A stretch of DNA of 64,000 bases, from assembly GCA_945892755.1 (NCBI GenBank), contig CAMDDO010000004.1, positions 3,099-67,098 of the forward strand, in the 5' to 3' direction. Numbering within the stretch: the stretch's first letter is position 1; each line of letters begins with the position of its first letter. Below, one piece after another: positions 1-64,000 of this stretch. The DNA is from Rhizobium sp. Q54. Its GTDB lineage: Bacteria; Pseudomonadota; Alphaproteobacteria; UBA828. The notes beneath the pieces were generated by a model. That model saw nothing but the letters and a program-made list of their open reading frames with translations, ran no database searches and was not told the DNA's origin. The position numbers were made by a program, and so were the translations under genes.

Positions 1-906
1 GGCGGTTTGCTTCGCTCCGCAAAGGCGGCGCCATTTTGGCGAAGGTGCGATAATCGCCGACCGCCGCGTCATTGAGCACGAAATGATGCGGCGCCGCCTC
101 GCACGATACGTTGAGCCCGCGCTTCTTGCCCTGGCGCACGGCGTCAATCGCGAGCGCGGTCGAAATGTGCGCGACGTGATAGCGCCCGCCGGTCAGCTCG
201 ACGAGGCGAATGTCGCGCTCGACCACGATCGCTTCCGAAACATCGGGAATGCCGGGCAGGCCGAGCCGGGTCGCGATTTCACCCTCCGCCATGCAGCCGC
301 AGCCGGTGAGCGAAAGATCCTCGGCATGTTGGCTCACCATCATGTCGAAGGCCCGCGCATAGCTCAGCGCGCGGCGCATCACGAGGCTATCGGCAACCGG
401 CATGCCATCGTCGGTGAAGGCAAGCGCGCCGGCTTCCGCCAACATGCCCATTTCCGTCATTTCCTTGCCGGCGAGCCCGCGCGTGATCGCGGCAAACGGG
501 TAGACCTTGACGAGGCTGGTTTCGCGCGCGCGGCGCTGCACGAACTCGACCAGCGCGACATCGTCGATCACCGGTTTGGTGTTGGGCATGCAGGCGAGCG
601 TGGTCACGCCGCCGACCGCCGCGCTGTAACTTCCGGTCGCGATAGTCTCCTTGTGCTCGTGGCCGGGTTCGCGCAAATGCACGTGCATGTCGATCAGGCC
701 GGGGCAAAGAATCTGCCCGCCGCAATCGACCGTCTCGACGCCTTCGGGCACGCCGTTGTTGAACAAGGCTGGGCCGAAATCGGCGATGATCTTGCCGTCC
801 GTCAGAAGCGCGCCCCTCGCGTCGAGCCGGCTCTCCGGGTCGATCAGCCGCGCATTGATGAAGGCGGTTCGGCCGGGTGGCGAGCGGTCTGGTTTGGGCG
901 TCGGCA
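1..906 (-). CDS. pyrC: dihydroorotase (3' end runs off window)
   Basis: Minus-strand translation from the ATG at 906-904 gives MPTPKPDRS...VDCGGQILCPGLIDMHVHLREPGHEHKETIATGS, the DHOase HxH metal motif. It lies directly downstream of pyrB. The + ORF 83..1012 is its shadow. Confidence 0.8.
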
Positions 907-917
907 TCGGGGGGGGC

Positions 918-1874
918 CTAGCGATTGTGATCGAGGGCGGGCAGGTTGCGCGCCAACACTTCAAGACAAGCCTGGCGCACCGCGACGCCTAGCTCGACCT
1001 GATCGAGAATGACGCTTCGCGTGATGTCATCGGCCACCACCGAATCGATTTCGACGCCCCGATTCATCGGCCCGGGATGCATGATCAGTGCGTCGGGCTT
1101 CGCGAGCGCGAGCTTCTCCTCGTCGAGCCCGTAGAAGTGGAAATATTCGCGCTGCGACGGCACGAAGGTGCCGGCCATGCGCTCCTGCTGGAGCCTGAGC
1201 ATCATGATGATATCAACCCCGGCGAGGCCTTTCCGCATATCGTGGAAGACCTCGACGCCAAAGGTCTCGACCGCGGTTGGCAATAGCGTTGGCGGCGCGA
1301 TCAGGCGCACGCGCGCGCCGAGCTTCTTGAGCAGCAGCATGTTCGAGCGCGCGACGCGGCTGTGCAGAATATCGCCGCAGATCGCGACCGTCAGACCAGC
1401 GATCGGTCCCCTGCGTCGGCGAATGGTGAGTGCGTCCAAGAGCGCCTGGGTCGGGTGCTCATGGCTGCCATCGCCGGCATTGATCACCGCGCAATTGACA
1501 TGACGCGCGAGCAGGTTGACCGCGCCCGCCTCGGGGTGGCGCACCGCAAGCACATCGGGATGCATGGCGTTCAACGTCATCGCGGTGTCGATCAGCGTCT
1601 CGCCCTTTTTGATCGCGCTCATCTGCACGGAGATGTTGATCGTGTCGGCGCCCAGCCGCTTGCCGGCAAGCTCGAACGAGGTGCGTGTGCGCGTCGAGGT
1701 CTCGAAAAACAAGAGGATCAGACTTCGCCCCTTGAGCACGTCCGACTTTTTGTGGGCATGGCGATTGAGCGCGACATAACCCTCAGCCAAATCGAGCATG
1801 TGTTCGATCTCGGCGGCGCTTAATTGTTCGATGCCCAAGAGATGTTGGTGGGCGAAGAGGGCGGCCGGCGGCAT
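918..1874 (-). CDS. pyrB: aspartate carbamoyltransferase catalytic subunit
   Basis: STRTR carbamoyl-phosphate binding motif, HPxQ, overall ATCase/OTCase fold. Operonic with pyrC. Confidence 0.9.
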
Positions 1875-2031
1875 GGGCCAACCTTATCGCAGCCCCTTTA
1901 CGAGCCTGCAAGGGCGCGGCGCGGGGCGTGGCGGAAGCCCGCGAGTCGGCTCGACCGAGCAGGCGCGCGACGGCGCGACTCGGGGGCCGCCGGCCGCGCC
2001 GGTTTGCGCCCGGCGCTGGAAGCGGGCAAGG

Positions 2032-2988
2032 ATGCCGGTCATGACGATCGATCTCGAAGCGCCGGCCGTCGTGCGCGGCACGCTCCATGTTCATGCCTTG
2101 ATGGTGTTCGCTTCGTTCACCGTCGCGGGCTCGTTCGTGGCGAGCGCCGCAATCACGGATCGGCTCGACCCCGGCGTGCTCAATTTGATTCGCTTCACGA
2201 TCGCGGCCATCGCCATGGGCATAGTGGTCGGCTTCAAATACGGCATTCGCTGGCCCGGGTGGCGCTCATTGGGGCGTTACACAGTTCTGAGTTTCCCGCT
2301 GGTCGCGTTCTTTTGGTGCTTGTTCGTCGCCTTGCATACCACCACCGCGCTCAACACCAGCGCGATCCTGACCATCGTGCCGGGGATCGCCGCGCTCATC
2401 GCCGCGGTGCTGATAAAGGAGCGGCTCGGCTGGTCCAAGATCGCGGCGCTATTGATCGGCTTGGTTGGCGCGCTCTGGGTGATCTTCCGCGGCGATCCGG
2501 AGCGCCTCCTGTCGTTTTCCATCACGATCGGCGATGGCATCTACTTCGCCGGCTGCGTCGCCATGGCGTTCTACACGCCGCTCGGCCGTACACTGCATCG
2601 CGGCGAACCGGCGCCGGTTGTGACGTTCTGGGTGCTGGTCACGAGCCTGGTCTGGTTGCTGATCGCCTCGAATGTTCACCTGGCCGAAACCGATTGGGGC
2701 AGCATCTCGCTATCGACCTGGGGCGGCATCGTCTATCTCGCGCTTCTGCCGACCGTGGTGACGTTCTTTGCCTATCAATATGCCACGCTCCGCATCGGGC
2801 CGACCCGCGTGACCGCCTATTACTACATCAACCCAACCCTCGTTGTGCTGCTCGAGGCCGCGCTAGGCCGCGGCTTCCCCTCGGTCATGACGATTCCGGG
2901 GGTCGTCATCGTGATCGCGGCGAGTTTCGTGATCGAACGCGGTGCGGCGACTCCGGCGGCGAGCCTGAATTCGAGACCGGTGACATAG
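2032..2988 (+). CDS. DMT/EamA-family transporter (10 TM)
   Basis: Two EamA-like hydrophobic repeats. The ATG at 2032 is in frame with ORF 1798..2988. Confidence 0.75.
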   Translation: MPVMTIDLEAPAVVRGTLHVHALMVFASFTVAGSFVASAAITDRLDPGVLNLIRFTIAAIAMGIVVGFKYGIRWPGWRSLGRYTVLSFPLVAFFWCLFVALHTTTALNTSAILTIVPGIAALIAAVLIKERLGWSKIAALLIGLVGALWVIFRGDPERLLSFSITIGDGIYFAGCVAMAFYTPLGRTLHRGEPAPVVTFWVLVTSLVWLLIASNVHLAETDWGSISLSTWGGIVYLALLPTVVTFFAYQYATLRIGPTRVTAYYYINPTLVVLLEAALGRGFPSVMTIPGVVIVIAASFVIERGAATPAASLNSRPVT

Positions 2989-3052
2989 GGGTGCAAGCGC
3001 CACCGTCGAGCCCTTTGCGCTCGCGCACGGTTGCAGGCAAGCTGACAAATCA

Positions 3053-4021
3053 ATGTCCTCAATACCGCCCCTTGCGTCTCTCGATGTCCCGCCGGCGCCC
3101 GCTTCACAAAGCACCGCGCATTGGATCGCCTTCGCCGCGATGGTCGTGATCGCCACGACCTTTCCGGTTGGCGACATGATCACCGATGAGATCGACCCCT
3201 TCGTGCTTCAGGCGCTTCGCTTCGTCATCGCGACGGCGATCTTCGCGCCGATCGTAGCGTGGAAGAACGGCCTGCTCTGGCCGGGCCTTTCGGGGCTCGC
3301 GCGCTTCGGTGCGATCGCCTTCTGCATGGATGTGTTCTTCTGGACCATGTATGAGGGCCTGCGCACGACCGACAGTTTGAACACCGGCGTGATCTCGACC
3401 ACCATTCCGGGCTTCACCGCGCTGTTCTCGGCCGTTCTACTGCGCGAGCGGCTTGGCCGAAATCGGCTCTTCGCGCTCGCCCTCGGCATGGTCGGCTCGG
3501 CCTGGGTGATTTTTCGCGGCTCGCCCGAACGGATGCTCGCGCTCGAGTTGCATTACGGCGATGTGTTGTTTCTGGTCGGCTGCGTCGCCATGGGGCTCTA
3601 TGCCACGCTGGTGCGCTTTCTGCATCGGGGCGAGCCGGTCATGCGCATGAGTTTCTGGATCATGGCGATGGCGGGGATTTGGTTTTTGCTCGCCGCCAAT
3701 GTGAAGCTTTGGACCACCGATTATGGCGCCCTTGGAACGGGGGTTTGGGGCGGCATGCTTTGGCTCGCCATCGGCCCGACCGTGATCACCTTCTTCATGA
3801 TCCAATCCTCGACCATCACGATCGGCGCGACGCGGGTGCAGGCCTATTCCTATTTCATTCCCGTCTTCGTGATCTTGATCGACTGGGCCTTGGGGCGCGG
3901 CCTGCCGCCGCTCATGACACTGCCCGGCGTCGCGATCGTGTTGCTCGCGAGCGTCGTGGTGCAGCGCGGCGTGATCGGCCTCGCGCCCGGGTATGGCAGC
4001 CGTGCAAGGCAAGTCGAATGA
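3053..4021 (+). CDS. DMT/EamA-family transporter, tandem paralog of the preceding gene
   Basis: Colinear similarity to 2032..2988 (GDxxxxEIDPxVL..RF, FRGxPERxL, LHRGEP, GPTRV motifs). Confidence 0.75.
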   Translation: MSSIPPLASLDVPPAPASQSTAHWIAFAAMVVIATTFPVGDMITDEIDPFVLQALRFVIATAIFAPIVAWKNGLLWPGLSGLARFGAIAFCMDVFFWTMYEGLRTTDSLNTGVISTTIPGFTALFSAVLLRERLGRNRLFALALGMVGSAWVIFRGSPERMLALELHYGDVLFLVGCVAMGLYATLVRFLHRGEPVMRMSFWIMAMAGIWFLLAANVKLWTTDYGALGTGVWGGMLWLAIGPTVITFFMIQSSTITIGATRVQAYSYFIPVFVILIDWALGRGLPPLMTLPGVAIVLLASVVVQRGVIGLAPGYGSRARQVE

Positions 4022-5190
4022 CTGAATTCGGTCAGGCGCGTCGCGCCGATTTCGGCTTCGAGGAACGCCTCGTATTTCTGAACCACGGCTCGTTCGGCGC
4101 GACGCCGAACATCGTATTGGCGGCGCAAGCCGAGTGGCGCGCGCGGCTCGAGCGCAACCCGCCGCAATTCATGCGCGGTGTGTTGCCCAAGGCGCTCGAT
4201 GACTCACGCGCGGCGCTCGCGGCCTATGTTGGTGCGCGGACTGAGGACATCGGCTTCGTCGACAACGCGACCGCCGGCTGCAACGCGGTCTTGCGCTCGC
4301 TCGCGCTCGAGCCGGGCGATGAGGTGCTCTCGACCAGCCATGTCTATAACGCGGTCAGGAACGCGATTCGTTATGTCTGCCGCCGCGCGGGCGCGCGCTA
4401 TGTCGAGGCCGCGCTCGCGTTCGATCGACCGCGTGTCGACGATGTGGTGGCGGCGTTGACCGAGCGCATGGGCGCCAAGACGCGCCTCGTGGTGGTCGAT
4501 CACATCGCTTCCGATTCGGCGCTGATCTTTCCGCTCGCGCGGATTGCCTCGCTTTGCCGCGAGCGCGGCGTCAGGCTTTTGATCGACGGCGCGCATGGGC
4601 CCGGCCATGTGCCGCTCGCGCTCGACGACCTGGGCGCCGATTATTATGCCGGCAATTGCCATAAATGGCTTTGCGCGCCGAAGGGCGCGGCGTTCCTCTG
4701 GGTGCGGCGCGACCGCCAGATCGGCGTGCACCCGCCGATCGTCTCGCATTTCATGGATCAGGGCTTCGCCCCCGAATTCGGCTGGCAGGGCACGCGCGAC
4801 CCGACCGCCTGGCTCTGTGTGAAAGACGTGCTCGACTGGCGCGCGGGTCTCGGCGAGGCGGCGCTGCGTGATTATTGCGGCGCGCTATTGGGCCGTGCCG
4901 TTGGCACGCTGGAAGCCGCGTGGAACGTCGGCGCGCTGACGCCGAAGGACGCGCGCGCCTTCATGGCGTCGCTGCCCGTGCCGGGCGCTCCACCCGCCAG
5001 CCATGCGTTGGCCGAGAAATTACGCACCGCGCTGCTCGACCATGATCATCTGGAAACGCAAATCAAGGCGGTCGATGGCGTGCTGTTCATCCGCATCACC
5101 GCGTTCGTCTACAATTCGGACGAGGACTATGCGCGCCTCGCCAAGGCGCTGCCCAAGCGGCTGCGTGACATCGGCTCAGACCCGGCCTAG
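4018..5190 (+). CDS. class-V-fold PLP-dependent aminotransferase (isopenicillin-N-epimerase/cysteine-desulfurase-like)
   Basis: NCHKW PLP-lysine motif, fold-type I layout. The ATG at 4018 overlaps the stop of the upstream gene. Confidence 0.7.
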   Translation: MTEFGQARRADFGFEERLVFLNHGSFGATPNIVLAAQAEWRARLERNPPQFMRGVLPKALDDSRAALAAYVGARTEDIGFVDNATAGCNAVLRSLALEPGDEVLSTSHVYNAVRNAIRYVCRRAGARYVEAALAFDRPRVDDVVAALTERMGAKTRLVVVDHIASDSALIFPLARIASLCRERGVRLLIDGAHGPGHVPLALDDLGADYYAGNCHKWLCAPKGAAFLWVRRDRQIGVHPPIVSHFMDQGFAPEFGWQGTRDPTAWLCVKDVLDWRAGLGEAALRDYCGALLGRAVGTLEAAWNVGALTPKDARAFMASLPVPGAPPASHALAEKLRTALLDHDHLETQIKAVDGVLFIRITAFVYNSDEDYARLAKALPKRLRDIGSDPA

Positions 5191-5640
5191 CGCATCGAGC
5201 GCGCCTTGCAAAATGTAGACCGCCGCGAGCTTGTCGACCACTTCGGCGCGGCGCTTGCGCGATAAATCGGCCTCCAACATGGTGCGCGTCACCGCCATGG
5301 TCGAGAGCCGCTCGTCCCAAAAGACGATCGGCAGGTCGATCGCTTTGCCAAGGTCGGTCGCGAACTGACGCACCGATTGGCAGCGCGGCCCCTCGGAGCC
5401 GTCCATGTTGAGCGGCAGGCCGATCACGAGGCCGCCGACGCCATCATCGCTCACCAAGCGCGCCAGCGTGCCGAGGTCCTTTTTTAGCTTTGTCCGCGCG
5501 ATGGTCTGGCGCCCGCTCGCCACCACGCGCCGTTCGTCGGAAATCGCGATGCCGATGGTCTTGCTGCCGACATCGAGCCCAAGCAGACGGGCCTTTGGCC
5601 CGAGCGCGGCGGCGAAGTCCTGTATGTTGCGGAGCAGCAT
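5176..5640 (-). CDS. ruvX: Holliday-junction resolvase-like YqgF/RuvX
   Basis: [15 protein letters not shown] and [14 protein letters not shown] motifs. An internal Met at 5640 gives the typical ~154 aa length; the longest ORF extends to 5679. Confidence 0.8.
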
Positions 5641-5746
5641 GACGGGTGTTAGCTTCGCGTCCTTCGCGCCGGTCGGCAAGGCAATCCAACCATTTGGTCG
5701 TCATGCCCCGGCGAATCAGGCGGCTTCATCGGTTGGGAACGACAGC

Positions 5747-6034
5747 ATGGCGATCGATCGGGCGACGGTGCTCAAGATCGCGCGTTTGGCGCGCATCGAG
5801 GTCAGGCCCGAGGAGTGCGACCATTTGGCGAAGGAAATCTCCGGTATCCTCGCCTGGGTCGAGCAGCTTGGCGAGGTCGATACCCGCAACGTCGAGCCGA
5901 TGACCAGCGTGGTGGCGATGGAATTGCCGCGCCGCGCCGACGAGGTGACCGACGGCAATATCAGGGACGCGATCTTGGCCAATGCGCCCGAGGTTGAAGG
6001 CGGATTTTTCGTGGTGCCCAAGGTGGTCGAATAG
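5747..6034 (+). CDS. gatC: Asp/Glu-tRNA amidotransferase subunit C
   Basis: 95-aa protein with the ARLARI..EE..L..IL.WV..L motif, immediately upstream of gatA. Confidence 0.85.
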
Positions 6035-7518
6035 TGGCCAAGCTCACCGATCTGACATTGAAGGCCGCGCGCGAGGGGCTTGCCGCGCGGAACTTCTCCG
6101 CGCGCGAACTCGCGGAGGCGCACATCAAGGCGTGCGAGGCGGCGCGGCCCTTGAACGCCTATATGGCCGAGACCTTCGATCAAGCGCGCGCCATGGCCGA
6201 TGGCTCCGATCGGCGGCTCAAGGCGGGCGAGGGCGGGCTGCTCGAAGGCATTCCGCTCGCGATCAAGGATTTGTTCTGCACCAAGGGCGTGCTCTCGACC
6301 TCAAGCTCGAAAATCCTGAAAGGCTTCAAGCCGCCCTATGAATCGACGGTCACCGCGAAATTGTGGCAGGCCGGCGCGGTGATGGTCGGCAAGACCGGCA
6401 TGGATGAATTCGCCATGGGCTCGTCCAACATGACGAGCTGCTATGGCGCGGTGACCAATCCCTGGCGCCGCAAGGGCGATAACAAGCCCTTGGTGCCGGG
6501 CGGCTCGTCGGGCGGCTCGGCCGCCGCGGTCGCGGCGCGCACCTGCCTCGGCGCGACCGGCACCGATACCGGCGGCTCGATCCGCCAACCGGCGGCGTTT
6601 TGCGGTTTGGTTGGGTTGAAGCCGACCTATGGCCGCTGTTCGCGCTGGGGCATCATCGCCTTCGCCTCCTCGCTCGATCAGGCCGGGCCGCTCGCGCGCG
6701 ATGTCCACGATACCGCGCTCCTGATGCGCGCCATGGCGGGCTATGATCCGAAGGATTCAACCTCGGTCGATCGTCCCGTGCCCGATTACGCCGCGGCCCT
6801 GAACGGCAGGGTGAAGGGCTTGCGCATCGGCGTGCCCAAGGAATATCGCGTCGATGGCATGCCGGCTGAGATCGAGGCGCTCTGGCAAAAGGGCATTGAA
6901 TGGTTCAAGGCGGCGGGCGCCGAGATCGTCGACATTACCTTGCCGCACACCAAATACGCGCTGCCGACCTATTACGTCATCGCGCCGGCCGAATGTTCGT
7001 CGAACCTCGCGCGCTATGATGGCGTGCGCTACGGCCTGCGCGAGAAGGGCGCTGATTTGGCCGAGCTCTATAGCAAGACGCGCGCCGCCGGCTTCGGCCC
7101 CGAAGTGCGCCGGCGTATTCTGATCGGCACCTATGTGCTCTCGGCCGGCTATTACGACGCTTATTATCTGAAGGCCCAGCAGGTACGCACGCGCATCGCC
7201 GACGATTTTCGCACCGGCTTCGAGCGCGTCGATCTGGTCTTGACGCCGACCGCGCCGTCGCCGGCCTTCGGGATCGGCGAGATGATGGACGATCCGGTCG
7301 CGATGTATTTGAACGATGTCTTCACCGTGCCGGCCTCGCTCGCCGGTCTGCCCGCGATCTCGGTGCCGGCGGGCCTGAGCGCGGACGGTCTGCCGCTCGG
7401 TCTGCAATTGATCGGCCGGCCGTTCGACGAGGAAACCGTGCTGCGTGCCGCCGGCTTCATGGAAGAGGCCGCCGCGTTCAAAGCGGAGCCCGCCTGGCTC
7501 GGCGAGGGCCGCGCATGA
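6034..7518 (+). CDS. gatA: Asp/Glu-tRNA amidotransferase subunit A (amidase)
   Basis: Amidase signature [27 protein letters not shown] start overlaps the gatC stop. Confidence 0.95.
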
Positions 7519-8969
7519 GCGCGATCGTCGAAGGCCGCACCGGGCCGTTCGAAATGGTCATCGGGCTTGAGGTGCATGCCCAGGTGATCTCGAAGGCGAA
7601 GCTGTTCTCCGGCGCCTCGACCGCGTTCGGCGCGGAGCCCAACACGCAGGTCTCGTTCATCGATGCCGGCATGCCGGGCATGCTGCCGGTGATCAACGGC
7701 CTATGCGTCGAACAGGCGGTCAAGACGGGTCTGGCGCTCAACGCCCAAATCAATTTGGTCTCGGTCTTCGATCGCAAGAATTATTTTTATCCCGACCTGC
7801 CGCTCGGCTATCAGATCTCGCAATTCACCAAACCGATCGTGGGCAAGGGCATCGTCACCATCGACCTGCCCGATGGCTCGACCAAGGATATCGGCATCAC
7901 GCGGCTTCACCTCGAAATGGATGCCGGCAAGAGCATTCACGACATTCGCCCCGATGCCACGCACGTCGATCTCAATCGCGCGGGCGTCGCGCTGATGGAA
8001 ATCGTCTCCGAGCCCGATATCCGCACGCCCGAGGAAGCCGGCGCCTATGTGAAAAAACTGCGCTCGCTGCTCCGTTATATCGATACGTGCGACGGCAATA
8101 TGGACGAAGGCTCGATGCGCTGCGATGTCAACGTCTCGGTGCGCCGGCCGGGCGAGGGCTTCGGCACGCGCTGCGAGATCAAGAACGTCAATTCGGTGCG
8201 TTTCGTCATGCGCGCGATCGAATATGAGGCAGCGCGTCAGGTCGGCATCATCGAGGCGGGCGGCACGATCGATCAGGAAACCCGCCTGTTCGATTCGCAG
8301 AAGGGCGAGACGCGCCCCATGCGCTCAAAGGAAGAGGCGCACGACTATCGCTATTTCCCCGATCCCGATCTCTTGCCGCTGAGACTCGATCCCGCCTGGG
8401 TGGCGCGCATCAAGGCGGCGTTGCCTGAGCTCCCCGATGCGCGGAAAGAGCGCTTCGTGCGCGATTTCGGGCTCTCGCCCTATGACGCGAGCGTGCTCGT
8501 CGCCGAGAAGGAGAACGCCGCTTTTTTCGAAACCGTCGCCAAGGGCCGCGATGGCAAGATGGCGGCCAATTGGGTGATGACGGAATTGTTCGGCGCGCTC
8601 AACAAGAAGGGGCTCGATGTCACGCGCTCGCCGGTCAAGGCCGAGGCGCTTGGCGGCCTGATCGACCGCATCAAGGACAACACGATCTCGGGCCGCATCG
8701 CCAAGGAGGTTTTCGAGATCATGGTCGAGACCGGGCGAGATGCCGATGCAATCATCGAAGAGAAGGGCCTGCGCCAGGTGACGGACACCGGCGCGATCGA
8801 GGCCGAGGTGGACAAGGTGATCGCCGCCAACGCCGACAAGGTCGCGCAAATCCGCGCCGGCAAGGAGGCGCTCAAAGGCTGGTTCGTCGGCCAGGTGATG
8901 AAGGCGACCCAAGGCAAGGCCAACCCCGCCGCGGTCAATCAGATTCTCGATAAAAAGCTGAAGGGCTGA
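7515..8969 (+). CDS. gatB: Asp/Glu-tRNA amidotransferase subunit B
   Basis: [22 protein letters not shown] and C-terminal GatB/YqeY domain. ATGA overlap with gatA. Confidence 0.95.
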
Positions 8970-9001
8970 ACCGCGCCTCCCGAGCGAGCCGGGCCTTGCC
9001 A

Positions 9002-9018
9002 GCGCGCGGCCCGCGCGC
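9002..9018 (+). terminator. GC-rich hairpin after gatB (7-bp stem GCGCGCG / CGCGCGC, 3-nt loop), no U-tract
   Basis: Inverted repeat read directly in the gatB-GST intergenic region. Confidence 0.3.
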
Positions 9019-9047
9019 CATCCTGCCCGCCTCCTTAAGGGCAAGCC

Positions 9048-9740
9048 ATGATCGATCTCTATTATTGGCCGACGCCGAATGGCTGGAAGATCTCGATCGC
9101 GCTGGAGGAGCTCGGCCTCGCCTATGAAGTGAAGCCGATCAACATCGCGAAGGGCGAGCAATTCGCGCCCGATTTTCTGAAGATCGCGCCCAACAACCGC
9201 ATCCCCGCGATCGTCGACCATGACGGCCCGCGCGGCGCGCCTTTCGCGCTGTTCGAATCGGGCGCGGTCCTCCTCTATCTCGGCGAGAAGGTCGGAAAAC
9301 TCATCGGCACCACGCCGCGTGCGCGCTATGAGGTGCTGGTCTGGCTGATGTGGCAGATGGGCGGCGTCGGCCCGATGTTCGGCCAAGCCAATCATTTTTC
9401 GCGCTATGCGCCGCAAAAAGTGCCCTATGCGATCGAACGCTATGAGAACGAGGCGCGCCGTCTGACCGGCGTGCTCGATAAACGTCTCGCCGGGCGCGAT
9501 TTTGTCGCGGGCGATTATTCGGTGGCCGATATCGCGATCTTCGGCTGGATGCGGGATTATGCCAGCGGCCGTTCCTTGGCCGATTTCGCCAATGCGCGGC
9601 GCTGGTTCGATGCGCTTTCGGCGCGCCCGGCGGTGCAGCGCGGCGTGGCGCTTGGCGCCGAGCTCCGCGTCGCGCCCGCTCAACTCGATCAGGCGGCGCG
9701 CGACACGCTATTCGGCAAGCGTCAATTGGAACGTCGATAG
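9048..9740 (+). CDS. glutathione S-transferase (Nu-class, YfcG/YghU-like)
   Basis: N-terminal thioredoxin-like fold YxxPTPNGxKISI, NNRIPAI, ESGAILxYL motifs. Confidence 0.85.
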   Translation: MIDLYYWPTPNGWKISIALEELGLAYEVKPINIAKGEQFAPDFLKIAPNNRIPAIVDHDGPRGAPFALFESGAVLLYLGEKVGKLIGTTPRARYEVLVWLMWQMGGVGPMFGQANHFSRYAPQKVPYAIERYENEARRLTGVLDKRLAGRDFVAGDYSVADIAIFGWMRDYASGRSLADFANARRWFDALSARPAVQRGVALGAELRVAPAQLDQAARDTLFGKRQLERR

Positions 9741-9774
9741 AAATTTCGATCTCATAAACAAAGGGAGGTCTCTC

Positions 9775-10482
9775 ATGGCCAAGCAAGCGAAGAAGAGAAA
9801 CGTCGCCGCCAAATCGAAGACCAAGGCGAAGGCAAAAACCAAATCGAAGGCGCAAGCGAAGCAGCCGAAGGTTCACCTCTATGGCGTCTGGCTGTCGCAG
9901 CCGACCCAGCGCGTCGCGCTCATGCTCAATATGGCGAAGGTGCCGCACGCCTATCACCATGTCGATCTGTTCCAGGGCGAGCACAAGAAGCCTGACTATT
10001 TGAAGATCAACCGGTTCGGCCAGGTGCCGGCGCTGGTCTGCAAGGGCGAGGCGATGTGCCAATCGAACCGCATTCTGGAATTCCTCGCGGCGAGCACCGG
10101 CAAGTTCGACGGCGGTTCTCCCAAGGACAAGCGGGCGGTGCGCGAATGGTTGAATTGGTGCGACGATCGGCTGGTCAACGTCAATCGCGCACGGGCGCAA
10201 ATTCGTTTCCAGAAGGGTGGACCCGAAATCGTGGCGTTCTGCCAGGCCAATGCCAGGGCGGCGCTCGATGTGCTGGAGGCGCATATGAAGGGCCGCAAAT
10301 TCATCGTCGGCGCCAAGCCCACCATCGCCGATATCGCGGCCTATGCGCAGATCGCGCTGTTGGATGAGGCGCAGCTCGATATCAAGACCTGGCCGAGCAT
10401 CGCGGAATGGTGCGCGCGCGTGGCGAAACTGCCCGGCTCAAGCCATCCCTATGAGGCGCTGCCGAAGGAATCGCGCGCGTGA
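9775..10482 (+). CDS. glutathione S-transferase with 30-aa Lys/Ala-rich N-terminal tail
   Basis: MAKQAKKRNVAAKSKTKAKAKTKSKAQAKQPK tail, then a GST fold (VPALV, ES..IL.FL). AAAGGGAGG RBS precedes the ATG at 9775. Confidence 0.8.
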   Translation: MAKQAKKRNVAAKSKTKAKAKTKSKAQAKQPKVHLYGVWLSQPTQRVALMLNMAKVPHAYHHVDLFQGEHKKPDYLKINRFGQVPALVCKGEAMCQSNRILEFLAASTGKFDGGSPKDKRAVREWLNWCDDRLVNVNRARAQIRFQKGGPEIVAFCQANARAALDVLEAHMKGRKFIVGAKPTIADIAAYAQIALLDEAQLDIKTWPSIAEWCARVAKLPGSSHPYEALPKESRA

Positions 10483-11099
10483 TCGAGCTTTACACCTGGG
10501 GCACGCCGAATGGCCGCAAGGTCTCCATCATGTTGGAGGAGACCGGGCTGGAATATGGCGTGCACAGCGTGAATATCGGAACCGGCGAGCAGCACAGGCC
10601 TGATTTTCTGGCGCTCAGCCCGAACAATCGTATCCCCGCGATCGTCGATCCCGAAGGGCCGGATGGCGCGCCGATCAGTCTCTTTGAATCGGGCGCCATC
10701 CTGGTCTATCTCGCCAACAAGACCGGCAAGTTCTTGCCCGGCGATCCAGTGCGCCATTATGACGTCATGCAATGGCTGATGTTCCAGATGGGCAATGTCG
10801 GGCCGATGTTCGGCCAGCTCCATCATTTCAAGCGCAACGCGCCCGAGCCTTTGCCCTATCCGCTTGAGCGCTATACGCGCGAGGCGAAGCGGCTCTATGG
10901 CGTGATGAACCAGCGTCTGTCCGAGAGCGCCTATCTTGCTGGCGCTGATTACAGCATCGCCGATATCGCGACCTACCCCTGGGTCGCGCGTCATGATTGG
11001 CAGGAGATCGAGCTCAAGGACTATCCGGCCGTCAAGCGCTGGTACGATGAGATCGGCGCGCGACCCGCAGTGCAGCGGGGCTACAAGGTGCCGGCCTAA
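10479..11099 (+). CDS. glutathione S-transferase (Nu-class), paralog of 9048..9740
   Basis: Near-colinear with the first GST (TPNGRKVSI, NNRIPAIVD, ESGAILVYL, MFGQ). GTG start overlaps the upstream stop. Confidence 0.85.
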   Translation: MIELYTWGTPNGRKVSIMLEETGLEYGVHSVNIGTGEQHRPDFLALSPNNRIPAIVDPEGPDGAPISLFESGAILVYLANKTGKFLPGDPVRHYDVMQWLMFQMGNVGPMFGQLHHFKRNAPEPLPYPLERYTREAKRLYGVMNQRLSESAYLAGADYSIADIATYPWVARHDWQEIELKDYPAVKRWYDEIGARPAVQRGYKVPA

Positions 11100-11112
11100 C
11101 GCGAGGAGGACC

Positions 11113-11604
11113 GTGTCGGCGCTCGACAATCCTTCGGTCCAACGAGTCCAGGCGGCGCTTGAAGCCGCCGGCTCCGCCGCCCGCGTGATCGCCCTGGTCG
11201 ATATTGCGCGCAGCGCCGAAGACGCCGCACGCGCGATCGGCACTGCGCTCGGCAGCATCGTCAAATCGCTTGTGTTCATGGTCGATGGGCAGGCGGTGAT
11301 GGCGCTGATCGCGGGTGACCGGCGTTGCGATATCGCGGCCTTGCCGGCCGCGCTTGGCCTTACGGGCAAGGCCAAACGCGCGGATGCCGAGATCGTGCGC
11401 GCCGCGACCGGTTTTGCCATCGGGGGTGTCGCGCCGGTTGGCCACGTGAACCAGCTGCCCATCGCGATCGATTCCAGCCTCCGGCGTTTTGATGCGATCT
11501 ATGCCGCGGCCGGTCATCCGCATTGCGTGTTTCCGACCAGTGTTGATGAATTGAGACGCCTGACCGGCGGGCGCGAGGTCGTGGGCATTGGCGTCGAGGC
11601 CTGA
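11113..11604 (+). CDS. YbaK/ProX-type aminoacyl-tRNA deacylase domain protein
   Basis: KSLVF...GxxxxAxxxGxRRxD and GGVAPxGH motifs typical of YbaK/EbsC. GAGGAGGA RBS precedes the GTG at 11113. Confidence 0.65.
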   Translation: MSALDNPSVQRVQAALEAAGSAARVIALVDIARSAEDAARAIGTALGSIVKSLVFMVDGQAVMALIAGDRRCDIAALPAALGLTGKAKRADAEIVRAATGFAIGGVAPVGHVNQLPIAIDSSLRRFDAIYAAAGHPHCVFPTSVDELRRLTGGREVVGIGVEA

Positions 11605-11804
11605 GTGGCGACTTGGTCGCGTGCGCCTTCGCGGCGACCGGGTCTTCACGCGGCGTTTAGGCTCTTGGCCTAGAATCCATGGGGTCCGCGCCATTCGCCG
11701 GTCGCGATTGACAGGGCTGGCGGCGGCGGATAGGAAGGCCGGCGCAGGCCGCTAGCGGCCGAAAGGAAGCGTTCCACGCCAGCGACGTGGGCCGAGGCGA
11801 GCAT

Positions 11805-11898
11805 GGACGGGTGGCCGAGCGGCTGAAGGCGGCGGTTTGCTAAACCGTTATACGGGCCTAAACCTGTATCGAGGGTTCGAATCCCTCCCCGTCCGCCA
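11805..11898 (+). tRNA. tRNA-Ser(GCU): tRNA-Ser (anticodon GCU), class II with long variable arm
   Basis: Acceptor GGACGGG/CCCGTCC, D-arm GCCGAGCGGCTGAAGGC, anticodon stem-loop GCGGT-TTGCTAA-ACCGT (anticodon GCT), long variable arm, T-arm GAGGG-TTCGAAT-CCCTC, discriminator G plus encoded CCA. Confidence 0.85.
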
Positions 11899-11964
11899 TC
11901 TCGGGTCTGTCCGGCCCGGAGACATAGGGAACGGAACGTACCCAAGACATGGGCGACAACCCGA

Positions 11965-12574
11965 CTATCCGGTCGCGCTTCGGCGCGCGGCCGCGTGGTA
12001 ATCACGATGACTTGGCGGTCGCGCGCGGCCGTCGACCCAATCCCAGAACTGCGAAGCGTCGCGGGCGAACGGCAACAAGGGCTGAAGCACCTTGCGGGCG
12101 TTCGGCAGTGCTATGGCTGTGCGTCGGTCAAGGTCGGGCCATAATGTCAGAACATCGCCGGACGCGACCAGGCCGCGGCACCTTGGGGCGCCGCATCGGC
12201 ACGCCATCGGCTCGATCAAATTGAGGTGGCCGTACTCGCAGGTGACCTGCTCGTCGGCCGCGATGTCGCGCACGGCGATCTCGAAGTCGCCGCCGACAGC
12301 AAGCATCGCCGGCTCACAGCTGTGATTGACGTAACGGCCATGGTCCCAGCACAAGATCACGCGACCTTCCGCGTCGATGTATGAATACTGCTCGAGGACC
12401 GGCTGATAGGGTGGCGGGAACGCCGCCACTTCCTTGGGCGTAAAAATCATGTCGAGGCGGCACAGCACCCAGAGGATCGTGCCGCGTGGGATCGGCTCGC
12501 GGGCAAAAACACCGTAGCCGATCTCTTCGCTGATGAAGCGCAATTCGGTGGCTGGATGGATCATCGCTCGCTCA
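11965..12574 (-). CDS. SET-domain protein lysine methyltransferase (bacterial)
   Basis: GYGVFA (GxG), RYVNHSCEPA (NHSC), EQVTCEYG (ELxxxY), and a Cys-rich post-SET CRCGAPRCRG. Convergent with the tRNA, 67 bp away. Confidence 0.75.
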
Positions 12575-12817
12575 TATGGTTCCCAGGGTGACAAGGTGGT
12601 CCCGATGCACCGCCTCCATGCGGGCGCGCGGCTCCGGCGCGTGCCGCAACAACAACTCGAACTGACGCCGTTGCAGCGATAGAAGCGTACACGGCATGAG
12701 GGTGCGCACGCTGGTCGTGCGTCGCACGGCGCGCAAAAGCGTGATCTCGCCAAAATGATCGCCCGCCTCAAGAACCGCGACTCGACGGCGGATGCCTTCC
12801 GCCTCGTCCCCCAACAC
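12572..12817 (-). pseudogene. C-terminal half of a cyclic-nucleotide-binding (CAP/Crp-type) domain, likely a remnant
   Basis: GDHFGEITLL..RTTSVRTL...LLSL.RRQFELLL matches the second half of a cNMP-binding domain. The N-terminal beta-strands are absent. It is in frame with the ALDH TGA stop (12854-12856), 36 nt upstream. Confidence 0.45.
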
Positions 12818-12853
12818 CTCGACCGCGCCGCCGACCCGCGGAGGGCAGTGCCC

Positions 12854-14278
12854 TCAGTGCTTGACCATGACGTGGCGGACGACGGTGTAGTCCTCGAGCG
12901 CGTACATCGAGAGGTCCTTGCCATAGCCCGAGTTCTTGATCCCGCCATGCGGCATCTCGTTGATCAGCATGAAGTGGCAATTGACCCAGGTGCAGCCATA
13001 TTGAAGCCGGGCCGCGGTCTGCATCGCCTTGCCGACATCCTTGGTCCAAACCGACGAGGCGAGGCCGTAATCCGAATCATTAGCCCAGCCGATGACCTCC
13101 TCGACGTCCTTGAAGCGCGTGACCGACACGACCGGACCGAACACCTCGCGACGAACGATCTCGTCCTCCTGGCGGGCGCCGGCGATCACGGTCGGCTCAT
13201 AAAAGAAGCCCTTGCCCGAGCTCGGGTGGCCGCCGGCCACGACGCTCATGTGCTTCTGCCCGGCGGCGCGCTCGACGAAGCTCGCGACGCGACTGCGCTG
13301 GCGCGCGCTGATCAAGGAGCCGATCTCGTTCTCGGCGTCCTCCGCCTTGTCGTAGCGGATGGTCTTTACGGCGCTCGCGAGGTCGGCGACGAAATTGTCG
13401 TGGATCTTGTTCGCGACATAGACCCGGCAGGCCGCCGTGCAGTCCTGCCCGGCATTGTAATAGCCAAAGGTCCGGATGCCCTCGACCACGGATTCGAGGT
13501 CGACATCGTCGAACACGATGACCGGCGCCTTGCCGCCGAGCTCGAGATGCGTGCGTTTCAAATTGCGCGAGGCGGCGGCCAGCACCTTCTGCCCGGTCGA
13601 GACATCGCCGGTGAGCGAGACCATGCGCACGCGCGGGTGGCCAACCAGCGCCGCGCCGACCGAGTCGCCACGCCCGACCACCACATTGAGCACGCCTTCG
13701 GGCAGAATGCCGGCCGCGAGCGCGGCGAATTTCAGCGTGGTCAGCGGCGTCTGCTCGGATGGCTTGAGCACCACCGTATTACCAGCGGCAAGCGCCGGCG
13801 CGAGCTTCCACGCAGCCATCATGAGCGGATAATTCCACGGCGCGATCGAACCCACGACGCCGACCGGATCGCGCCTAATCATCGAGGTGTGTCCGGCGAG
13901 ATACTCGCCCGCCGCGCTGCCCGATTGAACGCGCGCCGCGCCAGCGAAGAAGCGATAGCAATCGACCACCGCCGGAATCTCGTCGGCCAAGACCTTGTGA
14001 TAGGGCTTGCCGCAATTTTGCGCCTCGAGCCGGGCGAAGGCCTCGGCATCGGCTTCGATCGCAGCGGCGATTTGGAAGAGCTTTGATGAGCGCTCGGCTG
14101 GCGTGGTGCGCGACCAGCGCGCGAAGGCGTGTTCGGCGGCCGCGACCGCTTCGTCGACCTGCTCGGGGCTCGCCTCCGGCAGCTTGACAATGGTCTGGCC
14201 GGTCGCCGGGTTGAGGATGATCTCTTCGCCCTCGGTTCCGGCGACGAATTTGCCGCCGATCAACATGGCATTTTGCAT
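12854..14278 (-). CDS. NAD(P)-dependent aldehyde dehydrogenase
   Basis: ALDH catalytic motifs ELGGKAP and the GQDCTA Cys site. Start [11 protein letters not shown] is preceded by an AAGGGAGA RBS. Confidence 0.9.
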
Positions 14279-14306
14279 GGCTAGTCTCCCTTCATGGGGC
14301 GGGTGC

Positions 14307-15143
14307 TCAACGGCTCCCGCCGGCAATGTGTTCGCCGCGGCGCGTCAAATAATAGGCGCCGAGAATGGGCAGGGACGTGACCGCGATGATGAAGACCGCG
14401 ACCACGTTGGTGACCGGACGTTGGCGCGGTCTGACCAGCTCGTTCAGCATCCAGATCGGCAGCGTGCTTTGCTGGCCGGCGGTAAAGGTCGTGACGATGA
14501 CCTCGTCGAAGGAGAGCGCGAAGGCGAGCATGCCGCCGGCCAGGAGCGCCGTCGCGATGTTCGGCAGAAGAACGTGGCGGAAGGTCTGGAAGCCGTCCGC
14601 GCCGAGGTCCATCGAGGCCTCGAGCATCGAACCCGAGGTGCGTCGAAAACGCGCGATCACGTTGTTGTAGACGACGACGACGCAGAACGTCGCGTGACCG
14701 AGCACGATGGTCCAGAAGCTGAACGGAATCTCAGCCAGGCTGAACGCCGAACGCAGCGAGATGCCCGTGATGATGCCGGGCAGCGCGATCGGCAAGACGA
14801 GCAGCAGCGAGACCGATTCGCGGCCGAAAAAATTGAAGCGCCAGAGCGCGGCCGAGGCGAGTGTACCCAAGACCAACGCGACCACGGTCGAGATCGCCGC
14901 GACCTTGAGCGAGAGCCCGACCGCCTGCCAGATGTCGGGCCGTTCCCAGACCGCGGCGAACCACTTGGCGGTCAGGCCCGGCGGCGGGAACTGGTACGAC
15001 TTCTCCTCGGTGGTGAAGGCGTAGAGCAGAATGAGCAGGAGCGGGATGTGCAGGAAGGCGAGTCCGGCGATGACCGCCAGCCTCAGCGTCAACGCCGCGG
15101 GCTTCTTTTCCGCTGCCGCGCGCGCCTTGCGTCTAGAGCGCAT
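14307..15143 (-). CDS. ABC transporter permease (PotC/PotI-like)
   Basis: 6-TM permease with an EAA-like loop; part of a potABCD-like operon. Confidence 0.85.
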
Positions 15144-16077
15144 CGAAGGCTCCGAGCTTTTTCGCGCCGAACAAATAGATCGCCATGATCACGATCGGCA
15201 CGACGGTGAACGCCGCGGCGAGCGGGATGTTTCCGGCGGTGCCCTGGTGGATGAAGACCGCCTGGCCGATGAAGATGCGCGACTGACCGATGATCTGCGG
15301 AATGATGTAGTCGCCGAGCGTGAGCGAGAAAGTGAAGATCGAACCCGCGACAACGCCAGGGAAGGCAAGCGGCAGGATCACCTTGCGGAAGGTCTGGCGC
15401 GGTTTGGCGCCAAGATCGGCCGAGGCCTCCAGCAACGAGGCAGGCACGCGCTCGAGCGCGGCCTGAATCGGCAGTATCATGAACGGCAGCCAGATATAGA
15501 CGAAGACGATGAAGGTGCCGATATAGCTGATCGAAAGCGACGGTCCGCCGATCACCGGAATTGCCAGAATGCCGTCGAGCAGCCAGGCGAGCCCAAGTTG
15601 ATCGAAGACCCAGGTGACGATGCCTTCCTTGGCGAGGATCAGCTTCCAGGCATAGACCCGCACCAAATAGCTCGACCATAGCGGCAGCATGACGAGCAAA
15701 TAGAGCACGGCCTTGGTGCGCCCGGTCGCGTGCAACGCCATGTAGCGCGCGATCGGAAACGCGATGGCGGCGGCGGCGATGGTGACGGCGGCGGCCATCA
15801 TCACGGTGCGGCCGATGATGTCGAGATTGGCCGGGTGCGCGAGCTCGCCGTAGGTGCGCAACGTGAACTCGCGATTGACCACGCCGGAAAACTCGTCAAT
15901 CGAGAAGAAGCTTTGCAGCAGGAGCGCGATCAACGAGCCCAGATAGACCACGCCGAGCCAGAGGATTGGCGGCCCGAGCAACGCGAGCAGCAGAAGGTGC
16001 GGGTGGCGATAGAGCACGCCCGAGAGCCGGCGCAGGGGCGAGGTGCGCGGCATGGGCTCGAGCGCCAGCGCAGTCAC
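15133..16077 (-). CDS. ABC transporter permease (PotB/PotH-like)
   Basis: EAAxDLGA EAA loop, polyamine-type permease. Confidence 0.85.
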
Positions 16078-17108
16078 GGCGGCGCCTCCGAATCGGGCCC
16101 AAGTGGCGTCATGTCATCGAGCCGCCAAGCGAGGCGCACCCGACCATCGGCGCTCGCCGCCATGGGCTCGGCCTCGTTCTGACGCTGCGCGATGAGGACC
16201 AAGCCGTCGGTCAGTCTGATTTCATAGCGCGTATGGCTGCCGTGATACTGGGCCGCCACGACTTGGCCGTCGGTCATGGCCCAGCCGGTCTCCGGCATGG
16301 CGCCGCCCGCGGCAAAGCGAATCTTCTCCGGCCTGAGCGCGAAAGTGCCAGCTCGGCCGGCCAGGCGCTGGGCGCTAGCCGGCTCGATGATGTTCGCGTG
16401 GCCGACGAAATCGGCCACGAAGCGCGTGGCGGGGCGGGCATAGATGGTTTCGGGTGTATCGACCTGGGCGATGCGCCCCTTGTTGAACACGGCAACCCGA
16501 TCGCTCATCGAGAGCGCCTCGCCCTGGTCGTGCGTGACAAAGACGAAGGTGATGCCAAGCGAGCGTTGCAAGGTCTTCAACTCGCTCTGCATTTCCTCGC
16601 GCAGCTTAAGGTCAAGCGCGCCGAGCGGCTCGTCCAGCAAGAGCACCTTGGGTTGATTGATCAGCGCGCGCGCGAGCGCGACACGCTGGCGTTGGCCGCC
16701 CGAGAGCTGGCTCGGCCGGCGGGTCTCGAGGCCTTCGAGGCGGACCAGGTTGAGCATTTCGGCGCCGCGGCCATGGCGTTCCCGCCGTGACACGCGCCGC
16801 ACCATCAGCCCGTAGCAGACATTGTCGATGACGTTCATGTGCGGGAACAGCGCGTAGTCTTGGAACACGGTATTGACGTCGCGCTCGAACGGCGGCAGGC
16901 GGTCCGCCTGAACGCCGAAGATTTCGATATGGCCCGCGCTCGGGCGCTCGAAGCCGGCGATTAGCCTAAGACAGGTGGTTTTGCCCGAACCTGACGGGCC
17001 GAGCATGGCGAAGAATTCACCCGCGCGTACCTCGAGGCTGACGTCATCGACCGCGCGCACCTCGCCGAAATGACGCGAGACACGCTCGAAGCGAACGGCG
17101 ATATCCAC
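16074..17108 (-). CDS. ABC transporter ATP-binding protein (PotA/PotG-like)
   Basis: Walker [10 protein letters not shown], signature [15 protein letters not shown], Walker B LLLDEP, C-terminal TOBE domain. Confidence 0.9.
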
Positions 17109-17192
17109 GGCGCGATCCGCGTCACGCTCCCGGCACGAAACCGCGCCGCCGCCCGCTGCGGGCGACGACGCGGCTTCAAGCCGATCGCGATC

Positions 17193-18359
17193 TCAGCGAC
17201 CGCCGAGAACCGCGATGTAGTCGGTCACCCAGCGATAATAGGGCACGCAGGTGCCCTGGCTGGCGCATTTGGAAACCGGCGTGCGCCAGAAGTGGATGCG
17301 CTCGAAATTGTCGAGACCGTTGGTCTTGCAGCCCTCGTCGGTCAGCAGCGCATTGCCCTTACAGGCGTCGAGCACGGCGGGGACCGAGCCAAACCAGGCC
17401 GCAAGGTCGCCCTGGAGCTTCGGGTTGATCGAGTGCTCGAGCCATAGATAGGCGCAGTTCGGATGCGGCGCGTCGGCGTGCATCATGGTGGTATCGGCCC
17501 ACCCCGTGGCGCCCTCTTCGGGGACCGTGCTGCCGACCGGCTTCTTCTGCGAAGCGAGGATGTTGACCTGGAATGGCCAGGACGACGACGCGACCACGCC
17601 TTCGTTGGTGAAATCGTCGATCTGCACGAACGCGTCGTGCCAATAGCGCCCGACGATCTGGCGCTGCTGGCGCAGCAGCGTGAGCGCCGCCTTGTATTGA
17701 TCCTCGTTCAACTCATAGGGGTCCTTGATGCCGAGCTCGGGCTTGTGCTTCATCAGGTACATCGCCGCGTCGGCGATATAGATCGGGCCGTCGAAGGCCT
17801 GCACGCGGCCTTTGTTGGGCTTGCCGTCGGGCAGCGTGGTTTCCTCGAAGACGACCGACCAGCTCTTGGGTGGCTCCTTGAAAATGTTGGTGTTGTACAT
17901 CAGCACGTTCGAGCCCCACTGATAGGGCACGCCATAATGCACGCCGTCGACCGTGTGCCACGGCGCCTTCTGCAAGCGCGGATCCACCTTCTTCCAGCTC
18001 GGGATCAGGTCGACGTTGACGGGCTGCACGCGCTTGCCCGAGATCAGGCGGAGGCTGGCGTCGCCCGAGGCAGTAACCAGGTCGAAGCCGCCTTCGTTCA
18101 TGAGCGCGACCATTTCGTCGGACGTGCCCGCTGTCTTCACGTTGACCTTGCAACTCGTCTTCTTCTCGAAGTCGGTCACCCAGTCGAAATTCTTGTCGGT
18201 CTCGCCGCGCTCGAGATAGCCGGGCCACGCGACGATATCGACCGCGCCTTCGCCGGCGCCAATTTTCTTGACCATATCAGCGGCGTCTGAGGGGCTGGTC
18301 GACGAGACGGCGATGAGGGCCGTAGCGGCCAGCACACCGAACACAGTGCTCCGGAGCAT
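17193..18359 (-). CDS. periplasmic polyamine-type (PotD/PotF family) substrate-binding protein
   Basis: Signal peptide and PotD/PotF-like fold, first gene of the transporter operon. Confidence 0.85.
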   Translation of the reverse strand: MLRSTVFGVLAATALIAVSSTSPSDAADMVKKIGAGEGAVDIVAWPGYLERGETDKNFDWVTDFEKKTSCKVNVKTAGTSDEMVALMNEGGFDLVTASGDASLRLISGKRVQPVNVDLIPSWKKVDPRLQKAPWHTVDGVHYGVPYQWGSNVLMYNTNIFKEPPKSWSVVFEETTLPDGKPNKGRVQAFDGPIYIADAAMYLMKHKPELGIKDPYELNEDQYKAALTLLRQQRQIVGRYWHDAFVQIDDFTNEGVVASSSWPFQVNILASQKKPVGSTVPEEGATGWADTTMMHADAPHPNCAYLWLEHSINPKLQGDLAAWFGSVPAVLDACKGNALLTDEGCKTNGLDNFERIHFWRTPVSKCASQGTCVPYYRWVTDYIAVLGGR

Positions 18360-18467
18360 GAGCGTCCTCCCAATGGTTGTTTGTGGCGCGGCGCGCTGCG
18401 GTCGCGCGCCACTGGGTAAATCCTAGAGAAGCCCGGCTCACTTCGCCATTTCAAAAATCAGAATGGT

Positions 18468-18488
18468 AAATTCGGAAATACCGAATTT
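18468..18488. promoter_or_regulatory. AT-rich palindrome AAATTCGG-N5-CCGAATTT overlapping the LysR stop, upstream of the transporter operon
   Basis: Perfect 8-bp inverted repeat inside an unusually AT-rich stretch. On the minus strand it is followed by a TTTTT run, so it could instead be the lysR terminator. Confidence 0.3.
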
Positions 18489-19413
18489 ATCCTTCGGCCG
18501 AACCTATGTGCCGGGGCTGTGGCCGATGTTCGCGCGCGACCTCCAGGAAATTGGCCGCCGCCAGGGTCAGCGGCGCACCCCGCCGCCATGACAGACCGAC
18601 ATCGAGCGTCGGCAATCTATCGGCGAGTGAGCGGATCTCGAGCCGATCGCCCTCGAGCGACCACGGCCGAAACGCGAGATCGGGCAGGATCGTGACGCCG
18701 GCGCCAGTCGCCACCAGGCTGCGCACCGCCTCGACCGAGCTGGTGCGAAGCGCGATCGGCGGCCTGATGCCCGCGGCGCGTAAATAGGCGGCCGAGGACT
18801 GCTCGAGCTCGTCAACGGCAAGAACGATCAGCGGCTCCTCGCTCAAATCGTGCAGCGGCACGCTGTCGCGCGCCAGCAAGGCATGGCTCGCTGGCAACCA
18901 AAGGCGATAGGACGAAGTGACCAAAACCTCGGATTCGAGCGCCATCTGGTTTGCGAGGTTCGAGACGATGAGAGCCGCGATATCGAGTTCGCCATTGACC
19001 AGGAGATGTTCGACATAGTCGCGGCTGTCCTCGACCACCGTGACCCTTACCTCGGGATAGGCGCGTCGATAACGGGCCAGCAAGTCGGCCAGATAATAGC
19101 CCGCGACCAGGCTCGTCACGCCCAGATTGACCACGCCCTCGACCGGAATGTCGTCGACATGCAGCGCGCGTTCGGCACTGCCGACCGTCGCCAGGATATT
19201 CTCGGCGTGGCGCAAGAACTGGTGGCCCTTGTGAGTGAGCGTGAGGCCCTTTGCCGAGCGATAAAAGAGCGTCGCGCGCAGATGTTCTTGCAGCGCCTTG
19301 AGGGCTTCGGCCACCGTCGAGGGCGAGGCACCGATATCGTGCGCCGCACGGGTCAACGATCCGCGCTCGGCGACCGCGACGAAATAGCGTACTTGTCTTA
19401 GCGAAAGCGCCAT
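18487..19413 (-). CDS. LysR-family transcriptional regulator
   Basis: N-terminal wHTH (LRQVRYFVAVAERGSLTRAA) plus LysR substrate-binding domain. Confidence 0.9.
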   Translation of the reverse strand: MALSLRQVRYFVAVAERGSLTRAAHDIGASPSTVAEALKALQEHLRATLFYRSAKGLTLTHKGHQFLRHAENILATVGSAERALHVDDIPVEGVVNLGVTSLVAGYYLADLLARYRRAYPEVRVTVVEDSRDYVEHLLVNGELDIAALIVSNLANQMALESEVLVTSSYRLWLPASHALLARDSVPLHDLSEEPLIVLAVDELEQSSAAYLRAAGIRPPIALRTSSVEAVRSLVATGAGVTILPDLAFRPWSLEGDRLEIRSLADRLPTLDVGLSWRRGAPLTLAAANFLEVAREHRPQPRHIGSAEG

Positions 19414-19504
19414 CGAACCGCCTCGACCGATCGTCGATCGGCCTCATCGTGGCGGCGCTTCGCGGCGCGGTGCAGTCGCGAAGAGTCGCGCTCACACCGG
19501 CTGT

Positions 19505-19828
19505 TCACAACACGGAACTGTAATCCAAGGGCGAGACTGCTCTGATCGCTTCCCGCCGCTTGTAGCGCTCGACCAGGTTGGAAACCTCGACCACCGAAAG
19601 CGTCAAGAGAAACAGGCGATGTTCCGGCTCCTTCATGGCGTCGATCGGAAACTTGTCGAGATGGGCGACGATCTCTTCCATACGCGGGAACACCGCCTCA
19701 TAGAATGCGCGGACCTCATCCATCGTGCTGGCCTCGCGCTTCTCGGTGCGCTGGCGTTCGCGCTCCAACGACCAGTCGAGGAAAGGCTCGAGGTCGCGAA
19801 ACGGCGCCGGCAATGCATGATCGCTCAT
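19505..19828 (-). CDS. hypothetical 107-aa protein translationally coupled to the Rieske oxygenase
   Basis: ATGA overlap with the oxygenase stop. No recognisable motif. Confidence 0.5.
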   Translation of the reverse strand: MSDHALPAPFRDLEPFLDWSLERERQRTEKREASTMDEVRAFYEAVFPRMEEIVAHLDKFPIDAMKEPEHRLFLLTLSVVEVSNLVERYKRREAIRAVSPLDYSSVL

Positions 19829-21069
19829 CGCGATGCCTCAATCTGCGGAGCCGGTTTGGCGTTCCGGTAGAAGCCCACATGGTCTTCCATAACCTTGTGG
19901 AAATAGCGGATCATGATTTCCTCGTCGCCGAATTGCAGATGCGTCTTGGCCCGCGAGGCCAAGCCTCTATAGAGCGCTTCATGGGCGATTGAATCTTCCT
20001 GTTGCACGTCGCGGATCAGGCACTTGAAGAATTCCTGCGAAATCCGCCGCCCGGCCTTCATCGCCGTCGGAAAATAATAGCGGATCTCCCAAATCGTCCG
20101 ATCGACCGCGAGCGGCCAGAAATTGTAGGTCGCGAAACCGTCTTCGCTTGGACCGTGGAACAGGATGATGACCATGTTGGGGAACAGCACGTAGAAGTCG
20201 AACTCGCCGACGAGCTGCTTGATGCGCAAGCCCTCGGGGCCACGGTCGATCTTGCCGAGCAAGGTCTCAAGCGACGACAGTTTGTATTCGGGTACGAACT
20301 CGCATGACCACAGCGTGTGACGCTCGTAGAGCCTTACGTCCAAGAGCCTGGTATGCTTTTTCTCGTTCAGCAGAAAGGTGTGGCCGATCAAAAGCGGATG
20401 CTGGAACGGCAGGTGATAGACCTCGTTTTGTGCGTCGAGTGCGATCTTCCAGTTGGTGCGTTCTTCGACCTTGTACGTCTGCAACAACGCCATCTCGTTG
20501 AACGGGCAACCCTCCAGCTGATCGGCGACGCCGCCAAGATAGTCACGCAAGCTCTGAGTCGGTTTCGGATCGAGATAAACGAAAATGAAGCCGCCCCAGA
20601 CATCGCTATTGACCGGCGTCAGGCCGTGTTTCGTTTTGTCGATTCCGAAGAAACTCTCCTCGTCGGGCACGCCGACAAGCTCGCCCCTATCGTTGTACTG
20701 CCAATTGTGGAAGGGACAGAACAAGCCAACCGAACATTGGCCGCTTTCCTGCGGGACGACCAAATTTCCCCGGTGCGAACAGACATTGTGGAACACACGG
20801 ATCACATTGTCCTTGCCGCGAATGACCAGCAGAGAGGCCTTGCACACCGCCAGATCGCGCACGAAGAAGCTGCCCGGTTTCGGCACGTCGTCGATTCGGC
20901 AGAGATTGACCCAGGTGCGGCGGAAGACCCGGTCGCGCTCGAGCTCGAAATATTCCGGTGAAATACAAGGCTCGGCCGGGACGGGGCCCTTGCCCAGATC
21001 GGGGTACTTATCGGCCCACTGTGTATTGCGCAGCAGCGTCTTCATCGTGCACCCCTCGAAAAAGGCCAA
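19825..21069 (-). CDS. Rieske [2Fe-2S] non-heme iron oxygenase alpha subunit
   Basis: Rieske motif CSHRG...CPFHNW and a mononuclear iron site N-E-VYH-LPFQH in the catalytic domain. Confidence 0.85.
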   Translation of the reverse strand: MAFFEGCTMKTLLRNTQWADKYPDLGKGPVPAEPCISPEYFELERDRVFRRTWVNLCRIDDVPKPGSFFVRDLAVCKASLLVIRGKDNVIRVFHNVCSHRGNLVVPQESGQCSVGLFCPFHNWQYNDRGELVGVPDEESFFGIDKTKHGLTPVNSDVWGGFIFVYLDPKPTQSLRDYLGGVADQLEGCPFNEMALLQTYKVEERTNWKIALDAQNEVYHLPFQHPLLIGHTFLLNEKKHTRLLDVRLYERHTLWSCEFVPEYKLSSLETLLGKIDRGPEGLRIKQLVGEFDFYVLFPNMVIILFHGPSEDGFATYNFWPLAVDRTIWEIRYYFPTAMKAGRRISQEFFKCLIRDVQQEDSIAHEALYRGLASRAKTHLQFGDEEIMIRYFHKVMEDHVGFYRNAKPAPQIEASR

Positions 21070-21195
21070 TCGGAGAAGCCTGTTGGGCGGAAATCATAGG
21101 TTTTGCCGGGCCCTGACGCCAGTGTGCTCGTGCCGCCGACGCGACCTAGACCGGGCTCCGTGTTCGTTTTCTGAACATTGCGCTTGACTAGCCTC

Positions 21196-21210
21196 GTTCA
21201 CTTCGTGAAC
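21196..21210. promoter_or_regulatory. dyad GTTCAC-TTC-GTGAAC containing a LysR-type T-N11-A box, in the divergent intergenic region
   Basis: Perfect palindrome about 127 bp upstream of the Rieske gene start and about 230 bp upstream of the glycan cluster. A TTGACT -35-like hexamer lies at 21184-21189 in a locally AT-rich stretch. Confidence 0.35.
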
Positions 21211-21439
21211 ATGAAAAATGCTCGGGCGGACAAGGTGATGTCGGCACGCGCGCGCTCGAATAGCAGCCGGGGCCTAGGGCACCCGAACGGCGGTAGCGTG
21301 GCCAGCCGGCGCTGCAACCGCGTAAGTCTTTGACAAATCACCACTACTGACCGGTCCAGCACGCCTCGGCGCACGCCGCTTGGGCGCGGGGCCATGACAT
21401 CGCGCAGGTGACAGGACGGACGATGTCGGCGACAGCGCC

Positions 21440-22153
21440 ATGAACTTGGTCGTGCTGACCACCGACACATTGCATCACCGCCAATTCGTCCGGGCGGTTC
21501 AAGCCTCGAAGCCGATTGCCCGCGTCTTTGTCGAGACCGAAGCGCGCGCGCGCGCCGGCTTCGAAACCGCGCATCCGTTCGAGACCGCGCGCGAGCGGTA
21601 CGAAGCCCTGCATTGGTTTGGCGGCTCGCCGCCAGCGCTGGCTTCATTGGCGCCGAGCGAATCCTTCTCCAATCTGAATGCGCCGGAAGCCGTGCGGGCG
21701 ATCGCCCAGGCAAAGCCTGACGCGCTCATCGTGTTCGGCACTGGGCGATTGAACGAAGCGATCATCACCCTTTGCCCGGAACGCGCACTCAATCTGCACG
21801 GCGGCAACCCCGAGGATTATCGTGGCCTCGATACGCACCTCTGGGCAATTTATCACGGCGACTTCGCGGCGCTGGTCACCACGCTGCATCGACTCGCTTC
21901 CAAGCTCGATACCGGCGATGTCATCCAGATGCTGCCGCTCCCGCTCGTGCGCGACCTGGCGCTTCATGAGCTGCGCCGCGTCAACACCGATATCTGCGTC
22001 AAGCTCACGCTCGATGCGCTGGCCGAACTCGAACGGAATGGGCGATTTTCCGGCCGTGTGCAGCGCCGTGTCGGGCGCTATTACTCGTTCATGCCCGCTG
22101 TTTTGAAAGCGCTTTGCGTCGAGCGCTTTGCCCGCCATACGAGCCGGCTGTGA
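21440..22153 (+). CDS. formyltransferase-domain protein (Fmt N-terminal-domain-like, putative sugar N-formyltransferase)
   Basis: NLHGGNPEDYRGLDTHLWAIYHGD...TGDVIQ matches the N(I/L)H.SLLP.YRG...H..gD..TG formyl_trans_N core. Confidence 0.6.
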   Translation: MNLVVLTTDTLHHRQFVRAVQASKPIARVFVETEARARAGFETAHPFETARERYEALHWFGGSPPALASLAPSESFSNLNAPEAVRAIAQAKPDALIVFGTGRLNEAIITLCPERALNLHGGNPEDYRGLDTHLWAIYHGDFAALVTTLHRLASKLDTGDVIQMLPLPLVRDLALHELRRVNTDICVKLTLDALAELERNGRFSGRVQRRVGRYYSFMPAVLKALCVERFARHTSRL

Positions 22154-23067
22154 CCGAGCCTGAGCCGCAAACTTATGCGTCGCGCCTCGCGGCCGATGCG
22201 TTGACGATCTTTCTGTTTCACGGCGTCGTCGAGCGGCACGTGCACAAGATACGTAATTACACACGCAAACATATTGCGGCCAGGCGTTTCGCCAGCATTC
22301 TCGAGGCGTTGACAGCCGCTGGCACGGCGGTTTCGCTCGACGACGTGATCAAGATCGCGGCTGGGAAGGGGCGGTTGCCCGCGAATGCGTTCGCAATCAC
22401 CTTCGACGACGGGTTCCGGAACAACTTCACCGTCGCGGCGCCCATACTTGAGGCGAGGCAAATTCCAGCGACCTTCTACCTGACCACGGGATTCGTCGAA
22501 CACAATGGCATGTCGTGGATCGACCGCATCGAATACGCCATCGAATGCGTGCCGCAGGGGCGCGTCGCGCTGCCGGTCGGTGAGCGTGACTATCGAGACG
22601 CGGAAGGCGCGCGAGTCTTGCTCGAAGAAATTCGTACGGTGGTGAAAGCGGATCCTGGTATAGATGCCGACCGCTTTGCGAGTGAGGTGCAGCACGGGCT
22701 CGGCGTGCCCGAAACGCATGGCAGCAACGATCCGCTCGATCAAAAGCTCAATTGGGCCGAGGTTCGTGCCCTCGCGGCCGAAGGGCTGTTTCACGTTGGC
22801 GGACATTCCCACCGTCACGTCAATCTCGCTTTCCTGGACGCGGCGAGCCTCGCTCGCGAGATCGAGACCAGCCGCACACTGCTCGCCGAGCGCGCGGGAC
22901 TTAGCTGCCGGCATTATTCCTATCCCGAGGGGACGCCGAACGCCTATTCCGACACAGTCATCGCGGCGTTGAAGGGCATTGGCGTGCAATGTTGCCCCAC
23001 CGCAGAGGACGGTATCAATCCTCCGCCGTTCGATCTGTTTCGGCTCAAGCGCGTCATGGTGGTGTGA
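22114..23067 (+). CDS. polysaccharide deacetylase (NodB homology domain)
   Basis: AITFDDGFRNNF..ILE...IPATFY..TG. An alternative GTG start at 22150 overlaps the upstream stop. Confidence 0.75.
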   Translation: MRRALCPPYEPAVTEPEPQTYASRLAADALTIFLFHGVVERHVHKIRNYTRKHIAARRFASILEALTAAGTAVSLDDVIKIAAGKGRLPANAFAITFDDGFRNNFTVAAPILEARQIPATFYLTTGFVEHNGMSWIDRIEYAIECVPQGRVALPVGERDYRDAEGARVLLEEIRTVVKADPGIDADRFASEVQHGLGVPETHGSNDPLDQKLNWAEVRALAAEGLFHVGGHSHRHVNLAFLDAASLAREIETSRTLLAERAGLSCRHYSYPEGTPNAYSDTVIAALKGIGVQCCPTAEDGINPPPFDLFRLKRVMVV

Positions 23068-24077
23068 TGAAGCTGTTTGGAAAAGATTTGCCGCGCGAAG
23101 TCGCTATCGTCGCCGAGATCGGCGTCAATCACGAGGGCGATCCCGAAGCGGCGTTGAGGCTCATCAGGCTTGCGGCCGAGGCCGGTGCCGACGCGGTCAA
23201 GTTCCAAAGCTATACGCCGGCGCGTTATGCCGCATCGAACGATGCCGAGCGGCTCGCGCGCGTCGGTCGCTTCGCGCTCGACGAGACGACGCATGAGCGC
23301 CTCGCCGCCGAGGCCAAGGCGCGCGGCATTCACTTCTTTTCCACGCCCTTGAGCGAGGATTGGGTGCCGGTGATTGCGCGCTTGGGCGCGGCGATCAAGA
23401 TCGCGAGCGGCGATCTGACGTTCGAGCCCGTGATTCGTGCCGCCGCGCGCACTGGCAAGCCGGTGATCGTCTCGACCGGGCTCGGCACCGATGAGGAGAT
23501 CGACCGCGCGGTCGGCTGGCTCACGGAGGAAATCGGCGCCGGGCAGCTCGGTGAGCGGGTCGTGTTGCTCCATTGCGTGGTTGCCTACCCGACGCCGATC
23601 GAGGAGGCCAATCTCCTGGCGATCCCGTTTCTCGCCGAGCGCTATCGCGTGCCGATCGGCTATTCCAATCATGTCATGGGGCTCGATGCGTGCTTCGGCG
23701 CGGTTGCGCTCGGCGCCTGCGTGCTCGAGGTCCACGTGACGGATCGGCGCGAGGGCCGCACGTTCCGCGATCATCAATTGTCGCTGCTGCCGGACGAGCT
23801 CGCCGAGCTGGTGCGCCGCACGCCGGGTTTCCGCGCGGCGCGCGGCGGCTTCGGCAAGCCGCGCCAACCGAGTGAGCTCGCGGCCCTGCAGGCCGTGCGA
23901 AAAGGCGTCGTCGCGGCGCGTGATCTTGCGGCCGGCACCGTGCTCGCACGCGACGATCTGATGTATGCGCGGCCGGCGACCGAGTTCGCCGCGAGCGAGC
24001 TTGGCACGCTGATCGGCCGTCGACTCAAGGCGGACCTCAAAAGCGGCATGCTCGTGCCGCGTGGTGGTGTCGCCTAG
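23067..24077 (+). CDS. NeuB/LegI-family nonulosonic acid synthase (N-acylneuraminate-9-phosphate synthase fold + SAF domain)
   Basis: IVAEIGVNHEGD (NeuB-type IAEIGxNHxG motif), PIGYSNH, C-terminal SAF domain. Confidence 0.85.
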   Translation: MKLFGKDLPREVAIVAEIGVNHEGDPEAALRLIRLAAEAGADAVKFQSYTPARYAASNDAERLARVGRFALDETTHERLAAEAKARGIHFFSTPLSEDWVPVIARLGAAIKIASGDLTFEPVIRAAARTGKPVIVSTGLGTDEEIDRAVGWLTEEIGAGQLGERVVLLHCVVAYPTPIEEANLLAIPFLAERYRVPIGYSNHVMGLDACFGAVALGACVLEVHVTDRREGRTFRDHQLSLLPDELAELVRRTPGFRAARGGFGKPRQPSELAALQAVRKGVVAARDLAAGTVLARDDLMYARPATEFAASELGTLIGRRLKADLKSGMLVPRGGVA

Positions 24078-24079
24078 GC

Positions 24080-25903
24080 ATGTGCGGGATTGCCGGCGTA
24101 ATCGCCGCCGCGCCGCCCGATCCGGCGCGCGTGCGCGCGGCGCTTGCGACCATGAAACAGCGCGGACCCGATGCCGAGGGCGTGCATCAGGGCCGGCTCG
24201 GCAATCATGCCGTCACGCTCTTGCACACGCGACTCTCGATCATCGATCTCGATCCGCGCGCCAATCAGCCCTTCGTGCGCGATGGGCTCGCGCTTAGCTA
24301 TAATGGCGAGCTCTATAATTACCTCGAAGTGCGCGCCGCGCTCGAAGCGCTTGGCCATCGCTTCACCACGCAATCCGATACCGAGGTGCTCATCGAGGCC
24401 TATCGCGCCTGGGGCGAGGCGTGTCTCAACCGCTTCGAGGGCATGTGGGCGTTCGCGCTGCTCGACGAGGCGAAGGGAAGGCTGTTCCTGAGCCGCGACC
24501 GCTTCGGCGAGAAGCCGCTTTATACGATGCGGAAGGATGGCGCGCTTTATTTCGCCTCCGAAGTGAAGGCGCTGGCCGCGCTCGCCGGCTCATGGCCCGC
24601 GCCCGATCGCGCGCAAATCAGGCGCTATCTGGTGAACGGCTATAAGGCGCTCTACAAACAACCGGCGAGCTGGTTCGAGGGCGTGCGCGAGCTGCCGGCG
24701 GCGCATTATGCCGCGATCACCGAGCCGCTCAGGGTCGAGCCCAAGCGCTATTGGAGGCTCAGCTATTCGCCCGAGGCCATGTCGCTCGCCGACGCGCGGG
24801 ATGGCGCGCGCGAGCGCCTGTTCGAGGCGGTGAAACTGCGTCTTCGCGCCGACGTGCCGATCGCGTTTTGTCTGTCCGGCGGCATCGATTCGAGCGCGCT
24901 CGCCGGCATCGCGGCCAAGCATTTCGGGCAAGAGCTGCACGCCTTCTCGGTGGTCGATTCCGATCCGCGCTATGACGAGCGCGACAACATGACCGCGACG
25001 GTCGATTTTCTGGGCTGCGCGCATCATGTCGCTCATACCTCGACCGAAGGCTTCTTCGACCGGCTTGACCGCCAGATCGCCTATCACGACGCCCCGGTCG
25101 CCACCATCACCTATTACATGCACGCCTTCCTTTCCGAGGCGATTCACCAAGCGGGCTTCAAGGTGGCGATCTCGGGCACCGCGGCCGATGAGATGTTCAC
25201 CGGCTACTACGACCATTATGGCTTCTGGCTCGCCGAGATGAGCGCGCGGCGGGATTTTCCCGCGCTGCTCGACGATTGGCGCGGGAGTTACGGCCGATAT
25301 GTCCGAAACCCGGTGCTGCAAGACCCGCTCGTCTTCCAAAACAACCCCGATGAGCGCGGTCATATTTTTCTCAATGCCGAATTGTTCACCGGTTTTCTGG
25401 CCGCGCCGTTCGACGAGGGCTTCGAGGAAGCGCCCTATGGCGACAACCTCTTGCGCAAGCGCATGCTGAACGAGCTGTTCCACGAGTGCGTGCCGGTCAT
25501 CCTGCACGAGGACGATCTGAATTCGATGATGGTCTCGGTCGAGAATCGCTCGCCCTATCTCGATCGCGCGCTGACCGAGTTTCTGTTCCGCGTGCCGGCC
25601 GAACACCTGATCAAGGATGGCTATGTCAAGTTCCTGCTGCGCGCGGCGGTCGACGGGCTGGTGCCGGATTCGGTCCGGCTCGACAAGAGGAAGCGCGGCT
25701 TCAACGCCTCGATCGATTCATTGATCGACAGAAAAAACCCGGACACGCGCGCGCGGCTGCTCGATGGCAGCCCGATTTTCGATCTGGTGCGGCGCGAGGC
25801 GGTCGAACGCTTTCTTGACGCCGATATGACCGATAACTCGTTCTCGAAATTCCTGTTCAGCTTCGTCTCGGCCAAGATCTTCATGGACCGGCACGCGGCC
25901 TGA
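24080..25903 (+). CDS. asparagine-synthetase-family (AsnB-like) glutamine amidotransferase
   Basis: MCGIAG N-terminal nucleophile and SGGIDSS PP-loop. Typical of PseA-like amidotransferases in nonulosonate loci. Confidence 0.85.
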   Translation: MCGIAGVIAAAPPDPARVRAALATMKQRGPDAEGVHQGRLGNHAVTLLHTRLSIIDLDPRANQPFVRDGLALSYNGELYNYLEVRAALEALGHRFTTQSDTEVLIEAYRAWGEACLNRFEGMWAFALLDEAKGRLFLSRDRFGEKPLYTMRKDGALYFASEVKALAALAGSWPAPDRAQIRRYLVNGYKALYKQPASWFEGVRELPAAHYAAITEPLRVEPKRYWRLSYSPEAMSLADARDGARERLFEAVKLRLRADVPIAFCLSGGIDSSALAGIAAKHFGQELHAFSVVDSDPRYDERDNMTATVDFLGCAHHVAHTSTEGFFDRLDRQIAYHDAPVATITYYMHAFLSEAIHQAGFKVAISGTAADEMFTGYYDHYGFWLAEMSARRDFPALLDDWRGSYGRYVRNPVLQDPLVFQNNPDERGHIFLNAELFTGFLAAPFDEGFEEAPYGDNLLRKRMLNELFHECVPVILHEDDLNSMMVSVENRSPYLDRALTEFLFRVPAEHLIKDGYVKFLLRAAVDGLVPDSVRLDKRKRGFNASIDSLIDRKNPDTRARLLDGSPIFDLVRREAVERFLDADMTDNSFSKFLFSFVSAKIFMDRHAA

Positions 25904-27027
25904 TGCGTTATTGCACGCGCTGCATTCTGCCCGACACGCGGCCCGGCATCACGCTCGATGGTTCAGGCGTGTGTTCGGCCTGTCGCGGCCATGACGACAA
26001 GGAACATCGCATCGATTGGGCGGCGCGGCGCGCGGCGTTCGAGCGCCTCGTGGCGGAGACCAAGGCGCACAACGCCGCCTATGACTGCGTGGTGCCGGTC
26101 TCGGGCGGCAAGGATAGCTGGTATCAAGTGATCACCGCGCGGCGCCACGGCCTGAAGCCGCTCGGCGTGACTTGGAAGCCGCCCGGGCGAACTCCACTCG
26201 GGCAAAAAAATCTCGATGCCATGATCGCCGCGCTCGGCATCGATCATATCGACTACACGATCTCGCCCGACATCGAGCGGCGTTTCATGAAAGCCGCGTT
26301 CGAGCGCAAGGGCGCCTCGGCGATCCCGATGCACATGGCGCTGTTCGCGATTCCAATTCGGCTCGCCACGCAATTCGGTATTCCGCTCATGGTCTGGGGC
26401 GAAAACCCGCAACTCGAATTCGGCGGCGCGGAGGCTGATCGGCTCGCCACTGATCTCGACCTCGACTGGGTGCGCCGCCATGGCGTGACCAACGGCACCG
26501 CGGTCGATGATTGGATCGGCGCCGAAGGCCTCGGCGTCGAGGATCTCGCCGCCTTTCGTCTGCCAGCGGCCGATTCGTTCAAATCGGGCGTGCGCTCGAT
26601 CTTCCTCGGGTCTTATTTCAAATGGAGCAGCTTCGAAAACGCGCGCCTCGCCGCCGAGCACGGCTTCACGCTGGGCGACGCGCCGGCGACGGGGGCGTGG
26701 AACTTCGCCGATCTCGACGACCGCTTCATCTCGATCCATCACTTTCTCAAGTGGCACAAATTCGGCCTGACGCGCGCCTTCGATAATCTCTCCGTGCAAA
26801 TCCGCTTCGGCCGGACGACGCGCGACGAGGCGATCAAGACGCTGAGGTCTCTCGGCGTGCAGGAGCCGCGCGAGGATATCGAGGCGTTTTGCGAATTCGT
26901 GCGGCAACCGCTTCCTTGGTTCCATGAGATCGCCGAGCGCCACCGCAATCCGGCGATCTGGCAAAAGCGCGGCAATAATTGGGTGATCGACGGCTTCCTG
27001 ATCGAGGATTGGGACTGGTCGCAATGA
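25903..27027 (+). CDS. N-acetyl sugar amidotransferase (WbuX/LPS-biosynthesis PP-loop family)
   Basis: N-terminal CxxC...CxxC zinc ribbon (CTRCILPDT...GVCSAC) and PP-loop VPVSGGKDSWYQ. Confidence 0.75.
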   Translation: MRYCTRCILPDTRPGITLDGSGVCSACRGHDDKEHRIDWAARRAAFERLVAETKAHNAAYDCVVPVSGGKDSWYQVITARRHGLKPLGVTWKPPGRTPLGQKNLDAMIAALGIDHIDYTISPDIERRFMKAAFERKGASAIPMHMALFAIPIRLATQFGIPLMVWGENPQLEFGGAEADRLATDLDLDWVRRHGVTNGTAVDDWIGAEGLGVEDLAAFRLPAADSFKSGVRSIFLGSYFKWSSFENARLAAEHGFTLGDAPATGAWNFADLDDRFISIHHFLKWHKFGLTRAFDNLSVQIRFGRTTRDEAIKTLRSLGVQEPREDIEAFCEFVRQPLPWFHEIAERHRNPAIWQKRGNNWVIDGFLIEDWDWSQ

Positions 27028-27821
27028 GTGAGGCCTGCCCGATGTGCGACGGCGCGGCGCTTGCGCTCCTTCATCGGTTCGACGCGCGGCCCGAGGGCGA
27101 AAACGATTTCGGCTTCATGCCCTATCGGCGCGAATTATGGCGCTGCGGGGCCTGCGGGCATGTCATCAACCGGCATGATTTTCCGCTCGATCGGCTCTAT
27201 GCCGCGAGCTATGTCGACGCGGTCTATGGCGCGCGCATGGAACAGGATTTCGCGCGCATCATGGCGTTGCCGCCCGAGCGCTCCGACAATCGCCAGCGCC
27301 TGAATCGCGTCGAGGCCTATGTCGCGGCGCGCGGCCCCGGCCTGCCGCGCCGCGCGCTCGATGTCGGCGCGGGCCTCGGCGTGTTTCCCGCCGCGCTCGT
27401 CGAAGCGGGATGGGACTGCCTCGCGATCGACCCCGACCCGCGCGCGACCGCCCATATCGAGACGCATACGCGCGCCACGGCGCGCTGCGGCGATTTCGCC
27501 GCTTTGCCGCCCGAGCGGCGCTTCGCGCTGGTGAGTTTCAACAAGGTGCTCGAGCATGTGCGCCCGATGGTCACGATGCTCGCGCGCTCGAAGGAGTGGC
27601 TGTTGCCCAGGGGTCTCGTCTATGTCGAATTGCCCGATGGCGAAGCCGCGCTCGAGGCCGGCCCCGCGCGCGAGGAATTCTTCGTCGAGCATTTTTGCGC
27701 CTTCAGCCTGGCGTCCTTCGCGCTGCTCGCCTTGAAGGCGGGCTTTCGCGCCGAGCGCGTGGAGCGCATTCGCGAGCCGAGCGGCAAATACACGCTCTTT
27801 GGGTTTCTGTCGGCGGCATGA
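27024..27821 (+). CDS. class I SAM-dependent methyltransferase with N-terminal Cys4 zinc ribbon
   Basis: CPMCDG...CGACGH, then a LDVGAGLGVF glycine-rich SAM motif. Confidence 0.7.
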   Translation: MSEACPMCDGAALALLHRFDARPEGENDFGFMPYRRELWRCGACGHVINRHDFPLDRLYAASYVDAVYGARMEQDFARIMALPPERSDNRQRLNRVEAYVAARGPGLPRRALDVGAGLGVFPAALVEAGWDCLAIDPDPRATAHIETHTRATARCGDFAALPPERRFALVSFNKVLEHVRPMVTMLARSKEWLLPRGLVYVELPDGEAALEAGPAREEFFVEHFCAFSLASFALLALKAGFRAERVERIREPSGKYTLFGFLSAA

Positions 27822-28570
27822 GCGAAGCGGCACGCAAGGACGTGGAAAGCGCCGTGTTGGAGCCGCAGCCCTTCGAGGCGGAATTTCTGGGCGGGCCGTG
27901 CTTTCGGCTCGTCACGTCAGCCGAGGCAGGCGCCAAGGAGATTGGACGCGCCATGACCGGCTTGATGGCGCGGCCGGAAATTCGTGGCGCGAAACTGATC
28001 ACGGCGCGCGTGCCGGGGCCCGATGCGGGCACGATCGGCGCGCTGGAGCGCGCGGGCTTTCGGCGCATCGAAACATTGATCACCTTCGAGCGCGCGCTGA
28101 ACGACTCCGATACGCCGGAGGCGGGCGATGTCGTGCGCCAGGCGCGACCCGACGATGCCGCCGCCTGCATCGAGATCGGCCGCTCGGCGTTTCATACCGA
28201 CCGCTTCCACGCCGATCCGCGCATCCCGAAGGCGGCGGCCGATGCGCTCAAGGCGCGCTGGGTCGCCAATGATCTGAACGGCCGGGCCGATGCCGCGTTC
28301 GTCGCTCTGGCCGAGGGGCGCCCGGCCGGTTTCAACCTGTGCCTGAAGCGCCAATCGGTCGCCGTGATCGATTTGATCGCCGTGGACCAGGCGCGGCGCG
28401 GGCGGGGCCTCGGCGCCGCCTTGGTCGCGGCGAGTCTCGCTCATTATGCGAAGAGCGCGCGCACCATGCAGGTTGGCACCCAGGCCAATAACGCCGCCTC
28501 GATCGCGCTTTATCGGCGCTTCGGCTTCGCGCCCATCGCCGAAGCCGTGACCTTGCATTGGATGGCATGA
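27818..28570 (+). CDS. GNAT-family N-acetyltransferase (WecD/PseH-like)
   Basis: C-terminal GNAT core VDQARRGRGLGAALV...ALYRRFGF. Confidence 0.7.
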   Translation: MSEAARKDVESAVLEPQPFEAEFLGGPCFRLVTSAEAGAKEIGRAMTGLMARPEIRGAKLITARVPGPDAGTIGALERAGFRRIETLITFERALNDSDTPEAGDVVRQARPDDAAACIEIGRSAFHTDRFHADPRIPKAAADALKARWVANDLNGRADAAFVALAEGRPAGFNLCLKRQSVAVIDLIAVDQARRGRGLGAALVAASLAHYAKSARTMQVGTQANNAASIALYRRFGFAPIAEAVTLHWMA

Positions 28571-29571
28571 TGCGCGCGCTCAAGGCCGGCGTGATCGGGC
28601 TCGGGGTCGGCGAGCGCCATGGCGCCGCCTATCAGGCCGAGCCCGGCTGCGAGCTGGTCGCGCTCTGCGATCTCGATGAGAAGCGCCTGAAAGAGGTCGG
28701 CGACCGGCTCGGCGTCGCGGAACGCCACACCGATTGGCGCCGCATCACCGAGCATCCCGAGCTCGATGTCATCTCGATCTGCTCCTATGACGATTGCCAT
28801 GCCGAGCAAGCGGTTTCCGCGTTTCGTCATGGCAAGCACGTCATGGTCGAAAAGCCGGCGGCGCTGCACCGCGCCGAGGCCGAGGCGATGCTGCGCGCCA
28901 TGACCGACAGCAAACGTCTGATCACTTCGAATTTGATCCTGCGCAAGAGCCCGCGCTTCATCGCCGTGCGCGACATGATTCGTGACGGGCGTTTCGGTGA
29001 AATCTTCTATCTCGAAGGCGATTACATCCACGAGATTCTGTGGAAGATCGTCACGGGCTGGCGCGGCCGCATGCCGTTCTACTGCGTTACCTATGGCGGC
29101 GGCATTCATTTGATCGACCTGATGCGCTGGCTGATGGGGCAGGAGATCGTCGAGGTTTCCGGCATGGGTAACAAGCTGGCCTCGCGCGGCGCCGACTTTC
29201 CCTATCCTGACACCATCGTCAATCTCATGCGCTTCGAGGGCGGCGCGCTGGCCAAGAGCCTCACCACCTTCGCGCCGCAACGCCCGCAAATTCACGCGCT
29301 CTCGATCTATGGCTCGCGCGCGACCTTCGTCAACGACATGCCCAACGCCAAATTGTTCGGCGGCAGCAAGCCGGAAGACGAAACCCCGATGCGCGCGCCC
29401 TATCCGGCGATCGAGAAGGGCGCGCTGCTGCCCGATTTTCTCGCCGCAATCCGCGAGGGGCGCGAGCCCGAAATCGGCGCGCGAGATATTTTTCGCGTCA
29501 TGGATGTGTGCTTCGCGGCCTGGGAATCGGTCGAGGCCGGGCACACGGTCAAGGTGAGCTATCTGATCTGA
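28567..29571 (+). CDS. Gfo/Idh/MocA-family NAD(P)-dependent oxidoreductase
   Basis: KAGVIGLGVGERHGAAY Rossmann start and EKP motif (VMVEKPAA). Confidence 0.8.
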   Translation: MMRALKAGVIGLGVGERHGAAYQAEPGCELVALCDLDEKRLKEVGDRLGVAERHTDWRRITEHPELDVISICSYDDCHAEQAVSAFRHGKHVMVEKPAALHRAEAEAMLRAMTDSKRLITSNLILRKSPRFIAVRDMIRDGRFGEIFYLEGDYIHEILWKIVTGWRGRMPFYCVTYGGGIHLIDLMRWLMGQEIVEVSGMGNKLASRGADFPYPDTIVNLMRFEGGALAKSLTTFAPQRPQIHALSIYGSRATFVNDMPNAKLFGGSKPEDETPMRAPYPAIEKGALLPDFLAAIREGREPEIGARDIFRVMDVCFAAWESVEAGHTVKVSYLI

Positions 29572-30731
29572 TGAGCGAGCCCAGGATCATTCCGTTCGGC
29601 CGGCCGATGATCGGCGCGGAGGAACAGGCGGCGGTCGCGCGCGTGCTCGCCGGCCCGCAGCTCGTGCACGGGCCGGCCGCCCATGATTTCGAGACCCGCT
29701 TCGCCGCCCGGGCCGGCGTCGCGCACGCCGTTTCGGTGTCATCCTGCACGGCGGGACTGCATCTTGCGTTGCATGTTCATGGCATCGGGCCGGGCGATGA
29801 GGTGATCGTGCCGGCCATGACCCATGTCGCGACCGCGCACGCGGTCGAATATTGCCGGGCGAGGCCGGTCTTCGTCGATGTCGATCCCACGAGCGGTAAT
29901 CTCGATCTCGAGGCGCTCGAGGCGGCGATCGGACCGAACACGCGCGCCATCATGGTGGTGCATTTTCTCGGCCTGCCGCCCGACATGACGCGGCTGCGCG
30001 CGATCGCGAAAAAGCACGATTTGCTCGTGGTCGAGGATGCCGCGCTCGCGCTTGATGCGAGCTATGATGGCGTCAAGGCCGGCGGACTTGGCGATGTGGC
30101 GAGTTTCTCGTTTTACCCGACCAAGCACATGACGACCTCCGAAGGCGGCATGGTGACGACCAACGATGCCGAAATCGCCCGGCGTGTCGCCGCGATGAAG
30201 GCGTTCGGCTATGACAAGACGCTCGACGAGCGCACCCGCCCCGGCATCTATGACGTGACCGCGCTCGGCTACAACTACCGCATGAGCGAGGCCCACGCGG
30301 CGATCGGGCTGGCGCAATTGGCGAAGCTCGATGGCTTTCAGGCCGCGCGCGCCGCGAACTTCAAGGCGCTCAGCGACGGCCTCGCCGATTGCGCCGAGCT
30401 CATGGTGTTCGCGCCCGCGCAAGGCAAGGGGCGCTCGTCGCATTATTGCCTGAACGCGATGCTGCCGCGCGATGGCGGGATCGCGCGCGACGATGTGGTG
30501 GCGCAGCTAAAAGCCAAGGGCATCGGCACCAGCGTGCATTATCCGAGCGCGGTGCCGCTATTCGCCTATTATCGCGAGAAATATGGCTACCGCGCGGGTC
30601 AGTTTCCGGTCGCCGAATGGCTCGCCCGGGCGACCATCTCGCTGCCGGTCGGACCGCATCTCGAACCGGGCGATCCGGCGCGCATCGCCAATTCGCTCAA
30701 GGCCGCGGTCGCGGTCGCCGAGGCGCGCTAG
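29571..30731 (+). CDS. DegT/DnrJ/EryC1/StrS-family PLP sugar aminotransferase
   Basis: SFSFYPTKHMTTSEGG with PLP lysine; fold-type I sugar aminotransferase. Confidence 0.85.
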   Translation: MSEPRIIPFGRPMIGAEEQAAVARVLAGPQLVHGPAAHDFETRFAARAGVAHAVSVSSCTAGLHLALHVHGIGPGDEVIVPAMTHVATAHAVEYCRARPVFVDVDPTSGNLDLEALEAAIGPNTRAIMVVHFLGLPPDMTRLRAIAKKHDLLVVEDAALALDASYDGVKAGGLGDVASFSFYPTKHMTTSEGGMVTTNDAEIARRVAAMKAFGYDKTLDERTRPGIYDVTALGYNYRMSEAHAAIGLAQLAKLDGFQAARAANFKALSDGLADCAELMVFAPAQGKGRSSHYCLNAMLPRDGGIARDDVVAQLKAKGIGTSVHYPSAVPLFAYYREKYGYRAGQFPVAEWLARATISLPVGPHLEPGDPARIANSLKAAVAVAEAR

Positions 30732-30738
30732 GCGCGCC

Positions 30739-31845
30739 ATGAGACAGGAGACAAGAACCGCCGTGATCGATCCGTCCTATCAAGCCGCGCTCGACCGCCT
30801 GAAGCCGCATCGCATTCTGTTGGTCGGCGGGGCCGGCTTCATCGGACACAATCTCGCGCTCGAACTCGGCCGCCATGGCCAGAGCGTCATGGTCGCCGAC
30901 AATCTGATGGTGAACAATCTGGTGCAGAACGTGTCGTCGGCGCAAATGGCGCCGGTGCAACGCAGGCTCTATCAGAATTTCCTGCTCGACCGATTCATCT
31001 TGATGCGCGACGGCGGCGTCAATTTTCGCAATGTCGATGCGCGCAATTCGATTGAGATCGCGCGCGTGTTCGACGAGTTTCAGCCGACCAAGATTGTCCA
31101 TCTGGCTGCCATCGCGAGCGCGGTGGAGGCACGGAAGGATCCCGGCCTGGCTTTCGATCTTCAGCTCGTCACGTTTAGGAACGTGCTCGAGCAAGCGCGA
31201 CTGAGCCATGGCCGGGTCAACCAGGTCATGTTCATGAGTTCGAGCACGGTCTATGGCGATTTCGAGGGGGCGGAAGTTGACGAGATGACCCGGCCGCAGC
31301 CTGAGGGCATTTATGCCAATGGCAAGTATATGGGTGAACGATTAGCCCGCACCTATGCGACGCAACACAATGTTCCTTCGATCATTGTGCGACCTTCGGC
31401 GCTTTATGGCGAGCGCTGTGTGAGCCGTCGGGTCTCACAAGTCTTTGTCGAGAATGCATTGTCGGGTAAGCCCTTGCTGCTCGAAGGCGGCGGCGATGGC
31501 CGTCTCGACTTCACTTACATCAAGGACCTTGTCGATGGGATGGTGCGCGGCTTGGCTATTGATTGCCAAGCCGGGTACACCAACACCTACAATCTGACTT
31601 ATGGCAACGCTCGCACGGTGGCGGACCTGGCCGCGGTGGTAAAAAGCGTGGTGCCGGAAGCTAAGCTCGAGGAACGGCCGCGCGCCGCCGATAAGCCGAT
31701 TCGCGGCACGCTTTCGACCCAACGCGCCGCGCAAGAACTCGGCTTCCGCGCGGCTTGGCCGCTCGAAACCGGATACCGTCGATACTGTGAATGGTACGTC
31801 GCTGAGTGGCGCAAGGCGGAGGCTCAGTGCCGCTCGGCCTCGTAG
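30739..31845 (+). CDS. NAD-dependent epimerase/dehydratase (extended SDR)
   Basis: ILLVGGAGFIGHNL Rossmann motif, YxxxK region (YANGKY). Visibly lower GC than neighbours. Confidence 0.8.
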   Translation: MRQETRTAVIDPSYQAALDRLKPHRILLVGGAGFIGHNLALELGRHGQSVMVADNLMVNNLVQNVSSAQMAPVQRRLYQNFLLDRFILMRDGGVNFRNVDARNSIEIARVFDEFQPTKIVHLAAIASAVEARKDPGLAFDLQLVTFRNVLEQARLSHGRVNQVMFMSSSTVYGDFEGAEVDEMTRPQPEGIYANGKYMGERLARTYATQHNVPSIIVRPSALYGERCVSRRVSQVFVENALSGKPLLLEGGGDGRLDFTYIKDLVDGMVRGLAIDCQAGYTNTYNLTYGNARTVADLAAVVKSVVPEAKLEERPRAADKPIRGTLSTQRAAQELGFRAAWPLETGYRRYCEWYVAEWRKAEAQCRSAS

Positions 31846-32552
31846 TTTTCGCGCGCATGGATTCGCGCCGGCTGCCTGGCAAGGCGTTGTGCGATATCGC
31901 CGGTCGGCCATTATTGGGACGCGTGCTCGACCGCGTACGCGCGGTTCACTCCGCGCCGCCGATTGTCGTGGCCACTTCGGCGCGCGCGGTCGACGATCCG
32001 ATCGCGCGCTTCGCCAAGGCGGAGGGTGTGGGATTGTTCAGGGGTGATGCCGCGGATGTGCTCGGCCGCGCTCTGGCCTGCGCGGATCATTTCGCATTTT
32101 CGGCGATCATCCGCATCTCAGGCGATAGTCCTTTCATAGACCCCGGCCTGATCAAGCAGTGCGTCACCCGCTTCGAGGCCGTGCCGGAGATCGATTTGGT
32201 GACCAATGCCATGCCCAAGACATTCGCACCCGGATTGAGCGTCGAGGTGATCGCGACCGAGGCTCTGCGCCGCGCTTCAAGAGAGGCCACCGCAACCGAT
32301 GAGCGGGAGCATGTGACGCTATATTTGTATCGGCACGCGGCACGGTTTCGAATCGAGAATATCGCGGCGCCCGATGAGCGTTACCTTGGCATCACGCTCA
32401 CCATCGATGAACCGGGCGATCTTGACCGCGCGACCTGGATCGCCCAGGCGCTCGGGCCACGCGCCGCGAGCGCGCCGCTCGACGAGGTGGTCGCCCTCGC
32501 GCGCCGCTTCGGTGCCGAACGCTCGCCGGAGGTCGTGCATGGACGTGCGTGA
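31806..32552 (+). CDS. acylneuraminate cytidylyltransferase-family protein (SpsF/PseF-like), copy 1
   Basis: VVFARMDSRRLPGKAL motif of the CTP_transf_3 family. An alternative GTG start lies at 31825. Confidence 0.75.
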   Translation: MAQGGGSVPLGLVVFARMDSRRLPGKALCDIAGRPLLGRVLDRVRAVHSAPPIVVATSARAVDDPIARFAKAEGVGLFRGDAADVLGRALACADHFAFSAIIRISGDSPFIDPGLIKQCVTRFEAVPEIDLVTNAMPKTFAPGLSVEVIATEALRRASREATATDEREHVTLYLYRHAARFRIENIAAPDERYLGITLTIDEPGDLDRATWIAQALGPRAASAPLDEVVALARRFGAERSPEVVHGRA

Positions 32553-32916
32553 GCGAAAACCACCCCGTCGGTTTGCGGTCGGTCCGAAGGGGGCACAGGC
32601 GACGCTCGCCCATTGTGCCGACGTCGCGCTCGAGCCTGACGAGATGGTCAGCTTCGTTACCGCGAGCGGCACCGAGTTCGACGTGGTGCGCAAGGCCTGG
32701 GGCTATTACGCGACGCCCTCGCTCAATGCGCGACTGCCCGAGAAGGGCCTGCGGCCGGCCCTGGTCGGCAGCACGACGCGGCGTTATGTATTGCTGGCCG
32801 AACCCGCCAGGCTCGATGAATTCCACGCCTATCTGAAGAGTCAGCACATGACGGTCATCGCCTGGCTCGATGTCGACGAGGTGGTGTCGGTGAAATCGGC
32901 CAGTGAGCATTCCTGA
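32539..32916 (+). CDS. small (125-aa) uncharacterised protein, tandem paralog A
   Basis: GGAGG RBS 7 nt upstream, 14-nt overlap with the upstream gene. No known motif. Confidence 0.5.
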   Translation: MDVRERKPPRRFAVGPKGAQATLAHCADVALEPDEMVSFVTASGTEFDVVRKAWGYYATPSLNARLPEKGLRPALVGSTTRRYVLLAEPARLDEFHAYLKSQHMTVIAWLDVDEVVSVKSASEHS

Positions 32917-32940
32917 CATGAGCCGGCATGGAGATCGTGG

Positions 32941-33297
32941 ATGAAGGCCAAGCTGAGAAGCGAGCCGCGCCGCTTCACGCCGCTTGTGGGCCTCGAGATC
33001 CGCGACTGCGGCGCTATCGAGCTCGGTATCGACGAGCAGATCACGGTTACGACCGAGACGGGCATCGGCAACGACATCGTCCGCAAGGAGTGGGGCTTCT
33101 ACCTCTCGAACTCGCTGAACGCCAATCTCACCGCCAAGGGTTTCAAGACCGCGCTCGTCGTGAGCCATGCCAGCACCCCGCCGCGCACTTATCTCAACCT
33201 CGTCGAGCGCGACAAGATGGCGGCATTCGAGGCGTATCTGCGCGCGTTCAACGCGCGTGTCGCCTGTTGGCTCGACGAATGGCCGACCTCTGGTTGA
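32941..33297 (+). CDS. small (118-aa) uncharacterised protein, tandem paralog B
   Basis: Aligns colinearly with paralog A (VRKxWGxYxxxSLNAxLxxKG..xALV.....RxYxxLxE...xxxFxAYL.....xxxWLD). Confidence 0.5.
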   Translation: MKAKLRSEPRRFTPLVGLEIRDCGAIELGIDEQITVTTETGIGNDIVRKEWGFYLSNSLNANLTAKGFKTALVVSHASTPPRTYLNLVERDKMAAFEAYLRAFNARVACWLDEWPTSG

Positions 33298-33311
33298 GTT
33301 TGTAGAGAGAC

Positions 33312-35147
33312 ATGACACGCATCGCCGGAATCGCAAGCGGCGCCCCGCCAGACATCGCGGCTGCCATGGTATCGCGTATGACGGTGGGGAGTACCGCATG
33401 CGTGAGCCTATGTGTTGCACAGATCGGGCTGGCCTCCAGCGATGCCAAGAATGGCTGGTTCGATGACGGCCACGTCGTCGTTGCTTTCGATGGGCTGGTC
33501 TATAACCGTGACGAGTTCGACGCGCTTGAAACGATGTCCGATGCCGCCGTGCTCGCCGCGCTCTACCGGCGCTACGGCATGCCCGGCGCGCTTCACCGAC
33601 TGAACGCGGATTTTGCCTGTGCGCTCTTCGATCGCGCGCAACGGAGGCTCTACCTGGCGCGCGATCGCTTCGGCGTGAAGCCGATGTACTACGTTGCGAG
33701 CGGCGCATTGGTCGCGTTCGCGTCGCGGCTTGCGGGGCTGTTTTGCCTGCCGGGCGTCGATCTTGCCCCCCGTCCGGACTATCTGGCCACGATGGCGGCC
33801 GGACACTATCGCTTTTTCGACAATCCGCCCGAGGCCACGCCCTATCGCGGACTCGCCCAATTGGCCCCCGGCATGGTGCTCACCATCGCCAATGGCTCGG
33901 CGTCATTGTCGCGTTGGTACGCGCTTGAGGATCAAGGTGACGATCCGCGTTCGTTCCAAGATTTGACGGAAGCCTATCGGGTGTTGTTTTTCGACTCGGT
34001 CAAGCGTCGCCTGGCGCGCGTCGATCGGCCTGCCTTCTCGCTTTCGGGCGGTCTCGATTCGAGCTCGGTCGCGACCAGTGCGGCGCTTATCTCGGGGACG
34101 CCGTCACGGGCCTATTCGACTGTCTATGATGGCGCCGCCTATGACGAGACGGCCGAGATTCGCGATGTTCTTGAAGGCGGCAGGATCGAGTGGCAACCAA
34201 TCGAACTCGGCACCTTCGATCTCTTTGCCGAGGTCGCACGCCTTACGGCGCGGCACGATCAGCCGCTCTCGACCGTCACCTGGCTGGCGCACGCGGTGCT
34301 CTGCGAAAAAATCAAAGCGTCGGGTCATGGCGGGATCTTGGGTGGTCTCGGTGGCGATGAGCAACACGCCGGCGAGTATGATTATTTTTTCTATTTCTTC
34401 GCTGATTTGAAGGCCGCCGGTGATGAGGCGCGACTTGCCCACGAAATCGCGTGTTGGCAGCGCCATCACGATCACCCGGTCTGGCGCAAGACGCCGGGGG
34501 TGGCCGCGATGAAGATGGCACGGTTGACCGATTGCTCCGTGCCCGGCCGGGTGATCGCGGACGTCGATTTGCTGGCACGCTATCAAGAAGCGCTGTCGCC
34601 GGATGCGCGCTCGGCGGTCGCGCCGACGCTTGAAAACCCATTCCAGAGCTACCTCAAGAGCCACGCCTACAACGAAATCTATCGCGAGACGATGCCCTGT
34701 TGCTTACGCGCCTCGGAGCGCAACACCGAAGCACTCGGGCTCACCGACGCATTTCCGTTTTTCGATCACCGACTGGTCGAGCTCGCCTTTCGTGTGCCAA
34801 GTGTGCTCAAGATCAGGGACGGCGTGACGAAGCAACTCTTGCGCACCGCGATGAAGGGGACGCTACCGGAGAAAACGCGCACGCGGATCGCCAAGACAGG
34901 GTGGAATGCGCCGCTCCATCAGTGGCTGGCGGCGCGCTATAAGGCGCCCCTGCTCGATCTGGTGCGCAGCCGCGCCTTCCGCGAGCGCGGACTCTATCGG
35001 GCGAACGTCGTCGAACATTTGATCGAGGAGCATGCCACGATCGTTGAAAGCGGTGCGCCGCGCGACAACCACATGATGTTCTTGTGGCAGTTGATCGGCC
35101 TCGAGCTTTGGCTGAACGGCTTGGCCCAGGCCAGAAAGGCAGCCTAG
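33312..35147 (+). CDS. AsnB-like amidotransferase paralog lacking the N-terminal Cys nucleophile
   Basis: Starts MTRIAGI instead of MCGIAG; the PP-loop LSGGLDSS is retained. Confidence 0.8.
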   Translation: MTRIAGIASGAPPDIAAAMVSRMTVGSTACVSLCVAQIGLASSDAKNGWFDDGHVVVAFDGLVYNRDEFDALETMSDAAVLAALYRRYGMPGALHRLNADFACALFDRAQRRLYLARDRFGVKPMYYVASGALVAFASRLAGLFCLPGVDLAPRPDYLATMAAGHYRFFDNPPEATPYRGLAQLAPGMVLTIANGSASLSRWYALEDQGDDPRSFQDLTEAYRVLFFDSVKRRLARVDRPAFSLSGGLDSSSVATSAALISGTPSRAYSTVYDGAAYDETAEIRDVLEGGRIEWQPIELGTFDLFAEVARLTARHDQPLSTVTWLAHAVLCEKIKASGHGGILGGLGGDEQHAGEYDYFFYFFADLKAAGDEARLAHEIACWQRHHDHPVWRKTPGVAAMKMARLTDCSVPGRVIADVDLLARYQEALSPDARSAVAPTLENPFQSYLKSHAYNEIYRETMPCCLRASERNTEALGLTDAFPFFDHRLVELAFRVPSVLKIRDGVTKQLLRTAMKGTLPEKTRTRIAKTGWNAPLHQWLAARYKAPLLDLVRSRAFRERGLYRANVVEHLIEEHATIVESGAPRDNHMMFLWQLIGLELWLNGLAQARKAA

Positions 35148-35151
35148 CGCG

Positions 35152-36702
35152 ATGAGCCAGGAATCGCGGCGCGACCGACCGGTGGTCATCATCCAGATGA
35201 TGAACCAATATGCCGATCTCCTGAGCGCGCTCGCCAAGGCACTGAGCGAGAATTACGGCATCGGCTCGATCCTGATCCATCGCGGGCCGGGCGATCTGCC
35301 CAACCCGAAGCGCTATCATTTTGACAAGACGGCGTTCGATGAGTTGCTCGACATCGAATCTATCCTCGCGCCACGCGCCATTGAAAATTTACCCCGCACC
35401 GCCGCGCTCGCGGCCGAGATCGCGACGGTCGAGCAGAGGCTTTCGATCAAATTGCTTGAAGCGGTGCGCGCGGATCGCCATCTCGGTCGCGGCTTTGTCG
35501 TCGGCGCGGTCTATGCGCGTTCGCGCTATGGTATTTCAGTCGATTTCGATCAGAGCCTCGATATCGCGCTCCGCCTCGCATGTCGATTCGAAGAGCTTTA
35601 TCGCTCCCGCGAGGTCGTGGCGGTGATCGGCGCGATATCTTCGATCCATGGCAATCTGATGGTCAGCGTGGCCGAGGGCCTCGGCCTGCCGGTGCGGCAG
35701 CCCAATTTGACGAACAACACGCGGCTTTATTGGGCGGTCGATCGCCATTTCCGGCCGCTTGATTTCGAGGCCTCGCTGGCGCGCGCGCTGCAACAAGGCA
35801 ATGCGCGCGCCGAACTCGGCACCACCGCGCGCGCGGCCGGCGTGATCGCGAGCCTGCCTCGGCAAACCACCTGGCGCTATCTCGCGCGAGCCATCTATCG
35901 CGCGACGCGGCGCGAACTCGGCCATCGGCTCAAGCGGCGCGATCAGGTCTATGGCAAATATCTCTGGGGCGATCTGCTGAAGACGATCATCGGCACATGG
36001 CGGCTGCGTCGTGCCGCGCGCAAGGCGACGCCCGTATTGCCGACGCTGCCCGCCGGCCTGCCCTATGTGTTTCTGCCGTTTTCGGTCGAGCCCGAATCGA
36101 CCCTGATGGCCGAATCGCCGACCTGCGACAATCAACTTGCCTTGATCGATTGGGTCGCCAAGGCGATGCCGAGCGGCTGGCGCCTCCTCGTCAAGGAACA
36201 CCCGGCCTTCACCGCGCCCCGCCCCGCGGGCTTCTGGGAGCGGGTGCGCGCCTACCCGAACGTGGTCGTGTTAGCGCCGCTCGAGCGCGGCGAAGATGCC
36301 ATGCGCGGCGCCAAGGCGCTCGCGATCATCCGCAGTTCGCTCGGCTTCCAGGCCGCCGCGCTCGGCATTCCGGTCGTCACGCCGCATCCGGCCTATTATG
36401 GCGCGAGCCTGCCGCACGTCTTCATCGTCGAATCCTATCGCGCGATGGAAGCGGCCTTGCGCAAGATCGCGCGCGACGAGCTGCCGCCGATCGCGCTGCG
36501 AATCCAAGCGTTTCAGGCCTTGCACACTGTCTTCGACGAGGCGAGCCTGCCGATCGCCGATCCGAACCTGATTCGCGGCGTGGCCGGCGGGCGGGAGATC
36601 GACCCGGGCGAGGTGGGCCTAATCGTCCGATCGCTCGCCGAGAGTCTGAACCTCGGGTCCGGCGAAGTGGCGCGCGCGCTTCTGCTAAAGGGTGTCAGAT
36701 GA
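35152..36702 (+). CDS. capsule-polysaccharide-biosynthesis (KpsC/KpsS/LpsZ/RkpZ-like) putative glycosyltransferase
   Basis: LLVKEHP motif and surrounding GT-B-like C-terminal half resemble the Capsule_synth family. Assignment is from memory of the motif. Confidence 0.5.
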   Translation: MSQESRRDRPVVIIQMMNQYADLLSALAKALSENYGIGSILIHRGPGDLPNPKRYHFDKTAFDELLDIESILAPRAIENLPRTAALAAEIATVEQRLSIKLLEAVRADRHLGRGFVVGAVYARSRYGISVDFDQSLDIALRLACRFEELYRSREVVAVIGAISSIHGNLMVSVAEGLGLPVRQPNLTNNTRLYWAVDRHFRPLDFEASLARALQQGNARAELGTTARAAGVIASLPRQTTWRYLARAIYRATRRELGHRLKRRDQVYGKYLWGDLLKTIIGTWRLRRAARKATPVLPTLPAGLPYVFLPFSVEPESTLMAESPTCDNQLALIDWVAKAMPSGWRLLVKEHPAFTAPRPAGFWERVRAYPNVVVLAPLERGEDAMRGAKALAIIRSSLGFQAAALGIPVVTPHPAYYGASLPHVFIVESYRAMEAALRKIARDELPPIALRIQAFQALHTVFDEASLPIADPNLIRGVAGGREIDPGEVGLIVRSLAESLNLGSGEVARALLLKGVR

Positions 36703-36745
36703 TTCCTTTCGCGCCAATCGATGCGTCCCTCCAAGAGATTACGTC

Positions 36746-37555
36746 GTGAGAACCGCCATCGTCGTCGAATCTCGACTGAGCTCGCGCCGCTTGCCGGGGA
36801 AGGCGCTGCGCCCGATCGCCGGCGAGCCCATGTTGGGCGTGCTGCTTGATCGGCTCAAGCGTTCGCGCCTTGCCGACGTGATCTGCGTCGCCACCTCGAC
36901 CGAGCCCAATGACGCCGCCATCGCGGCGCTCGCGCGCGCCAAGGGCGTCGAGGCCTTTCTCGGCTCTCTTGACGACGTCCTTGGTCGCGTGTTGGGCGCG
37001 CTTGATTTTGTGGCCGCCGATTTGATCGTCGAGATCACAGGCGATTGCCCGCTCGTGGACCCGCTCCTCATCGATCAGGCCATTGCGCGTTACCTCGCGG
37101 GGGGCGCCGACTACCTCGCCAACATGCTCAATCGGCTGACCTACCCGATCGGCATGGATGTGCAAATTTATTCCCGCGCGCTGCTCGCCAGTGTCGATCT
37201 TCTGTGCCTCGAGCCGGACATGCGCGTCGACGTGACGCCCTATATTTATCGTCATGGCGAACGGTTCCGCTTGCTCAATATTCTGGCGCCGCCGCCCCTG
37301 AGCCGGCCGAATTACCGGTTGTGTGTCGATGTCAAGGAAGATTTCGAGTTGATCGAAGCGGTGCACCACGCGCTCGGCCGTCGTGGAACGGCCTACGGTC
37401 TCGCCGAGATCGTCGCCTTCCTCGATGCAAACCCTGCGCTCGCACGTCACAATCTGAACCAGCCCGACGCCTTCGCCTGTCCACGCACTGTCGGGCCGCT
37501 GCGCGAGGAAGAAATGCCACTTCCGGCCGACGATCCGAGGCTCGCCGCCGCATGA
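36746..37555 (+). CDS. acylneuraminate cytidylyltransferase-family protein (SpsF/PseF-like), copy 2
   Basis: AIVVESRLSSRRLPGKAL, colinear with copy 1. GTG start at 36746. Confidence 0.75.
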   Translation: MRTAIVVESRLSSRRLPGKALRPIAGEPMLGVLLDRLKRSRLADVICVATSTEPNDAAIAALARAKGVEAFLGSLDDVLGRVLGALDFVAADLIVEITGDCPLVDPLLIDQAIARYLAGGADYLANMLNRLTYPIGMDVQIYSRALLASVDLLCLEPDMRVDVTPYIYRHGERFRLLNILAPPPLSRPNYRLCVDVKEDFELIEAVHHALGRRGTAYGLAEIVAFLDANPALARHNLNQPDAFACPRTVGPLREEEMPLPADDPRLAAA

Positions 37556-38535
37556 CGCGCGCGCTGATCATTGGCTGTGGCCAAATCGCCGGTGGCTTTA
37601 ATGAGAGCGACGAGACCAGCACTTTGAGCCATGTCGTGGCGCTGCGGCACGCGGGGGCCGACGTGATCGGGTGCATGGATCATGATCCCACCCGCGCGCG
37701 CCGCTTTGCCGAGCGCTGGAACATTGGCGAACACGGCACAGTGCTTGCTGCGATGCTGGAGCGCCTGGCGCCCGACCTTGTGGTCGATTGCACGCCGCCC
37801 AGCGTACGCCTCAGCATTGTCTCGGCTGCGCTCGTCGCGCCGAGCGTGCGCGCACTCTTGATCGAGAAGCCGTTGGCGAGCAGTGCCGCCGAGGCGGTCG
37901 CGATGCGTAGCCGTGTTCGCTCGGCCAACAAACCAGTGATCGTCGCCTATCAACGTGCTTTCGACGCGTGCTATGTCGCGGCCGAGACGATGGTGCGGCA
38001 GGGCGGACTCGGGCGATTGGTTCGTATTACTGCGATCGCTTATGGCGGCGCGCTCGCCAATATGTCGCATCTGCTCGAGCGCACGTTCGCGATGGCCGGT
38101 TGGCCACGCGAGGCCGCCCTAATTGGTGCACCGATTCTCGAAGACGCCAACGATCCCGGTCTTAGCTTCCGCGCCAGCTTCGCTGATGAGGTAGAGGGTG
38201 TCTTTCTCGCCGTGCCGCGCGCCGGGCCCGCCGTGATTGAACTCGAACTAATCGGCAGCGAGGGCCGGCTGCGCATCCTCGATTCCGAGCGGCGCGTCGA
38301 ATTGAGCCGTGCGTTGCCCTCGCGCGATGGCGTGGCGCGGCTTGTCGAGTCCGTAGCACCCACACCCCTGCCGGCCCCTGATTGGGAGGCGATTCGTCAC
38401 GTCGCCAAGGCCGCAATTGCCGCGTCCAGCGGAGCGATGCTCGATGTCGCCATGATCGAGCGCGCGACCGAGGCCGTGATCTTGATCGACAGCTTAAGAC
38501 ATACCGGCGTTTTCGCACGGAAGAACGCGGCGTGA
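37552..38535 (+). CDS. Gfo/Idh/MocA-family oxidoreductase, copy 2
   Basis: LIIGCGQIAGG Rossmann start, EKP motif (LLIEKPLA). Confidence 0.7.
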   Translation: MTRALIIGCGQIAGGFNESDETSTLSHVVALRHAGADVIGCMDHDPTRARRFAERWNIGEHGTVLAAMLERLAPDLVVDCTPPSVRLSIVSAALVAPSVRALLIEKPLASSAAEAVAMRSRVRSANKPVIVAYQRAFDACYVAAETMVRQGGLGRLVRITAIAYGGALANMSHLLERTFAMAGWPREAALIGAPILEDANDPGLSFRASFADEVEGVFLAVPRAGPAVIELELIGSEGRLRILDSERRVELSRALPSRDGVARLVESVAPTPLPAPDWEAIRHVAKAAIAASSGAMLDVAMIERATEAVILIDSLRHTGVFARKNAA

Positions 38536-39800
38536 TGCGAAACACCACACTTGCCATCAATGGTGGCGCGCCGACCATAGATCGATCGTTCCCGCCCTAT
38601 CGAACAATCGGTGAGGCCGAAGAGCGCGCGGCGCAACGCGTGCTACGCTCTGGCGTGTTGAGCGCGTTCTATGGTTCGATCGGCGATAATTTTCTCGGTG
38701 GCCCTGAGGTTAAACGCTTCGAGGCGGCCTGGGCGGCGCATTTTCAAGTGCGCCATGCGGTCTCGATGAACAGCGCGACGAGCGGGTTGATTGCGGCCGT
38801 GCAGGCACTCGGGCTTGGGCCGGGCGATGAGATGATCGTGCCGCCTTTTAGCATGATCGCGTCGGCCACGGCGGCGACGATCAACGGCGCGACACCGGTC
38901 TTCGTCGATATCCGCCCTGATATTTTCACGCTTGATCCAGCCATGGTCGAAGCCGCCATCACGCCACGCACCAAGGCGATCATGGTGGTCAATCTATTTG
39001 GCCAGCCGGCGGATCTCGATGCGCTGATCGCACTGGCCCGGCCGCGCGGCATCCGCGTGATCGAGGACAACGCGCAAGCCCCCGGCGCGCTCTATCACGG
39101 CCGTCAGGCTGGCACGATCGCCGATATCGGCATTTTCTCGCTCAATTGCCACAAAACGATCCAGACCGGCGAAGGGGGCTTTGCCTGCACCAATGACGAT
39201 GACCTGGCGTTGCGGCTTCAACTGATTCGCAATCACGGCGAGGCGGTGGTACGCGAGCTTGGCTATCGCAACGCGCCGGAGCGGATCACCGGATATAACT
39301 TCCGTCTGGGCGAGATCGAAGCCGCGATTGGCTATGAGCAATTGGCGAAGCTCGATGCCCTCACGCGGCCGCGCCAGCGTCTTGCCGCCTTCTTTGCCGA
39401 GCGCCTCGCGGCTCTGCCAGGCCTTTCCGTCCCCAAGGTCGAAACCGGGCGCAGTCACGTCTATTACGTCCATGCGCTGAAGCTTGATTCAAGGCGCGCG
39501 GGTTTCTCGCGGCGTTCCTTGGTTCGCGCGCTCGGCGCGGAGGGGCTCGAGGCCTATGAGGGCTATTGCAAGCCGCTCTATCTCGAACCGTTATTTTCGA
39601 ACAACGCGCGCAATCACGCCGGCCTTTGTCCGGTCACCGAACGGCTCCATGAGAGCGAATTGTTCTTTCATCCCTGGCTCTATGAGGCGATCGAGCCAAA
39701 GGCCGAATTGATCGTGCGAGCGTTCGAGAAAGTTTGGGATAATGCGACCGCGCTCGCCGCGCTTGATGATGATGGACGACGTGCTGTTCGCCGCCGCTGA
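38535..39800 (+). CDS. DegT/DnrJ/EryC1-family PLP sugar aminotransferase, copy 2
   Basis: FSLNCHKTIQTGEGG PLP-lysine region. Confidence 0.85.
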   Translation: MRNTTLAINGGAPTIDRSFPPYRTIGEAEERAAQRVLRSGVLSAFYGSIGDNFLGGPEVKRFEAAWAAHFQVRHAVSMNSATSGLIAAVQALGLGPGDEMIVPPFSMIASATAATINGATPVFVDIRPDIFTLDPAMVEAAITPRTKAIMVVNLFGQPADLDALIALARPRGIRVIEDNAQAPGALYHGRQAGTIADIGIFSLNCHKTIQTGEGGFACTNDDDLALRLQLIRNHGEAVVRELGYRNAPERITGYNFRLGEIEAAIGYEQLAKLDALTRPRQRLAAFFAERLAALPGLSVPKVETGRSHVYYVHALKLDSRRAGFSRRSLVRALGAEGLEAYEGYCKPLYLEPLFSNNARNHAGLCPVTERLHESELFFHPWLYEAIEPKAELIVRAFEKVWDNATALAALDDDGRRAVRRR

Positions 39801-40872
39801 ACCCGGTGGCGCCAATGTGCTGGCGAGCTTCCACGCCGGCGCGAAGCGTCGCTATCGGGCGTGTCCGGCATGGGCAACGCCGGGCGCAAGCCCCGTGTTC
39901 GAGGCCGCGGGCCTCAAAGTCGAGCGGCTCGAGGCCTTGCCGTCGGTCGCGGAGGTCGAACGGCGCTGGGCCGCGATCGAGAAGCCGGGCGCGGTTGTCA
40001 CGGGCACCTCGCTCGATGGCACGCTCGAAGCCACGCTCTGGCGCCTCGCCGCGCGCGATGGCGTTCCCGCGCTTGCCTGGATCGATCAATGGATGAACCT
40101 CGATCATCGATTTCGAAAGGGCCGCCCGGCCTGGGTCGCCGCGCTCGACGCGGCACAGCGCGATGCGCTGATCGCAATAGGCTTTGAGCATGACCGCGTC
40201 ATTTTGGGCGGCCATCCGCATCTTCACGCCATGATGTCGTGCCCGCTCGACGCCGCGCCTCATACCGATCGAGAAGGCATACAAACCGTCCTCTTTGTGA
40301 GCGAGTCCTATACCGAGGACTATCGCCTCGGCAGACTAAGCCCGCTTGGCTATGACGAACATGAGGTGTTCGACATCGTGGCCCATGGGATTGAGGCCGC
40401 CAAGCGCGCAGACCCAGACCGGCGCATCGATCTCGTGGTCAAATTTCATCCGCTCGAAGGCGAGCCGCGTCGGTTCATCGAACGCCTGGAATCAAGGCCG
40501 TGGCCCAAGAATGTTACCGCGCGTTGGTTGCCGGGCCCGGCATCGGGGCGTGAGGCCGCGGCGGCGGCTGATCTCGTCATCGGAATGAGTTCGATCTTGT
40601 TGCTTGAGGCGCTCCTAATGGAGCGACCTGTGCTCAGCCTGACGCCGGGGCATGAGGGCGAGGATCCCTTCATCGCGAGCCGGCTTGGCGCGGTGCATGC
40701 CGCTCATGAACGCGAGGCCGGGATTGTTCTTGTGCGCCGCGCCCTTGTCGAACCGGGCTTTCGTGCCGCGGCGCTTGAGCGCCAAAAGCGCTTCCTCGAT
40801 GCTATGCCCGAAGATGGCTCGGCCCTGGTCGTTGCTTGGCTCGATCGCGCGGGAACCCATGCCGGCGGCTGA
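39766..40872 (+). CDS. GT-B-like protein with K.HP motif (KpsC/KpsS/TagF-like), copy 2
   Basis: DLVVKFHPLEG then IGMSSILLLEALLMERPVL, resembling the C-terminal half of Capsule_synth/TagF transferases. Low certainty. Confidence 0.4.
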   Translation: MMMDDVLFAAAEPGGANVLASFHAGAKRRYRACPAWATPGASPVFEAAGLKVERLEALPSVAEVERRWAAIEKPGAVVTGTSLDGTLEATLWRLAARDGVPALAWIDQWMNLDHRFRKGRPAWVAALDAAQRDALIAIGFEHDRVILGGHPHLHAMMSCPLDAAPHTDREGIQTVLFVSESYTEDYRLGRLSPLGYDEHEVFDIVAHGIEAAKRADPDRRIDLVVKFHPLEGEPRRFIERLESRPWPKNVTARWLPGPASGREAAAAADLVIGMSSILLLEALLMERPVLSLTPGHEGEDPFIASRLGAVHAAHEREAGIVLVRRALVEPGFRAAALERQKRFLDAMPEDGSALVVAWLDRAGTHAGG

Positions 40873-41398
40873 ACCTATCGAAACCGCACGCTTGCGCCTC
40901 GAACCGTTCGGCGAGGCGCACTTGACCGAGATTTATGTTGCTTGGCTGAATGATCCCGAGATCGTGCGCTATAGCGAGCAACGCCATCGGCGGCACAATC
41001 TCGAAGGCAGTCGCCTTTGGGTTCAGTCCATGCGTGCGGGTGGCCATCCGCTCTGGGCGATCGAGGCAAAGAATCCACCGCTTGGTCATATCGGCAATAT
41101 TGCGGCCTATGTTGATGCGCCCAACCGGCTTGCGGATGTCAGCATTTTGATCGGCGCGCGCGCGGCGTGGGGCAAGGGCCTTGGCGCGGAGGCCTGGCGC
41201 GCGGCGTGTGACTGGCTGCTCGACTGCGCGCTCTTGCGTAAAGTCACCGGCGGTACCATGGCAGCCAATCGCGCGATGGTGCGCGTGATGGAACGCACCG
41301 GCATGCGCCCCGATGGCATGCGCGCCGGGCAATTTCTCCTCGATGGCGAAGCCGTCGATCTCGTGCACTATGCGCGCTTCGCGCCCAATCAAAGCTAG
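40859..41398 (+). CDS. GNAT-family acetyltransferase (RimL-like)
   Basis: RLEPFGEAHLTEIYVAWLNDPEIVRYSE N-terminus paralogous to the GNAT at 45741. GNAT core WGKGLGAEA. Confidence 0.7.
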   Translation: MPAAEPIETARLRLEPFGEAHLTEIYVAWLNDPEIVRYSEQRHRRHNLEGSRLWVQSMRAGGHPLWAIEAKNPPLGHIGNIAAYVDAPNRLADVSILIGARAAWGKGLGAEAWRAACDWLLDCALLRKVTGGTMAANRAMVRVMERTGMRPDGMRAGQFLLDGEAVDLVHYARFAPNQS

Positions 41399-41448
41399 AT
41401 CTCTCGGTCGCGATACGCCGCGGCCCGCCCAAACATCGGAGCATCCTT

Positions 41449-42522
41449 TTGTCGCCCAGGACGTCTGAGAACAAGCCGCGCCAAGCCAGCCAATTCGGAG
41501 CGCGTCGCTTCGATGCGCCGACACCAGAGCTCGATGGCAAAACCATCCTTGTTACCGGCGGCACGGGCTCGTTCGGCAAGGCCTTTGTGCGCCATGTGCT
41601 CAGTCATCATCGGCCGCGCAAGGTGATCGTGTTCTCGCGCGATGAGTTCCGCCAATACGAGATGGCGCAGACCATCGGTACCGAGCCGGGTCCGGCGATC
41701 CGCTATTTTATCGGCGACGTGCGCGACGGCGACCGGCTCGAATTCGCCATGCGCGATGTCGATCATGTGATCCACGCCGCGGCGCTCAAACATGTGCCGA
41801 CCGCCGAGTACAATCCGTTCGAATGTATCCAGACCAATATTCACGGCGCCGAAAATGTCGTGAAGGCGGCGATCCGTACCGGCGTGACGCGCGTCGTCGC
41901 GCTTTCGACCGACAAGGCGGCAAATCCAATCAATCTCTATGGCGCAAGCAAGCTCGCCTCTGACAAGATCTTCGTTGCCGCGAACAGCCTTGCCGGGCGG
42001 AGCCCGACGCGGTTCTCGGTCGTTCGTTATGGCAATGTGCTCGGTTCGCGCGGCAGCGTGATCCCGTTCTTCGAGAAGCTCATCGCCGACGGGGCCACGG
42101 CGCTGCCGATCACCGATCCGCGCATGACGCGATTCTGGATCACGCTGAGCCAAGGCGTGCGTTTCGTGTTGTCGTCGCTCGCCATGACCAGCGGTGGCGA
42201 GATTTTTGTGCCGCGCATACCGAGCATGAAGATGGTCGATGTCGCGTCGGCGCTCGCGCCTAACCTGAAGCACGACATCATCGGCATTCGTCCGGGTGAG
42301 AAGCTCCATGAGATGATGATCGGCGAAGATGACGGACGCACCACATTGGCGCTCGATGATCGCTATGTGATCGAACCGGCCTTTTCCTATTGGACGCGCG
42401 AATCCGCCGCCAAATATGGCGGTCGCCCGGTCGAAAGCGGGTTCTGCTATGCCAGCGACAGCAATGATGAATGGCTCGGCGCCGAGGCCTTGCGCACGCT
42501 CCTGAAGGAGCCGCGCACCTGA
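41449..42522 (+). CDS. pseB: UDP-GlcNAc 4,6-dehydratase (inverting), PseB/FlaA1/CapD family
   Basis: ILVTGGTGSFGKAF, short-chain dehydratase layout with the characteristic C-terminal extension. Probable TTG start. Confidence 0.85.
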   Translation: MSPRTSENKPRQASQFGARRFDAPTPELDGKTILVTGGTGSFGKAFVRHVLSHHRPRKVIVFSRDEFRQYEMAQTIGTEPGPAIRYFIGDVRDGDRLEFAMRDVDHVIHAAALKHVPTAEYNPFECIQTNIHGAENVVKAAIRTGVTRVVALSTDKAANPINLYGASKLASDKIFVAANSLAGRSPTRFSVVRYGNVLGSRGSVIPFFEKLIADGATALPITDPRMTRFWITLSQGVRFVLSSLAMTSGGEIFVPRIPSMKMVDVASALAPNLKHDIIGIRPGEKLHEMMIGEDDGRTTLALDDRYVIEPAFSYWTRESAAKYGGRPVESGFCYASDSNDEWLGAEALRTLLKEPRT

Positions 42523-42547
42523 GCGCATCGATGTCGAAGCAACTCCA

Positions 42548-43771
42548 ATGACGTTTCTGCCCTATGGTCGCCAGCAGATCGATGACGACGATATCGCCGC
42601 CGTCACGGCGGTGCTGCGCGGCGATTGGCTCACCACCGGCCCAGCGGTCGAGGCCTTCGAGCGCGCGTTTGCTGAAAGAGTGGGCGCGCCTTATGCCGTC
42701 GCCTGCTCGAGCGGCACAGCGGCACTGCACCTTGCAATGCTCGCGCTTGGGTTCGGCCCGGGCGACATCGCGATCGTGCCCGCACTTACCTTTGTCGCGA
42801 CCGCTAATGCCGCGCGCTATGTTGGCGCAGACGTGGTCTTCGCCGATGTCGAGCCCGCGACCGGGCTGATGGGGCCGGCACATTTGAGCGACGCCATAGC
42901 GCAAGCGCACCGCATCTTTCCGACGAGTCGTGTCCGGATCGCGCTGCCCGTGCATCTGAATGGCCAAGCGTGCGACATGGCGGGCCTCGCGCGCATTGCA
43001 GATGCCGAGGGAATTGCGCTGGTCGAGGACGCTTGCCATGCCCTGGGCGGCATGGCGGGCGCTGCGCCGGAGGATCGTATTGGCGCGTGCCGACACAGCG
43101 CCATGGCCACCTTTTCGGGACATCCGGTCAAAACGATTGCGATGGGTGAAGGTGGTGTGGTGACCACGCGAGACGGGGCGATCGCCGCAAAACTACTCCG
43201 ACTGCGCGCGCATGGCATTACGCGCGAGTCGTCGCGCTTCACTGAACGGGTACAGGCCTTTGACGGCGACGGGCAGGTGAATGCCTGGTATCACGAGCAG
43301 GTCGAGCTGGGCTTCAATTATCGGGCGAGCGACCTGCATTGTGCCCTCGGCCTGAGCCAGCTCAAGAAGCTCGATCGTTTCATCGCGGCGCGTGATCGGT
43401 TGGTCGGGCACTATCGAAAAGCGCTGGCGCCTTTTGCACCTATTGTCCGACCACTCGGTCTCGCCGGTCACGGAACGCCGGCTTGGCATTTGTTCGTCGC
43501 GCTGATCAATTTCGATGCCGCCGGCATCTCACGCAACACGACGATGGCGCGACTGAAGGCCAAGGGAATTGGCACGCAGGTTCATTATTTGCCGGTCAAT
43601 CGCCAGCCTTATTACCGCGCGCGCTATGGCGTGACCACGTTGCCGGGCGCCGATGCCTATTATGCCCAAGCGCTCTCTCTGCCGCTTCATGCAGAAATGA
43701 CAGAAAACGACGTCGACCGCGTGCTCGTTGCGCTGGGCGAGATACTTGGGCAATCGGGGCGATCGACATGA
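42548..43771 (+). CDS. pseC: UDP-4-keto-6-deoxy-sugar aminotransferase (PseC/DegT family)
   Basis: DegT fold, TFSGHPVKTIAMGEGG PLP lysine region, immediately after pseB. Confidence 0.85.
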   Translation: MTFLPYGRQQIDDDDIAAVTAVLRGDWLTTGPAVEAFERAFAERVGAPYAVACSSGTAALHLAMLALGFGPGDIAIVPALTFVATANAARYVGADVVFADVEPATGLMGPAHLSDAIAQAHRIFPTSRVRIALPVHLNGQACDMAGLARIADAEGIALVEDACHALGGMAGAAPEDRIGACRHSAMATFSGHPVKTIAMGEGGVVTTRDGAIAAKLLRLRAHGITRESSRFTERVQAFDGDGQVNAWYHEQVELGFNYRASDLHCALGLSQLKKLDRFIAARDRLVGHYRKALAPFAPIVRPLGLAGHGTPAWHLFVALINFDAAGISRNTTMARLKAKGIGTQVHYLPVNRQPYYRARYGVTTLPGADAYYAQALSLPLHAEMTENDVDRVLVALGEILGQSGRST

Positions 43772-45744
43772 CGGCCGCAGACCAGAATCGGGTCGGGGCG
43801 ATTGTCGAGTCCGCCTTGGGTATGGACCACGCGATTGCCCGATTTGGCGAGGCCAATACGCTGATCTCGACAACGTCGCCGTTCGTGCTTGAGAAATGCC
43901 GAATTCTTGGGCGCCGCTGCTTCGCGATCGATGGTTCATTGCCGCAAGCCAAGGCCGATTCGATCGGTTACGCATCACTGCGCGCGACGAGCGATATCAC
44001 GGATCTCGTGGATTCCGCCGCGACAAGTGATGAGCCGCCCTTTGGTTGGGCCTTGCTGCCCCAGCTGCACCGGATGCTGACTGCCTTTCTTTACAAGGCC
44101 CATCTACTTGATCACGTGATGCGGGAGTGCGCGAATGACGGACGCTTGTGGACCGTCGGTCATTCCGAAGCGCGAGCGGTGCGCGGCTTCAACGTCATGA
44201 TCAACCGTTTCGACACGCTTTTTACAGTGCTGGGTGCACGGCGTGGCATTCCACATATCGGACTAGAAGCGCCAGAGCCGTCGGGCGCTGCTGAAACCGG
44301 CGATTTTATGCGGCCATCAATCTGGACTCGGATGGTCACTGTGATGAATGCGCCGGCGACGAGCGTGTTCTATCGGCTGTGGCGCGGGCCTCTGAAGGGT
44401 CGTGCCTTGGCGCTTGTGCCGGGGTGGAACCGTAATCCGATCGTTGTCGTGCACCGTGGCAACGAAATGATCGAAGAAATCCTACCGAGGCTTCTCTTGC
44501 GCGGCTGTGAAATTCGCCGCTTGCCGCGCTTGCATTCTACGTCCGACGAGGTTGATGCGCCCCCGACGGTCAGCCTCGAAGCCATCACGGCTCGGATTAA
44601 ACGCCGCTGTGTCGATGCCGAGTTAGGCTGGAGCGATACCCTCCAGATCGCGGCGATGCAGGCTGGGGAGCGCCTGCGCACGGCGTTGCGTCATGGTCCG
44701 AGCTTGTGGCGCTCCACCGAGGTTTGTGTCGAAGAATTGAAGCGCGACGCGCGCGGTCGGCCGCTCGGTCTTTTGACCAATGCCATGGCCAGTGGGCAAG
44801 AGCGCCTGCTGCGCCATGCGCTCGACCGACATGGTATTCAATCGTTCGTTGCAGAGCACGGCGTTGCGCCAGGTTTGAGCCCGATGCATGAAGCGCTCTA
44901 CGCCATCGACAAGGTGGCAAGCCTGCGGCGTACGCTGCTCTATACGCCGGCGCAACACCGTCTTTATGAGCGATCCATCGGCGTGGCGGAGGCGGCCAAT
45001 TGTCCGGTGGTTGGTGTGCCGCGCCTGGTTCGCAAAATCGGCATGCGGCCAATTCAGCGCGTCGCGGTGCGTGCCGCGCTCGGTGCCAAAGGTCGCCTCG
45101 CGATATGGTGCACCGCGCTTTATCCGAACAATTTTCAGTTTCTGCCGCATTATTGGCGTGACACGCCGTACCACGAAATAAGGCGTCGCGTGGTCACCGA
45201 CGTCTTTGGCAAAATTTCCGACCATGTCGTGCTCAAGCTCTACCCAACCTATCGCTATGTCGATCCTGATCCGCTTGCTGGGCTTATGACTCTACCGCCC
45301 AATTGTCGGGTCGAGCAATTCACCGATTTTCGCAATCTGCGCGCAGCGGCGGACCTGATTGTCGTCGATGGCCCCGGCAGTGTGATGGCGTGGGCGTGGA
45401 GCACGAATGTGCCGTTCATCTACCTCGAAACCGGCATGTATGGGCTCGACGCAACGGTGCGACAGGCGCTAGAACGCAGTGCCTTTGTGGTGGACGTCGC
45501 CGACCAGGATTGGGCGGACCGATTCTTGGCGTTGCTTCGGCTCGACCATAGGGCGCTGGTGGCGCGTTTCGCGGCAAAAAGCGCGGAGCGCGAGAGTTTC
45601 GCGACGGAATATGCGCTTGGTCCCAAGGGCGGGGCCGGCCGGCTGGGCAGTGCCTACATTCATGCGAGCTTGACGAAGCGAGAAGGACAGGGCGTGCAAA
45701 CGGTCGCGCTCAGCAACGAACCGCGCGCGGAACCGCGGTCATGA
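43768..45744 (+). CDS. large (658-aa) uncharacterised protein, possibly TagF/Capsule_synth-like transferase
   Basis: C-terminal LKLYPTYRYVD...IVVDGPGSVMAWAWSTNVPFIYLETG resembles the LYAPTWR region of CDP-glycerol glycerophosphotransferase-like GT-B enzymes. Weak. Confidence 0.4.
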   Translation: MTAADQNRVGAIVESALGMDHAIARFGEANTLISTTSPFVLEKCRILGRRCFAIDGSLPQAKADSIGYASLRATSDITDLVDSAATSDEPPFGWALLPQLHRMLTAFLYKAHLLDHVMRECANDGRLWTVGHSEARAVRGFNVMINRFDTLFTVLGARRGIPHIGLEAPEPSGAAETGDFMRPSIWTRMVTVMNAPATSVFYRLWRGPLKGRALALVPGWNRNPIVVVHRGNEMIEEILPRLLLRGCEIRRLPRLHSTSDEVDAPPTVSLEAITARIKRRCVDAELGWSDTLQIAAMQAGERLRTALRHGPSLWRSTEVCVEELKRDARGRPLGLLTNAMASGQERLLRHALDRHGIQSFVAEHGVAPGLSPMHEALYAIDKVASLRRTLLYTPAQHRLYERSIGVAEAANCPVVGVPRLVRKIGMRPIQRVAVRAALGAKGRLAIWCTALYPNNFQFLPHYWRDTPYHEIRRRVVTDVFGKISDHVVLKLYPTYRYVDPDPLAGLMTLPPNCRVEQFTDFRNLRAAADLIVVDGPGSVMAWAWSTNVPFIYLETGMYGLDATVRQALERSAFVVDVADQDWADRFLALLRLDHRALVARFAAKSAERESFATEYALGPKGGAGRLGSAYIHASLTKREGQGVQTVALSNEPRAEPRS

Positions 45745-46328
45745 GCGAGAAGCTTTATGCCGAACGTCTGGTCGGCGAACGGGTCGTGCTCAAGCGCCTG
45801 CACGAAGCGGCGGTTGACGAGGCCTATTTGCGCTGGATGAACGATCCCGAGGTAACACGCTATCTCCAGGCGCGCTTCGAGCCGCGTGACATGGCGAATT
45901 TGCGCGCCTTCGTGGCGGGATTCGATCATCGCGATCGCTTTATCTTCGGCGTCCACGCCGATGACCGATTCATCGGAACCGGCACGCTCCGAGTCAATCC
46001 GAACCATCGCTTCTCGAGTATCGGCTATTTGATCGGTGAAACGGACTATTGGCGCGGCGAGATCTCGCTGGATGTCTGCCGCACACTGCTCGATTTCGTC
46101 TTCTTCGAACGCAATGTAAGGAAAGTGGTCGAACCGACCACCGAGAATCACGTCGCCTCGAACTTCAATTTCAAGCGCCTGGGGTTCACGCTGACCGCGC
46201 GCATTCCTGACCTATACTGGGGCGGTGACCGCTATCACGCAGCGATCTATTGGTCGATGGCGATTGAGGAATGGGCGCGGCTGCGTGGTCGCGGAGTTCC
46301 AACGATACCCCATCCGGCCGTGGCATGA
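45741..46328 (+). CDS. GNAT-family acetyltransferase (RimL/PseH-like)
   Basis: GNAT fold, paralogous to 40859..41398. Confidence 0.7.
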   Translation: MSEKLYAERLVGERVVLKRLHEAAVDEAYLRWMNDPEVTRYLQARFEPRDMANLRAFVAGFDHRDRFIFGVHADDRFIGTGTLRVNPNHRFSSIGYLIGETDYWRGEISLDVCRTLLDFVFFERNVRKVVEPTTENHVASNFNFKRLGFTLTARIPDLYWGGDRYHAAIYWSMAIEEWARLRGRGVPTIPHPAVA

Positions 46329-47512
46329 CAGTTCTGCCAGCCCTTGGCACAAGGCGAGAGCTTGCGGTTGAGGTGACCGAAGCGCTGATCGAGCGTTTCG
46401 GTGCGCTGACCGGCGATCGCAACCCAATGCATTTCGATGATGCGTTCGCGCGTGCCCATGGCCTGCCGGGCCGGGTGGCGCACGGTATGGCCTACGTGTC
46501 TTTTCTTTCAACCCTCGTCGGAATGCATCTGCCGGGTCCGGGTGCGTTGTGGGCGTCGCAGACCTTACGATTTCTGAAACCGGTGCGTCCTGGCGACCGA
46601 GTCGTACTTAGTGGCGTCGTGACGCGACGCTCCGAGCGAACCGGCGCGCTGGCGATCGAGATCACGGGCGTCGATCAAGGCGGCATAGCTGTATTCTCCG
46701 GTGAAGCGGAGGTGCTGGTACCGACGGCCGCAGCGGCACCGACCATGACCGAGAGCAACGCGGCTGCGAAGGATCGAAGCGACCCGCGCGCGGCCTATGT
46801 CTTCGGCGCCTCGGGCGCGCTTGGCAGCGCCATCGCGACGCGGCTCGCGCGTGCCGGTCATCCGGTCGGTTTGGTTGGCCGGCGGCTTGATGTCTTGGAG
46901 CGGCTGGGCGCCGATCTGCGCGGTCCTTCCATGGCGGTTTACGGTGATTTGGCCGATGCGGCGAGTATCGGTTCCGCCGCGACCGAGCTCACCGCGCGGC
47001 TCGGGGCACCGGTCATCGTGGTGCATTGCGCGAGCGCGCCGTTACGCCGCCAAGGCATGGAGGACGTCGGTTGGGCCGATTTGGCGCCACACTTCGCCGT
47101 GCAGGCCGGTGGTCTGGTCAATCTCGTCCAAGCCTTCCAGGCCCCAATGCGTGATGCCGGCGGTGGTGTCTTTATCTATGTCGGTAGCGTCGCGACGCAT
47201 GGCACCCCGCCGGCCAAGCTCGCCGCCTATGCCGCCGCAAAGGCGGCGGGCGCCTCGCTGCTACGCTCGATGGCGCTCGAGTTCGCGCCATTCGGGATTC
47301 GCGCCAACATCGTCTCCCCAAGTTTTCTGGCGACGGACCTGAACGCGCATGTCGATGAACGCACGCGCAAGCTGGTCGCCGCCCAGACTCCGATGCGGCG
47401 CCTCGCCGCGCTCGATGAGATTGCCGCGGCGGTCGCCTTCCTCGCCGGGGCCGACGGTTCGTTCGTCAACGGCCACGACCTCGTGGTCGATGGCGGCGTG
47501 GCGATGCAATGA
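46325..47512 (+). CDS. MaoC-like (R-hydratase hot-dog) :: SDR (FabG-like reductase) fusion
   Basis: N-terminal GDRNPMHFD...VAHGM hot-dog motif. C-terminal SDR with GASGALGSAIA and a YxxxK region (AAYAAAKAA). Confidence 0.75.
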   Translation: MTVLPALGTRRELAVEVTEALIERFGALTGDRNPMHFDDAFARAHGLPGRVAHGMAYVSFLSTLVGMHLPGPGALWASQTLRFLKPVRPGDRVVLSGVVTRRSERTGALAIEITGVDQGGIAVFSGEAEVLVPTAAAAPTMTESNAAAKDRSDPRAAYVFGASGALGSAIATRLARAGHPVGLVGRRLDVLERLGADLRGPSMAVYGDLADAASIGSAATELTARLGAPVIVVHCASAPLRRQGMEDVGWADLAPHFAVQAGGLVNLVQAFQAPMRDAGGGVFIYVGSVATHGTPPAKLAAYAAAKAAGASLLRSMALEFAPFGIRANIVSPSFLATDLNAHVDERTRKLVAAQTPMRRLAALDEIAAAVAFLAGADGSFVNGHDLVVDGGVAMQ

Positions 47513-49284
47513 TTGACCCGATGGCGCTAACCGCTGCCGCGCGTTCGGCGTTTCGGAGCGAGCTGCGCCATGACGCGAGGCTGATGAGCTATCTCAAGGC
47601 GCTCAAGCGCCTGCCTGAAGCGGGCGCCGCGCGCCGGGTGCTATTCGCGTCGTCCTACAGCGTGCGACCGCTCGAGCCCTATTTGTGCGTCGAGGCGGCC
47701 CTCGCGGGCTGGCGACTTGAGCCGCGATTTGTTGAATACGGCCAATGGCAGCAGGCGCTGATTGCGGGCTCGGGTGGGGCAGAGCCCGACGCCTATGTGC
47801 TCATGCTCCACCCGGAGAGTTTGCTCGCCGCCGCCGGCAACATGGCGACGCACATTGACGCTGCTGAAACTTCGATCGCCGCCGTGTTCCGCTCCTTCCG
47901 CGCACGCTCGAGGACGCCGTTCTTTGTGCTTCATCTGCCTCCGCCTCGACCGCTCGGCGCCATTGGTTTCGGCCAAGGCGGCACGCCGCGGCGTATCGAT
48001 GCGGCGACTGAGCTCTGCCATCGGATCGCGACGCTCGCGAAGAATCTTGATGCAACCTACGTGATCGATCTCTCGGCCACGCCAAAGGTTGCCGGCGCAT
48101 GGCAAGACGATAAGGGGCTTCAGGCCTCGTTATCACCCGTAGCGAGCCATGCCGCGCCCCTGATCGCCGAGGCTATTGCTCGCTCGGTCGCACCTTTGTT
48201 CCGGCCGCGCCGCAAGATTCTGGTTGTCGACCTCGACAACACGCTTTGGGGCGGCGTTGTCGGCGAAGTCGGCAGTGAGGGCGTGAGCCTCGGCGCGGGT
48301 TGGCCCGGGGCCGCCTATTTAGCGTTTCAGCGGATCATCCGTGAGCTCGGGGAAAGTGGCGTCTTGCTGGCGCTTAACAGCAAGAACAATGAATCCGATG
48401 CGCGCGCGGTGTTCGAAACGCGCACCGAGATGGTCCTGCAATGGAACGATTTCGCGGCGCGCCGTGTGAATTGGTGTGATAAGGCCGAAAATCTCGCGAG
48501 TATCGCCGATGAATTGTCGCTCGGGATCGAGAGTTTTGTGTTCGCCGACGATAGCCCCGTCGAATGCGCACGAATTCGAGCAGCATTTCCCGATGTCGAG
48601 GTGATCCAATTGTCCGACGACCCGACGGGGTTGGTCGAAGCATTGTTAGGCTGTCCGGGTTTTGACATGCTGAGCGTGACCGACGAAGACCGGGGGCGCA
48701 CGGAGAGCTACCGTTCGGAATCCGAACGAAGCGCGCTGCGCCAAACGACAGGAGATTACCGCGCGTTCCTGCGCTCCCTGTCCCTGGAGATCGACATCAC
48801 ACCCTGTGACGGTAGTTCATTGGAGCGTCTGCATCAGCTTTTGCTCAAGACGAATCAGTTCCATTTCACGCTCGAGCGACCGGCCAAAACCGAACTGGGC
48901 GCGCGGGCCAATCGGCTCTTCTCGGTACGTTTGCGCGATCGCTTTGGTGACTATGGCATCATCGGCGTGCTGGAGACCGCCGTGCGGCGCGATGCGGTCG
49001 AGATCGTCAATCTCGCGCTCAGCTGTCGCGCGTTGGGGCGTCTGGTCGAGGAAACGGTACTGGCGTTCGTCGCCGAAATCGCGCGTGCGACCGGTGTTGC
49101 GGCGCTCAGCGCCAGATCGGTGGTCGGGCCGCGCAACCAGCCGGCCCTCGATTTTCTCGACAAAGCCGGCTTCCGTCCGCACGGACCGGTACTTCGGCTA
49201 CCGATCGGTCCGGACGCTCCGGCCTATCCCGCCGAGGCGATGGTAAGCCGGCCCGAGCCGGTAATCTTGGAGCGTACATGTTAG
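47509..49284 (+). CDS. FkbH-like protein (HAD-superfamily IIIC phosphatase domain)
   Basis: KILVVDLDNTLWGGVVGEVG signature of the FkbH domain (glyceryl-ACP forming enzymes). Confidence 0.75.
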   Translation: MIDPMALTAAARSAFRSELRHDARLMSYLKALKRLPEAGAARRVLFASSYSVRPLEPYLCVEAALAGWRLEPRFVEYGQWQQALIAGSGGAEPDAYVLMLHPESLLAAAGNMATHIDAAETSIAAVFRSFRARSRTPFFVLHLPPPRPLGAIGFGQGGTPRRIDAATELCHRIATLAKNLDATYVIDLSATPKVAGAWQDDKGLQASLSPVASHAAPLIAEAIARSVAPLFRPRRKILVVDLDNTLWGGVVGEVGSEGVSLGAGWPGAAYLAFQRIIRELGESGVLLALNSKNNESDARAVFETRTEMVLQWNDFAARRVNWCDKAENLASIADELSLGIESFVFADDSPVECARIRAAFPDVEVIQLSDDPTGLVEALLGCPGFDMLSVTDEDRGRTESYRSESERSALRQTTGDYRAFLRSLSLEIDITPCDGSSLERLHQLLLKTNQFHFTLERPAKTELGARANRLFSVRLRDRFGDYGIIGVLETAVRRDAVEIVNLALSCRALGRLVEETVLAFVAEIARATGVAALSARSVVGPRNQPALDFLDKAGFRPHGPVLRLPIGPDAPAYPAEAMVSRPEPVILERTC

Positions 49285-49553
49285 TGGCACCTCCGCGGGA
49301 AGAAGTACGGCGAACTCTCGTCGATATATTCGTCACGGTTCTCGGCCTTCCGGAATCCGCAATCAGGGACGGGCTCTCGCCGGACAATTGCACGACGTGG
49401 GATTCGCTCCGCCATATCCAGCTGTGCACTGCGATCGATCAAAGCTTCGGCATTGCGCTCGATATCGCGCAGCAGGTCGAGATGCTGAATTTCGGCTTGG
49501 CGCTCGATACGGTGCTCCGCGCGCTGGAGCCGGCCGGTCCGAGGGAAAGGTGA
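49278..49553 (+). CDS. acyl carrier protein
   Basis: 91 aa, acidic, with DSL phosphopantetheine attachment motif (WDSLRHIQL). Confidence 0.65.
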   Translation: MLVAPPREEVRRTLVDIFVTVLGLPESAIRDGLSPDNCTTWDSLRHIQLCTAIDQSFGIALDIAQQVEMLNFGLALDTVLRALEPAGPRER

Positions 49554-49557
49554 TCGC

Positions 49558-50232
49558 ATGAGGCAGAGCGCCAACGCCGATGAGTTGATGTGGCGGATCT
49601 TCAATCAGTTCCACTATCACTGCGACACGCACAGATTCCAAAAGCTTCTGGCGCGCGCCGAGATGGTGCGACGTGTCGCCGACGTGCCGGGTGACATCGT
49701 CGATTGCGGCACGTTCAAGGGCATCAGCACGATCCAGTTCGCCCACTTTCTCGAGATTTATCGGCCGCATGGCCTCGCCAAAGTGGTCAGCTTCGATACC
49801 TTCGAAGCAATGTTCCCGCGCGTGCGCGCTGACGAAACGAAGAGCGCCAAGGAGCACATGGACAAGCTCTACGAAGAGCGTGCGCTCGATCAAATCACCG
49901 AGGCCGTTGGGCGGCTCAGCCTCGGCCATCGCGTCGAGATCATCAAGGGCGATATCGTCGAGACCCTGCCGGCATTCCTGGCCGACAAGCCGGGTTTCCG
50001 CATCAGCCTCCTGCATTGCGATCTCGACGTCTATGAGGCGACCAAGACGGTGCTCAAACTGGCCTGGCCGCGCGTCTCGCGCGGCGGTGTCGTGTTGTTC
50101 GACGAATATGCCGTGCGCAATTGGGGCGAATCGGACGCGGCGGACGAGTTCCTCGCCACGCTGCCCAATCCGCCGCGGCTGCGCACGCTCGACCGCACGC
50201 CGACCCCGACCGCCTATCTGATCAAGGAATAG
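49558..50232 (+). CDS. class I SAM-dependent O-methyltransferase (TylF/MycF macrocin-O-MT-like)
   Basis: GDIVDCGTFKGIST glycine motif and GGVVLFDEY acidic motif. Confidence 0.7.
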   Translation: MRQSANADELMWRIFNQFHYHCDTHRFQKLLARAEMVRRVADVPGDIVDCGTFKGISTIQFAHFLEIYRPHGLAKVVSFDTFEAMFPRVRADETKSAKEHMDKLYEERALDQITEAVGRLSLGHRVEIIKGDIVETLPAFLADKPGFRISLLHCDLDVYEATKTVLKLAWPRVSRGGVVLFDEYAVRNWGESDAADEFLATLPNPPRLRTLDRTPTPTAYLIKE

Positions 50233-50248
50233 AGGTCGAACGCCAGCG

Positions 50249-51751
50249 ATGAAGTGGTTCAAGCAGGTCGAGGCCGGGCGGCGCGCCTATCACGCGGACG
50301 CCACGCTCAATAGCGTGCACCGCTCCTCGCTCCTTGTGCCGAGGCTCGATGGCGCGGCGGTCGATATCAGTTTCCTCAACCACTTCCTCCTGAAACGCGG
50401 CTATGGCGAGGTCGCCTGCCGCGTGACCAAAATCGACGGCGCCGGCAAGCGCATTCAATCTCGGTTTATCAAGGTCGACGCGCCAAGGGCGTATACGTTC
50501 GCACTCGGCGACGAGGCGCATGACGAGGCGGCCGACTTCATGGTCGAGTTTTTCGCCGCCGACAATCTGTTCATCCCGTTTCCCGCCGTGATGGTGAACC
50601 ATCGCGGCCCGCGCTTCCTCAACACCGTGCATGCCTATAATCGCGTGCTGAATGACGTGTTCGAGGACGACAGCATCAACACGAAGCCGCAGCTTGAGGC
50701 CGCGATCGATGTGCGCCTCGATGACGCGGCGTCGACCATGCTGGTGGTCCAGGCCGGGCAACAGCGCTGCGCGGGCGCGCTCGATATCCGGCTCAAACAG
50801 GGCGCGGCGGAGCATCGCAAGGACGTGCCGATCGATGTGCCGCGCTTCGGCCATCGGGAGATCGCGCTCGGCGATTTGTTCGCGCATCTGGGCACGATAC
50901 AGGGCGGCATTCTCACGGTCGGACAGCCCCAACAGACGATGTTTTTCGGGCGTCTTCTGGTTGGCCAGCGCGCGCGCGACGGCGCGTTCTCGGCCAATCA
51001 CAGTTATTATGATTCATCCGATGTCGCCGAATATTGGGACGATTCGCGACCCTCGATCAGGCTCTACCCCTATATCGCCGAGCTTGAGACCTTGATCCGG
51101 TTCTACCCGATCCAATCGCCCGGCCGGCTCAATATCGAGATCGTCGCTCATGGCGCGGATGGCGCGCGCCTGTCGACCCACGAGGCCGGCGAATTGGTTT
51201 CGCCCGGCACGCGCCATCTCGACCTATCGGTCAGCGGGCTTTTGCGCCGGCAGGGCGCGCGCGCCGCCGATGTCTCGGCCTTCGCCGTCAGCGCGCGCCC
51301 GATCGATGGCAAGACGCCGACACGCATCAACCATCAGCTCGTCTATCGCGATGGCGGGCTTGAATCATCGATCAACATGTCGCTGACCAATCCGAATATT
51401 TTCGCCCCCGCCGGCAAACGCGGCTATGCCTGGGGTCAGTTGCCGGTCGGGACGGCGATCGATTCGTGGCTCGGCATCACCACCAACACGCCCGAGGGCG
51501 AGGCGTGCGCCGTCGCGCTCTCGATCTATGACGAGAGCGGGCTCCGCGCGCGGCGCGACCTCTCCTTGCGTCCGGGCGCCGCCCATGTCCTCCGCCTGCA
51601 TGACATCTTGCCCGATGGCGCGCTCGCGCGCGCGGACACCGCGCTCGATTATCTCTGGTTCACGCTGGAATCAGCCCGGGCGGATGTGTTCGGCTATGCC
51701 GTCACCAGGCACAAGCTGTCGCGGCAATGCTCGGGCGAGCATGCGTTCTGA
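50249..51751 (+). CDS. hypothetical 500-aa protein, no recognisable domain
   Basis: Tightly packed between the O-MT and pseG; no known motifs. Confidence 0.5.
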   Translation: MKWFKQVEAGRRAYHADATLNSVHRSSLLVPRLDGAAVDISFLNHFLLKRGYGEVACRVTKIDGAGKRIQSRFIKVDAPRAYTFALGDEAHDEAADFMVEFFAADNLFIPFPAVMVNHRGPRFLNTVHAYNRVLNDVFEDDSINTKPQLEAAIDVRLDDAASTMLVVQAGQQRCAGALDIRLKQGAAEHRKDVPIDVPRFGHREIALGDLFAHLGTIQGGILTVGQPQQTMFFGRLLVGQRARDGAFSANHSYYDSSDVAEYWDDSRPSIRLYPYIAELETLIRFYPIQSPGRLNIEIVAHGADGARLSTHEAGELVSPGTRHLDLSVSGLLRRQGARAADVSAFAVSARPIDGKTPTRINHQLVYRDGGLESSINMSLTNPNIFAPAGKRGYAWGQLPVGTAIDSWLGITTNTPEGEACAVALSIYDESGLRARRDLSLRPGAAHVLRLHDILPDGALARADTALDYLWFTLESARADVFGYAVTRHKLSRQCSGEHAF

Positions 51752-51769
51752 GATCGTCGAAATTGCGCG

Positions 51770-52789
51770 ATGAACGCGCCGCTCGCGTTGTTTCGGCTTG
51801 ATGCGACGCCTTCGCTCGGCGTCGGCCATTTGGCGCGCTGCCACGTGCTGGCCGAGGCGTTGAAGGGAGAGGGCTGGCGCACGCGCTTCGCGGTCTCGGC
51901 CGAAACCGCGTCGAGCGTCGGCGCGCCGCGTGACGCGATCATCGTGCCACCCGAATCGATGGACGAGCCGCGCGCGCTTGGCGACGCGGAGCCAAAGGGA
52001 TGCGATCTTCTGGTGGTCGATCATTATGGCCGCGACGCGGCGTTCGAACGCGCCTGCCGGCCCTGGGCGCGGCATATTCTCGTGCTCGACGATCTGGCCG
52101 ATCGGGCCCACGACGCCGACGCTCTGCTCGACCCCACACCAGGCCGGAATCCGGCGGATTACGCCAACCTCGTGCGGACCGACACGCGCCTCCTGCTCGG
52201 GCCGAGCCATGCACTGCTCGACGCGCGCTTTGCCGCCGCCCGACCCATGGCGCTGGCGCGGCGTCGCGCGGGCGGTGCGGCCGCGCGCGTTCTCATCAGC
52301 CCGGGCGGCACCGATCCGGCCGATGTGGCGAGCCTCGCGCTCGATGCCCTTGTCGGCCTGGAGCCGGCGCTCGTCGCCGACGTGGCGCTGCTGCCGAGCG
52401 CGCCGCATCTTGCGCGCACGCGCGCACGCGTCGGACCGCGCGTCACCTTGCATTGTCCCGCCGAGGACATGGCGGCTTTGATGGTCGAGGCCGATGTCGC
52501 GATCGGCGCAGCGGGCGGCAGCGCCTGGGAGCGTTGCTGCCTCGGCCTGCCAATGCTGCTCGTCATCACGGCCGAGAATCAGCGGCTCAATGCGCGACGC
52601 CTGGAAGACGCAGGCGCCGCTCTTGTCGTTGGTGAGGCAAGCCACGTGACGGTTGAGAGCTTTCGCCGAGAGATCGTCGAGTTGGTGAGCGATGCGAGTC
52701 GCCGTCGACGCATGGCCGAAGCGGCGGCATTATTATGCGATGGCGAAGGCGTACGCCGCGTGCTCTCGATCATCAAGGAAGGCGTATGA
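51770..52789 (+). CDS. pseG: UDP-2,4-diacetamido-2,4,6-trideoxy-beta-L-altropyranose hydrolase
   Basis: FRLDATPSLGVGHLARCHVLAEAL N-terminus typical of PseG. MurG-like GT-B fold. Confidence 0.8.
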   Translation: MNAPLALFRLDATPSLGVGHLARCHVLAEALKGEGWRTRFAVSAETASSVGAPRDAIIVPPESMDEPRALGDAEPKGCDLLVVDHYGRDAAFERACRPWARHILVLDDLADRAHDADALLDPTPGRNPADYANLVRTDTRLLLGPSHALLDARFAAARPMALARRRAGGAAARVLISPGGTDPADVASLALDALVGLEPALVADVALLPSAPHLARTRARVGPRVTLHCPAEDMAALMVEADVAIGAAGGSAWERCCLGLPMLLVITAENQRLNARRLEDAGAALVVGEASHVTVESFRREIVELVSDASRRRRMAEAAALLCDGEGVRRVLSIIKEGV

Positions 52790-53847
52790 GCCTACCCTCG
52801 CTGCAGCCAGTCGCCATTGCCGGCCGCACCATCGGGCCCGGTTCGCCGCCTTACGTTGTTGCCGAACTCTCGGCCAACCACAAGGGCACGCTCGATCACG
52901 CCATCGCGATCATGCGCGCGGCCAAGGCGGCCGGGGCGGATGCGATCAAGCTGCAAACCTATACCGCGGATACCATCACGATCGCGCACAATGGCCCTGG
53001 CTTCCGCATCGAGCAGGGCCTATGGCGCGGCCGCACGCTGCATGAGCTTTATCAAGAGGCTCACACGCCATGGGTGTGGCATGACGCGCTGTTCGCGGAA
53101 GGCCGCGCGCTCGGCCTGCCGGTGTTCTCGACACCGTTCGATGCTAGCGCGATCGCCTTTCTCGAGCCTTTCGATCCGCCGGCCTACAAGATCGCGAGCT
53201 TCGAGCTGATCGATCTCGGTCTTATTCGCGCCGTCGCGGTGACTGGCAGGCCGCTCATCCTATCGACCGGCATGGCGAGTTATGCCGAAATCGAGGAAGC
53301 GGTCGGCGCTGCGCGCGGCGCGGGCGCGCGCCAGATCGTGCTTTTGCATTGCACCAGCGGTTATCCTACGCCGCCCGATGAGGCCAATCTCCGCACCATT
53401 CCGCATCTCGCCGAGAGCTTTGGCGTGCCGATCGGCCTGTCTGACCACACGCTCGGCATCGGCGTCGCGCTCGCCGCGGTGGCGCTCGGCGCCTGCCTGA
53501 TCGAGAAGCATTTGACGCTCCGCCGCGCCGATGGCGGGCCGGATGCCGCGTTCTCGCTCGAACCCGACGAACTCAAGAGCCTGGTCGACAATGCGCGCCT
53601 CGCTCATGCCGCGCTCGGCATGGTTACCTATGAGCGGCGCGCGAGCGAAGCCGGCAATATAGAATTTCGCCGCTCGCTCTATATCGTGCGCGACATGAAG
53701 GCCGGTGAACCGCTGACGCCCGAGACGCTGCGCTCGATCCGCCCGGGCCATGGCCTCCATCCGCGCCATTACGAGGCATTGCTCGGCAAGCGCGTGACGC
53801 GCGATGTCGCGCGCGGCACGCCGATGGCATGGGAATTGATCCGCTGA
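52786..53847 (+). CDS. pseI: pseudaminic acid synthase
   Basis: VVAELSANHKGTLDHA (PseI-type ELSANH motif), GLSDHT, C-terminal SAF domain. Confidence 0.9.
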   Translation: MSLPSLQPVAIAGRTIGPGSPPYVVAELSANHKGTLDHAIAIMRAAKAAGADAIKLQTYTADTITIAHNGPGFRIEQGLWRGRTLHELYQEAHTPWVWHDALFAEGRALGLPVFSTPFDASAIAFLEPFDPPAYKIASFELIDLGLIRAVAVTGRPLILSTGMASYAEIEEAVGAARGAGARQIVLLHCTSGYPTPPDEANLRTIPHLAESFGVPIGLSDHTLGIGVALAAVALGACLIEKHLTLRRADGGPDAAFSLEPDELKSLVDNARLAHAALGMVTYERRASEAGNIEFRRSLYIVRDMKAGEPLTPETLRSIRPGHGLHPRHYEALLGKRVTRDVARGTPMAWELIR

Positions 53848-54593
53848 TGGGCAAGACCGTCGCGATCATCCAGGCGCGCATGACCTCGAGCCGCCTACCC
53901 GGCAAGGTGCTGGCCGATCTCGGCGGCAAGCCGCTGATCGAGCGCATGATCGCGCGCGTGCGCCGCGCCCGCGCGCTGGACGCGATCTGGCTCGCTACCA
54001 CCGCCAAGACGACCGACGATCCGCTCGCGACCTTGTGCGACCGGCTCGGCGTACCCGTTCATCGCGGCGATGAGCATGATGTTCTGGCGCGCTTTCTCGG
54101 CGCCGCGCGGGCCGCCGAGGCCGATATCGTGGTCCGGCTCACGGCGGATTGTCCGATGAGCGACCCGGCGCTGATCGACGAGATCGTCGCCGATTATGGG
54201 AAGGGTGGCGCCGATTACGTCTCCAACGTGTTGGTGCGCACCTATCCCGATGGCCTCGACGTCGAGGTATTTTCATGCGCCGCGCTCGAAGACGCGGCGG
54301 CCAACGCGACGGAGCCGTTTCATCGCGAGCACGTCACGCCCTGGTTGCAAACCGGCTTTCGGCCCGGCTTGGCGACCGGGCGCTTTCGCGTGCGTCATGT
54401 CGTGAACGACATCGATCTCGGCGTCATGCGTTGGACGGTCGATGAGGCCGAGGATCTCGACTTAATTCGAAAGTTGTTCGCGGCCCTGCCCGAGGGCTTC
54501 GCCTGGCGCGACGCGCTCGCGCTGGTCAGCGTCAATGGCGAATTGGCCCGCCGCTCGCGCGTGCCCGAGGCTTATCTGAAGGCGGCGTCATGA
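53847..54593 (+). CDS. pseF: pseudaminic acid cytidylyltransferase-family protein (copy 3 of SpsF/PseF-like)
   Basis: VAIIQARMTSSRLPGKVL, directly after pseI. Confidence 0.7.
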   Translation: MGKTVAIIQARMTSSRLPGKVLADLGGKPLIERMIARVRRARALDAIWLATTAKTTDDPLATLCDRLGVPVHRGDEHDVLARFLGAARAAEADIVVRLTADCPMSDPALIDEIVADYGKGGADYVSNVLVRTYPDGLDVEVFSCAALEDAAANATEPFHREHVTPWLQTGFRPGLATGRFRVRHVVNDIDLGVMRWTVDEAEDLDLIRKLFAALPEGFAWRDALALVSVNGELARRSRVPEAYLKAAS

Positions 54594-56377
54594 AGGTCCG
54601 AGCGGTCATATGCGAGGACGCCGAGCGGCTCTTCGCCTGGTTGAACGCGCCCGATCGGCAAGCGGCGAGCCTGGCGACGAACGCGCCGGTCGCTTGGGCC
54701 GATCATCTGGCGTGGCTCGAGGCCCGGCTCGACGATCCGTGTAGCGCGCTCTGGATGGCGGAGATCGACGACAAGCCGGTCGGCCAGGCGCGATTGCAGT
54801 GGGTGGAGCCCGGGCTCGAAGTTTCGCTCTATGTCGCGCCTGAGGCACGCCGGCAGGGTGTCGGCCGCGCGTTGCTCAATCACGCGGCGCGGGCCGGGGC
54901 GCGTCTTTGGCCGGGCCGGGCGCTGCGTGCCAAGGTGCGTCCCGAGAACGCGGACTCGCTCGCGCTATTTCATCGCGCGGGCTATCGGGAAATCGCGCGC
55001 CCGCCCGATCATGTTTTGCTGAGCCTCGACCCCGCGCTCGATAACATGCCAATGCCAGCGCGCCGGTTCGGGCGTTCGCTCGCGCTGCATCAACGCGCGC
55101 TCGACACCATCCCGACCGGCTCGCAGACCTTCTCGAAATCGTCGTGGAATTTCGTCAAGGGCGCGACGCCTTTGATGCTCGAGCGCGGCGTGGGCGCGCG
55201 CGTGTGGGATGTGGACGGCAATGACTATGTCGATCATGTGCTTGGCCTGCTCGCGATCGTGCTCGGCTATCGCGATGCGACGGTCGATGGCGCGATCCGC
55301 GCGCAACTTGAGCGCGGCATCTCGTTCTCGCTCGCGACCGAGCTCGAAGCCGCGCTGGCCGAGCGCCTGCGCGCGCTCATTCCCTGCGCTGAAATGGCGC
55401 GCTTCGGCAAGAACGGGTCGGATGCCACCTCTGGGGCGGTTCGCCTCGCGCGCGCCCATACCGGGCGCGACAAGATCGCGTTGTCGGGCTATCACGGCTG
55501 GCATGATTGGTATATCGGCACCACCGCGCGCCGGCTCGGCGTGCCCGACGCGGTCCAGGCGCTTTCGACCAGCTTTCCCTTCAACGACGCCGATGCGCTT
55601 GAGCGGCTCTTGGTCGCCGAACCGAACGCCTATGCCGCGGTCATTCTCGAACCCGCCGGTATCGAGGCGCCGGCGCCAGGCTTTCTCGAACGCGTGCGCG
55701 CGCTGACCGAGCGTTTTGGCGTGGTCTTGGTATTCGACGAGATCATCACCGGCTTTCGCGTCGCGCTCGGCGGCGCGCAAAAGCATTACAATGTAGTGCC
55801 CGATCTCGCCTGTGTCGGCAAGGCGATGGGCAATGGCATGCCGATCTCGGCGGTGGTCGGTCGCAAGGCGATCATGCGGCGCATGGAGGATATCTTCTTC
55901 TCCGGCACGTTCGGCGGCGAGACGCTCTCGCTCGCCGCCGCGCTCGCCACCATCGATGCGCTCGAACGCCAAGACGGCATCGCGCGGATGCACGCGCTTG
56001 GCGCACGATTGCGCGCTGCGCTTGGCGCTCTCTTGACGCGGCATGGGCTGAGCCAGGCATTCAAGGCGACCGGTCCCGATTGGTGGCCGCGCCTCGCCGT
56101 CATGCCCGACGAGCGTACGCCGGGGCCCGTTCTGCAAAGCTTGATGCAACAGGAATTGGCCGAGGACGGTGTCCTGATCGGCGCCGGGCTCACGCTCAAC
56201 CTCTGCCTCGCCCACGATCACCCGGCGATCGAGGCGATGACGCTCGCGTCCTTCGATCGCGCCATGGCGCGCTGCGCCGAGGCGTTGGCGCGGCCCGATC
56301 CGGCGACGGCGCTACGCGGCGAACCCATCCGGCCGATCTTCCAGGTGCGGCCGATCCGACCGGCGACGCGCGCCTGA
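54590..56377 (+). CDS. GNAT acetyltransferase :: class-III aminotransferase (glutamate-1-semialdehyde aminomutase/HemL-like) fusion
   Basis: N-terminal ~140 aa GNAT (RRQGVGRALL). C-terminal FGKNGSDATSGAVRLARAHTGRDKI, VFDEIITGFRV, DLACVGKAMGNGMPISAV match the HemL family. Confidence 0.8.
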   Translation: MKVRAVICEDAERLFAWLNAPDRQAASLATNAPVAWADHLAWLEARLDDPCSALWMAEIDDKPVGQARLQWVEPGLEVSLYVAPEARRQGVGRALLNHAARAGARLWPGRALRAKVRPENADSLALFHRAGYREIARPPDHVLLSLDPALDNMPMPARRFGRSLALHQRALDTIPTGSQTFSKSSWNFVKGATPLMLERGVGARVWDVDGNDYVDHVLGLLAIVLGYRDATVDGAIRAQLERGISFSLATELEAALAERLRALIPCAEMARFGKNGSDATSGAVRLARAHTGRDKIALSGYHGWHDWYIGTTARRLGVPDAVQALSTSFPFNDADALERLLVAEPNAYAAVILEPAGIEAPAPGFLERVRALTERFGVVLVFDEIITGFRVALGGAQKHYNVVPDLACVGKAMGNGMPISAVVGRKAIMRRMEDIFFSGTFGGETLSLAAALATIDALERQDGIARMHALGARLRAALGALLTRHGLSQAFKATGPDWWPRLAVMPDERTPGPVLQSLMQQELAEDGVLIGAGLTLNLCLAHDHPAIEAMTLASFDRAMARCAEALARPDPATALRGEPIRPIFQVRPIRPATRA

Positions 56378-57282
56378 TGGACGAGCCTCGCCCGACCTGG
56401 CTCAGCCTCGGCACGGCCGGGCTCGGCATGGATTACGGCGTTGTCGCGCCGACCAGGCAACCTTCCGATGCGACGGCGCACGCATTGCTTGAGCGCGCCT
56501 GGGCCCTCGGTATTCGCTCGATCGACACCGCGCGCGCCTATGGCGAGGCCGAGGCTCGCATTGGGTCGTGGAGTGGGCGTTCGGGGAATCGGCCCTTCAT
56601 CGTGACCAAGATTCCCGCCCTCCCTGACAACGGCGGCGAACGCATCATCGAGCAATCGCTGCAGGCCTCACTCGCGGCGTTGCGCGCCGATCGGGTTGAG
56701 CTCTGCCTGCTGCACCGCGCGGGTGACCTCCATCGACCCGGCATCGCCGCCAAACTGCGTGAGATTGCCAGCAATGACCTCATCGGCGGTTTCGGTGTAT
56801 CCATCTATGAAGGCGCTGAGATTGAAGCAGCCCTCAGTATTGAAGGGCTCGCCGCGGTTCAGGCGCCGGTCAGCCTCTTGGACCGCCGGCTTGTCGAGTC
56901 GGGAGTGCTGGGGCGGGCCAAGGCGCGTGGCGTTCTCGTTTTCGCGCGCAGCGTGTTTCTCCAGGGGGCCTTGTTTGTCGCTCCAGAAAAATTGCCCTCG
57001 TTCCTCCGCCCGCTCGCCGAACCCTTGTCGCGCTTGACCACGCTTGCCGAGAGCTCGGGCGTCTCACCCATGGCCTTGTCACTTGCCTATTTGCGCGCAA
57101 GCGGCGTGATCGACTCGCTGGTGATCGGCGCGACGACATCCGAAGAGCTCGAAGCGGATGTGCGGCTGGCGAACCAATCCTTAGACCCAGAGCTGATTGA
57201 AAGGGCGTGCGCCATCGTACAGATCGTTGACCCTGCCTGCCTCGACCCGCGCCGCTGGCCGGCGTCGATCGCCGTCCCATGA
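56377..57282 (+). CDS. aldo/keto reductase
   Basis: LDTARAYG, AKR TIM-barrel layout. Confidence 0.8.
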   Translation: MDEPRPTWLSLGTAGLGMDYGVVAPTRQPSDATAHALLERAWALGIRSIDTARAYGEAEARIGSWSGRSGNRPFIVTKIPALPDNGGERIIEQSLQASLAALRADRVELCLLHRAGDLHRPGIAAKLREIASNDLIGGFGVSIYEGAEIEAALSIEGLAAVQAPVSLLDRRLVESGVLGRAKARGVLVFARSVFLQGALFVAPEKLPSFLRPLAEPLSRLTTLAESSGVSPMALSLAYLRASGVIDSLVIGATTSEELEADVRLANQSLDPELIERACAIVQIVDPACLDPRRWPASIAVP

Positions 57283-57289
57283 ATCGGCA

Positions 57290-57304
57290 CCGTACTGAGT
57301 ACGG
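57290..57304. promoter_or_regulatory. palindrome CCGTAC-TGA-GTACGG between AKR and sulfotransferase::ABC genes
   Basis: Perfect 6-bp inverted repeat in the 34-bp intergenic gap. Confidence 0.2.
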
Positions 57305-57316
57305 GCTCGTGATGCC

Positions 57317-60300
57317 ATGCGATCAAACATGAAGACGAATTTGACGCCCCTGCCGCCCGAAGTCCGAAACATGTCGATTCCGTCCGCCGATGTGCTTGGT
57401 CGGCTGGTCTATGTCGTCGGCAGCGCGCGCGGCGGTACCACCATGCTCGGCGAATGTGTCGCACTCCACGATCGCATTCTCGCTTTGCCGGAGAACAGTA
57501 ATTTTCTCGGCCAAGTCTGGCGTTATGCGCGCAAAGTGGACGACCGCATGCTACGCCTGCTCATCGCGCAGCCGCGTTACTATAAGCGGCGAGAAGCGAT
57601 GGCACGGCTTGGCGACAGCGCGGGTCGCGCGCTTCTGGGTCACATTACGCGCTTGGTCAGGCAACGCGACCTCGCCGGCCTCTACACGCTGTACCCGATC
57701 GTCCATGCGCTTGTCGGCGAGGAAGGTCGCGATATCGGCGCGCTCCGTGCCTGGGCAGACAAAGCGACGGATACCAGGGGCCTAGGCGCGCTCGAGCGGG
57801 CCTTCCCCGAGCTTCGCGTCGTCTTTATCGTGCGTGACCCGAGAGCCTGCGTCGCTTCTTTGACGGCGAGAGCCTTCGCACGCGAGGCGCGCGAGCAGGG
57901 GTCCGACCGGCTCGACCTCCTCGTGGACCAGGCCCTTCATTGGCGCCGGGTAACCCAGGACATGCTTCACCATGCGCGCCGTCTTGGCTCGCGCGCCATT
58001 ACAGTGCGCTACGAAGATTTCGTTCGAGAGCCGGTCGAGCAGCTTAACCGTATCTTCGAGTTCGCCGTCGGCGAGAGACTATCGGCCGCCGAGCTGGAAC
58101 GGCAGCTCGGCGGTATCCCTTATTTCGCCAGCGCCAGCGGCGGCGCCTGCGCGACAGGCATCAGGACCGACTCGATCGACCGCTGGCGTAAGACCCTGCA
58201 GGACGATGAGCAGGGCCTGATCGAGGCGCTCTGCGGGCGCCTCGCGCGCCAACTTGGTTACGACACGTCCTCGGTCTCGCCGCTCGTCACGGCAGTTCGA
58301 CTGGGCCGAGTCGAGCAGTCACGCCGGCAAAAGCTCCTTGCTTTCGCCAGACTCGGCTATCTGGCTATCAGCGTGCCGATCAAGCTCCGAAGCCCGCTTC
58401 GGGCCGACACGTTCGCCATGCTGCCTTTGCCCGATCGAAAGCCGCGCCCGGCCGAGCAACCTCAGCCACCACGAAATGTCCGTGAGTCGAGCCCGGTGTC
58501 GCCCGCCGCTCCGCCGCCCGAAACGGCGGCTCGCGAACGCCCGTCTATCCGTCGGATCTTGGACTTTGCTAACGATATCGGATTGCCCCGAGCCCGCGTC
58601 GCCGTCCTCCTGCTGTTTCATTTGGTCGGAACTTTGTTCGAGAGTTTCGGTCTTGGCATGTTGCTGCCGGTCTTTGATCTAATCCAGAAAGGCGGCGACG
58701 CGTCCGCGCTTGCGGCACAGTCGAGCCTTTGGCGCGTGATCGTTGGCGTCTATGGCGCCTTCGGGCTCGACGCTAGCCTGCTGGCGCTACTGATTACGAG
58801 TTTCCTTGCCATCTTGGCGCGCCAGGCGATGTTTTATGTCCGGATGCTCTACACCGCAAGGGCATCCCTCGCAATTGGGCGCACCATCCGGACACGTGTG
58901 TTTGGCGGTATCCTTGGCGCACGCTTGGCGGTTCTTGAAGGCGATCGGCGCGGTCATATTTTGAACGACATCACGACCGAGGCCGATCGAACCACGCAAT
59001 ATGCCATCAGTGTCATTGCGCTGGGCGGCCATCTGGTTTTGGGATTGGTCTATTTCGTCATGATGCTGCTGCTGTCGCCATCGATGACCGGCGCCGCAGT
59101 CGCCGTCCTGGCGGTCGCCGCCCTGCCGGCGGTACGGTTGACGCGGCATTCCGCGACGGTGAGCCGCGACATCGTCGATGCCAATCGCGCGCTAATCGAC
59201 TTCTTCGCCCAGCGATTAAGTGCCATTCGTTTCGTTCGGCTCAGTGGCGCCGAGACCGCCGAACGGGCGGAGCTCGACCGTCGAGTGACCCGTCAGAACA
59301 AGCGCGTCTATCAAAGCAACGTACTGCTTGCCCGCACCAAGGTGGTGATCGAGCCGATCGTTGTTGCCGCAGCTTTCGTCTTCCTGTTTGTCGGATATTC
59401 CGTGTTTGGTGTCGGCCTCGAAGAGCTCGGGCTGTTCTTACTAATCCTGCTCCGATTGGTGCCAGTCATGCGCGAGGTAATGATCTTGCGTAGTGGCATG
59501 GCGCTGACTCGACATAGTCTAGTGACGCTGCAGCGTCGTTTCAGCGCGCTGGATCAGTCTCCCGAGGACGCGGGCGGCACGCGTGCGCTTGGCGTGCTCC
59601 GCCAAGGCATCCGCTTTGAGCACGTATCGTTCAGCTATGGGACCACCGCCGCGCCCGCGCTTAATGACGTCAGCGTGACCCTACCTGCGCGGCGCTTGAC
59701 CGCCCTGGTCGGTCCCTCGGGCAGCGGCAAGTCGACCTTGATCGATTTGTTGCCGCGCTTGCGCGAGCCGACCGGGGGCGTCGTGCTGTTCGATGGCATC
59801 CCCGCGTCGGAGTTTTCGTTACAGAGCCTTCGCGCGGGGATCGCCTATGCGCCGCAATCGCCGCAACTGTTCGATACCACGGTCATTGAGCATATCCGCT
59901 ATGGTCGGCCTGACGCGAGCGTTGCCGACATTGAACAGGCGGCCCGGCATGCGGGCGCTCATGATTTCATCGCCGCCCTGCCAATGGGCTATGAGACCAG
60001 GCTTGGCGAGAGCGGTGGTTTGCTTTCGGGCGGGCAGCGCCAGCGCGTCGATCTCGCGCGCGCGCTGGTCAAGAACGCGAGCGTGCTCATTCTCGACGAG
60101 CCGACCAGCCAGCTCGACGCCGAATCGGAGGAAATCTTCAAGGCCAGCATTCGGCGCCTTCGTGACGCCGGCCAGCACACGATCGTCATGGTCGCGCATC
60201 GCCTGTCGACCGCGGCGATTGCCGATCAAATCGTCGTCCTGATCCGGGGCTGTGTCGTCGATGTCGGATCGCACCGCGAATTGCTGGTGCGTGGCGGCTG

Positions 60301-60409
60301 GTATGCCGAAGCCAACCGCCTACAGCAGAATGACAATTTCGGAGAGCTTGGTGCTTCGGCGGAATTTGGCGGCGCGGCCGGCATTGGCCGAGGCCGTCCG
60401 TTTCTATAG
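57317..60409 (+). CDS. sulfotransferase :: ABC exporter (6 TM + ATPase) fusion protein
   Basis: N-terminal 5'-PSB VVGSARGGTTML and 3'-PB RDPRACVAS PAPS-binding motifs, Pro-rich linker, TM domain. Then Walker [36 protein letters not shown]. Confidence 0.8.
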   Translation: MRSNMKTNLTPLPPEVRNMSIPSADVLGRLVYVVGSARGGTTMLGECVALHDRILALPENSNFLGQVWRYARKVDDRMLRLLIAQPRYYKRREAMARLGDSAGRALLGHITRLVRQRDLAGLYTLYPIVHALVGEEGRDIGALRAWADKATDTRGLGALERAFPELRVVFIVRDPRACVASLTARAFAREAREQGSDRLDLLVDQALHWRRVTQDMLHHARRLGSRAITVRYEDFVREPVEQLNRIFEFAVGERLSAAELERQLGGIPYFASASGGACATGIRTDSIDRWRKTLQDDEQGLIEALCGRLARQLGYDTSSVSPLVTAVRLGRVEQSRRQKLLAFARLGYLAISVPIKLRSPLRADTFAMLPLPDRKPRPAEQPQPPRNVRESSPVSPAAPPPETAARERPSIRRILDFANDIGLPRARVAVLLLFHLVGTLFESFGLGMLLPVFDLIQKGGDASALAAQSSLWRVIVGVYGAFGLDASLLALLITSFLAILARQAMFYVRMLYTARASLAIGRTIRTRVFGGILGARLAVLEGDRRGHILNDITTEADRTTQYAISVIALGGHLVLGLVYFVMMLLLSPSMTGAAVAVLAVAALPAVRLTRHSATVSRDIVDANRALIDFFAQRLSAIRFVRLSGAETAERAELDRRVTRQNKRVYQSNVLLARTKVVIEPIVVAAAFVFLFVGYSVFGVGLEELGLFLLILLRLVPVMREVMILRSGMALTRHSLVTLQRRFSALDQSPEDAGGTRALGVLRQGIRFEHVSFSYGTTAAPALNDVSVTLPARRLTALVGPSGSGKSTLIDLLPRLREPTGGVVLFDGIPASEFSLQSLRAGIAYAPQSPQLFDTTVIEHIRYGRPDASVADIEQAARHAGAHDFIAALPMGYETRLGESGGLLSGGQRQRVDLARALVKNASVLILDEPTSQLDAESEEIFKASIRRLRDAGQHTIVMVAHRLSTAAIADQIVVLIRGCVVDVGSHRELLVRGGWYAEANRLQQNDNFGELGASAEFGGAAGIGRGRPFL

Positions 60410-61402
60410 ATCGCGGAACCGAATCAGGCGCTGGCGATCTTCGCACCAAAGGGCGAGGGCCGCACATTTCAAAGTCCCCACCATGTCGAGTCGGCGCGCC
60501 CCTTGCGACAACTCCGGAAATCCATCGATGCAGGCCTGCAGCCGATAGTTCGGAATGCGGCTCGATAGATGGTGGACATGGTGCAGCCCAATATTGGCGG
60601 TCAGCCATTGCAGCGGCTTCGGCAATTTGAGGTAGGAGCTGCCCTGAAGCGCAGCTTCCTCGAAGTCCCACTGCTCTGGGGTGCGCCAGTAGCCGTCTTC
60701 GAATTGGTGCTGAACAAAAAAGAGCCAGACCCCGATCGTCGAGGCGACCACCATGATCGGCAACTGGATCTTCACAAGATCAGTCGGGCCGATGAGAGCG
60801 ATCATCGCCGTGATCAGACCTGCGAGCGCAAGATTGGTCGCTAGGATGCTGATCAGGGCGCTTCGCCGCTGTGCCGGGCGTTCGATCGGCAAGCGTCGCA
60901 GGATGACGAACAGGATCGTCGGCACCACCACAAACAACATGACCGGATTGCGATAGAGCCGATAGGCGCGTCTGCGCCAGGGCGAAAGCGCAAGGTATTC
61001 GCGAACCGTGAGCGTCTTGATGTCGCCGACGCCCCGACGACCGAGGTTGCCCGAGGTCGCGTGATGGGCGGCATGGGTGCTGCGCCAATAGTCATAGGGC
61101 GTCAGCGTCAAGACGCTTAGCGCGCGGCCGACCAGGTCATTGGCCGAACGCGTGGCGAAGTAAGAACCGTGGCCGCAATCATGCTGGAGGACAAAAAGCC
61201 GGATAAGAAAGGCGGCCGCCGGTATGGAGAGCAAAAGCGTCATCCAATAGGCGAGATCCAATGTCAGCCACATCGCCGTCCACAGAGCGCCGAACGCGAC
61301 CAAGGTGACCAGCAATTGGGCGACGCTTTGACCTAAGGTCGGGACGGCATAGGCCTTCAGGCGTGCCGAGAGGCCGACTGTTCGATCGACAGTCGGGCCC
61401 AT
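60404..61402 (-). CDS. membrane fatty acid desaturase
   Basis: Three His boxes HDCGH, HAAHH, HHVHH. Confidence 0.85.
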   Translation of the reverse strand: MGPTVDRTVGLSARLKAYAVPTLGQSVAQLLVTLVAFGALWTAMWLTLDLAYWMTLLLSIPAAAFLIRLFVLQHDCGHGSYFATRSANDLVGRALSVLTLTPYDYWRSTHAAHHATSGNLGRRGVGDIKTLTVREYLALSPWRRRAYRLYRNPVMLFVVVPTILFVILRRLPIERPAQRRSALISILATNLALAGLITAMIALIGPTDLVKIQLPIMVVASTIGVWLFFVQHQFEDGYWRTPEQWDFEEAALQGSSYLKLPKPLQWLTANIGLHHVHHLSSRIPNYRLQACIDGFPELSQGARRLDMVGTLKCAALALWCEDRQRLIRFRDL

Positions 61403-61518
61403 ATTCGGCCAATCAGCCGGGGCGGCAATGTTTTGGATGGGGGGCTCTCTTCAGATGTCTTGCGAAGCTGGAGGGCTCGCTTTCAGCGAGCCCTTGCAGC
61501 CTCGATCGCGGCCCTTCT

Positions 61519-61731
61519 TCAGTCGGCCAGCTTCAGGTTCTCTGCCGAGACCTTGCCATTTTGGCCGCGCTGCAGCTCGAAGGAGACGCGAGCGCCTTCG
61601 TTCAGCGTGGTCAATCCGGCGCGCTGCACCGCCGAAATGTGAACGAACGCATCTTTCGAGCCATCATCAGGCGCGATGAAGCCGAAGCCCTTGGTCGGGT
61701 TGAACCATTTGACGGTTCCAGTGGTCATATC
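61519..61731 (-). CDS. cspA: cold-shock protein CspA family
   Basis: [36 protein letters not shown]1/RNP2 motifs. Long 5' UTR region upstream. Confidence 0.85.
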
Positions 61732-61987
61732 GTGTGTCCTTGTCACGTGTTGCGAGCCACCGGCACACCCCGTGCCTGTGGGTATCAGCGCGCGAAAACC
61801 TGAGGTGCCTGGGCCTACCCACGCGGCGCTTAACGACATTGAATAGGCGCCGGGTCCTCGAAAGCTGATAGTCAACATATGGCATTGAACGGAAGGTTCT
61901 GCAAAGGGAAAGGCAGCCGCCCCGCCGGGCCCAGCGACACCAAGCGGCGTTTGAGTAGCCTACCCGGGCGCTCCGGACAGGCGGGAT

Positions 61988-63442
61988 TCAGCCTGCCAGT
62001 CCGGCCGAGAGATGGCGCGCGCTGACACCGTCATCCAGCCCGAGCACGAGCGAGCGAATACGCTCGGCGCGCGCCGAGGAGATCGCGCGTGTCGCGTTGG
62101 CGTGAAACTTCGCCTCTATTTCGGTGGCACTCAACGGTCGTTCGGCGCAACCTCGGTTCATCTGCTCGCGGTGGCGCAGCGTTCGGCCATCCGTCAATGT
62201 CACCACGACCTCGCCCGAGAAGTATTTCGGATAGGGTGAGTTCGGGTCGATCGAATAACACACCCGCTCGGCAAGCGCCTGAACCGCTGTATCGGCAATC
62301 GCCGCCGGCTCGATGTCGGCCAGCGTGAAACGCTGGCGGATCAAAGCGGCTGCGACGATATAGGGAATGCTAAACTGTGCCTCGTAGGGGCTGGTCGGGC
62401 GTTTCTTCTGGGCCGCCGGCTCGCAAACCACCGGCACGATCTCACGCGGCACGATGACCTCGACGCGCGCAATCCGATCGGCAGCAAGATCGTGGGTACG
62501 GCTCAGGATCATCGCCGCATCGGCCGCGGCGTGGGTCAGGTGGCAGGCCGGTAGCGGCTTCACGGCGACCGCCTCGGTTTGCCATATCGTGCTCAGGCCA
62601 GCGGTCGCGAGCGTGAGATCGCAGCCTTCGAAAAGTGCGCCGAGATGCGCCCGGTAGAGTCCATGCCGGCCCTCATAGGCCTGCCGCGCCCCCTCAAAGC
62701 CGTTCTTGGCGAGTGTCGCGGCCGTAATGCCTGAAAGCGCCGCCCAGCCGGGATGCAGCCGCTTGGTCCAAGCGCCGTCCTCGAGGAACTCCAGCGTACC
62801 GGCGCCCAAGCTCAACGCTATGCCTTGCGCATGAGCAAGCTGGGCCTCGGTCAGGCCAAGCAACGTTCCGGCGCCGACGGCGCACGAGTACGCGCCGAGC
62901 AAGCCGGTCGGGTGAAACCCCGCCTTGTGAAATCCGCCCTTCGCCGCCGTGCCGAGCCGGCAGGCAATTTCGACCGCAACCACATAGCCAAGCAAAAGCG
63001 CCCGACCATCGAGATCGAACCGGCTCGCCAAGCCGAGTGCGCACGGCAAGGCGCTCGCGGTGGCGTGGACAACGCCCTCGACATGGGTGTCGTCGAAATC
63101 GAGGCCGTGCACCAACACGCCATTCGCAACAATCGCATCGCGCCAGGGCAGTCCGGGCGAAATGCCGATCACGGTGCCGGCGTTCCCTTCGGTCGGATCG
63201 GAAAGCGCGCGCAGACCCGAGAGCGTACGGTGCGCGAAATCATACTGCGTGGAGGCGAAGGCAATGCCGATGGCATCGAGCATCAACAGCTTGGCGCGTT
63301 CGCGTGTTGAATCCGGCAGCGTTTCGAAGCTCGACCGATTGGCGAACGCCGCATAGGTCTCGGCGATCGTCGCTGCCTTCTCGTGTAGGGGCGCCTCTTG
63401 CTCGGTCACTTTGCGGAAGATCGGAGTGACGCGCTCGGCCAT
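61988..63442 (-). CDS. MmgE/PrpD-family protein (2-methylcitrate dehydratase-like)
   Basis: Full-length MmgE/PrpD fold with the N-terminal LLMLDAIG region. Confidence 0.8.
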   Translation of the reverse strand: MAERVTPIFRKVTEQEAPLHEKAATIAETYAAFANRSSFETLPDSTRERAKLLMLDAIGIAFASTQYDFAHRTLSGLRALSDPTEGNAGTVIGISPGLPWRDAIVANGVLVHGLDFDDTHVEGVVHATASALPCALGLASRFDLDGRALLLGYVVAVEIACRLGTAAKGGFHKAGFHPTGLLGAYSCAVGAGTLLGLTEAQLAHAQGIALSLGAGTLEFLEDGAWTKRLHPGWAALSGITAATLAKNGFEGARQAYEGRHGLYRAHLGALFEGCDLTLATAGLSTIWQTEAVAVKPLPACHLTHAAADAAMILSRTHDLAADRIARVEVIVPREIVPVVCEPAAQKKRPTSPYEAQFSIPYIVAAALIRQRFTLADIEPAAIADTAVQALAERVCYSIDPNSPYPKYFSGEVVVTLTDGRTLRHREQMNRGCAERPLSATEIEAKFHANATRAISSARAERIRSLVLGLDDGVSARHLSAGLAG

Positions 63443-63539
63443 GGACTGGCTCCTATGGGGCGGTTTTGGTTTGGACGCCCAGCTTGTAGAATCCGCGCAC
63501 AGGAGCGGCAGGTCAATGGGTGGTTCGGTGTCGGGCCCG

Positions 63540-64000
63540 TCAAAGGAAGGGCTTGAGCAACCGCGCGACGCCGTCGCGTAGGCGGCGCAAGAAGCCGCGA
63601 GCGCGCAGCCCCTCGAGCGTGATGGGTCGTGCGCGCGCGATCTTTGCGTCGACCAGCGCGCCGATTTCCTGCGCGAGCGCCGGGTCGACGCACTCGCAAT
63701 CCAGCTCGAAATTCAATCTCAAGCTGCGCGCATCCCAGTTCGATGAGCCGAACAAGATCCATTGACCGTCCGCCAAGGCGATCTTGGCGTGGTCGAATGG
63801 AGGCGCTTCGAGCCAGATTCGGCAACCGGCGCCGAGCAGGCGCGGAAATGCGGCCGCCTCGGCCCATTTCATGTAGAACTGGTTGCTCCTTTCTGGAAGC
63901 ACGATGTCGACCGCGACGCCCCTTAGCGCGGCGACCGCAAGCAGGCTGGTGATTTCCTCATCGGGCAGGAAATAGGGCGTCGCGATCCGCAAACTATGGC
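63540..64000 (-). CDS. phospholipase-D-family / cardiolipin synthase, C-terminal part (5' end beyond window)
   Basis: HKD motif HAKIALADGQWILFGSSNWD. Confidence 0.75.
   Translation of the reverse strand, partial: HSLRIATPYFLPDEEITSLLAVAALRGVAVDIVLPERSNQFYMKWAEAAAFPRLLGAGCRIWLEAPPFDHAKIALADGQWILFGSSNWDARSLRLNFELDCECVDPALAQEIGALVDAKIARARPITLEGLRARGFLRRLRDGVARLLKPFL

Follow-up and report, generated by a model that had tools for sequence, protein, structure and literature searches.

A polycationic N-terminal tail on a Ser-type glutathione S-transferase of uncultured alphaproteobacteria: a possible electrostatic tether

Background

Lys-rich low-complexity regions mark DNA-binding proteins, and metabolic enzymes are depleted of them. 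The disordered, Lys/Ala/Pro-rich tails of AlgP and PhaF bind DNA, RNA and polyphosphate (polyP): the AlgP tail is a DNA binder that is also found at polyP granules, and that of PhaF binds RNA via its lysines. Division of labour within PhaF is clear, as the phasin domain binds PHA and the KPAA tail binds nucleic acid. The first-pass annotation of the DNA analysed here had ascribed such tails to alphaproteobacterial proteins and had listed the PHA granule among their partners. Neither point is supported. The precedents that we could document are Pseudomonas AlgP and PhaF, actinobacterial Ku, TopA and HupS, and Chlamydia Hc2, and the KPAA tail of PhaF itself does not bind the granule. As a reading of this precedent, a role of the Lys-rich segment in PHA-granule binding was rejected for this reason.

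Glutathione S-transferases (GSTs) are textbook soluble enzymes of small-molecule detoxification. In plants, the basic theta-class enzymes GSTT1 and GSTT2 co-purify with nucleic acid, and GSTT3L and GSTU12 owe their nuclear localisation to basic or DNA-binding extensions; the role proposed for such nucleus-directed GSTs is the reduction of nucleic-acid hydroperoxides. In our search of the open-access full-text literature no report of a bacterial GST bearing a Lys-rich tail came up, which is not proof that none exists elsewhere. Here, we describe a GST clade on which a histone-like tail has long been kept.

Results and discussion

The window, by which we mean the whole 64-kb stretch of DNA analysed, contains at 9775..10482 (+) an ORF for a protein of 235 aa. 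Its first 32 residues, MAKQAKKRNVAAKSKTKAKAKTKSKAQAKQPK, are encoded at 9775..9870 (+) and comprise 12 Lys, one Arg and eight Ala, with no Asp or Glu and, after Met1, no large hydrophobic residue. Thus, the tail of 30 aa announced by the first-pass annotation is present, its length being 32 aa. Lys accounts for 37.5% and Ala for 25% of its residues, there is one Pro, and the net charge is +13. The AKxK repeat that had been claimed survives as a loose alternation of Lys and other residues (KSKTKAKAKTKSK), with no KPAA unit, and not as a tandem repeat of the DNA, since TRF found none in 9740-9900. Across 15 long ORFs of the window that were treated as genes, 3.2% of the residues are Lys, and at this frequency the probability of at least 12 Lys in 32 residues is about 1.6e-10. 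Over all six reading frames of the window no other stretch is of such Lys richness; likewise, in about 147 kb of scanned related loci only GST tails qualify as gene-level matches. Hence, within this small sample, such segments do not appear as a genome-wide habit. The DNA of the tail has 54% GC and 42% A, compared to 64% GC and 17% A in the window. Pfam leaves residues 1-31 unmatched, and neither Pfam nor NCBIfam has a family for the tail. In the AF2 model residues 1-32 have a pLDDT of about 48-55 and form coil without secondary structure, and the tail is predicted to be intrinsically disordered.

A start codon called too far upstream would make the Lys-rich stretch an untranslated leader and let the actual protein begin downstream. 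We consider this hardly credible. The first-pass annotation had itself named the case that would undo the tail, a start at MLNMAK, and the in-frame Met50 and Met53 do exist, this being all that favours it. However, both lie downstream of strand beta1 (residues 33-37) and of the invariant Ser41, and a start there would remove these two elements together with half of helix alpha1. There is no in-frame ATG, GTG or TTG between residue 1 and beta1. The Shine-Dalgarno sequence GGGAGG (9763..9768, +), read directly from the sequence, stands 6 nt before the tail ATG, and a strong GGAG(G)-type element is placed likewise in all tailed loci that were checked. Since a Shine-Dalgarno sequence precedes this ATG, no other in-frame start occurs before beta1 and Ser41, and the downstream Met would delete both, the tail must be translated. 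Furthermore, all indels across six loci are multiples of three and keep the reading frame, an in-frame stop lies 3 nt ahead of the tail ATG in loci L002 and L007, and the Lys codons of the tail are used in a ratio of nine AAG to three AAA, which also speaks against a leader. By these sequence criteria the polycationic tail is confirmed as genuine and translated.

The remainder of the protein (residues 33-235 and the stop codon, 9871..10482, +) has the two domains of a cytosolic GST according to Pfam, AF2 and Foldseek, in line with the canonical GST that had been expected behind the tail. Pfam GST_N covers residues 32-105 (46.7 bits, cut-off 20.9; GST_N_2, 53 bits), and GST_C (159-220, 38.1 bits) and GST_C_2 (41.9 bits) fall within 152-220, all above the gathering score. 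AF2 predicts the thioredoxin-like beta-alpha-beta-alpha-beta-beta-alpha N-domain with pLDDT above 93 (strands 33-37, 58-62, 86-89 and 92-94; helices 42-53, 73-78 and 97-108) and an all-helical C-domain (helices between 116 and 217), so that a complete Ser-type GST fold spans residues 33-230. Foldseek against the PDB gave 946 matches at E <= 0.001, and all 50 of those listed are GST-fold proteins, headed by 3M8N, 4HZ2 and 3M3M and then insect delta GSTs; phmmer likewise matches GST structures. Ser41, the predicted catalytic serine (codon TCG, 9895..9897, +; motif W-L-S-Q-P-T) at the start of alpha1, is invariant in an alignment of 31 sequences, as are Pro85, the predicted cis-Pro of a Q-V-P motif, and Ser97; Gln96, the partner in the (E/Q)-S pair, and Gln83 are nearly so. 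A catalytically competent Ser-type cytosolic GST is the best explanation of these predicted features.

Assignment to a class is less straightforward. The motif W-L-S-Q-P-T/C is theta-like, but human theta structures (1LJR, 4MPF) are matched with E of only about 1e-9 and are outscored by uncharacterised bacterial and by insect delta GSTs, all at 30% identity or less; conventionally, theta membership takes more than about 40% identity within the class together with a Ser motif of the 'LSQPCR' type. The theta class was therefore rejected, as was the Nu class, for whose models the protein scores 44.9 bits, and on sequence it can be filed only as a Ser-type GST of an unclassified subfamily. The annotation of every family member reads merely 'glutathione S-transferase family protein' or 'GST-like protein', which hides the tail.

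All sequences of family members come from MAGs or metagenomes. The tailed GSTs belong to uncultured alphaproteobacteria of soil and water, with a MAG of Aestuariivirga sp. represented in one tailed cluster. The first-pass annotation had suggested a comparison of orthologues, and this yielded a tail that is kept and variable in length: 16 out of 16 full-length orthologues (54-91% identity) retain a cationic tail of 22-31 aa with a net charge of +8 to +13 and almost no Asp or Glu, its sequence and length drifting via in-frame indels. Length varies even within clusters of 90% identity, as seen from a clean 24-aa duplication in P0050 and P0192 compared to P0193. Longer tails of 45-69 aa, rich in Lys, Ala, Pro and Arg, occur in P0019, P0047, P0048, P0050, P0051 and P0053 and in the fragments P0115, P0137 and P0158; those of P0019, P0047 and P0050 are richer in Pro and nearer to AAKP/KPAA than the tail of the window. 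In a neighbour-joining tree without support values these long tails fall into at least six other separate branches of the subfamily, and multiple gains cannot be separated in it from one ancestral tail with multiple losses. At locus L011 the tail sits on a Nu-class GST beside a tail-less Ser-type GST. A Nu-class tail was found in 71 of the 115 listed close homologues with a placeable N-terminal motif, a count biased upwards by the tail of the query itself. No locus among those sampled has tails on both GST classes. Such a tail had been called no normal feature of GSTs. This is true of the characterised ones and of the solved GSTs examined, the nearest of which, 3M8N and 4HZ2, align from their own N-termini; within this subfamily and on its Nu-class neighbour, however, the tail is recurrent.

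One might argue that the tail has no partner at all and is a solubility device or 'entropic bristle', a 5' coding leader that enhances expression, or a low-complexity expansion that is almost neutral. Its poorly conserved sequence and the length differences inside close clusters would suit this, and disordered fusions can raise solubility. On the other hand, the positive charge with near-zero acidic residues is kept across orthologues of 54-91% identity, in at least six other branches and on a second GST class, and besides the GST tails there is no such segment in the scanned loci. Moreover, the tail of P0017 is Arg-based with a GC3 of 0.86, and other tails are encoded by DNA of 63-71% GC. That Lys-based tails in A-rich and Arg-based tails in GC-rich DNA both occur makes neutral drift, and likewise an effect at the level of the mRNA, less likely. 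An A-rich 5' coding 'ramp' was rejected for the same reason, as the Arg-rich, GC-rich tails keep the charge. At the sequence level charge and composition are conserved rather than the tail sequence, and since R-rich tails are encoded by GC-rich DNA, it is not an A-rich leader that is kept. We regard a tail without partner as improbable. The cores of tailed GSTs are also more basic, with a mean net charge of +6.8 compared to +1.6 in tail-less relatives without phylogenetic correction; the six independent tailed lineages outside the clade of the window have only +1 to +6.

As the first-pass annotation had it, the tailed gene is the middle one of a GST triplet. The upstream gene (9048..9740, +; 230 aa; Pfam GST_N/GST_C) and the downstream gene (10479..11099, +; 206 aa) encode tail-less GSTs that are YfcG/Nu-like. 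Compared with the equivalog models of YfcG (PRK13972) and YghU (PRK11752), the two flanking proteins reach 211.6 bits (the upstream one, PRK13972) and 234.7 bits; this is clearly the closest family, at a level below the equivalog cut-off of 332. The GTG start of the downstream gene overlaps the stop of the tailed one by 4 nt, an overlap that recurs in L007, L013 and L015. Following the third GST by 13 nt and preceded by an AGGAGG Shine-Dalgarno sequence is a gene for a YbaK/ProX-like aminoacyl-tRNA editing protein (11113..11604, +; Pfam tRNA_edit, also recognised by NCBIfam), which probably belongs to the same transcription unit and is kept after the GSTs in L007-L009 and L015. A tRNA-Ser lies 200 nt beyond it. 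Upstream, at a distance of 78 nt from the GST cluster, is gatB (7515..8969, +), named by cluster look-up, which accompanies this GST locus in many lineages. We infer the operon structure solely from gene spacing, with 34 nt separating the first two GST genes, the overlap of 4 nt and the 13 nt before the tRNA editing gene. There was no sigma70-like promoter in 8800-12000 and no EcfG-type GGAAC-N16/17-CGTT near the GST cluster; three terminator-like sites were seen, no more than in shuffled sequence, and none of them in the gaps between the genes from gatB to the tRNA editing gene. In L006 an Exo_endo_phos gene adjoins the tailed GST, with weak generic NCBIfam matches only.

These neighbours could suggest a cofactor role in translation or with tRNA for the tailed GST, which would work with GatCAB and/or the YbaK-like protein and be comparable to Arc1p or to the GST-like domains that eukaryotic synthetases carry together with Lys-rich extensions for tRNA binding. 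gatB precedes the GST locus in the window and in L006, L010, L011, L018, L019 and L020, and in L001 a 484-aa ORF of the same length as the gatB of the window is found at the matching position; in the clade of the window the tRNA editing gene follows, and in the window tRNA-Ser lies beyond it. In human LysRS, tRNA is bound by an N-terminal domain that is disordered and rich in Lys. Yet the gatB linkage must be older than the tail because it holds for tail-less members too, it is often interrupted by unrelated or opposite-strand genes, and the tailed P0017 and P0050 have no translation-related neighbours. Pfam Arc1p_N_like reaches 17.9 bits, below its cut-off of 27, and overlaps GST_C. Together with the retained catalytic Ser and GSH-binding residues, which point to an enzyme rather than a scaffold, this led us to reject an Arc1p-type non-catalytic cofactor. 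Such a tRNA- or translation-related cofactor appears very improbable.

Instead, we favour, with somewhat less than even confidence, a disordered polycationic tail that serves as a non-specific polyanion tether, with nucleic acid as the likeliest partner. Since GSTs are dimers, each enzyme would carry two flexible Lys-rich arms, and these, together with the unusually basic core, would bring the charge to about +42 per dimer. The arms would bind a cellular polyanion electrostatically and without specificity, most likely nucleoid DNA or RNA and ribosomes, so that GSH-dependent detoxifying or peroxidase activity could be concentrated beside the polymer to be protected. Tail length changes by in-frame expansion and contraction. 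Such an enzyme might be the bacterial counterpart of the DNA-binding, Lys-bearing N-terminus of Dps and of nucleus-directed plant GSTs.

The composition of the tail fits DNA, RNA, polyP or acidic phospholipid alike and does not tell them apart. With polyP as partner, the tail would bring the enzyme to polyP granules, or else serve as a mark by which polyP regulates it or Lon degrades it in starvation. In AlgP, the H1-like tail with its many Lys is located at polyP granules and organises these, and the tail in the window is purely cationic, without hydrophobic residues. It is also known that polyP-Lon degrades Lys-rich ribosomal proteins. However, no ppk, ppx or CHAD genes occur near the cluster in any locus examined, and as AlgP binds DNA too, this precedent does not separate the partners. 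We consider polyP in place of nucleic acid rather unlikely. Even less probable is an attachment to the cytoplasmic face of the inner membrane via acidic phospholipids, for instance for the reduction of lipid hydroperoxides. Polycationic segments can bind anionic lipid headgroups, and GSTs of related class, such as plant theta GSTs, reduce organic and lipid hydroperoxides. Known peripheral anchors, though, usually mix basic and hydrophobic residues, whereas in this tail Leu, Ile, Phe, Trp and Tyr are all missing, there is no amphipathic pattern, and coil is predicted.

A more far-reaching reading can be put forward only as a speculation that we would not expect to hold in full. Uncultured Hyphomicrobiales-type alphaproteobacteria might possess widespread, undescribed 'chromatin-tethered' GSH enzymes at a conserved locus, usually downstream of gatB. 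The H1-like tail, borne either by the Ser-type GST or by its Nu-class, disulfide-reductase-like neighbour and never by both in the sampled loci, would keep GSH-dependent reactions (peroxidase, conjugation or disulfide reductase) at the nucleoid, or else at RNA or polyP, its length being tuned by repeat expansion and contraction. Under this reading the either/or pattern would mean that the Ser-type and Nu-class enzymes cooperate there. A tail that is kept in one clade, recurs in other branches and, at this locus, also occurs on GSTs of a second class argues that the intracellular position of glutathione chemistry is under selection. The tailed GSTs also expose a feature that current annotation conceals.

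Comparison with known systems

The nearest solved folds, 3M8N from Rhodopseudomonas palustris and 4HZ2 (Xaut_3756) from Xanthobacter autotrophicus, share the Ser-type architecture at about 29% identity; TM-scores are 0.74-0.77 when the 235-aa query is the reference for normalisation and 0.80-0.90 when the target is. Both are uncharacterised and lack an N-terminal tail, the alignment beginning at residue 6 of 3M8N. With yeast Arc1p and eukaryotic synthetase-appended GST-like domains the protein has in common a GST fold, a Lys-rich segment and, at the level of the gene, translation-related neighbours; Arc1p-type domains are, however, non-catalytic interaction modules, and the GST of the window keeps its catalytic residues.

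Like the C-terminal tails of AlgP and PhaF from Pseudomonas, the tail is Lys/Ala-rich, predicted to be disordered, variable in length and appended to a folded domain. Those tails extend over 100-195 aa, are built of exact KPAA repeats (from 9 to more than 25 of them) and are attached to non-enzymatic helical or phasin domains, whereas the tail here stands at the N-terminus of an enzyme and, in its 32 aa, includes a single Pro and no exact repeat. Its shorter length and the missing KPAA repeats count against arguing for a tether from this precedent. In actinobacterial Ku (PAKKA repeats), TopA, HupS and some CarD proteins with an H1-like domain, a Lys/Ala/Pro tail on a folded domain confers or modulates non-specific DNA binding. 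Those hosts already act on DNA, in contrast to the small-molecule redox or detoxification enzyme described here, and belong to a different phylum.

Arabidopsis GSTT3L, a theta GST-Myb fusion, and GSTU12, with a 25-aa N-terminal extension containing KKRKK, resemble the tailed GST in combining a Ser-type GST with a basic or DNA-binding appendage that changes localisation. They are eukaryotic, rely on nuclear import signals or a folded Myb domain, and share no homology with it beyond the GST fold.

Dps is a stress-protection protein which a flexible, Lys-bearing N-terminus tethers to DNA; it differs from the GST of the window in its ferritin fold, its dodecameric assembly and its few lysines. If the tail does tether to DNA or RNA, these GSTs would parallel, in bacteria, both the DNA-binding N-terminus of Dps and the GSTs that plants and animals direct to the nucleus; they would join the short list of bacterial proteins with H1-like tails, and the tail itself would be a simple, portable tag that places enzymes on the nucleoid.

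The tail is part of the reading frame

The tailed GST gene (9775..10482, + strand) codes for 235 residues, beginning with MAKQAKKRNVAAKSKTKAKAKTKSKAQAKQPK and continuing with VHLYGVWLSQPT. In Pfam, GST_N matches residues 32-105 and GST_C/GST_C_2 residues 152-220, each scoring over the gathering threshold; residues 1-31 have no match. The tail itself, residues 1-32, contains 12 Lys, 1 Arg and 8 Ala and is free of acidic residues (Asp, Glu) and, past Met1, of large hydrophobic ones. Given a background of 3.2% Lys (Arg, 8.2%), derived from 15 long window ORFs treated as genes, the chance of 12 or more Lys in 32 residues is about 1.6e-10, and no other segment of this Lys-rich kind turns up when the full 64 kb is translated in six frames. 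Its DNA has 54% GC and 42% A, compared with 64% and 17% in the window. The first-pass annotation had described an AKxK repeat; a K-x alternation is present in a loose form, but the DNA is not a tandem repeat. The GST triplet it described is real, as both flanking genes (9048..9740 and 10479..11099) code for YfcG/Nu-like GSTs (Nu-GSTs).

As far as the sequence can tell, the tail is translated. A Shine-Dalgarno element, GGGAGG, lies 6 nt 5' of the tail ATG, and between codon 1 and strand beta1 (residues 33-37) there is no in-frame ATG, GTG or TTG. The alternative raised with the first description, a start at the downstream 'MLNMAK' (Met50/Met53) that would leave the Lys-rich region as untranslated leader, was rejected: both Met residues lie past beta1 and past Ser41, which sits in the catalytic position where helix alpha1 begins and is invariant in 31 homologs. 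Furthermore, a GGAG(G) site precedes the tail ATG in every related locus, an in-frame stop is found 3 nt before it in L002 and L007, and where the six aligned loci differ in length, they do so by multiples of three throughout.

An AlphaFold2 model based on a 31-sequence alignment has a GST fold with pLDDT >93 for residues 33-230 (pTM 0.83), whereas residues 1-32 reach only about 48-55 and lack secondary structure. Sequence and model together thus portray the tail as a translated, predicted-disordered and strongly cationic appendage on an intact GST. S41, P85 (predicted cis-Pro) and S97 are invariant in the alignment, which speaks for an active enzyme and against a scaffold. The closest solved structures are all uncharacterised bacterial GSTs (3M8N from Rhodopseudomonas palustris, 4HZ2 from Xanthobacter autotrophicus, and 3M3M), followed by insect delta-class GSTs, all at identities of 30% or less. 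The W-L-S-Q-P motif is theta-like, but theta structures score below the bacterial and delta GSTs; therefore we discarded the theta class and speak only of a Ser-type GST whose subfamily is unclassified.

Conservation and drift of the tail

Whether the tail is conserved or variable in orthologs had been posed as a check. An N-terminal tail of 22-31 aa is present in 16 out of 16 full-length relatives (P0001-P0015 and P0017; 54-91% identity). These tails usually start with MATKxKK, have a net charge of +8 to +13 and almost no acidic residues, and drift in both sequence and length. In P0017 most Lys are replaced by Arg (MASRARTSNAAKQRAKTSAAARARGRS) at a GC3 of 0.86, so that the conserved property is charge and not an A-rich mRNA. 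These comparisons indicate that charge and composition of the tail are under selection and that its length evolves fast. Length differs even within 90%-identity clusters: the tail of the window exceeds those of its closest relatives by 4 residues, a clean 24-aa duplication (GSAPAKTKAAAKTAVAKPAGKAAA) separates P0050/P0192 from P0193, proteins of the P0053 cluster range from 248 to 276 aa, and P0327 and P0345 differ by one 'KS' indel in the tail. This polymorphism indicates repeat expansion and contraction.

Recurrence in two GST classes

An exhaustive phmmer search of 1.84 billion cluster representatives with the GST core alone as query showed that the nearest clusters (50% identity) include proteins with a long polycationic tail at the N terminus: P0047 (63 aa, net charge +23), P0048 (60 aa, +19), P0050 (69 aa, +16), P0051 (52 aa, +13), P0053 (50 aa, +12) and P0019 (45 aa, +15), as well as the fragments P0115, P0137 and P0158. 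Farther GST subfamilies in this search had no such tails, and the remaining long N-terminal extensions among the matches listed look like spurious GC-rich upstream read-through. In a neighbor-joining tree drawn without support values, tailed proteins fall into at least six branches with tail-less ones between them, a pattern that fits multiple gains of the tail or else its presence in an ancestor and several losses. Judged from these sequences, all from MAGs or metagenomes, the polycationic tail is a family trait and no one-off. The folded cores of tailed proteins (pI about 8.3-9.9) have a mean net charge of +6.8 versus +1.6 in tail-less ones, uncorrected for phylogeny, and of +1 to +6 in independent tailed lineages; these more basic cores suggest adaptation of the whole protein to a polyanionic partner.

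The tail is also found on the second GST class of the same locus. In L011 the Ser-type GST (P0029) is tail-less and the adjoining Nu-GST is tailed, beginning with MARARAKRAKKAKPRRAVKGVKPKGASTQTKP. Such tailed Nu-GSTs lie downstream of gatB at L011:6816-7601, L018:7001-7774, L019:7001-7837 and L020:7001-7846; their tails have a GGAG site upstream and are coded by DNA of 63-71% GC. Among 120 listed close homologs of the L011 protein, the N-terminal motif could be placed in 115; 71 of these 115 have a K/R/S/A/T-rich tail (24-79 aa) that is nearly free of acidic residues, a share biased upward by the tailed query. Nu-GSTs of cultured Ancylobacter, Xanthobacter, Starkeya and Chelatococcus (236-237 aa) are without a tail. 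By sequence, then, the tail recurs across branches and in two GST classes at one locus. The Ser-type GST is tailed in the window, L001, L002, L006, L007-9, L013-15 and L016, the Nu-type in L011, L018, L019 and L020, and neither in L010; in none of the loci examined are both. Since the loci are few and the lineages related, this either/or distribution is a lead, not a result.

Genomic location

In the window, gatC-gatA-gatB is followed after 78 nt by a Nu-GST, after a further 34 nt by the tailed GST, then, overlapping by 4 nt, by the second Nu-GST and, 13 nt past it, by a gene with a YbaK/ProX-like aminoacyl-tRNA editing domain (tRNA_edit; 11113-11604, +) with its own AGGAGG Shine-Dalgarno element, and by tRNA-Ser(GCU) (11805-11898). 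The position of tRNA_edit after the GSTs is kept in L007-L009 and L015. Sister lineages have the order Anthrone_oxy-rhomboid-GST-GST-tailedGST-GST-tRNA_edit; the P0017 and P0050 genes stand alone. The GST locus lies 3' of gatB (window 7515-8969) also in the distantly related lineages of L006, L010, L011, L018, L019 and L020. Since these include loci with a tail-less Ser-type GST (L010, Phreatobacter aquaticus, and L011), besides those with tailed Nu-GSTs (L018-L020), the synteny predates the tail. The linkage is often interrupted, and we read it as inherited gene order, not as evidence of a functional link. Promoter, terminator and EcfG motif searches did not help to delimit transcription units.

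Some neighboring genes deserve mention. The 209-aa ORF at 5405-6034 (+) has its GatC domain confined to residues 135-204, and the start of the true gatC, of about 95 aa, probably lies well 3' of the first listed ATG. Directly beyond tRNA-Ser(GCU), the ORF at 11965-12948 (-) encodes a lysine methyltransferase-like domain (bacterial SET) and, as listed, is probably too long at its 5' end. A small Sel1-repeat gene is frequent after the Nu-GST (L006, L019, L020). In L006, whose P0019 is an independently tailed GST, an endonuclease/exonuclease/phosphatase-family gene (L006:6780-7796, 338 aa; family matches weak and generic only) lies between it and the Nu-GST.

Possible function and known counterparts

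Both parts of the protein, GSTs and H1-like Lys-rich tails, are already known. Full-text searches of open-access literature found no description of a bacterial GST with such a tail, and all members have generic database names. The phenomenon is wider and better supported than the first-pass annotation could see.

GSTs are dimers, so a tailed GST would carry two flexible polycationic arms per enzyme. The only well-documented bacterial role of such segments is non-specific electrostatic binding of polyanions, with DNA as partner in AlgP, PhaF, Ku, TopA, HupS and H1-like CarD domains; RNA is a further partner for PhaF, and polyP granules for AlgP. The lack of hydrophobic residues counts against binding to membranes or PHA surfaces and, together with the documented role, favors nucleic acid, to which the arms might tether the enzyme non-specifically and electrostatically. 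We put this forward tentatively, at slightly short of an even chance; polyP, given the precedent of AlgP, is the main alternative partner. A nucleic acid tether could plausibly set GSH-dependent peroxidase or conjugation chemistry beside the bound polymer. What we say on function rests on analogy. Plant theta GSTs are peroxidases, and basic members co-purify with nucleic acid. GSTT3L and GSTU12 enter the nucleus via appended basic or DNA-binding extensions, and the tailed GST may be likened to these plant enzymes in that an appended extension would determine where a GST is placed.

Follow-up and report, generated by a model that had tools for sequence, protein, structure and literature searches.

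The SET plus post-SET fold (PF00856) is represented in eukaryotes by ASH1L, SETD2, NSD1-3 and MLL, which carry the motifs GxG and NHSC, a catalytic tyrosine and a zinc cluster of four cysteines. Stand-alone SET enzymes have also been described in bacteria, where NUE of Chlamydia is a secreted effector (PMC2904774; reviewed in PMC3980110) and BurB is a small-molecule methionine S-methyltransferase, methylating the amino acid in free form and not as part of a protein (PMC12542666). For ABC exporters that carry a domain of the cyclic-nucleotide-binding (cNMP) type, the described comparison is HetC of Nostoc, a peptidase-containing exporter in which this domain is N-terminal and binds ppGpp (PMC10986499). 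We compare with these systems, and with tRNA-associated genomic islands and islets, a locus of Rhizobium sp. Q54 contained in a stretch of 64,000 nucleotides (hereafter the window), in which an intact SET gene is flanked by tRNA-Ser(GCU) on one side and by a truncated reading frame on the other (Table 1). We consider it very likely that this 81-aa reading frame is the stump of an ABC exporter gene that was largely deleted, next to a SET gene that stayed intact, as an instance of ordinary gene decay in the variable flank of a tRNA.

Table 1. Features of the tRNA-Ser(GCU) flank in the window.
Feature	Position	Strand	Basis or remarks
tRNA-Ser(GCU)	11805-11898	+	ARAGORN and Rfam tRNA, 57.7 bits
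Strain-variable segment, ~9.26 kb	11899-21157		Abuts tRNA 3' end; alignments with L095-L098
SET plus post-SET gene, 199 aa, intact	11965-12564	-	Pfam SET, E=1.9e-12
Putative ancestral operon junction	12565-12574	-	Remnant stop TGA (12572-12574), 7-nt spacer, SET ATG
81-aa ORF	12572-12817	-	GTG start; inside the pseudogene remnant
Pseudogene remnant, last ~82-85 codons of the C-terminal cNMP-binding domain of an ABC exporter	12575-12835	-	tblastn, Pfam
Putative deletion junction, 7-8 codons	12830-12853	-	Separates the ALDH stop from the first cNMP-homologous residues, GAVEVL
Aminobutyraldehyde dehydrogenase (ALDH), complete, 474 aa	12854-14278	-	NCBIfam NF010000, Pfam Aldedh

The original prediction described a SET-domain protein of about 200 aa with GxG, NHSC, tyrosine and post-SET cysteine motifs, encoded convergently with the tRNA, and this description holds in every part. 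The 3' ends of the two genes are separated by 66 nt, and the protein, which starts with MIHP as its homologues do, matches the Pfam SET profile over positions 1-105 of 105 (48 bits; cut-off 22.4). In 37 homologues, the window protein included, the glycines of GxG (G16 and G18), the NHSC residues N80, H81 and C83, the tyrosine of the catalytic motif (Y111) and the post-SET CxCx4C cysteines (C122, C124 and C129) are invariant, and C83 of NHSC completes the zinc cluster. All 30 of the 30 family-invariant residues are present in the window protein, which deviates at 2 of 64 positions invariant in the other homologues, as compared with 12 of 446 for the homologues themselves (p=0.69). The SET gene is still under constraint. 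When its AlphaFold model (pLDDT 88.7, pTM 0.84) is searched with Foldseek, the top matches are ASH1L, SETD2 and NSD, which superpose on the predicted fold with a probability of 1.00 and a TM of ~0.5 (E=1.2e-8 for ASH1L). A profile of the window family likewise matches the SET plus post-SET region of ASH1L over profile positions 9-136 (E=9e-13), whereas its match to BurB (PDB 9l4t) is local, restricted to positions 79-136, and weaker (E=1.5e-9). Judged by motifs and predicted fold, the protein would be a SAM-dependent methyltransferase of the SET plus post-SET type, and probably acts as a protein-lysine methyltransferase. In contrast to the eukaryotic proteins, however, it is bacterial and operon-encoded, has neither an AWS/pre-SET domain nor chromatin-reader domains, begins its SET domain at residue 1 within a total of 199 aa, and ends in an extension of its own, a family-specific helical segment of ~60 aa with a conserved QPLLPF motif.

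The family to which this protein belongs comprises 120 clusters (50% identity) at E<=1e-30, with matches in 517 species-representative genomes, and is spread over free-living environmental phyla. Its distribution is phyletically patchy; an alphaproteobacterial and a Humidesulfovibrio protein, for example, are 66% identical. NCBIfam has no model for the protein, and none of the PADLOC defence-system models matches it. The original prediction noted that bacterial SET proteins are often horizontally acquired effectors or regulators; the phyletic patchiness is in line with this, but there is no sign of an effector role directed at a host. The window protein resembles NUE and BurB in being a stand-alone bacterial SET enzyme, but it lacks a pathogen or secretion-system context, and an exporter partner is a feature of neither NUE nor BurB. 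ORF clustering around the distant homologues, which is limited by spurious antisense ORFs in GC-rich DNA, gave no conserved neighbours save a second, tandem SET paralogue.

The exporter is the usual operon partner of the window SET subfamily, and the pairing of the two genes is conserved. Among the 21 species-representative genomes whose SET proteins come closest to that of the window (55-76% identity), 10 have an exporter gene immediately upstream of SET, and the partner exporters, of 723-764 aa, combine ABC_membrane, ABC_tran and a C-terminal cNMP_binding domain directly upstream of SET (66-72% identity). In a reverse survey that set out from cNMP-domain loci, an ABC ATPase domain lies upstream of the cNMP domain in 65 of 65 evaluable cases; of the 59 loci with an ORF downstream, about 24-27 have a SET-domain gene in that next position. 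The pairing is nevertheless facultative, since the exporter is missing for nearly all distant SET homologues and for roughly half of the close ones. In many related loci the exporter overlaps SET or stops 7 nt short of it, which suggests that the two genes are co-transcribed and makes coupled translation probable. The best NCBIfam matches of the exporter are to MsbA-related, HlyB and HepA models, all of them below the cut-off, and its PADLOC matches are confined to generic ABC-ATPase and cNMP-domain models.

At least three unrelated SET architectures accompany the exporter-type module, namely the ~200-aa family of the window, a SET protein of ~170 aa (26-30% identical to that family) and ATP-grasp plus SET fusions of 472-485 aa, and in some exporter loci a lysine-2,3-aminomutase takes the place of SET downstream. 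One locus (L021) appeared to encode a fusion of exporter and SET, with cNMP and SET domains in one ORF. We rejected this candidate as a probable indel error in a long-read metagenome-assembled genome; its nearest SET proteins (92-94% identity) stand alone, and no fused protein is present among 120 top hits or among the 150 best representatives from the SET-only search. The pairing of exporter and SET was not found in the literature that we searched, and the gene pair is apparently undescribed. The comparison with HetC extends to the type I ABC exporter core and to a cNMP-type domain that presumably gates transport. The parent exporter differs from HetC in that its cNMP domain is C-terminal, after the ATPase, that a C39 peptidase domain is absent and that the gene usually found downstream encodes a SET methyltransferase; in the window, moreover, only the last ~82 codons are kept.

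The reading frame beside the SET gene of the window is the 3' end of such an exporter gene. A tblastn search with the 723-aa exporter of L010 aligns residues 640-720 at 75.6% identity (E=9e-30) and finds no other part of this protein in the window, where further ATPase-domain matches belong to unrelated genes. Read back to the ALDH stop, the frame comprises 93 open codons, which match Pfam cNMP_binding (PF00027) over profile positions 26-87 of 89 (62 positions; 42.8 bits, cut-off 27.5; E=5e-11). The original prediction took the ORF for the C-terminal half of a cNMP-binding domain; the truncated match is real, but the fragment is not exactly half, as it amounts to ~70% of the Pfam model and to roughly 60% of the full module of ~133 aa. 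It lacks the first ~50 domain residues, with the N-terminal helix and the first beta strands, that are found in 12 of 12 intact homologues, and the locus as a whole falls outside the family of ABC exporters with a C-terminal cNMP domain, as the transmembrane and ATPase domains are missing. The decay postulated for the truncated domain is likewise genuine, although what decayed was the 3' end of an exporter rather than a stand-alone or fused regulator.

The remnant shares 64-73% identity with the seven intact homologues nearest to it and is changed at 7 of the 40 positions that are invariant among them (R8G, D30A, A38T, P44R, A47T, L75P and R86H), as compared with 11 of 242 in the intact proteins (Fisher p=0.0067), deviation counts of this kind being based on 7-12 homologues. 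In the phosphate-binding cassette FGE persists, but PRTA is altered to RRTT (P44R and A47T) and D30 to alanine; none of the 12 intact homologues varies at these altered positions. Thus, constraint on the remnant is relaxed relative to SET. The 81-aa ORF is a pseudogene fragment rather than a gene, and gene callers skipped it in all four of four assemblies.

The two ends of the remnant differ in character. Toward SET, the arrangement of TGA, 7 nt and ATGATCCAYCC is common to the intact operons L010, L014, L016 and L019 and to the exporter-less locus L102. Toward ALDH, the junction translates as GHCPPRV(G), which is unmatched in 12 intact homologues, all of which have RFY[IV][IL]VRGAVEVL there. 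We suggest that the ancestral gene encoded an ABC exporter of ~720-765 aa, with transmembrane, ATPase and C-terminal cyclic-nucleotide-binding domains, and stood upstream of SET. A deletion would then have had one breakpoint ~20 nt downstream of the stop of the unrelated ALDH gene and the other inside the cNMP-binding domain of the exporter, so that ALDH became the new neighbour. Spared by it would be the final ~82 codons of the exporter, the stop-start junction in its original form and SET in its entirety. The stump would now be drifting, with radical substitutions in its ligand-binding cassette, while SET is kept constrained. We take a deletion, rather than another rearrangement, to be the probable event; because an intact exporter plus SET pair at the same tRNA-Ser site was found in no relative, the ancestral state is one that we infer.

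Related loci show other forms of exporter loss. In L102, whose SET protein is 81% identical, the remnant is heavily decayed; in L015 it is reduced to 36 codons (E=1e-6), in L018 to a weaker trace of 16 aa, and L090 has an internal deletion. A comparison of these exporter-less loci shows differing frame offsets in L018 and L090 and a lost stop in L015. Exporter-less SET genes fall in at least two separate places in a neighbour-joining tree, which carries no support values. Since SET is intact in several exporter-less lineages, its function is evidently independent of the exporter.

In the window, the neighbour that SET has acquired closes a putrescine-type ABC importer cluster, the adjoining genes of which encode an SBP, an ABC_tran protein and two BPD_transp_1 proteins. 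ALDH and SET lie on the same strand, 289 nt apart. Simple consensus scans for promoters and terminators over 11600-13000 found nothing, including between ALDH and SET, so we propose neither an independent SET promoter nor an ALDH terminator. Given the shared strand, the short distance and the lack of a detected terminator, SET probably owes its transcription to read-through from the putrescine-uptake/ALDH cluster that precedes it.

Could the unusual junction be accounted for in another way? The window derives from a metagenome-assembled genome, and certain related contigs, L021 and L090 among them, are short or seem prone to error, but we give practically no credence to an assembly or binning artefact that joined unrelated contigs: the junction of ALDH, remnant and SET is spanned by four independently assembled contigs, from four samples and assemblers, at 99.99-100% identity, and two of them (L001 and L003) run across the tRNA into the conserved left flank. 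The original prediction also observed, correctly, that the 81-aa ORF is in frame with the ALDH TGA (12854-12856), with 36 nt between this stop and the GTG at 12815-12817, and from this proposed a fusion of the two by readthrough. Occasional ribosomal readthrough over the 93 stop-free codons would give ALDH a regulatory C-terminal cNMP-binding module, yet we regard this as very improbable. An in-frame position is a 1-in-3 coincidence, and ALDH is full length, covering its family profile end to end (NF010000, 1-474 of 475, 803.6 bits; Aldedh, 9-461 of 461). The 7-8 codons that follow the TGA belong to the junction and show no homology to any cNMP domain, and the fragment that follows is without the N-terminal helix and first beta strands (its Pfam match begins at position 26 of 89) and is damaged in its cassette at the invariant P44, A47 and D30. 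An Rfam scan of 11500-13100, which returned the tRNA alone plus a sub-threshold antisense artefact, contained no Rfam element or recoding signal, and origin from the 3' end of an exporter fully accounts for the fragment. A different use for the frame is conceivable, since 93 open codons at 64-73% identity mean either that the deletion was recent or that some constraint persists, for example on a leader ORF. Such an ORF would drive re-initiation at SET, or would itself encode a small protein. This is consistent with the conservation of the stop, the 7-nt spacer, which has no Shine-Dalgarno sequence, and the ATG in intact operons, in the window and in L102, where 96 codons are open despite a badly decayed amino-acid sequence, and with the sparing of the extreme 3' end of the exporter in the window, L102 and L015 (and, as a weak 16-aa trace, in L018). 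Even so, we judge a retained function improbable. About 93 open codons at 64% GC have a chance of ~8% in random sequence, and this stretch began free of stops; the GTG at 12817 has no convincing ribosome-binding site; L015 has lost the stop; amino-acid constraint on the remnant is relaxed; and a spared 3' end is expected anyway, as deletions entering SET would be selected against. A deletion stump thus remains the reading that we favour.

The other boundary of the locus bears on how SET came to lie beside a tRNA. As anticipated, the flank of tRNA-Ser is variable: in a three-way alignment identity continues through ...GTCCGCCA and is then gone, at the last base of tRNA-Ser(GCU). Three relatives (L095-L097) align with the window up to 11899 and have AT-rich DNA beyond, with an OMP gene in L095 and a transposase fragment in L096. 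In a fourth, L098, one block aligns to 11699-11901 and the next, beyond 1.1 kb of unrelated DNA, to 21158-28670; since synteny resumes at ~21158, ~9.3 kb are strain-variable. The genes of this segment are SET, the remnant, ALDH, four ABC-importer genes, a LysR regulator, a 107-aa ORF and a Rieske oxygenase. In this respect the locus is like tRNA-associated islands and islets, in that variable DNA begins at the 3' end of the tRNA and differs among close relatives, but it differs from them in having no integrase, flanking direct repeat or compositional signature. It might accordingly be asked whether SET and the remnant were cargo of an integrative island, now degenerate, that targeted tRNA-Ser(GCU) site-specifically. 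The abrupt end of synteny with three relatives, with different DNA in each lineage, and the transposase fragment amid AT-rich DNA in L096 are consistent with this, as are the breaks of two assemblies (L002 and L004, both at 11869) within the tRNA and the phyletic patchiness of the SET/exporter family. Two further loci of the family also lie near a tRNA: in L019 a tRNA-Lys is 50 nt from the SET stop, and in L005 a tRNA-Ser(GCU) is 380 nt upstream of the exporter. We nevertheless hold an island origin to be possible but unlikely. There is no integrase or other mobility gene among the genes of the segment, the remainder of which are ordinary catabolic genes, and its GC content of 0.62-0.67 is that of the flanks. 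The direct repeat sought for the tRNA 3' end does not exist in the 64 kb (25-mer and 19-mer, up to 3 mismatches), where the tRNA itself is the sole match, and general repeat finding over 11700-21500 gave just short matches at chance level. Three tRNA-adjacent loci (the window, L019 and L005) among ~100 of the family are about what chance would give, and we rejected a family-wide enrichment beside tRNA genes. The synteny break itself, moreover, is as compatible with loss of DNA in the relatives as with gain here.

The interpretation of the 81-aa ORF as a deletion stump explains a puzzling half-domain as a deletion scar, supports its annotation as a pseudogene fragment and allows the idea of a readthrough fusion to be dropped. 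We raise, as a speculative possibility, that exporter and SET form a functional two-gene system, in which SET would modify the cargo of the cNMP-gated exporter or the transporter itself. The association of the exporter with three SET architectures and with lysine-2,3-aminomutase hints that the cargo would be a small molecule or peptide derived from lysine or an amine and not a protein of the histone type. If this were the case, the window would hold an enzyme uncoupled from export and set behind a putrescine-catabolism cluster. For its alphaproteobacterial lineage, the locus also records a recombination hot spot at the 3' end of tRNA-Ser(GCU). To our knowledge, few SET-domain proteins of free-living bacteria have a known function, and the recurrent, tight pairing with a ligand-gated ABC exporter offers a testable context for one widespread family of them.

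The features that the original prediction placed next to tRNA-Ser(GCU) are real, and their coordinates, their domains and the in-frame spacing were all confirmed. Exactly 36 nt separate the TGA stop of the aldehyde dehydrogenase (ALDH) gene from the in-frame GTG of the 81-aa ORF, and the open frame that runs from this stop to the SET gene holds a partial cNMP_binding domain (Pfam, E=5e-11, profile positions 26-87 of 89). The SET motifs described there are invariant in 37 of 37 homologues. Because the identical arrangement recurs, at 99.99-100% identity, in four contigs that each come from a different sample, the order ALDH, cNMP_binding remnant, SET is not an assembly artefact.

Features of the tRNA-Ser(GCU) locus and of related regions, in window positions
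Feature	Position	Strand	Evidence or content
Three consecutive glutathione S-transferase genes, then a YbaK/ProX-type aminoacyl-tRNA editing gene	9048-11604	+	
tRNA-Ser(GCU)	11805-11898	+	ARAGORN, Rfam
Variable segment	11899-21157		SET, remnant, ALDH, four-gene ABC importer, LysR regulator, 107-aa ORF, Rieske oxygenase
SET ORF, 199 aa	11965-12564	-	Pfam SET E=1.9e-12
Mechanical 81-aa ORF	12572-12817	-	inside partial cNMP_binding frame
ALDH stop TGA	12854-12856	-	3' end of ALDH
1030-aa ORF	57317-60409	+	N-terminal Sulfotransfer_3 (E=4e-22), ABC_membrane, ABC_tran

The origin of the 81-aa ORF becomes apparent from loci whose SET proteins (P0016, P0005 and P0004) are 66-72% identical to that of the window. 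Directly upstream of each is an exporter of 723-764 aa with ABC_membrane, ABC_tran and C-terminal cNMP_binding domains, its gene either overlapping the SET gene or separated from it by 7 nt. In a tblastn search with the full 723-aa exporter of the homologous locus L010, residues 640-720 match window 12829-12584 (75.6% identity, E=9e-30), and no other piece of the exporter was found in the window. The homology starts at GAVEVL, codon 9 past the ALDH stop; the codons before it, GHCPPRV(G), have no counterpart in 12 intact homologues. At its other end the remnant terminates in a TGA followed after 7 nt by the SET ATG, and this junction, TGA + 7 nt + ATGATCCAYCC, is common to the window and the intact operons. 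Taken together, the exporter match, the missing remainder and the operon-type junction indicate that the 81-aa ORF is what a deletion left of the 3' end of an exporter gene, one end of that deletion lying about 20 nt past the ALDH stop. The fragment is thus a genuine remnant, as had been proposed, although it is the end of an exporter gene and not part of a fused regulator.

The shared frame had also raised the possibility that readthrough of the ALDH TGA produces an ALDH-cNMP fusion. We consider this very unlikely: an in-frame position has a one-in-three prior, the ALDH is already complete (an aminobutyraldehyde dehydrogenase, NF010000 profile positions 1-474 of 475), the codons past the TGA match nothing, the exporter stump explains the fragment, and the remnant is decaying. 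To compare rates of change, invariant positions were defined as those fixed in the seven closest intact homologues, and deviations were counted leave-one-out and evaluated with a Fisher test. The remnant deviates at 7 of 40 such positions, versus 11 of 242 in intact cNMP domains (p=0.0067), and the window SET at 2 of 64, both conservatively, versus 12 of 446 in other SETs (p=0.69); the remnant and its own SET differ in deviation rate with p=0.026. The substitutions in the remnant (R8G, D30A, A38T, P44R, A47T, L75P and R86H) alter its phosphate-binding cassette from PRTA to RRTT. This excess in the remnant, with none in SET, shows that the remnant drifts and that SET stays under constraint. Since the remnant retains 64-73% identity to those seven homologues and is free of frameshifts, the deletion appears to be young compared with the split of these lineages. 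A role for the remnant as a leader ORF in coupled SET translation would fit a conserved junction that lacks a Shine-Dalgarno sequence and a frame still open in the window and in locus L102, but positive evidence for it is absent and in locus L015 the stop is lost.

Exporter loss is not confined to the window. L102, an exporter-less locus with the closest SET (81% aa identity), carries a heavily decayed cNMP remnant (about 40 aligned codons, 45% identity), and its nucleotide homology to the window covers the SET gene only (78.7%). L015 (76% SET identity) has a 36-codon exporter remnant directly upstream (E=1e-6) and L018 a weak 16-residue trace (E=0.018). On the 1-kb contig L090 (68-661), an internal deletion joins exporter residue ~270 to ~680 next to an intact SET start; the contig is either chimeric or records decay that arose independently. 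A neighbour-joining tree of SETs, which carries no support values, clusters the window with L102 and L015, places L018 with an intact-exporter locus, and scatters several loci without detectable remnant among exporter-bearing ones. Decay has advanced to very unequal degrees in the window and in L102, which speaks for at least two separate losses, and SET evidently keeps a function without the exporter. In L021 (71-2116) the exporter cNMP domain, frameshifted at its end, and SET share one ORF; because near-identical SETs elsewhere are stand-alone, this apparent fusion probably stems from a wrong indel in a MAG built from long reads.

A profile of the SET family scores best against the SET and post-SET region of ASH1L (E=9e-13), ahead of MLL, NSD and SETD2, and a Foldseek search with the AlphaFold model of the window SET (37 homologues as input, pLDDT 88.7) again places the predicted fold closest to ASH1L and the MLL/NSD/SETD2 group. 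Unlike the eukaryotic-type ASH1L group, the window SET lacks a pre-SET domain; it bears a conserved helical C-terminal extension of ~60 aa, and no NCBIfam or PADLOC model matches it. A protein collection clustered at 90% yielded 1467 SET matches, and a SET-only search 120 clusters (50% identity) with E<=1e-30, nearly all of 190-220 aa and beginning the SET domain at residue 1. With 517 loci in 185,579 species-representative genomes, spanning Alpha-, Gamma- and Deltaproteobacteria, Myxococcota, Bacteroidota, Planctomycetota, Verrucomicrobiota, Acidimicrobiia and others, this is a large, stand-alone family. Protein-lysine is only the default assumption for its substrate, because BurB, a bacterial SET enzyme, methylates a free amino acid (PMC12542666); the proposed role as an effector we judge not to be right.

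Among the best 80 of the 517 genome loci, 10 of the 21 at >=55% SET identity have a cNMP-domain exporter as the immediate upstream neighbour; in the 59 more distant ones this arrangement is clear only in L036 and partial in L040 and L090, and the common neighbour is a second, tandem SET paralogue. Such a paralogue occurs in 45 of the 80, including most of L036-L094, and L005 has one of 182 aa at 6594-7142. P0306 and P0310 are SET-SET fusions of 374-395 aa that contain two SET stretches, and since two-SET proteins exist, tandem SETs may work together in pairs; the window contains a single SET.

In the reverse search, from the cNMP domain in metagenome contigs, an ABC ATPase domain precedes it in 65 of 65 evaluable loci, and a SET-domain protein is the next downstream ORF in about 24-27 of the 59 that have one. 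These SETs have three architectures: the ~200-aa family, a SET of ~170 aa that shares only 26-30% identity with that family, and 472-485-aa fusions of ATP-grasp (Dala_Dala_lig_C) with C-terminal SET and post-SET, which start 4-26 nt past the exporter stop (L121, L131, L132, L134, L135). Elsewhere the place of SET is taken by a lysine-2,3-aminomutase-type radical SAM gene ~185 nt past the exporter stop (L143, L170), an AlaDh/PNT-family gene (L176) or a DUF3326 gene (L178). From both surveys, the association is recurrent but facultative. Our literature search found no paper on it, and as far as that literature shows the pairing is undescribed. In HetC, the nearest characterised analogue of the exporter, the cNMP-type domain is N-terminal (PMC10986499) instead of C-terminal. 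In PADLOC, residues 591-718 of the L010 exporter resemble those cNMP domains that occur in Pycsar TIR effectors (E about 1e-10), a similarity at the domain level only that gives no indication of a defence system. The 1030-aa ORF, a sulfotransferase fused to an exporter core, is another modifying enzyme plus exporter in the same genome.

The tRNA-Ser flank is variable, as had been anticipated. Relatives L095-L098, found via the YbaK-like gene adjoining the tRNA, lose homology at its end and continue into different DNA. Colinearity with L096 and L097, at 82-87% nucleotide identity, extends over window 2081-11899, and the first ~100 nt 3' of the tRNA in L095, L096 and L097 are strikingly AT-rich (tatttcttatataatctattgataaatatatac...) in otherwise GC-rich genomes; beyond them, L096 has an rve transposase fragment and L095 an OMP beta-barrel gene. 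In L098 (79-83% identity), alignment with the window covers 11699-11901 and resumes at 21158-28670 after 1.1 kb of unrelated sequence. These alignments delimit a variable segment that starts at the last base of the tRNA. Contigs L002 and L004, independent Logan assemblies of different runs, both end at 11869 inside the tRNA, which suggests assembly-graph branching from strain variation at this junction. The segment has no integrase among its genes, no GC deviation and, in the search that had been suggested, no repeat of the tRNA 3' end; it bears no integrative-island hallmarks besides its tRNA boundary, and tRNA adjacency is not enriched across SET family loci. On the other side of the tRNA, the glutathione S-transferase array differs among relatives, with additional genes inserted in L095, and the YbaK/ProX-type gene sits just upstream of the tRNA; in L098 a ~1.15-kb insertion between the two (1266-2416) codes for a 198-aa adenylate/guanylate-cyclase-like protein and a 74-aa ORF.

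SET follows ALDH on the same strand after 289 nt, and no terminator-like or promoter-like sites were detected between them. The simplest expectation is that SET would be transcribed by read-through from the putrescine-uptake/ALDH cluster. The locus itself is an ordinary example of an operon decaying within a variable region, and is of value because it points to a widespread pairing of cNMP-domain ABC exporters with SET-domain methyltransferases.

Follow-up and report, generated by a model that had tools for sequence, protein, structure and literature searches.

Surface polysaccharides built on derivatives of pseudaminic acid (Pse) occur in alphaproteobacteria, as in the case of the Sinorhizobium rkp-3 K-antigen region, whose product carries a 3-hydroxybutyryl N-substituent; this region was reportedly studied by Kiss et al. 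in 2001. Rhizobial K-antigens are exported by a KpsMT-type system (rkpRST) together with the rkp-1 lipid-carrier genes, and KpsC-type enzymes act on lipid acceptors. Other nonulosonate loci are more composite. The flagellar glycosylation locus of Campylobacter jejuni (Cj1293-Cj1342) joins the pathways for Pse and legionaminic acid (Leg) and also holds an FkbH-domain gene (PMC7099621). In the case of Legionella pneumophila Sg6/Sg12, the O-antigen cluster contains a GNAT, PseG, a class-III 'GSA aminomutase', an acylneuraminate cytidylyltransferase, a WbuX-like protein and an aryl-alcohol dehydrogenase (PMC3694923). Here we compare with these systems a locus within a 64,000-nt stretch of DNA (the window) from an uncultured alphaproteobacterium.

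Organization of the cluster

Gene content, family assignments, gene intactness, modularity and recurrence were established with Pfam and NCBIfam profiles, applying the NCBIfam equivalog cut-offs, and by comparison with homologous loci. A preliminary description of this DNA had announced a 39-kb co-directional cluster of about 37 genes. The co-directional run is indeed present at 21440-60409, all on the + strand and about 99.7% coding, but it holds 35 intact genes, because one ORF had been read in the wrong frame (true position 32941-33297) and an ACP-like ORF at 49278-49553 had to be added. Neighbouring genes overlap at 21 of the 34 junctions, 17 of these by exactly 1 or 4 nt. The largest intergenic gap measures 50 nt, at the junction of modules B and C, and no terminator enrichment was found within the 35-gene cluster.

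The inventory comprises two NeuB synthases with SAF domains, three CTP_transf_3 cytidylyltransferases, three DegT aminotransferases, two Gfo/Idh/MocA oxidoreductases, one extended SDR, five GNAT domains and one ABC exporter. Annotation of every gene thus bore out most of the classes claimed before, including the second synthase, the three cytidylyltransferases, the second and third DegT genes and both Gfo genes. All ORFs agree in length with their homologues, and paralogues within the cluster share 25-39% identity. No pseudogene was found among the listed genes, and the additional copies of NeuB, DegT, Gfo and cytidylyltransferase are intact and under purifying selection, in line with the earlier view that the locus holds far more than a single CMP-Pse pathway needs. 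The preliminary description did not list the two AsnB-like amidotransferases, the WbuX amidotransferase, the formyltransferase and deacetylase, the TylF methyltransferase, FkbH with its probable ACP, the MaoC-SDR gene or the GNAT/class-III aminotransferase fusion.

Module C, the pseudaminic acid pathway

Profile matches identify the genes of module C (g21-g33) as a bona fide Pse pathway. As had been claimed, the canonical set is present, each member scoring above its equivalog cut-off: the inverting UDP-GlcNAc 4,6-dehydratase PseB (g21, 41449..42522; TIGR03589, 514 bits against 408), the aminotransferase PseC (g22, 42548..43771; TIGR03588, 464 against 423.5), the UDP-sugar hydrolase PseG (g29, 51770..52789; TIGR03590, 206 against 154) and the pseudaminic acid synthase PseI, the second NeuB (g30, 52786..53847; TIGR03586, 475 against 340). 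The PseF role would fall to the SpsF-like cytidylyltransferase 3 (g31, 53847..54593; PF02348, 108 bits). Assignment of g31 to the TIGR03584 type was rejected at 22 bits against a cut-off of 206.

Several genes between and after these enzymes point to acyl supply and tailoring. Following g23 (43768..45744), which has a GT-B fold and belongs to a rare family without characterised members, g24 (45741..46328; PF13302 Acetyltransf_3, 57 bits) is the conserved GNAT N-acyltransferase of the Pse module, with counterparts of 60-65% identity in the metagenome-assembled (MAG) loci L003, L004 and L037. A MaoC hydratase-SDR reductase fusion for hydroxyacyl supply (g25, 46325..47512; PF01575, PF13561) precedes an FkbH-domain protein of the glyceryl-ACP loading type (g26, 47509..49284; TIGR01686, 270 bits, above the cut-off of 147). 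The 91-residue g26b (49278..49553) is a probable acyl carrier protein, with a WDSL motif and a sub-threshold PP-binding match (E 0.034), and the same three MAG loci have an ORF of 86-87 residues at this position after FkbH. After the TylF-type O-methyltransferase (g27, 49558..50232; PF05711, 63 bits) comes an uncharacterised, widespread all-beta protein (g28, 50249..51751), whose position is always downstream of TylF. Furthermore, g32 (54590..56377; PF00583, PF00202; PRK06209, 358 bits, below cut-off) fuses a PseH-equivalent GNAT to a class-III, GSA-aminomutase-like aminotransferase. Its GNAT domain is homologous to the one fused to PseG in L004 and L037, and the counterpart of its aminotransferase domain is fused to a cytidylyltransferase in L003, L004, L037 and L038. 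An aldo/keto reductase (g33, 56377..57282; PF00248, 98 bits) ends the module.

Module A and the divergent synthase

Module A (g01-g13) opens with a formyltransferase (g01, 21440..22153; PF00551 Formyl_trans_N, 38 bits), called identically in the independent assemblies L001 and L005, and a CE4 polysaccharide (N-)deacetylase (g02, 22150..23067; PF01522, 71 bits) that overlaps it by GTGA. The divergent NeuB-family ulosonic-acid synthase with SAF domain, NeuB#1 (g03, 23067..24077; PF03102, 204 bits), had been called NeuB/LegI-type. Its place in the NeuB family holds; the LegI label goes too far, as the protein scores 260 bits against the 400 cut-off of TIGR03569 (NeuB_NnaB) and the cluster has no LegG, LegX or recognisable 4,6-dehydratase to go with it. 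With the PseI model it scores 198 bits. It shares 37% identity with PseI, retains the equivalents of the metal-binding His residues, the Lys and Arg314 of NmNeuB, and has orthologues in 27 genomes, with dN/dS of about 0.08 against the 92%-identical one in L009.

The first AsnB-like glutamine-dependent amidotransferase (g04, 24080..25903; TIGR01536, 393 bits, above the cut-off of 267), of a type that adjoins the NeuB#1 orthologue in 12 of the 27 loci, is followed by a WbuX/PseA-type N-acetyl sugar amidotransferase of the kind that forms acetamidino groups (g05, 25903..27027; TIGR03573, 306 bits, above 203), a SAM methyltransferase (g06, 27024..27821; PF13489, 65 bits; start at 27024 or, as the gene caller has it, 27042) and a WecD-like GNAT N-acetyltransferase (g07, 27818..28570; PF00583; PRK10975, 68 bits, below cut-off). 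Next come Gfo/Idh/MocA oxidoreductase 1 (g08, 28570..29571; PF01408, PF02894, PF22725) and DegT aminotransferase 1 (g09, 29571..30731; PF01041, 389 bits; with the PseC model, 299 bits against a cut-off of 423). The gene described before as an extended-SDR dehydratase/epimerase (g10, 30739..31845; PF01370, 136 bits) remains an extended SDR, of the epimerase/reductase type: SSSTVYG and YANGK give the S/T-Y-K epimerase/reductase signature, and the dehydratase part fell away on inspection, the TDE motif being absent. The SpsF-like cytidylyltransferase 1 (g11, 31827..32552; PF02348 CTP_transf_3, 92 bits), with its start set to take in the first strand LGLVVFAR, precedes two small proteins. No family was found for g12 (32539..32916), which has an orthologue after cytidylyltransferase 1 in P. 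marisnigri (L019); g13 (32941..33297; GC3 0.83) is its tandem paralogue by inspection after frame correction. The alternative frame 32928-33305 gave a low-complexity translation that is not protein-like. Profile annotation of the whole cluster found no LegG/NeuC, LegX/PtmE, recognisable 4,6-dehydratase or recognisable NDP-sugar hydrolase for module A. Because LegG, LegX and such a dehydratase are all missing, it is not a canonical Leg module.

Module B, transferase candidates and exporter

Module B (g14-g20) holds a second AsnB-like amidotransferase (g14, 33312..35147; PF00733, 154 bits; TIGR01536, 207 bits, below cut-off), the GT-B-like proteins g15 (35152..36702) and g19 (39817..40872), cytidylyltransferase 2 (g16, 36692..37555; PF02348, 90 bits), Gfo/Idh/MocA oxidoreductase 2 (g17, 37552..38535; PF01408, 41 bits), DegT aminotransferase 2 (g18, 38535..39800; PF01041, 306 bits) and a GNAT (g20, 40859..41398; PF13302 Acetyltransf_3, 75 bits), a gene call confirmed in L002. 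In L041 the position of g17 is occupied by a cytidylyltransferase-Gfo fusion. Three cytidylyltransferases stand against two synthases, which leaves one cytidylyltransferase without a partner synthase.

The transferase roles of g15, g19 and g23 come exclusively from remote comparison. Three KpsC/KpsS/TagF-like transferases had been proposed. A partial KpsC likeness was retained for g15, while g19 and g23 are GT-B-like only. With Pfam, neither Capsule_synth (KpsC/KpsS) nor any TagF family matched a cluster gene above threshold. The distantly KpsC-like g15 has a VKEHP motif and a sub-threshold PF05159 match (E 0.0095), a domain that some members of its family carry; the family profile matched PDB KpsC with an E of 3.8e-6 over about 73 residues, and g15-like genes recur with the Pse module and an ABC exporter in L040 and L041. 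The relationship to KpsC is significant but partial, and g15 is a candidate CMP-ulosonic acid transferase. In the case of g19, which has a VKFHP motif, hhalign to the g15 family gave an E of 9e-5 (probability 59%), and its 30%-identical homologue in L041 has a sub-threshold Epimerase_2 match; it may be a transferase or an analogue of NDP-sugar hydrolases/2-epimerases. By its generic GT-B fold, g23 is a candidate glycosyltransferase.

The exporter noted before was found as a single ABC half-transporter fused to an N-terminal sulfotransferase (g34, 57317..60409; PF13469, PF00664, PF00005). Its TMD and NBD are MsbA/PglK/HepA-like (the HepA and MsbA models match it at about 325 bits, less than their cut-offs), and it alone among the cluster proteins has TM helices. 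Among 1.84 billion representatives at 50% identity, just one other carries the fusion. Profile annotation found no KpsM/T, KpsD/E, Wzm/Wzt, Wzx/Wzy, WaaL, initiating transferase or polymerase of a known family in the cluster. On this gene content, the polymer suggested in the preliminary description, after the manner of a rhizobial K-antigen or a Legionella-type O-chain, is not supported in the form proposed.

Recurrence of the modules

The modules recur both separately and together. The NeuB#1 module is kept in about 20 alphaproteobacterial genomes, and the module of Pse genes, TylF, g28 and cytidylyltransferase-aminotransferase in L003, L004, L036, L037, L038 and L040. In MAG OZ244984.1 the NeuB#1 and Pse modules lie 2.5 Mb apart. 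Conversely, L041, from a different organism, repeats the three-module order of the window (A-B-exporter-C) at 45-66% identity.

The MAG loci L003, L004, L037, L038, L040 and L041, from Alphaproteobacteria and others, have in common a core of PseB-PseC-g23-GNAT-MaoC/SDR-FkbH-ACP-TylF-g28-cytidylyltransferase/aminotransferase. Like the window, they also have an MsbA-like exporter and a g15-like protein, with a stand-alone sulfotransferase in L003; some have a LegX-like NTP transferase, which the window lacks. Acyl-supply genes differ by locus: the window has FkbH/ACP/MaoC-SDR, L038 and L040 have KAS III/ACP/PhyH, and L041 has AMP-binding/ACP. The fusions, which link steps, differ as well (cytidylyltransferase-aminotransferase, PseG-GNAT and cytidylyltransferase-Gfo in the MAG loci, GNAT-aminotransferase and sulfotransferase-ABC in the window).

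Proposed product and alternative explanations

Because the synthase modules are conserved independently, lie 2.5 Mb apart in one genome and recur in the same order in L041, the best reading, and a well-supported one, is that the locus directs the synthesis of two distinct nonulosonic acids, one of the two options given in the preliminary description, and that both bear heavy N-acyl decoration. For the whole, we lean slightly towards one operon-like chromosomal locus of three fused modules, predicted to make and deploy at least two CMP-nonulosonates. All substrates and the sequence of reactions are our inference, as are the acceptor and the coupling of sulfation to export. In module C, PseB and PseC would convert UDP-GlcNAc to a 4-amino-6-deoxy sugar, to be N-acylated by a GNAT, either with acetyl through the N-domain of g32 or, through g24, with a glyceryl/hydroxyacyl group that FkbH, ACP and MaoC-SDR provide. 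PseG would then remove UDP, PseI carry out the condensation with PEP and cytidylyltransferase 3 activate the product. TylF would O-methylate, and g28, the AKR and the class-III aminotransferase may add further tailoring. In module A, NeuB#1 would form the second ulosonic acid, with C-4 amination by Gfo, DegT and GNAT instead of the 4,6-dehydratase route. WbuX with the first AsnB would add the acetamidino group, N/O-methylation would follow, the deacetylase/formyltransferase pair may exchange acetyl for formyl, and cytidylyltransferase 1 would activate the product. The second cytidylyltransferase/Gfo/DegT/GNAT cassette of module B, which carries two GT-B-like proteins, could give a further variant. 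In the cytoplasm g15, g23 and perhaps g19 would use the CMP-sugars to glycosylate an acceptor other than flagellin, in all likelihood a glycolipid or a lipid-linked glycan, and the sulfotransferase domain of g34 would sulfate this product and its fused ABC module export it. Weighing against this scheme are the cytidylyltransferase left over without a synthase, the missing NDP-sugar hydrolase of module A, the lack of an initiating transferase, of a known-family polymerase and of the Kps, Wz and WaaL components, the ambiguity of g19, and the maf and flagellin genes beside the NeuB#1 module in cultured relatives.

An island for O-glycosylation of flagellin or another protein, supplying only CMP-nonulosonates, with exporter and sulfotransferase serving another purpose and attachment either by a Maf/FlmG whose gene lies outside the locus or by g23, which would then be a new protein glycosyltransferase, seems to us unlikely. 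It has precedent in the C. jejuni locus (PMC7099621), and Maf (PF20157 + PF01973) directly adjoins the NeuB#1 module in 7 of 27 loci and flagellin in 6 of 27, including those of the cultured Rhodospirillales Paramagnetospirillum marisnigri and Marivibrio halodurans. This setting, which had not been considered before, speaks for attachment of the NeuB#1 sugar to protein. Nevertheless, maf, an FlmG-like TPR-GT and flagellin are absent from the whole 64-kb window, the orthologues nearest to its NeuB#1 (62-92% identity) have no maf within 10 kb, and the repeated companions of the Pse module are an MsbA-like exporter and a KpsC-like protein, not flagellar genes, in loci where neither maf nor flagellin was found. 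We give still less weight to a small amphiphile, that is, a sulfated N-acyl nonulosonate glycolipid, secreted or membrane-inserted in the manner of a natural product and pumped by the sulfotransferase-ABC protein, with no polysaccharide. The acyl-supply genes vary among loci as is typical of variable acyl tails, the sole transporter is of the MsbA lipid/amphiphile type and KpsC-type enzymes use lipids as acceptors, but the presence of three GT-B candidates together with two or three activated sugars points to a glycan of more than one residue.

Slightly less probable again is a single hyper-decorated nonulosonate, already offered as an alternative in the preliminary description, with Pse as the sole quantitative backbone and NeuB#1 and modules A and B representing redundancy, phase-alternative isoforms or tailoring of CMP-Pse. 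[quoted passage not shown] Against this stand the low identity of the two synthases and the strong purifying selection on NeuB#1, whose module moreover stands alone in many genomes without any Pse genes and must therefore make its own backbone there. Finally, it is very improbable that unrelated loci lacking a shared product came to lie side by side by chance or through assembly. The modules are separate in other genomes and the source is a metagenome assembly; however, translationally coupled overlaps run along the whole length with just the short gap between B and C, the independent assemblies L001, L002 and L005-L007 bear out this junction and the left flank, and L041 keeps the module order.

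Comparison with known systems

Like the window, the C. jejuni locus combines Pse with a second nonulosonate pathway and two NeuB-family synthases (10.1101/2022.03.25.485807), as well as a PseA/WbuX-type amidotransferase (acetamidino) and an FkbH-domain gene with acyl-carrier machinery. Of the two, only the C. jejuni locus has flagellin and maf genes and the canonical Leg pathway through GDP-linked sugars (LegB/C/H/G/I/F, PtmE), whereas the window, with no maf, flagellin, LegG or LegX, alone has the Gfo/DegT cassettes, the GT-B/KpsC-like proteins and the sulfotransferase-ABC exporter. Regarding export, the KpsMT-type (rkpRST) and rkp-1 genes of rhizobial K-antigens were not found in the cluster. 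By analogy, however, the MaoC-SDR gene could be the source of an rkp-3-like hydroxyacyl group. In the case of the KpsC/KpsS beta-Kdo transferases (GT107/GT99, Capsule_synth), the g15 family profile aligns with the KpsC nucleotide-binding region including K-x-H-P, but no KpsS, KpsMT or KpsDE partner accompanies g15, which itself lies below the Pfam threshold.

The L. pneumophila LPS O-antigen clusters (the legionaminic acid homopolymer of Sg1 and the Sg6/Sg12 variant) have Wzm/Wzt, WecA and NeuC, none of which was found in the window. They are nonulosonate-centred envelope loci as well, with acetimidoyl and methyl tailoring in both, and the Sg6/Sg12 set of GNAT, PseG, class-III aminotransferase, cytidylyltransferase, WbuX-like protein and aryl-alcohol dehydrogenase has its counterpart in the window (PMC3694923). 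Altogether, the cluster introduces no new principle and is an elaborate form of a surface-sugar locus of an already known sort.

Organization and integrity of the cluster

Listing of open reading frames, refinement of starts and family scans yielded an uninterrupted run of 35 genes on the + strand at positions 21440-60409, here numbered g01 to g34 from left to right with an additional g26b. The co-directional arrangement noticed in the preliminary description was thereby confirmed. The coding fraction of the cluster is about 99.7%; 21 of the 34 gene junctions overlap, 17 by exactly 1 or 4 nt, and the widest intergenic gap measures 50 nt, at the junction of g20 with the PseB gene. Scans for internal promoters and terminators gave no more matches in the cluster than background. 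Three modules can be distinguished, namely A (g01-g13), B (g14-g20) and C (g21-g33), followed by an exporter gene (g34).

The window originates from a metagenome-assembled alphaproteobacterium. The left flank up to g08, and the stretch from g19 to g26, were also recovered in independent assemblies (L001, L002, L005-L007). The upstream flank contains pyrB, two EamA genes, gatCAB, three glutathione S-transferase (GST) genes and a SET-domain gene, as well as genes for an aldehyde dehydrogenase, a solute importer, a LysR protein and a Rieske oxygenase. The GST genes lie in tandem downstream of gatCAB (9048-11099), and the bacterial SET-domain protein (PF00856; 11965-12948, - strand) is encoded beside the aldehyde dehydrogenase and the solute ABC importer. 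In the case of GatC, the longest reading frame (5405-6034) encodes 209 aa with the GatC domain confined to residues 135-204, and translation probably begins well 3' of the first start codon. Downstream of the cluster there are a convergent fatty-acid desaturase gene and PrpD. The desaturase gene (60404-61402, - strand) terminates 6 nt within the 3' end of g34, and therefore leaves no space for a terminator belonging to the cluster itself.

Regarding the origin of the cluster, acquisition as a horizontal island found no compositional support: GC content gave no island signature (about 0.61-0.68 throughout the cluster, with the flanks alike), and the flanks consist of core genes (pyrB, gatCAB, GSTs, prpD). 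Decay of the additional genes into pseudogenes, raised as a possible objection in the preliminary description, does not hold either: all reading frames are intact and have lengths matching their homologues, and NeuB#1 (g03), the divergent NeuB-family synthase of module A, shows a dN/dS of 0.08 against a 92%-identical orthologue from a related metagenome-assembled genome (MAG). Paralogue pairs within the cluster share only 25-39% identity, so none of them is a recent duplicate.

The pseudaminic acid branch

Module C comprises PseB, PseC, g23 (658 aa), a GNAT (g24), a MaoC-SDR fusion, an FkbH-domain protein (270 bits, cut-off 147), an ACP-like reading frame of 91 aa with a WDSL motif, a TylF methyltransferase, g28 (500 aa), PseG, PseI, cytidylyltransferase 3, a fusion of a GNAT with a class-III aminotransferase, and an aldo/keto reductase. 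Based on equivalog models this branch is canonical for four steps, which are the inverting UDP-GlcNAc 4,6-dehydratase PseB (g21; TIGR03589, 513.8 bits, cut-off 407.75), the aminotransferase PseC (g22; TIGR03588, 464.3 bits, cut-off 423.5), the UDP-sugar hydrolase PseG (g29; TIGR03590, 206.3 bits, cut-off 153.55) and the synthase PseI (g30; TIGR03586, 475.5 bits, cut-off 340.25).

Two further roles could be assigned to candidates. None of the GNATs of the cluster matched the PseH equivalog model. The probable holder of the PseH role is the N-terminal GNAT domain of g32, a homologue of the GNAT that forms a fusion with PseG in loci L004 and L037 of other genomes; g24 is a conserved alternative. 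The putative PseF role falls to g31, the third cytidylyltransferase, which is SpsF-like (CTP_transf_3, 108 bits; the PseF model TIGR03584 gives only 21.6 bits against a cut-off of 205.7) and is located immediately 3' of PseI.

The remaining enzymes of module C concern decoration. A glyceryl or hydroxyacyl group on nitrogen is suggested by FkbH with the ACP, the MaoC-SDR fusion and the conserved GNAT g24, and its O-methylation by TylF. Sugars of the Pse/Leg type are known to carry N-glyceroyl, N-hydroxybutyryl, N-formyl and N-acetimidoyl groups (PMC5378307), and the C. jejuni locus likewise holds an FkbH-domain gene (PMC7099621).

A second, non-canonical NeuB branch

Module A encodes a formyltransferase, a CE4 deacetylase, NeuB#1, an AsnB-like amidotransferase, a WbuX N-acetyl-sugar amidotransferase (306 bits, over its cut-off), a methyltransferase, a WecD-like GNAT, a Gfo oxidoreductase, a DegT aminotransferase, an extended SDR (g10), the SpsF-type cytidylyltransferase 1, and g12 and g13. 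The latter two (32539-32916, 125 aa; 32941-33297, 118 aa) are tandem small paralogues of unknown family following cytidylyltransferase 1, and an orthologue is found at the equivalent position in Paramagnetospirillum marisnigri (L019). For g13 the frame 32928-33305 was dropped in favour of 32941-33297, and for cytidylyltransferase 1 the start at 31857 in favour of 31827.

In the case of NeuB#1, the synthase aligns over its full length with N. meningitidis NeuB and retains counterparts of the two metal-binding histidines, of the lysines and of Asp247 and Arg314; the sole substitution among the checked positions is Glu134 to Asp. By score, it is nearer to the TIGR03569 model (260.6 bits, below the cut-off of 399.65) than to the PseI model (198 bits). 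The enzymes preceding a Leg synthase were searched for individually. LegG/NeuC (Epimerase_2, PF02350) had no match in any of the 35 genes, and tblastn of the NeuC from L039, a nonulosonate locus on a Rhizobium plasmid, was negative in the window. No NTP_transferase/CBS protein corresponding to LegX/PtmE occurs in the cluster, and tblastn with the LegX-like proteins of L003 and L039 was negative in the window; this GlcN-1-P guanylyltransferase has been proposed as a marker of the Leg pathway (10.1101/2022.03.25.485807). Regarding the 4,6-dehydratase LegB, g10 reaches only 64.6 bits on TIGR04180 (cut-off 475), lacks the TDE motif and carries an SDR motif of the epimerase/reductase type instead of the dehydratase type. 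A canonical Leg assignment of NeuB#1 was therefore rejected, as the cluster lacks LegG, LegX and LegB. The previous suggestion, one of two options, that the cluster makes two different sugars is supported, and its label 'LegI-type' for the second synthase is too specific in view of the sub-threshold score and the missing LegG, LegX and LegB.

As to what the branch would do instead, Gfo, DegT and GNAT may aminate C-4, WbuX and AsnB may install an acetamidino group, and the methyltransferase together with the deacetylase/formyltransferase pair may carry out further tailoring. A recent study of Magnetospirillum gryphiswaldense found CMP-NulOAcAm and methylated derivatives, as well as CMP-linked C10 keto-acids and CMP-HexNAc-like species not described before, apparently with no genes assigned to them (10.64898/2026.04.20.719630). 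The connection of these CMP-sugars to the NeuB#1 branch is only circumstantial.

Distribution and joining of the modules

A scan of the genome collection with NeuB#1 gave 27 loci, with orthologues of 55-68% identity throughout Alphaproteobacteria. Cultured carriers include Paramagnetospirillum marisnigri, Marivibrio halodurans, Hwanghaeella, Pacificispira and Ferrovibrio. Synteny by tblastn defined the conserved unit as NeuB#1-AsnB-WbuX-(formyltransferase)-methyltransferase-GNAT-Gfo-DegT-SDR-cytidylyltransferase-g12.

A further set of loci, from other MAGs, was reached through the families of g23 and g28; they have PseB-PseC-g23-GNAT-MaoC/SDR-FkbH-ACP-TylF-g28 in common. After g28, these loci continue with a fusion of cytidylyltransferase and class-III aminotransferase and with a PseG/GNAT fusion, and an MsbA-like exporter is usually present. 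One of them, L003, has a stand-alone sulfotransferase adjoining a Capsule_synth-like gene. In the MAG OZ244984.1, the NeuB#1 module and the Pse module are separated by 2.5 Mb. They are therefore independent units, joined in the window. This joining is not unique to the window, as it recurs in L041, a locus from a different organism (45-66% identity) with the same order of module A, module B, ABC exporter and Pse module.

A repeated cassette and enzyme fusions

Module B consists of a second AsnB-like protein, g15 (516 aa), cytidylyltransferase 2, Gfo 2, DegT 2, g19 (351 aa) and a GNAT. A unit made of an SpsF-type cytidylyltransferase, a dehydrogenase (Gfo or AKR), an aminotransferase (DegT or class III) and a GNAT is present in three copies in the cluster. 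In relatives, parts of this unit are fused: in module B of L041 (6562-8346) cytidylyltransferase and Gfo form a single 594-aa protein, and in four loci the cytidylyltransferase is fused to the class-III aminotransferase (L003, 19075-21132; L004, 18126-20195; L037, 11551-13620; L038, 11550-13637). The partner of the GNAT differs, being PseG in the fusions of relatives and the class-III aminotransferase in the window. Because of the cytidylyltransferase fusions, we suggest that part of the tailoring takes place on the CMP-sugar.

Candidate transferases and uncharacterized proteins

The g23 family is rare (22 matches, every one hypothetical). Its confident AlphaFold model (pLDDT 88) shows a GT-B fold, and a direct sequence search of the PDB found nothing. 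Foldseek ranks CalG3, WaaG and MshA first, and the name 'TagF-like', given to it previously, consequently lacks specific support: nothing beyond the common GT-B fold speaks for membership in TagF. By hhalign, g23 is unrelated to the g15 family.

In the case of g15, the match to Capsule_synth (KpsC/KpsS, PF05159) reaches 15.9 bits, below the 20-bit cut-off, and the profile of its family (13 members) matches KpsC of the PDB over 73 residues of the K-x-H-P nucleotide-binding region (E 3.8e-6). In L040 and L041, relatives of g15 stand beside the exporter and the Pse genes; the plasmid collection gave two matches only, both distant and partial. On the Rhizobium sp. WL3 plasmid NZ_CP042825.1 (L039), four hypothetical proteins of about 450-510 aa are encoded in tandem at 621533-627382, one of them distantly g15/KpsC-like. 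This is an annotated nonulosonate polysaccharide locus with a NeuB-family gene, neuC, two cytidylyltransferases, WbuX/WbuZ/HisH and an ABC permease/ATPase pair.

The protein g19 aligns weakly to the KpsC-matching region of the g15 family (E 9e-5), its homologue in L041 has a sub-threshold Epimerase_2 match, and a direct PDB search returned chance-level matches only (E 0.025-0.17). These similarities are compatible with a transferase, or with the NDP-sugar hydrolase/epimerase that is otherwise lacking. The family of g28 (50249-51751) is large and highly conserved: at least 618 homologues, all unannotated, are spread over Alphaproteobacteria, Elusimicrobiota and Planctomycetota at about 50% identity, and none occurs in the plasmid collection. 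It is always encoded directly downstream of the TylF methyltransferase and has many invariant His, Asp and Asn positions. Its confident model is all-beta, with fold matches to generic beta-sandwich domains only, and the PDB sequence search gave a single chance-level match (E 0.06).

Exporter and destination of the product

The last gene, g34 (57317-60409), encodes a protein of 1030 aa in which a Sulfotransfer_3 domain is fused to an MsbA/HepA/PglK-like ABC half-transporter (ABC_membrane and ABC_tran). It alone among the proteins of the cluster has transmembrane helices. Among 1.84 billion representatives, the sulfotransferase domain has 40 close relatives (E < 1e-30), and the fusion occurs in one other representative only, P0158 (1008 aa, 68% identity); the other close relatives, of about 350 aa each, consist of the sulfotransferase alone. 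Our literature search found no described system combining sulfotransferase, ABC transporter and nonulosonate.

Flagellin glycosylation is what the NeuB#1 unit serves in bacteria where Maf and flagellin genes flank it: Maf adjoins the unit in 7 of the 27 loci (L019, L021, L022, L024, L025, L026, L035) and flagellin genes do so in 6. Within the 64-kb window, neither Maf (PF20157 with PF01973) nor FlmG (TPR with GT-B) next to flagellin genes was found, and no maf lies within 10 kb of the closest NeuB#1 orthologues. A polymer resembling a rhizobial K-antigen or a Legionella O-chain had been proposed as well. The analogy with Legionella gains partial support, as the O-antigen clusters of L. pneumophila Sg6/Sg12 are likewise annotated with PseG, class-III aminotransferase, cytidylyltransferase and aryl-alcohol dehydrogenase (PMC3694923); regarding Wzm/Wzt and WecA, no ABC-2 permease or WecA family match occurs in the cluster, and tblastn with the L039 Wzm was negative and with its Wzt gave only a generic ABC ATPase outside the cluster. 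KpsM/KpsT and KpsD/KpsE are absent from the cluster too, where g34 is the sole transporter and no other membrane protein is encoded. Nothing in the cluster demonstrates polymerisation, and the defining K-antigen and Wzm/Wzt O-antigen machinery is missing from it.

The pattern across the loci favours a sulfated lipid-linked glycan or glycolipid, built in the cytoplasm, over flagellin glycosylation, because maf and flagellin genes are lacking, KpsC-like and GT-B proteins constantly accompany an MsbA/PglK-type exporter, and the sulfotransferase is fused to the exporter. The cluster also indicates that the NeuB module used by cultured Rhodospirillales for flagellin glycosylation has been re-deployed here in a non-flagellar setting. 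In Marivibrio halodurans (L021), a TPR/GT41-like (FlmG-like) gene and a Maf gene (5944-8001, 7548-9986) precede the NeuB#1 module beside two flagellin genes, and the FlmG-like and Maf classes of flagellin nonulosonate transferase may coexist in this organism.

A possible joint reading and wider implications

These elements can be combined into one scheme, which we consider unlikely as a whole. Herein, the thrice-repeated cassette would turn a hydroxyl into an additional acylamino group on the CMP-activated sugar, and the NeuB#1 route would need neither a 4,6-dehydratase nor an NDP-sugar hydrolase. The products would be new ulosonic acids outside Pse, Leg and Neu, e.g. triamino or 9-hydroxy-5,7-diamino sugars; other options are the undescribed CMP-linked C10 keto-acids or CMP-HexNAc-like species recently reported for Magnetospirillum (10.64898/2026.04.20.719630). 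The GT-B families of g15, g19 and g23 would assemble these sugars, and the sulfotransferase-ABC fusion would export the sulfated glycolipid. If true, this would constitute a class of envelope glycoconjugate so far undescribed.

Surface identity, recognition by phages and by the immune system, and motility of bacteria depend to a large extent on nonulosonic acids such as Pse, Leg and their relatives. To our knowledge, the enzymes that diversify them (N-acyl exchange, acetamidino, methyl and extra amino groups) and the transferases that use them mostly lack assignment. Here, one operon brings together almost every known type of nonulosonate decoration enzyme, and domain fusions hint at which of them work consecutively. 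The cluster thus supplies candidates for tailoring at the level of the CMP-sugar, for nonulosonate transfer by KpsC-like enzymes and for export coupled to sulfation, and contains three conserved uncharacterised families (g23, g28 and g12/g13).

Compared with known systems, large combined nonulosonate loci have been described before, for instance in C. jejuni. What is distinctive here is the fusion of three modules, the non-canonical NeuB branch, the three uncharacterised families and the nearly unique sulfotransferase-exporter fusion.
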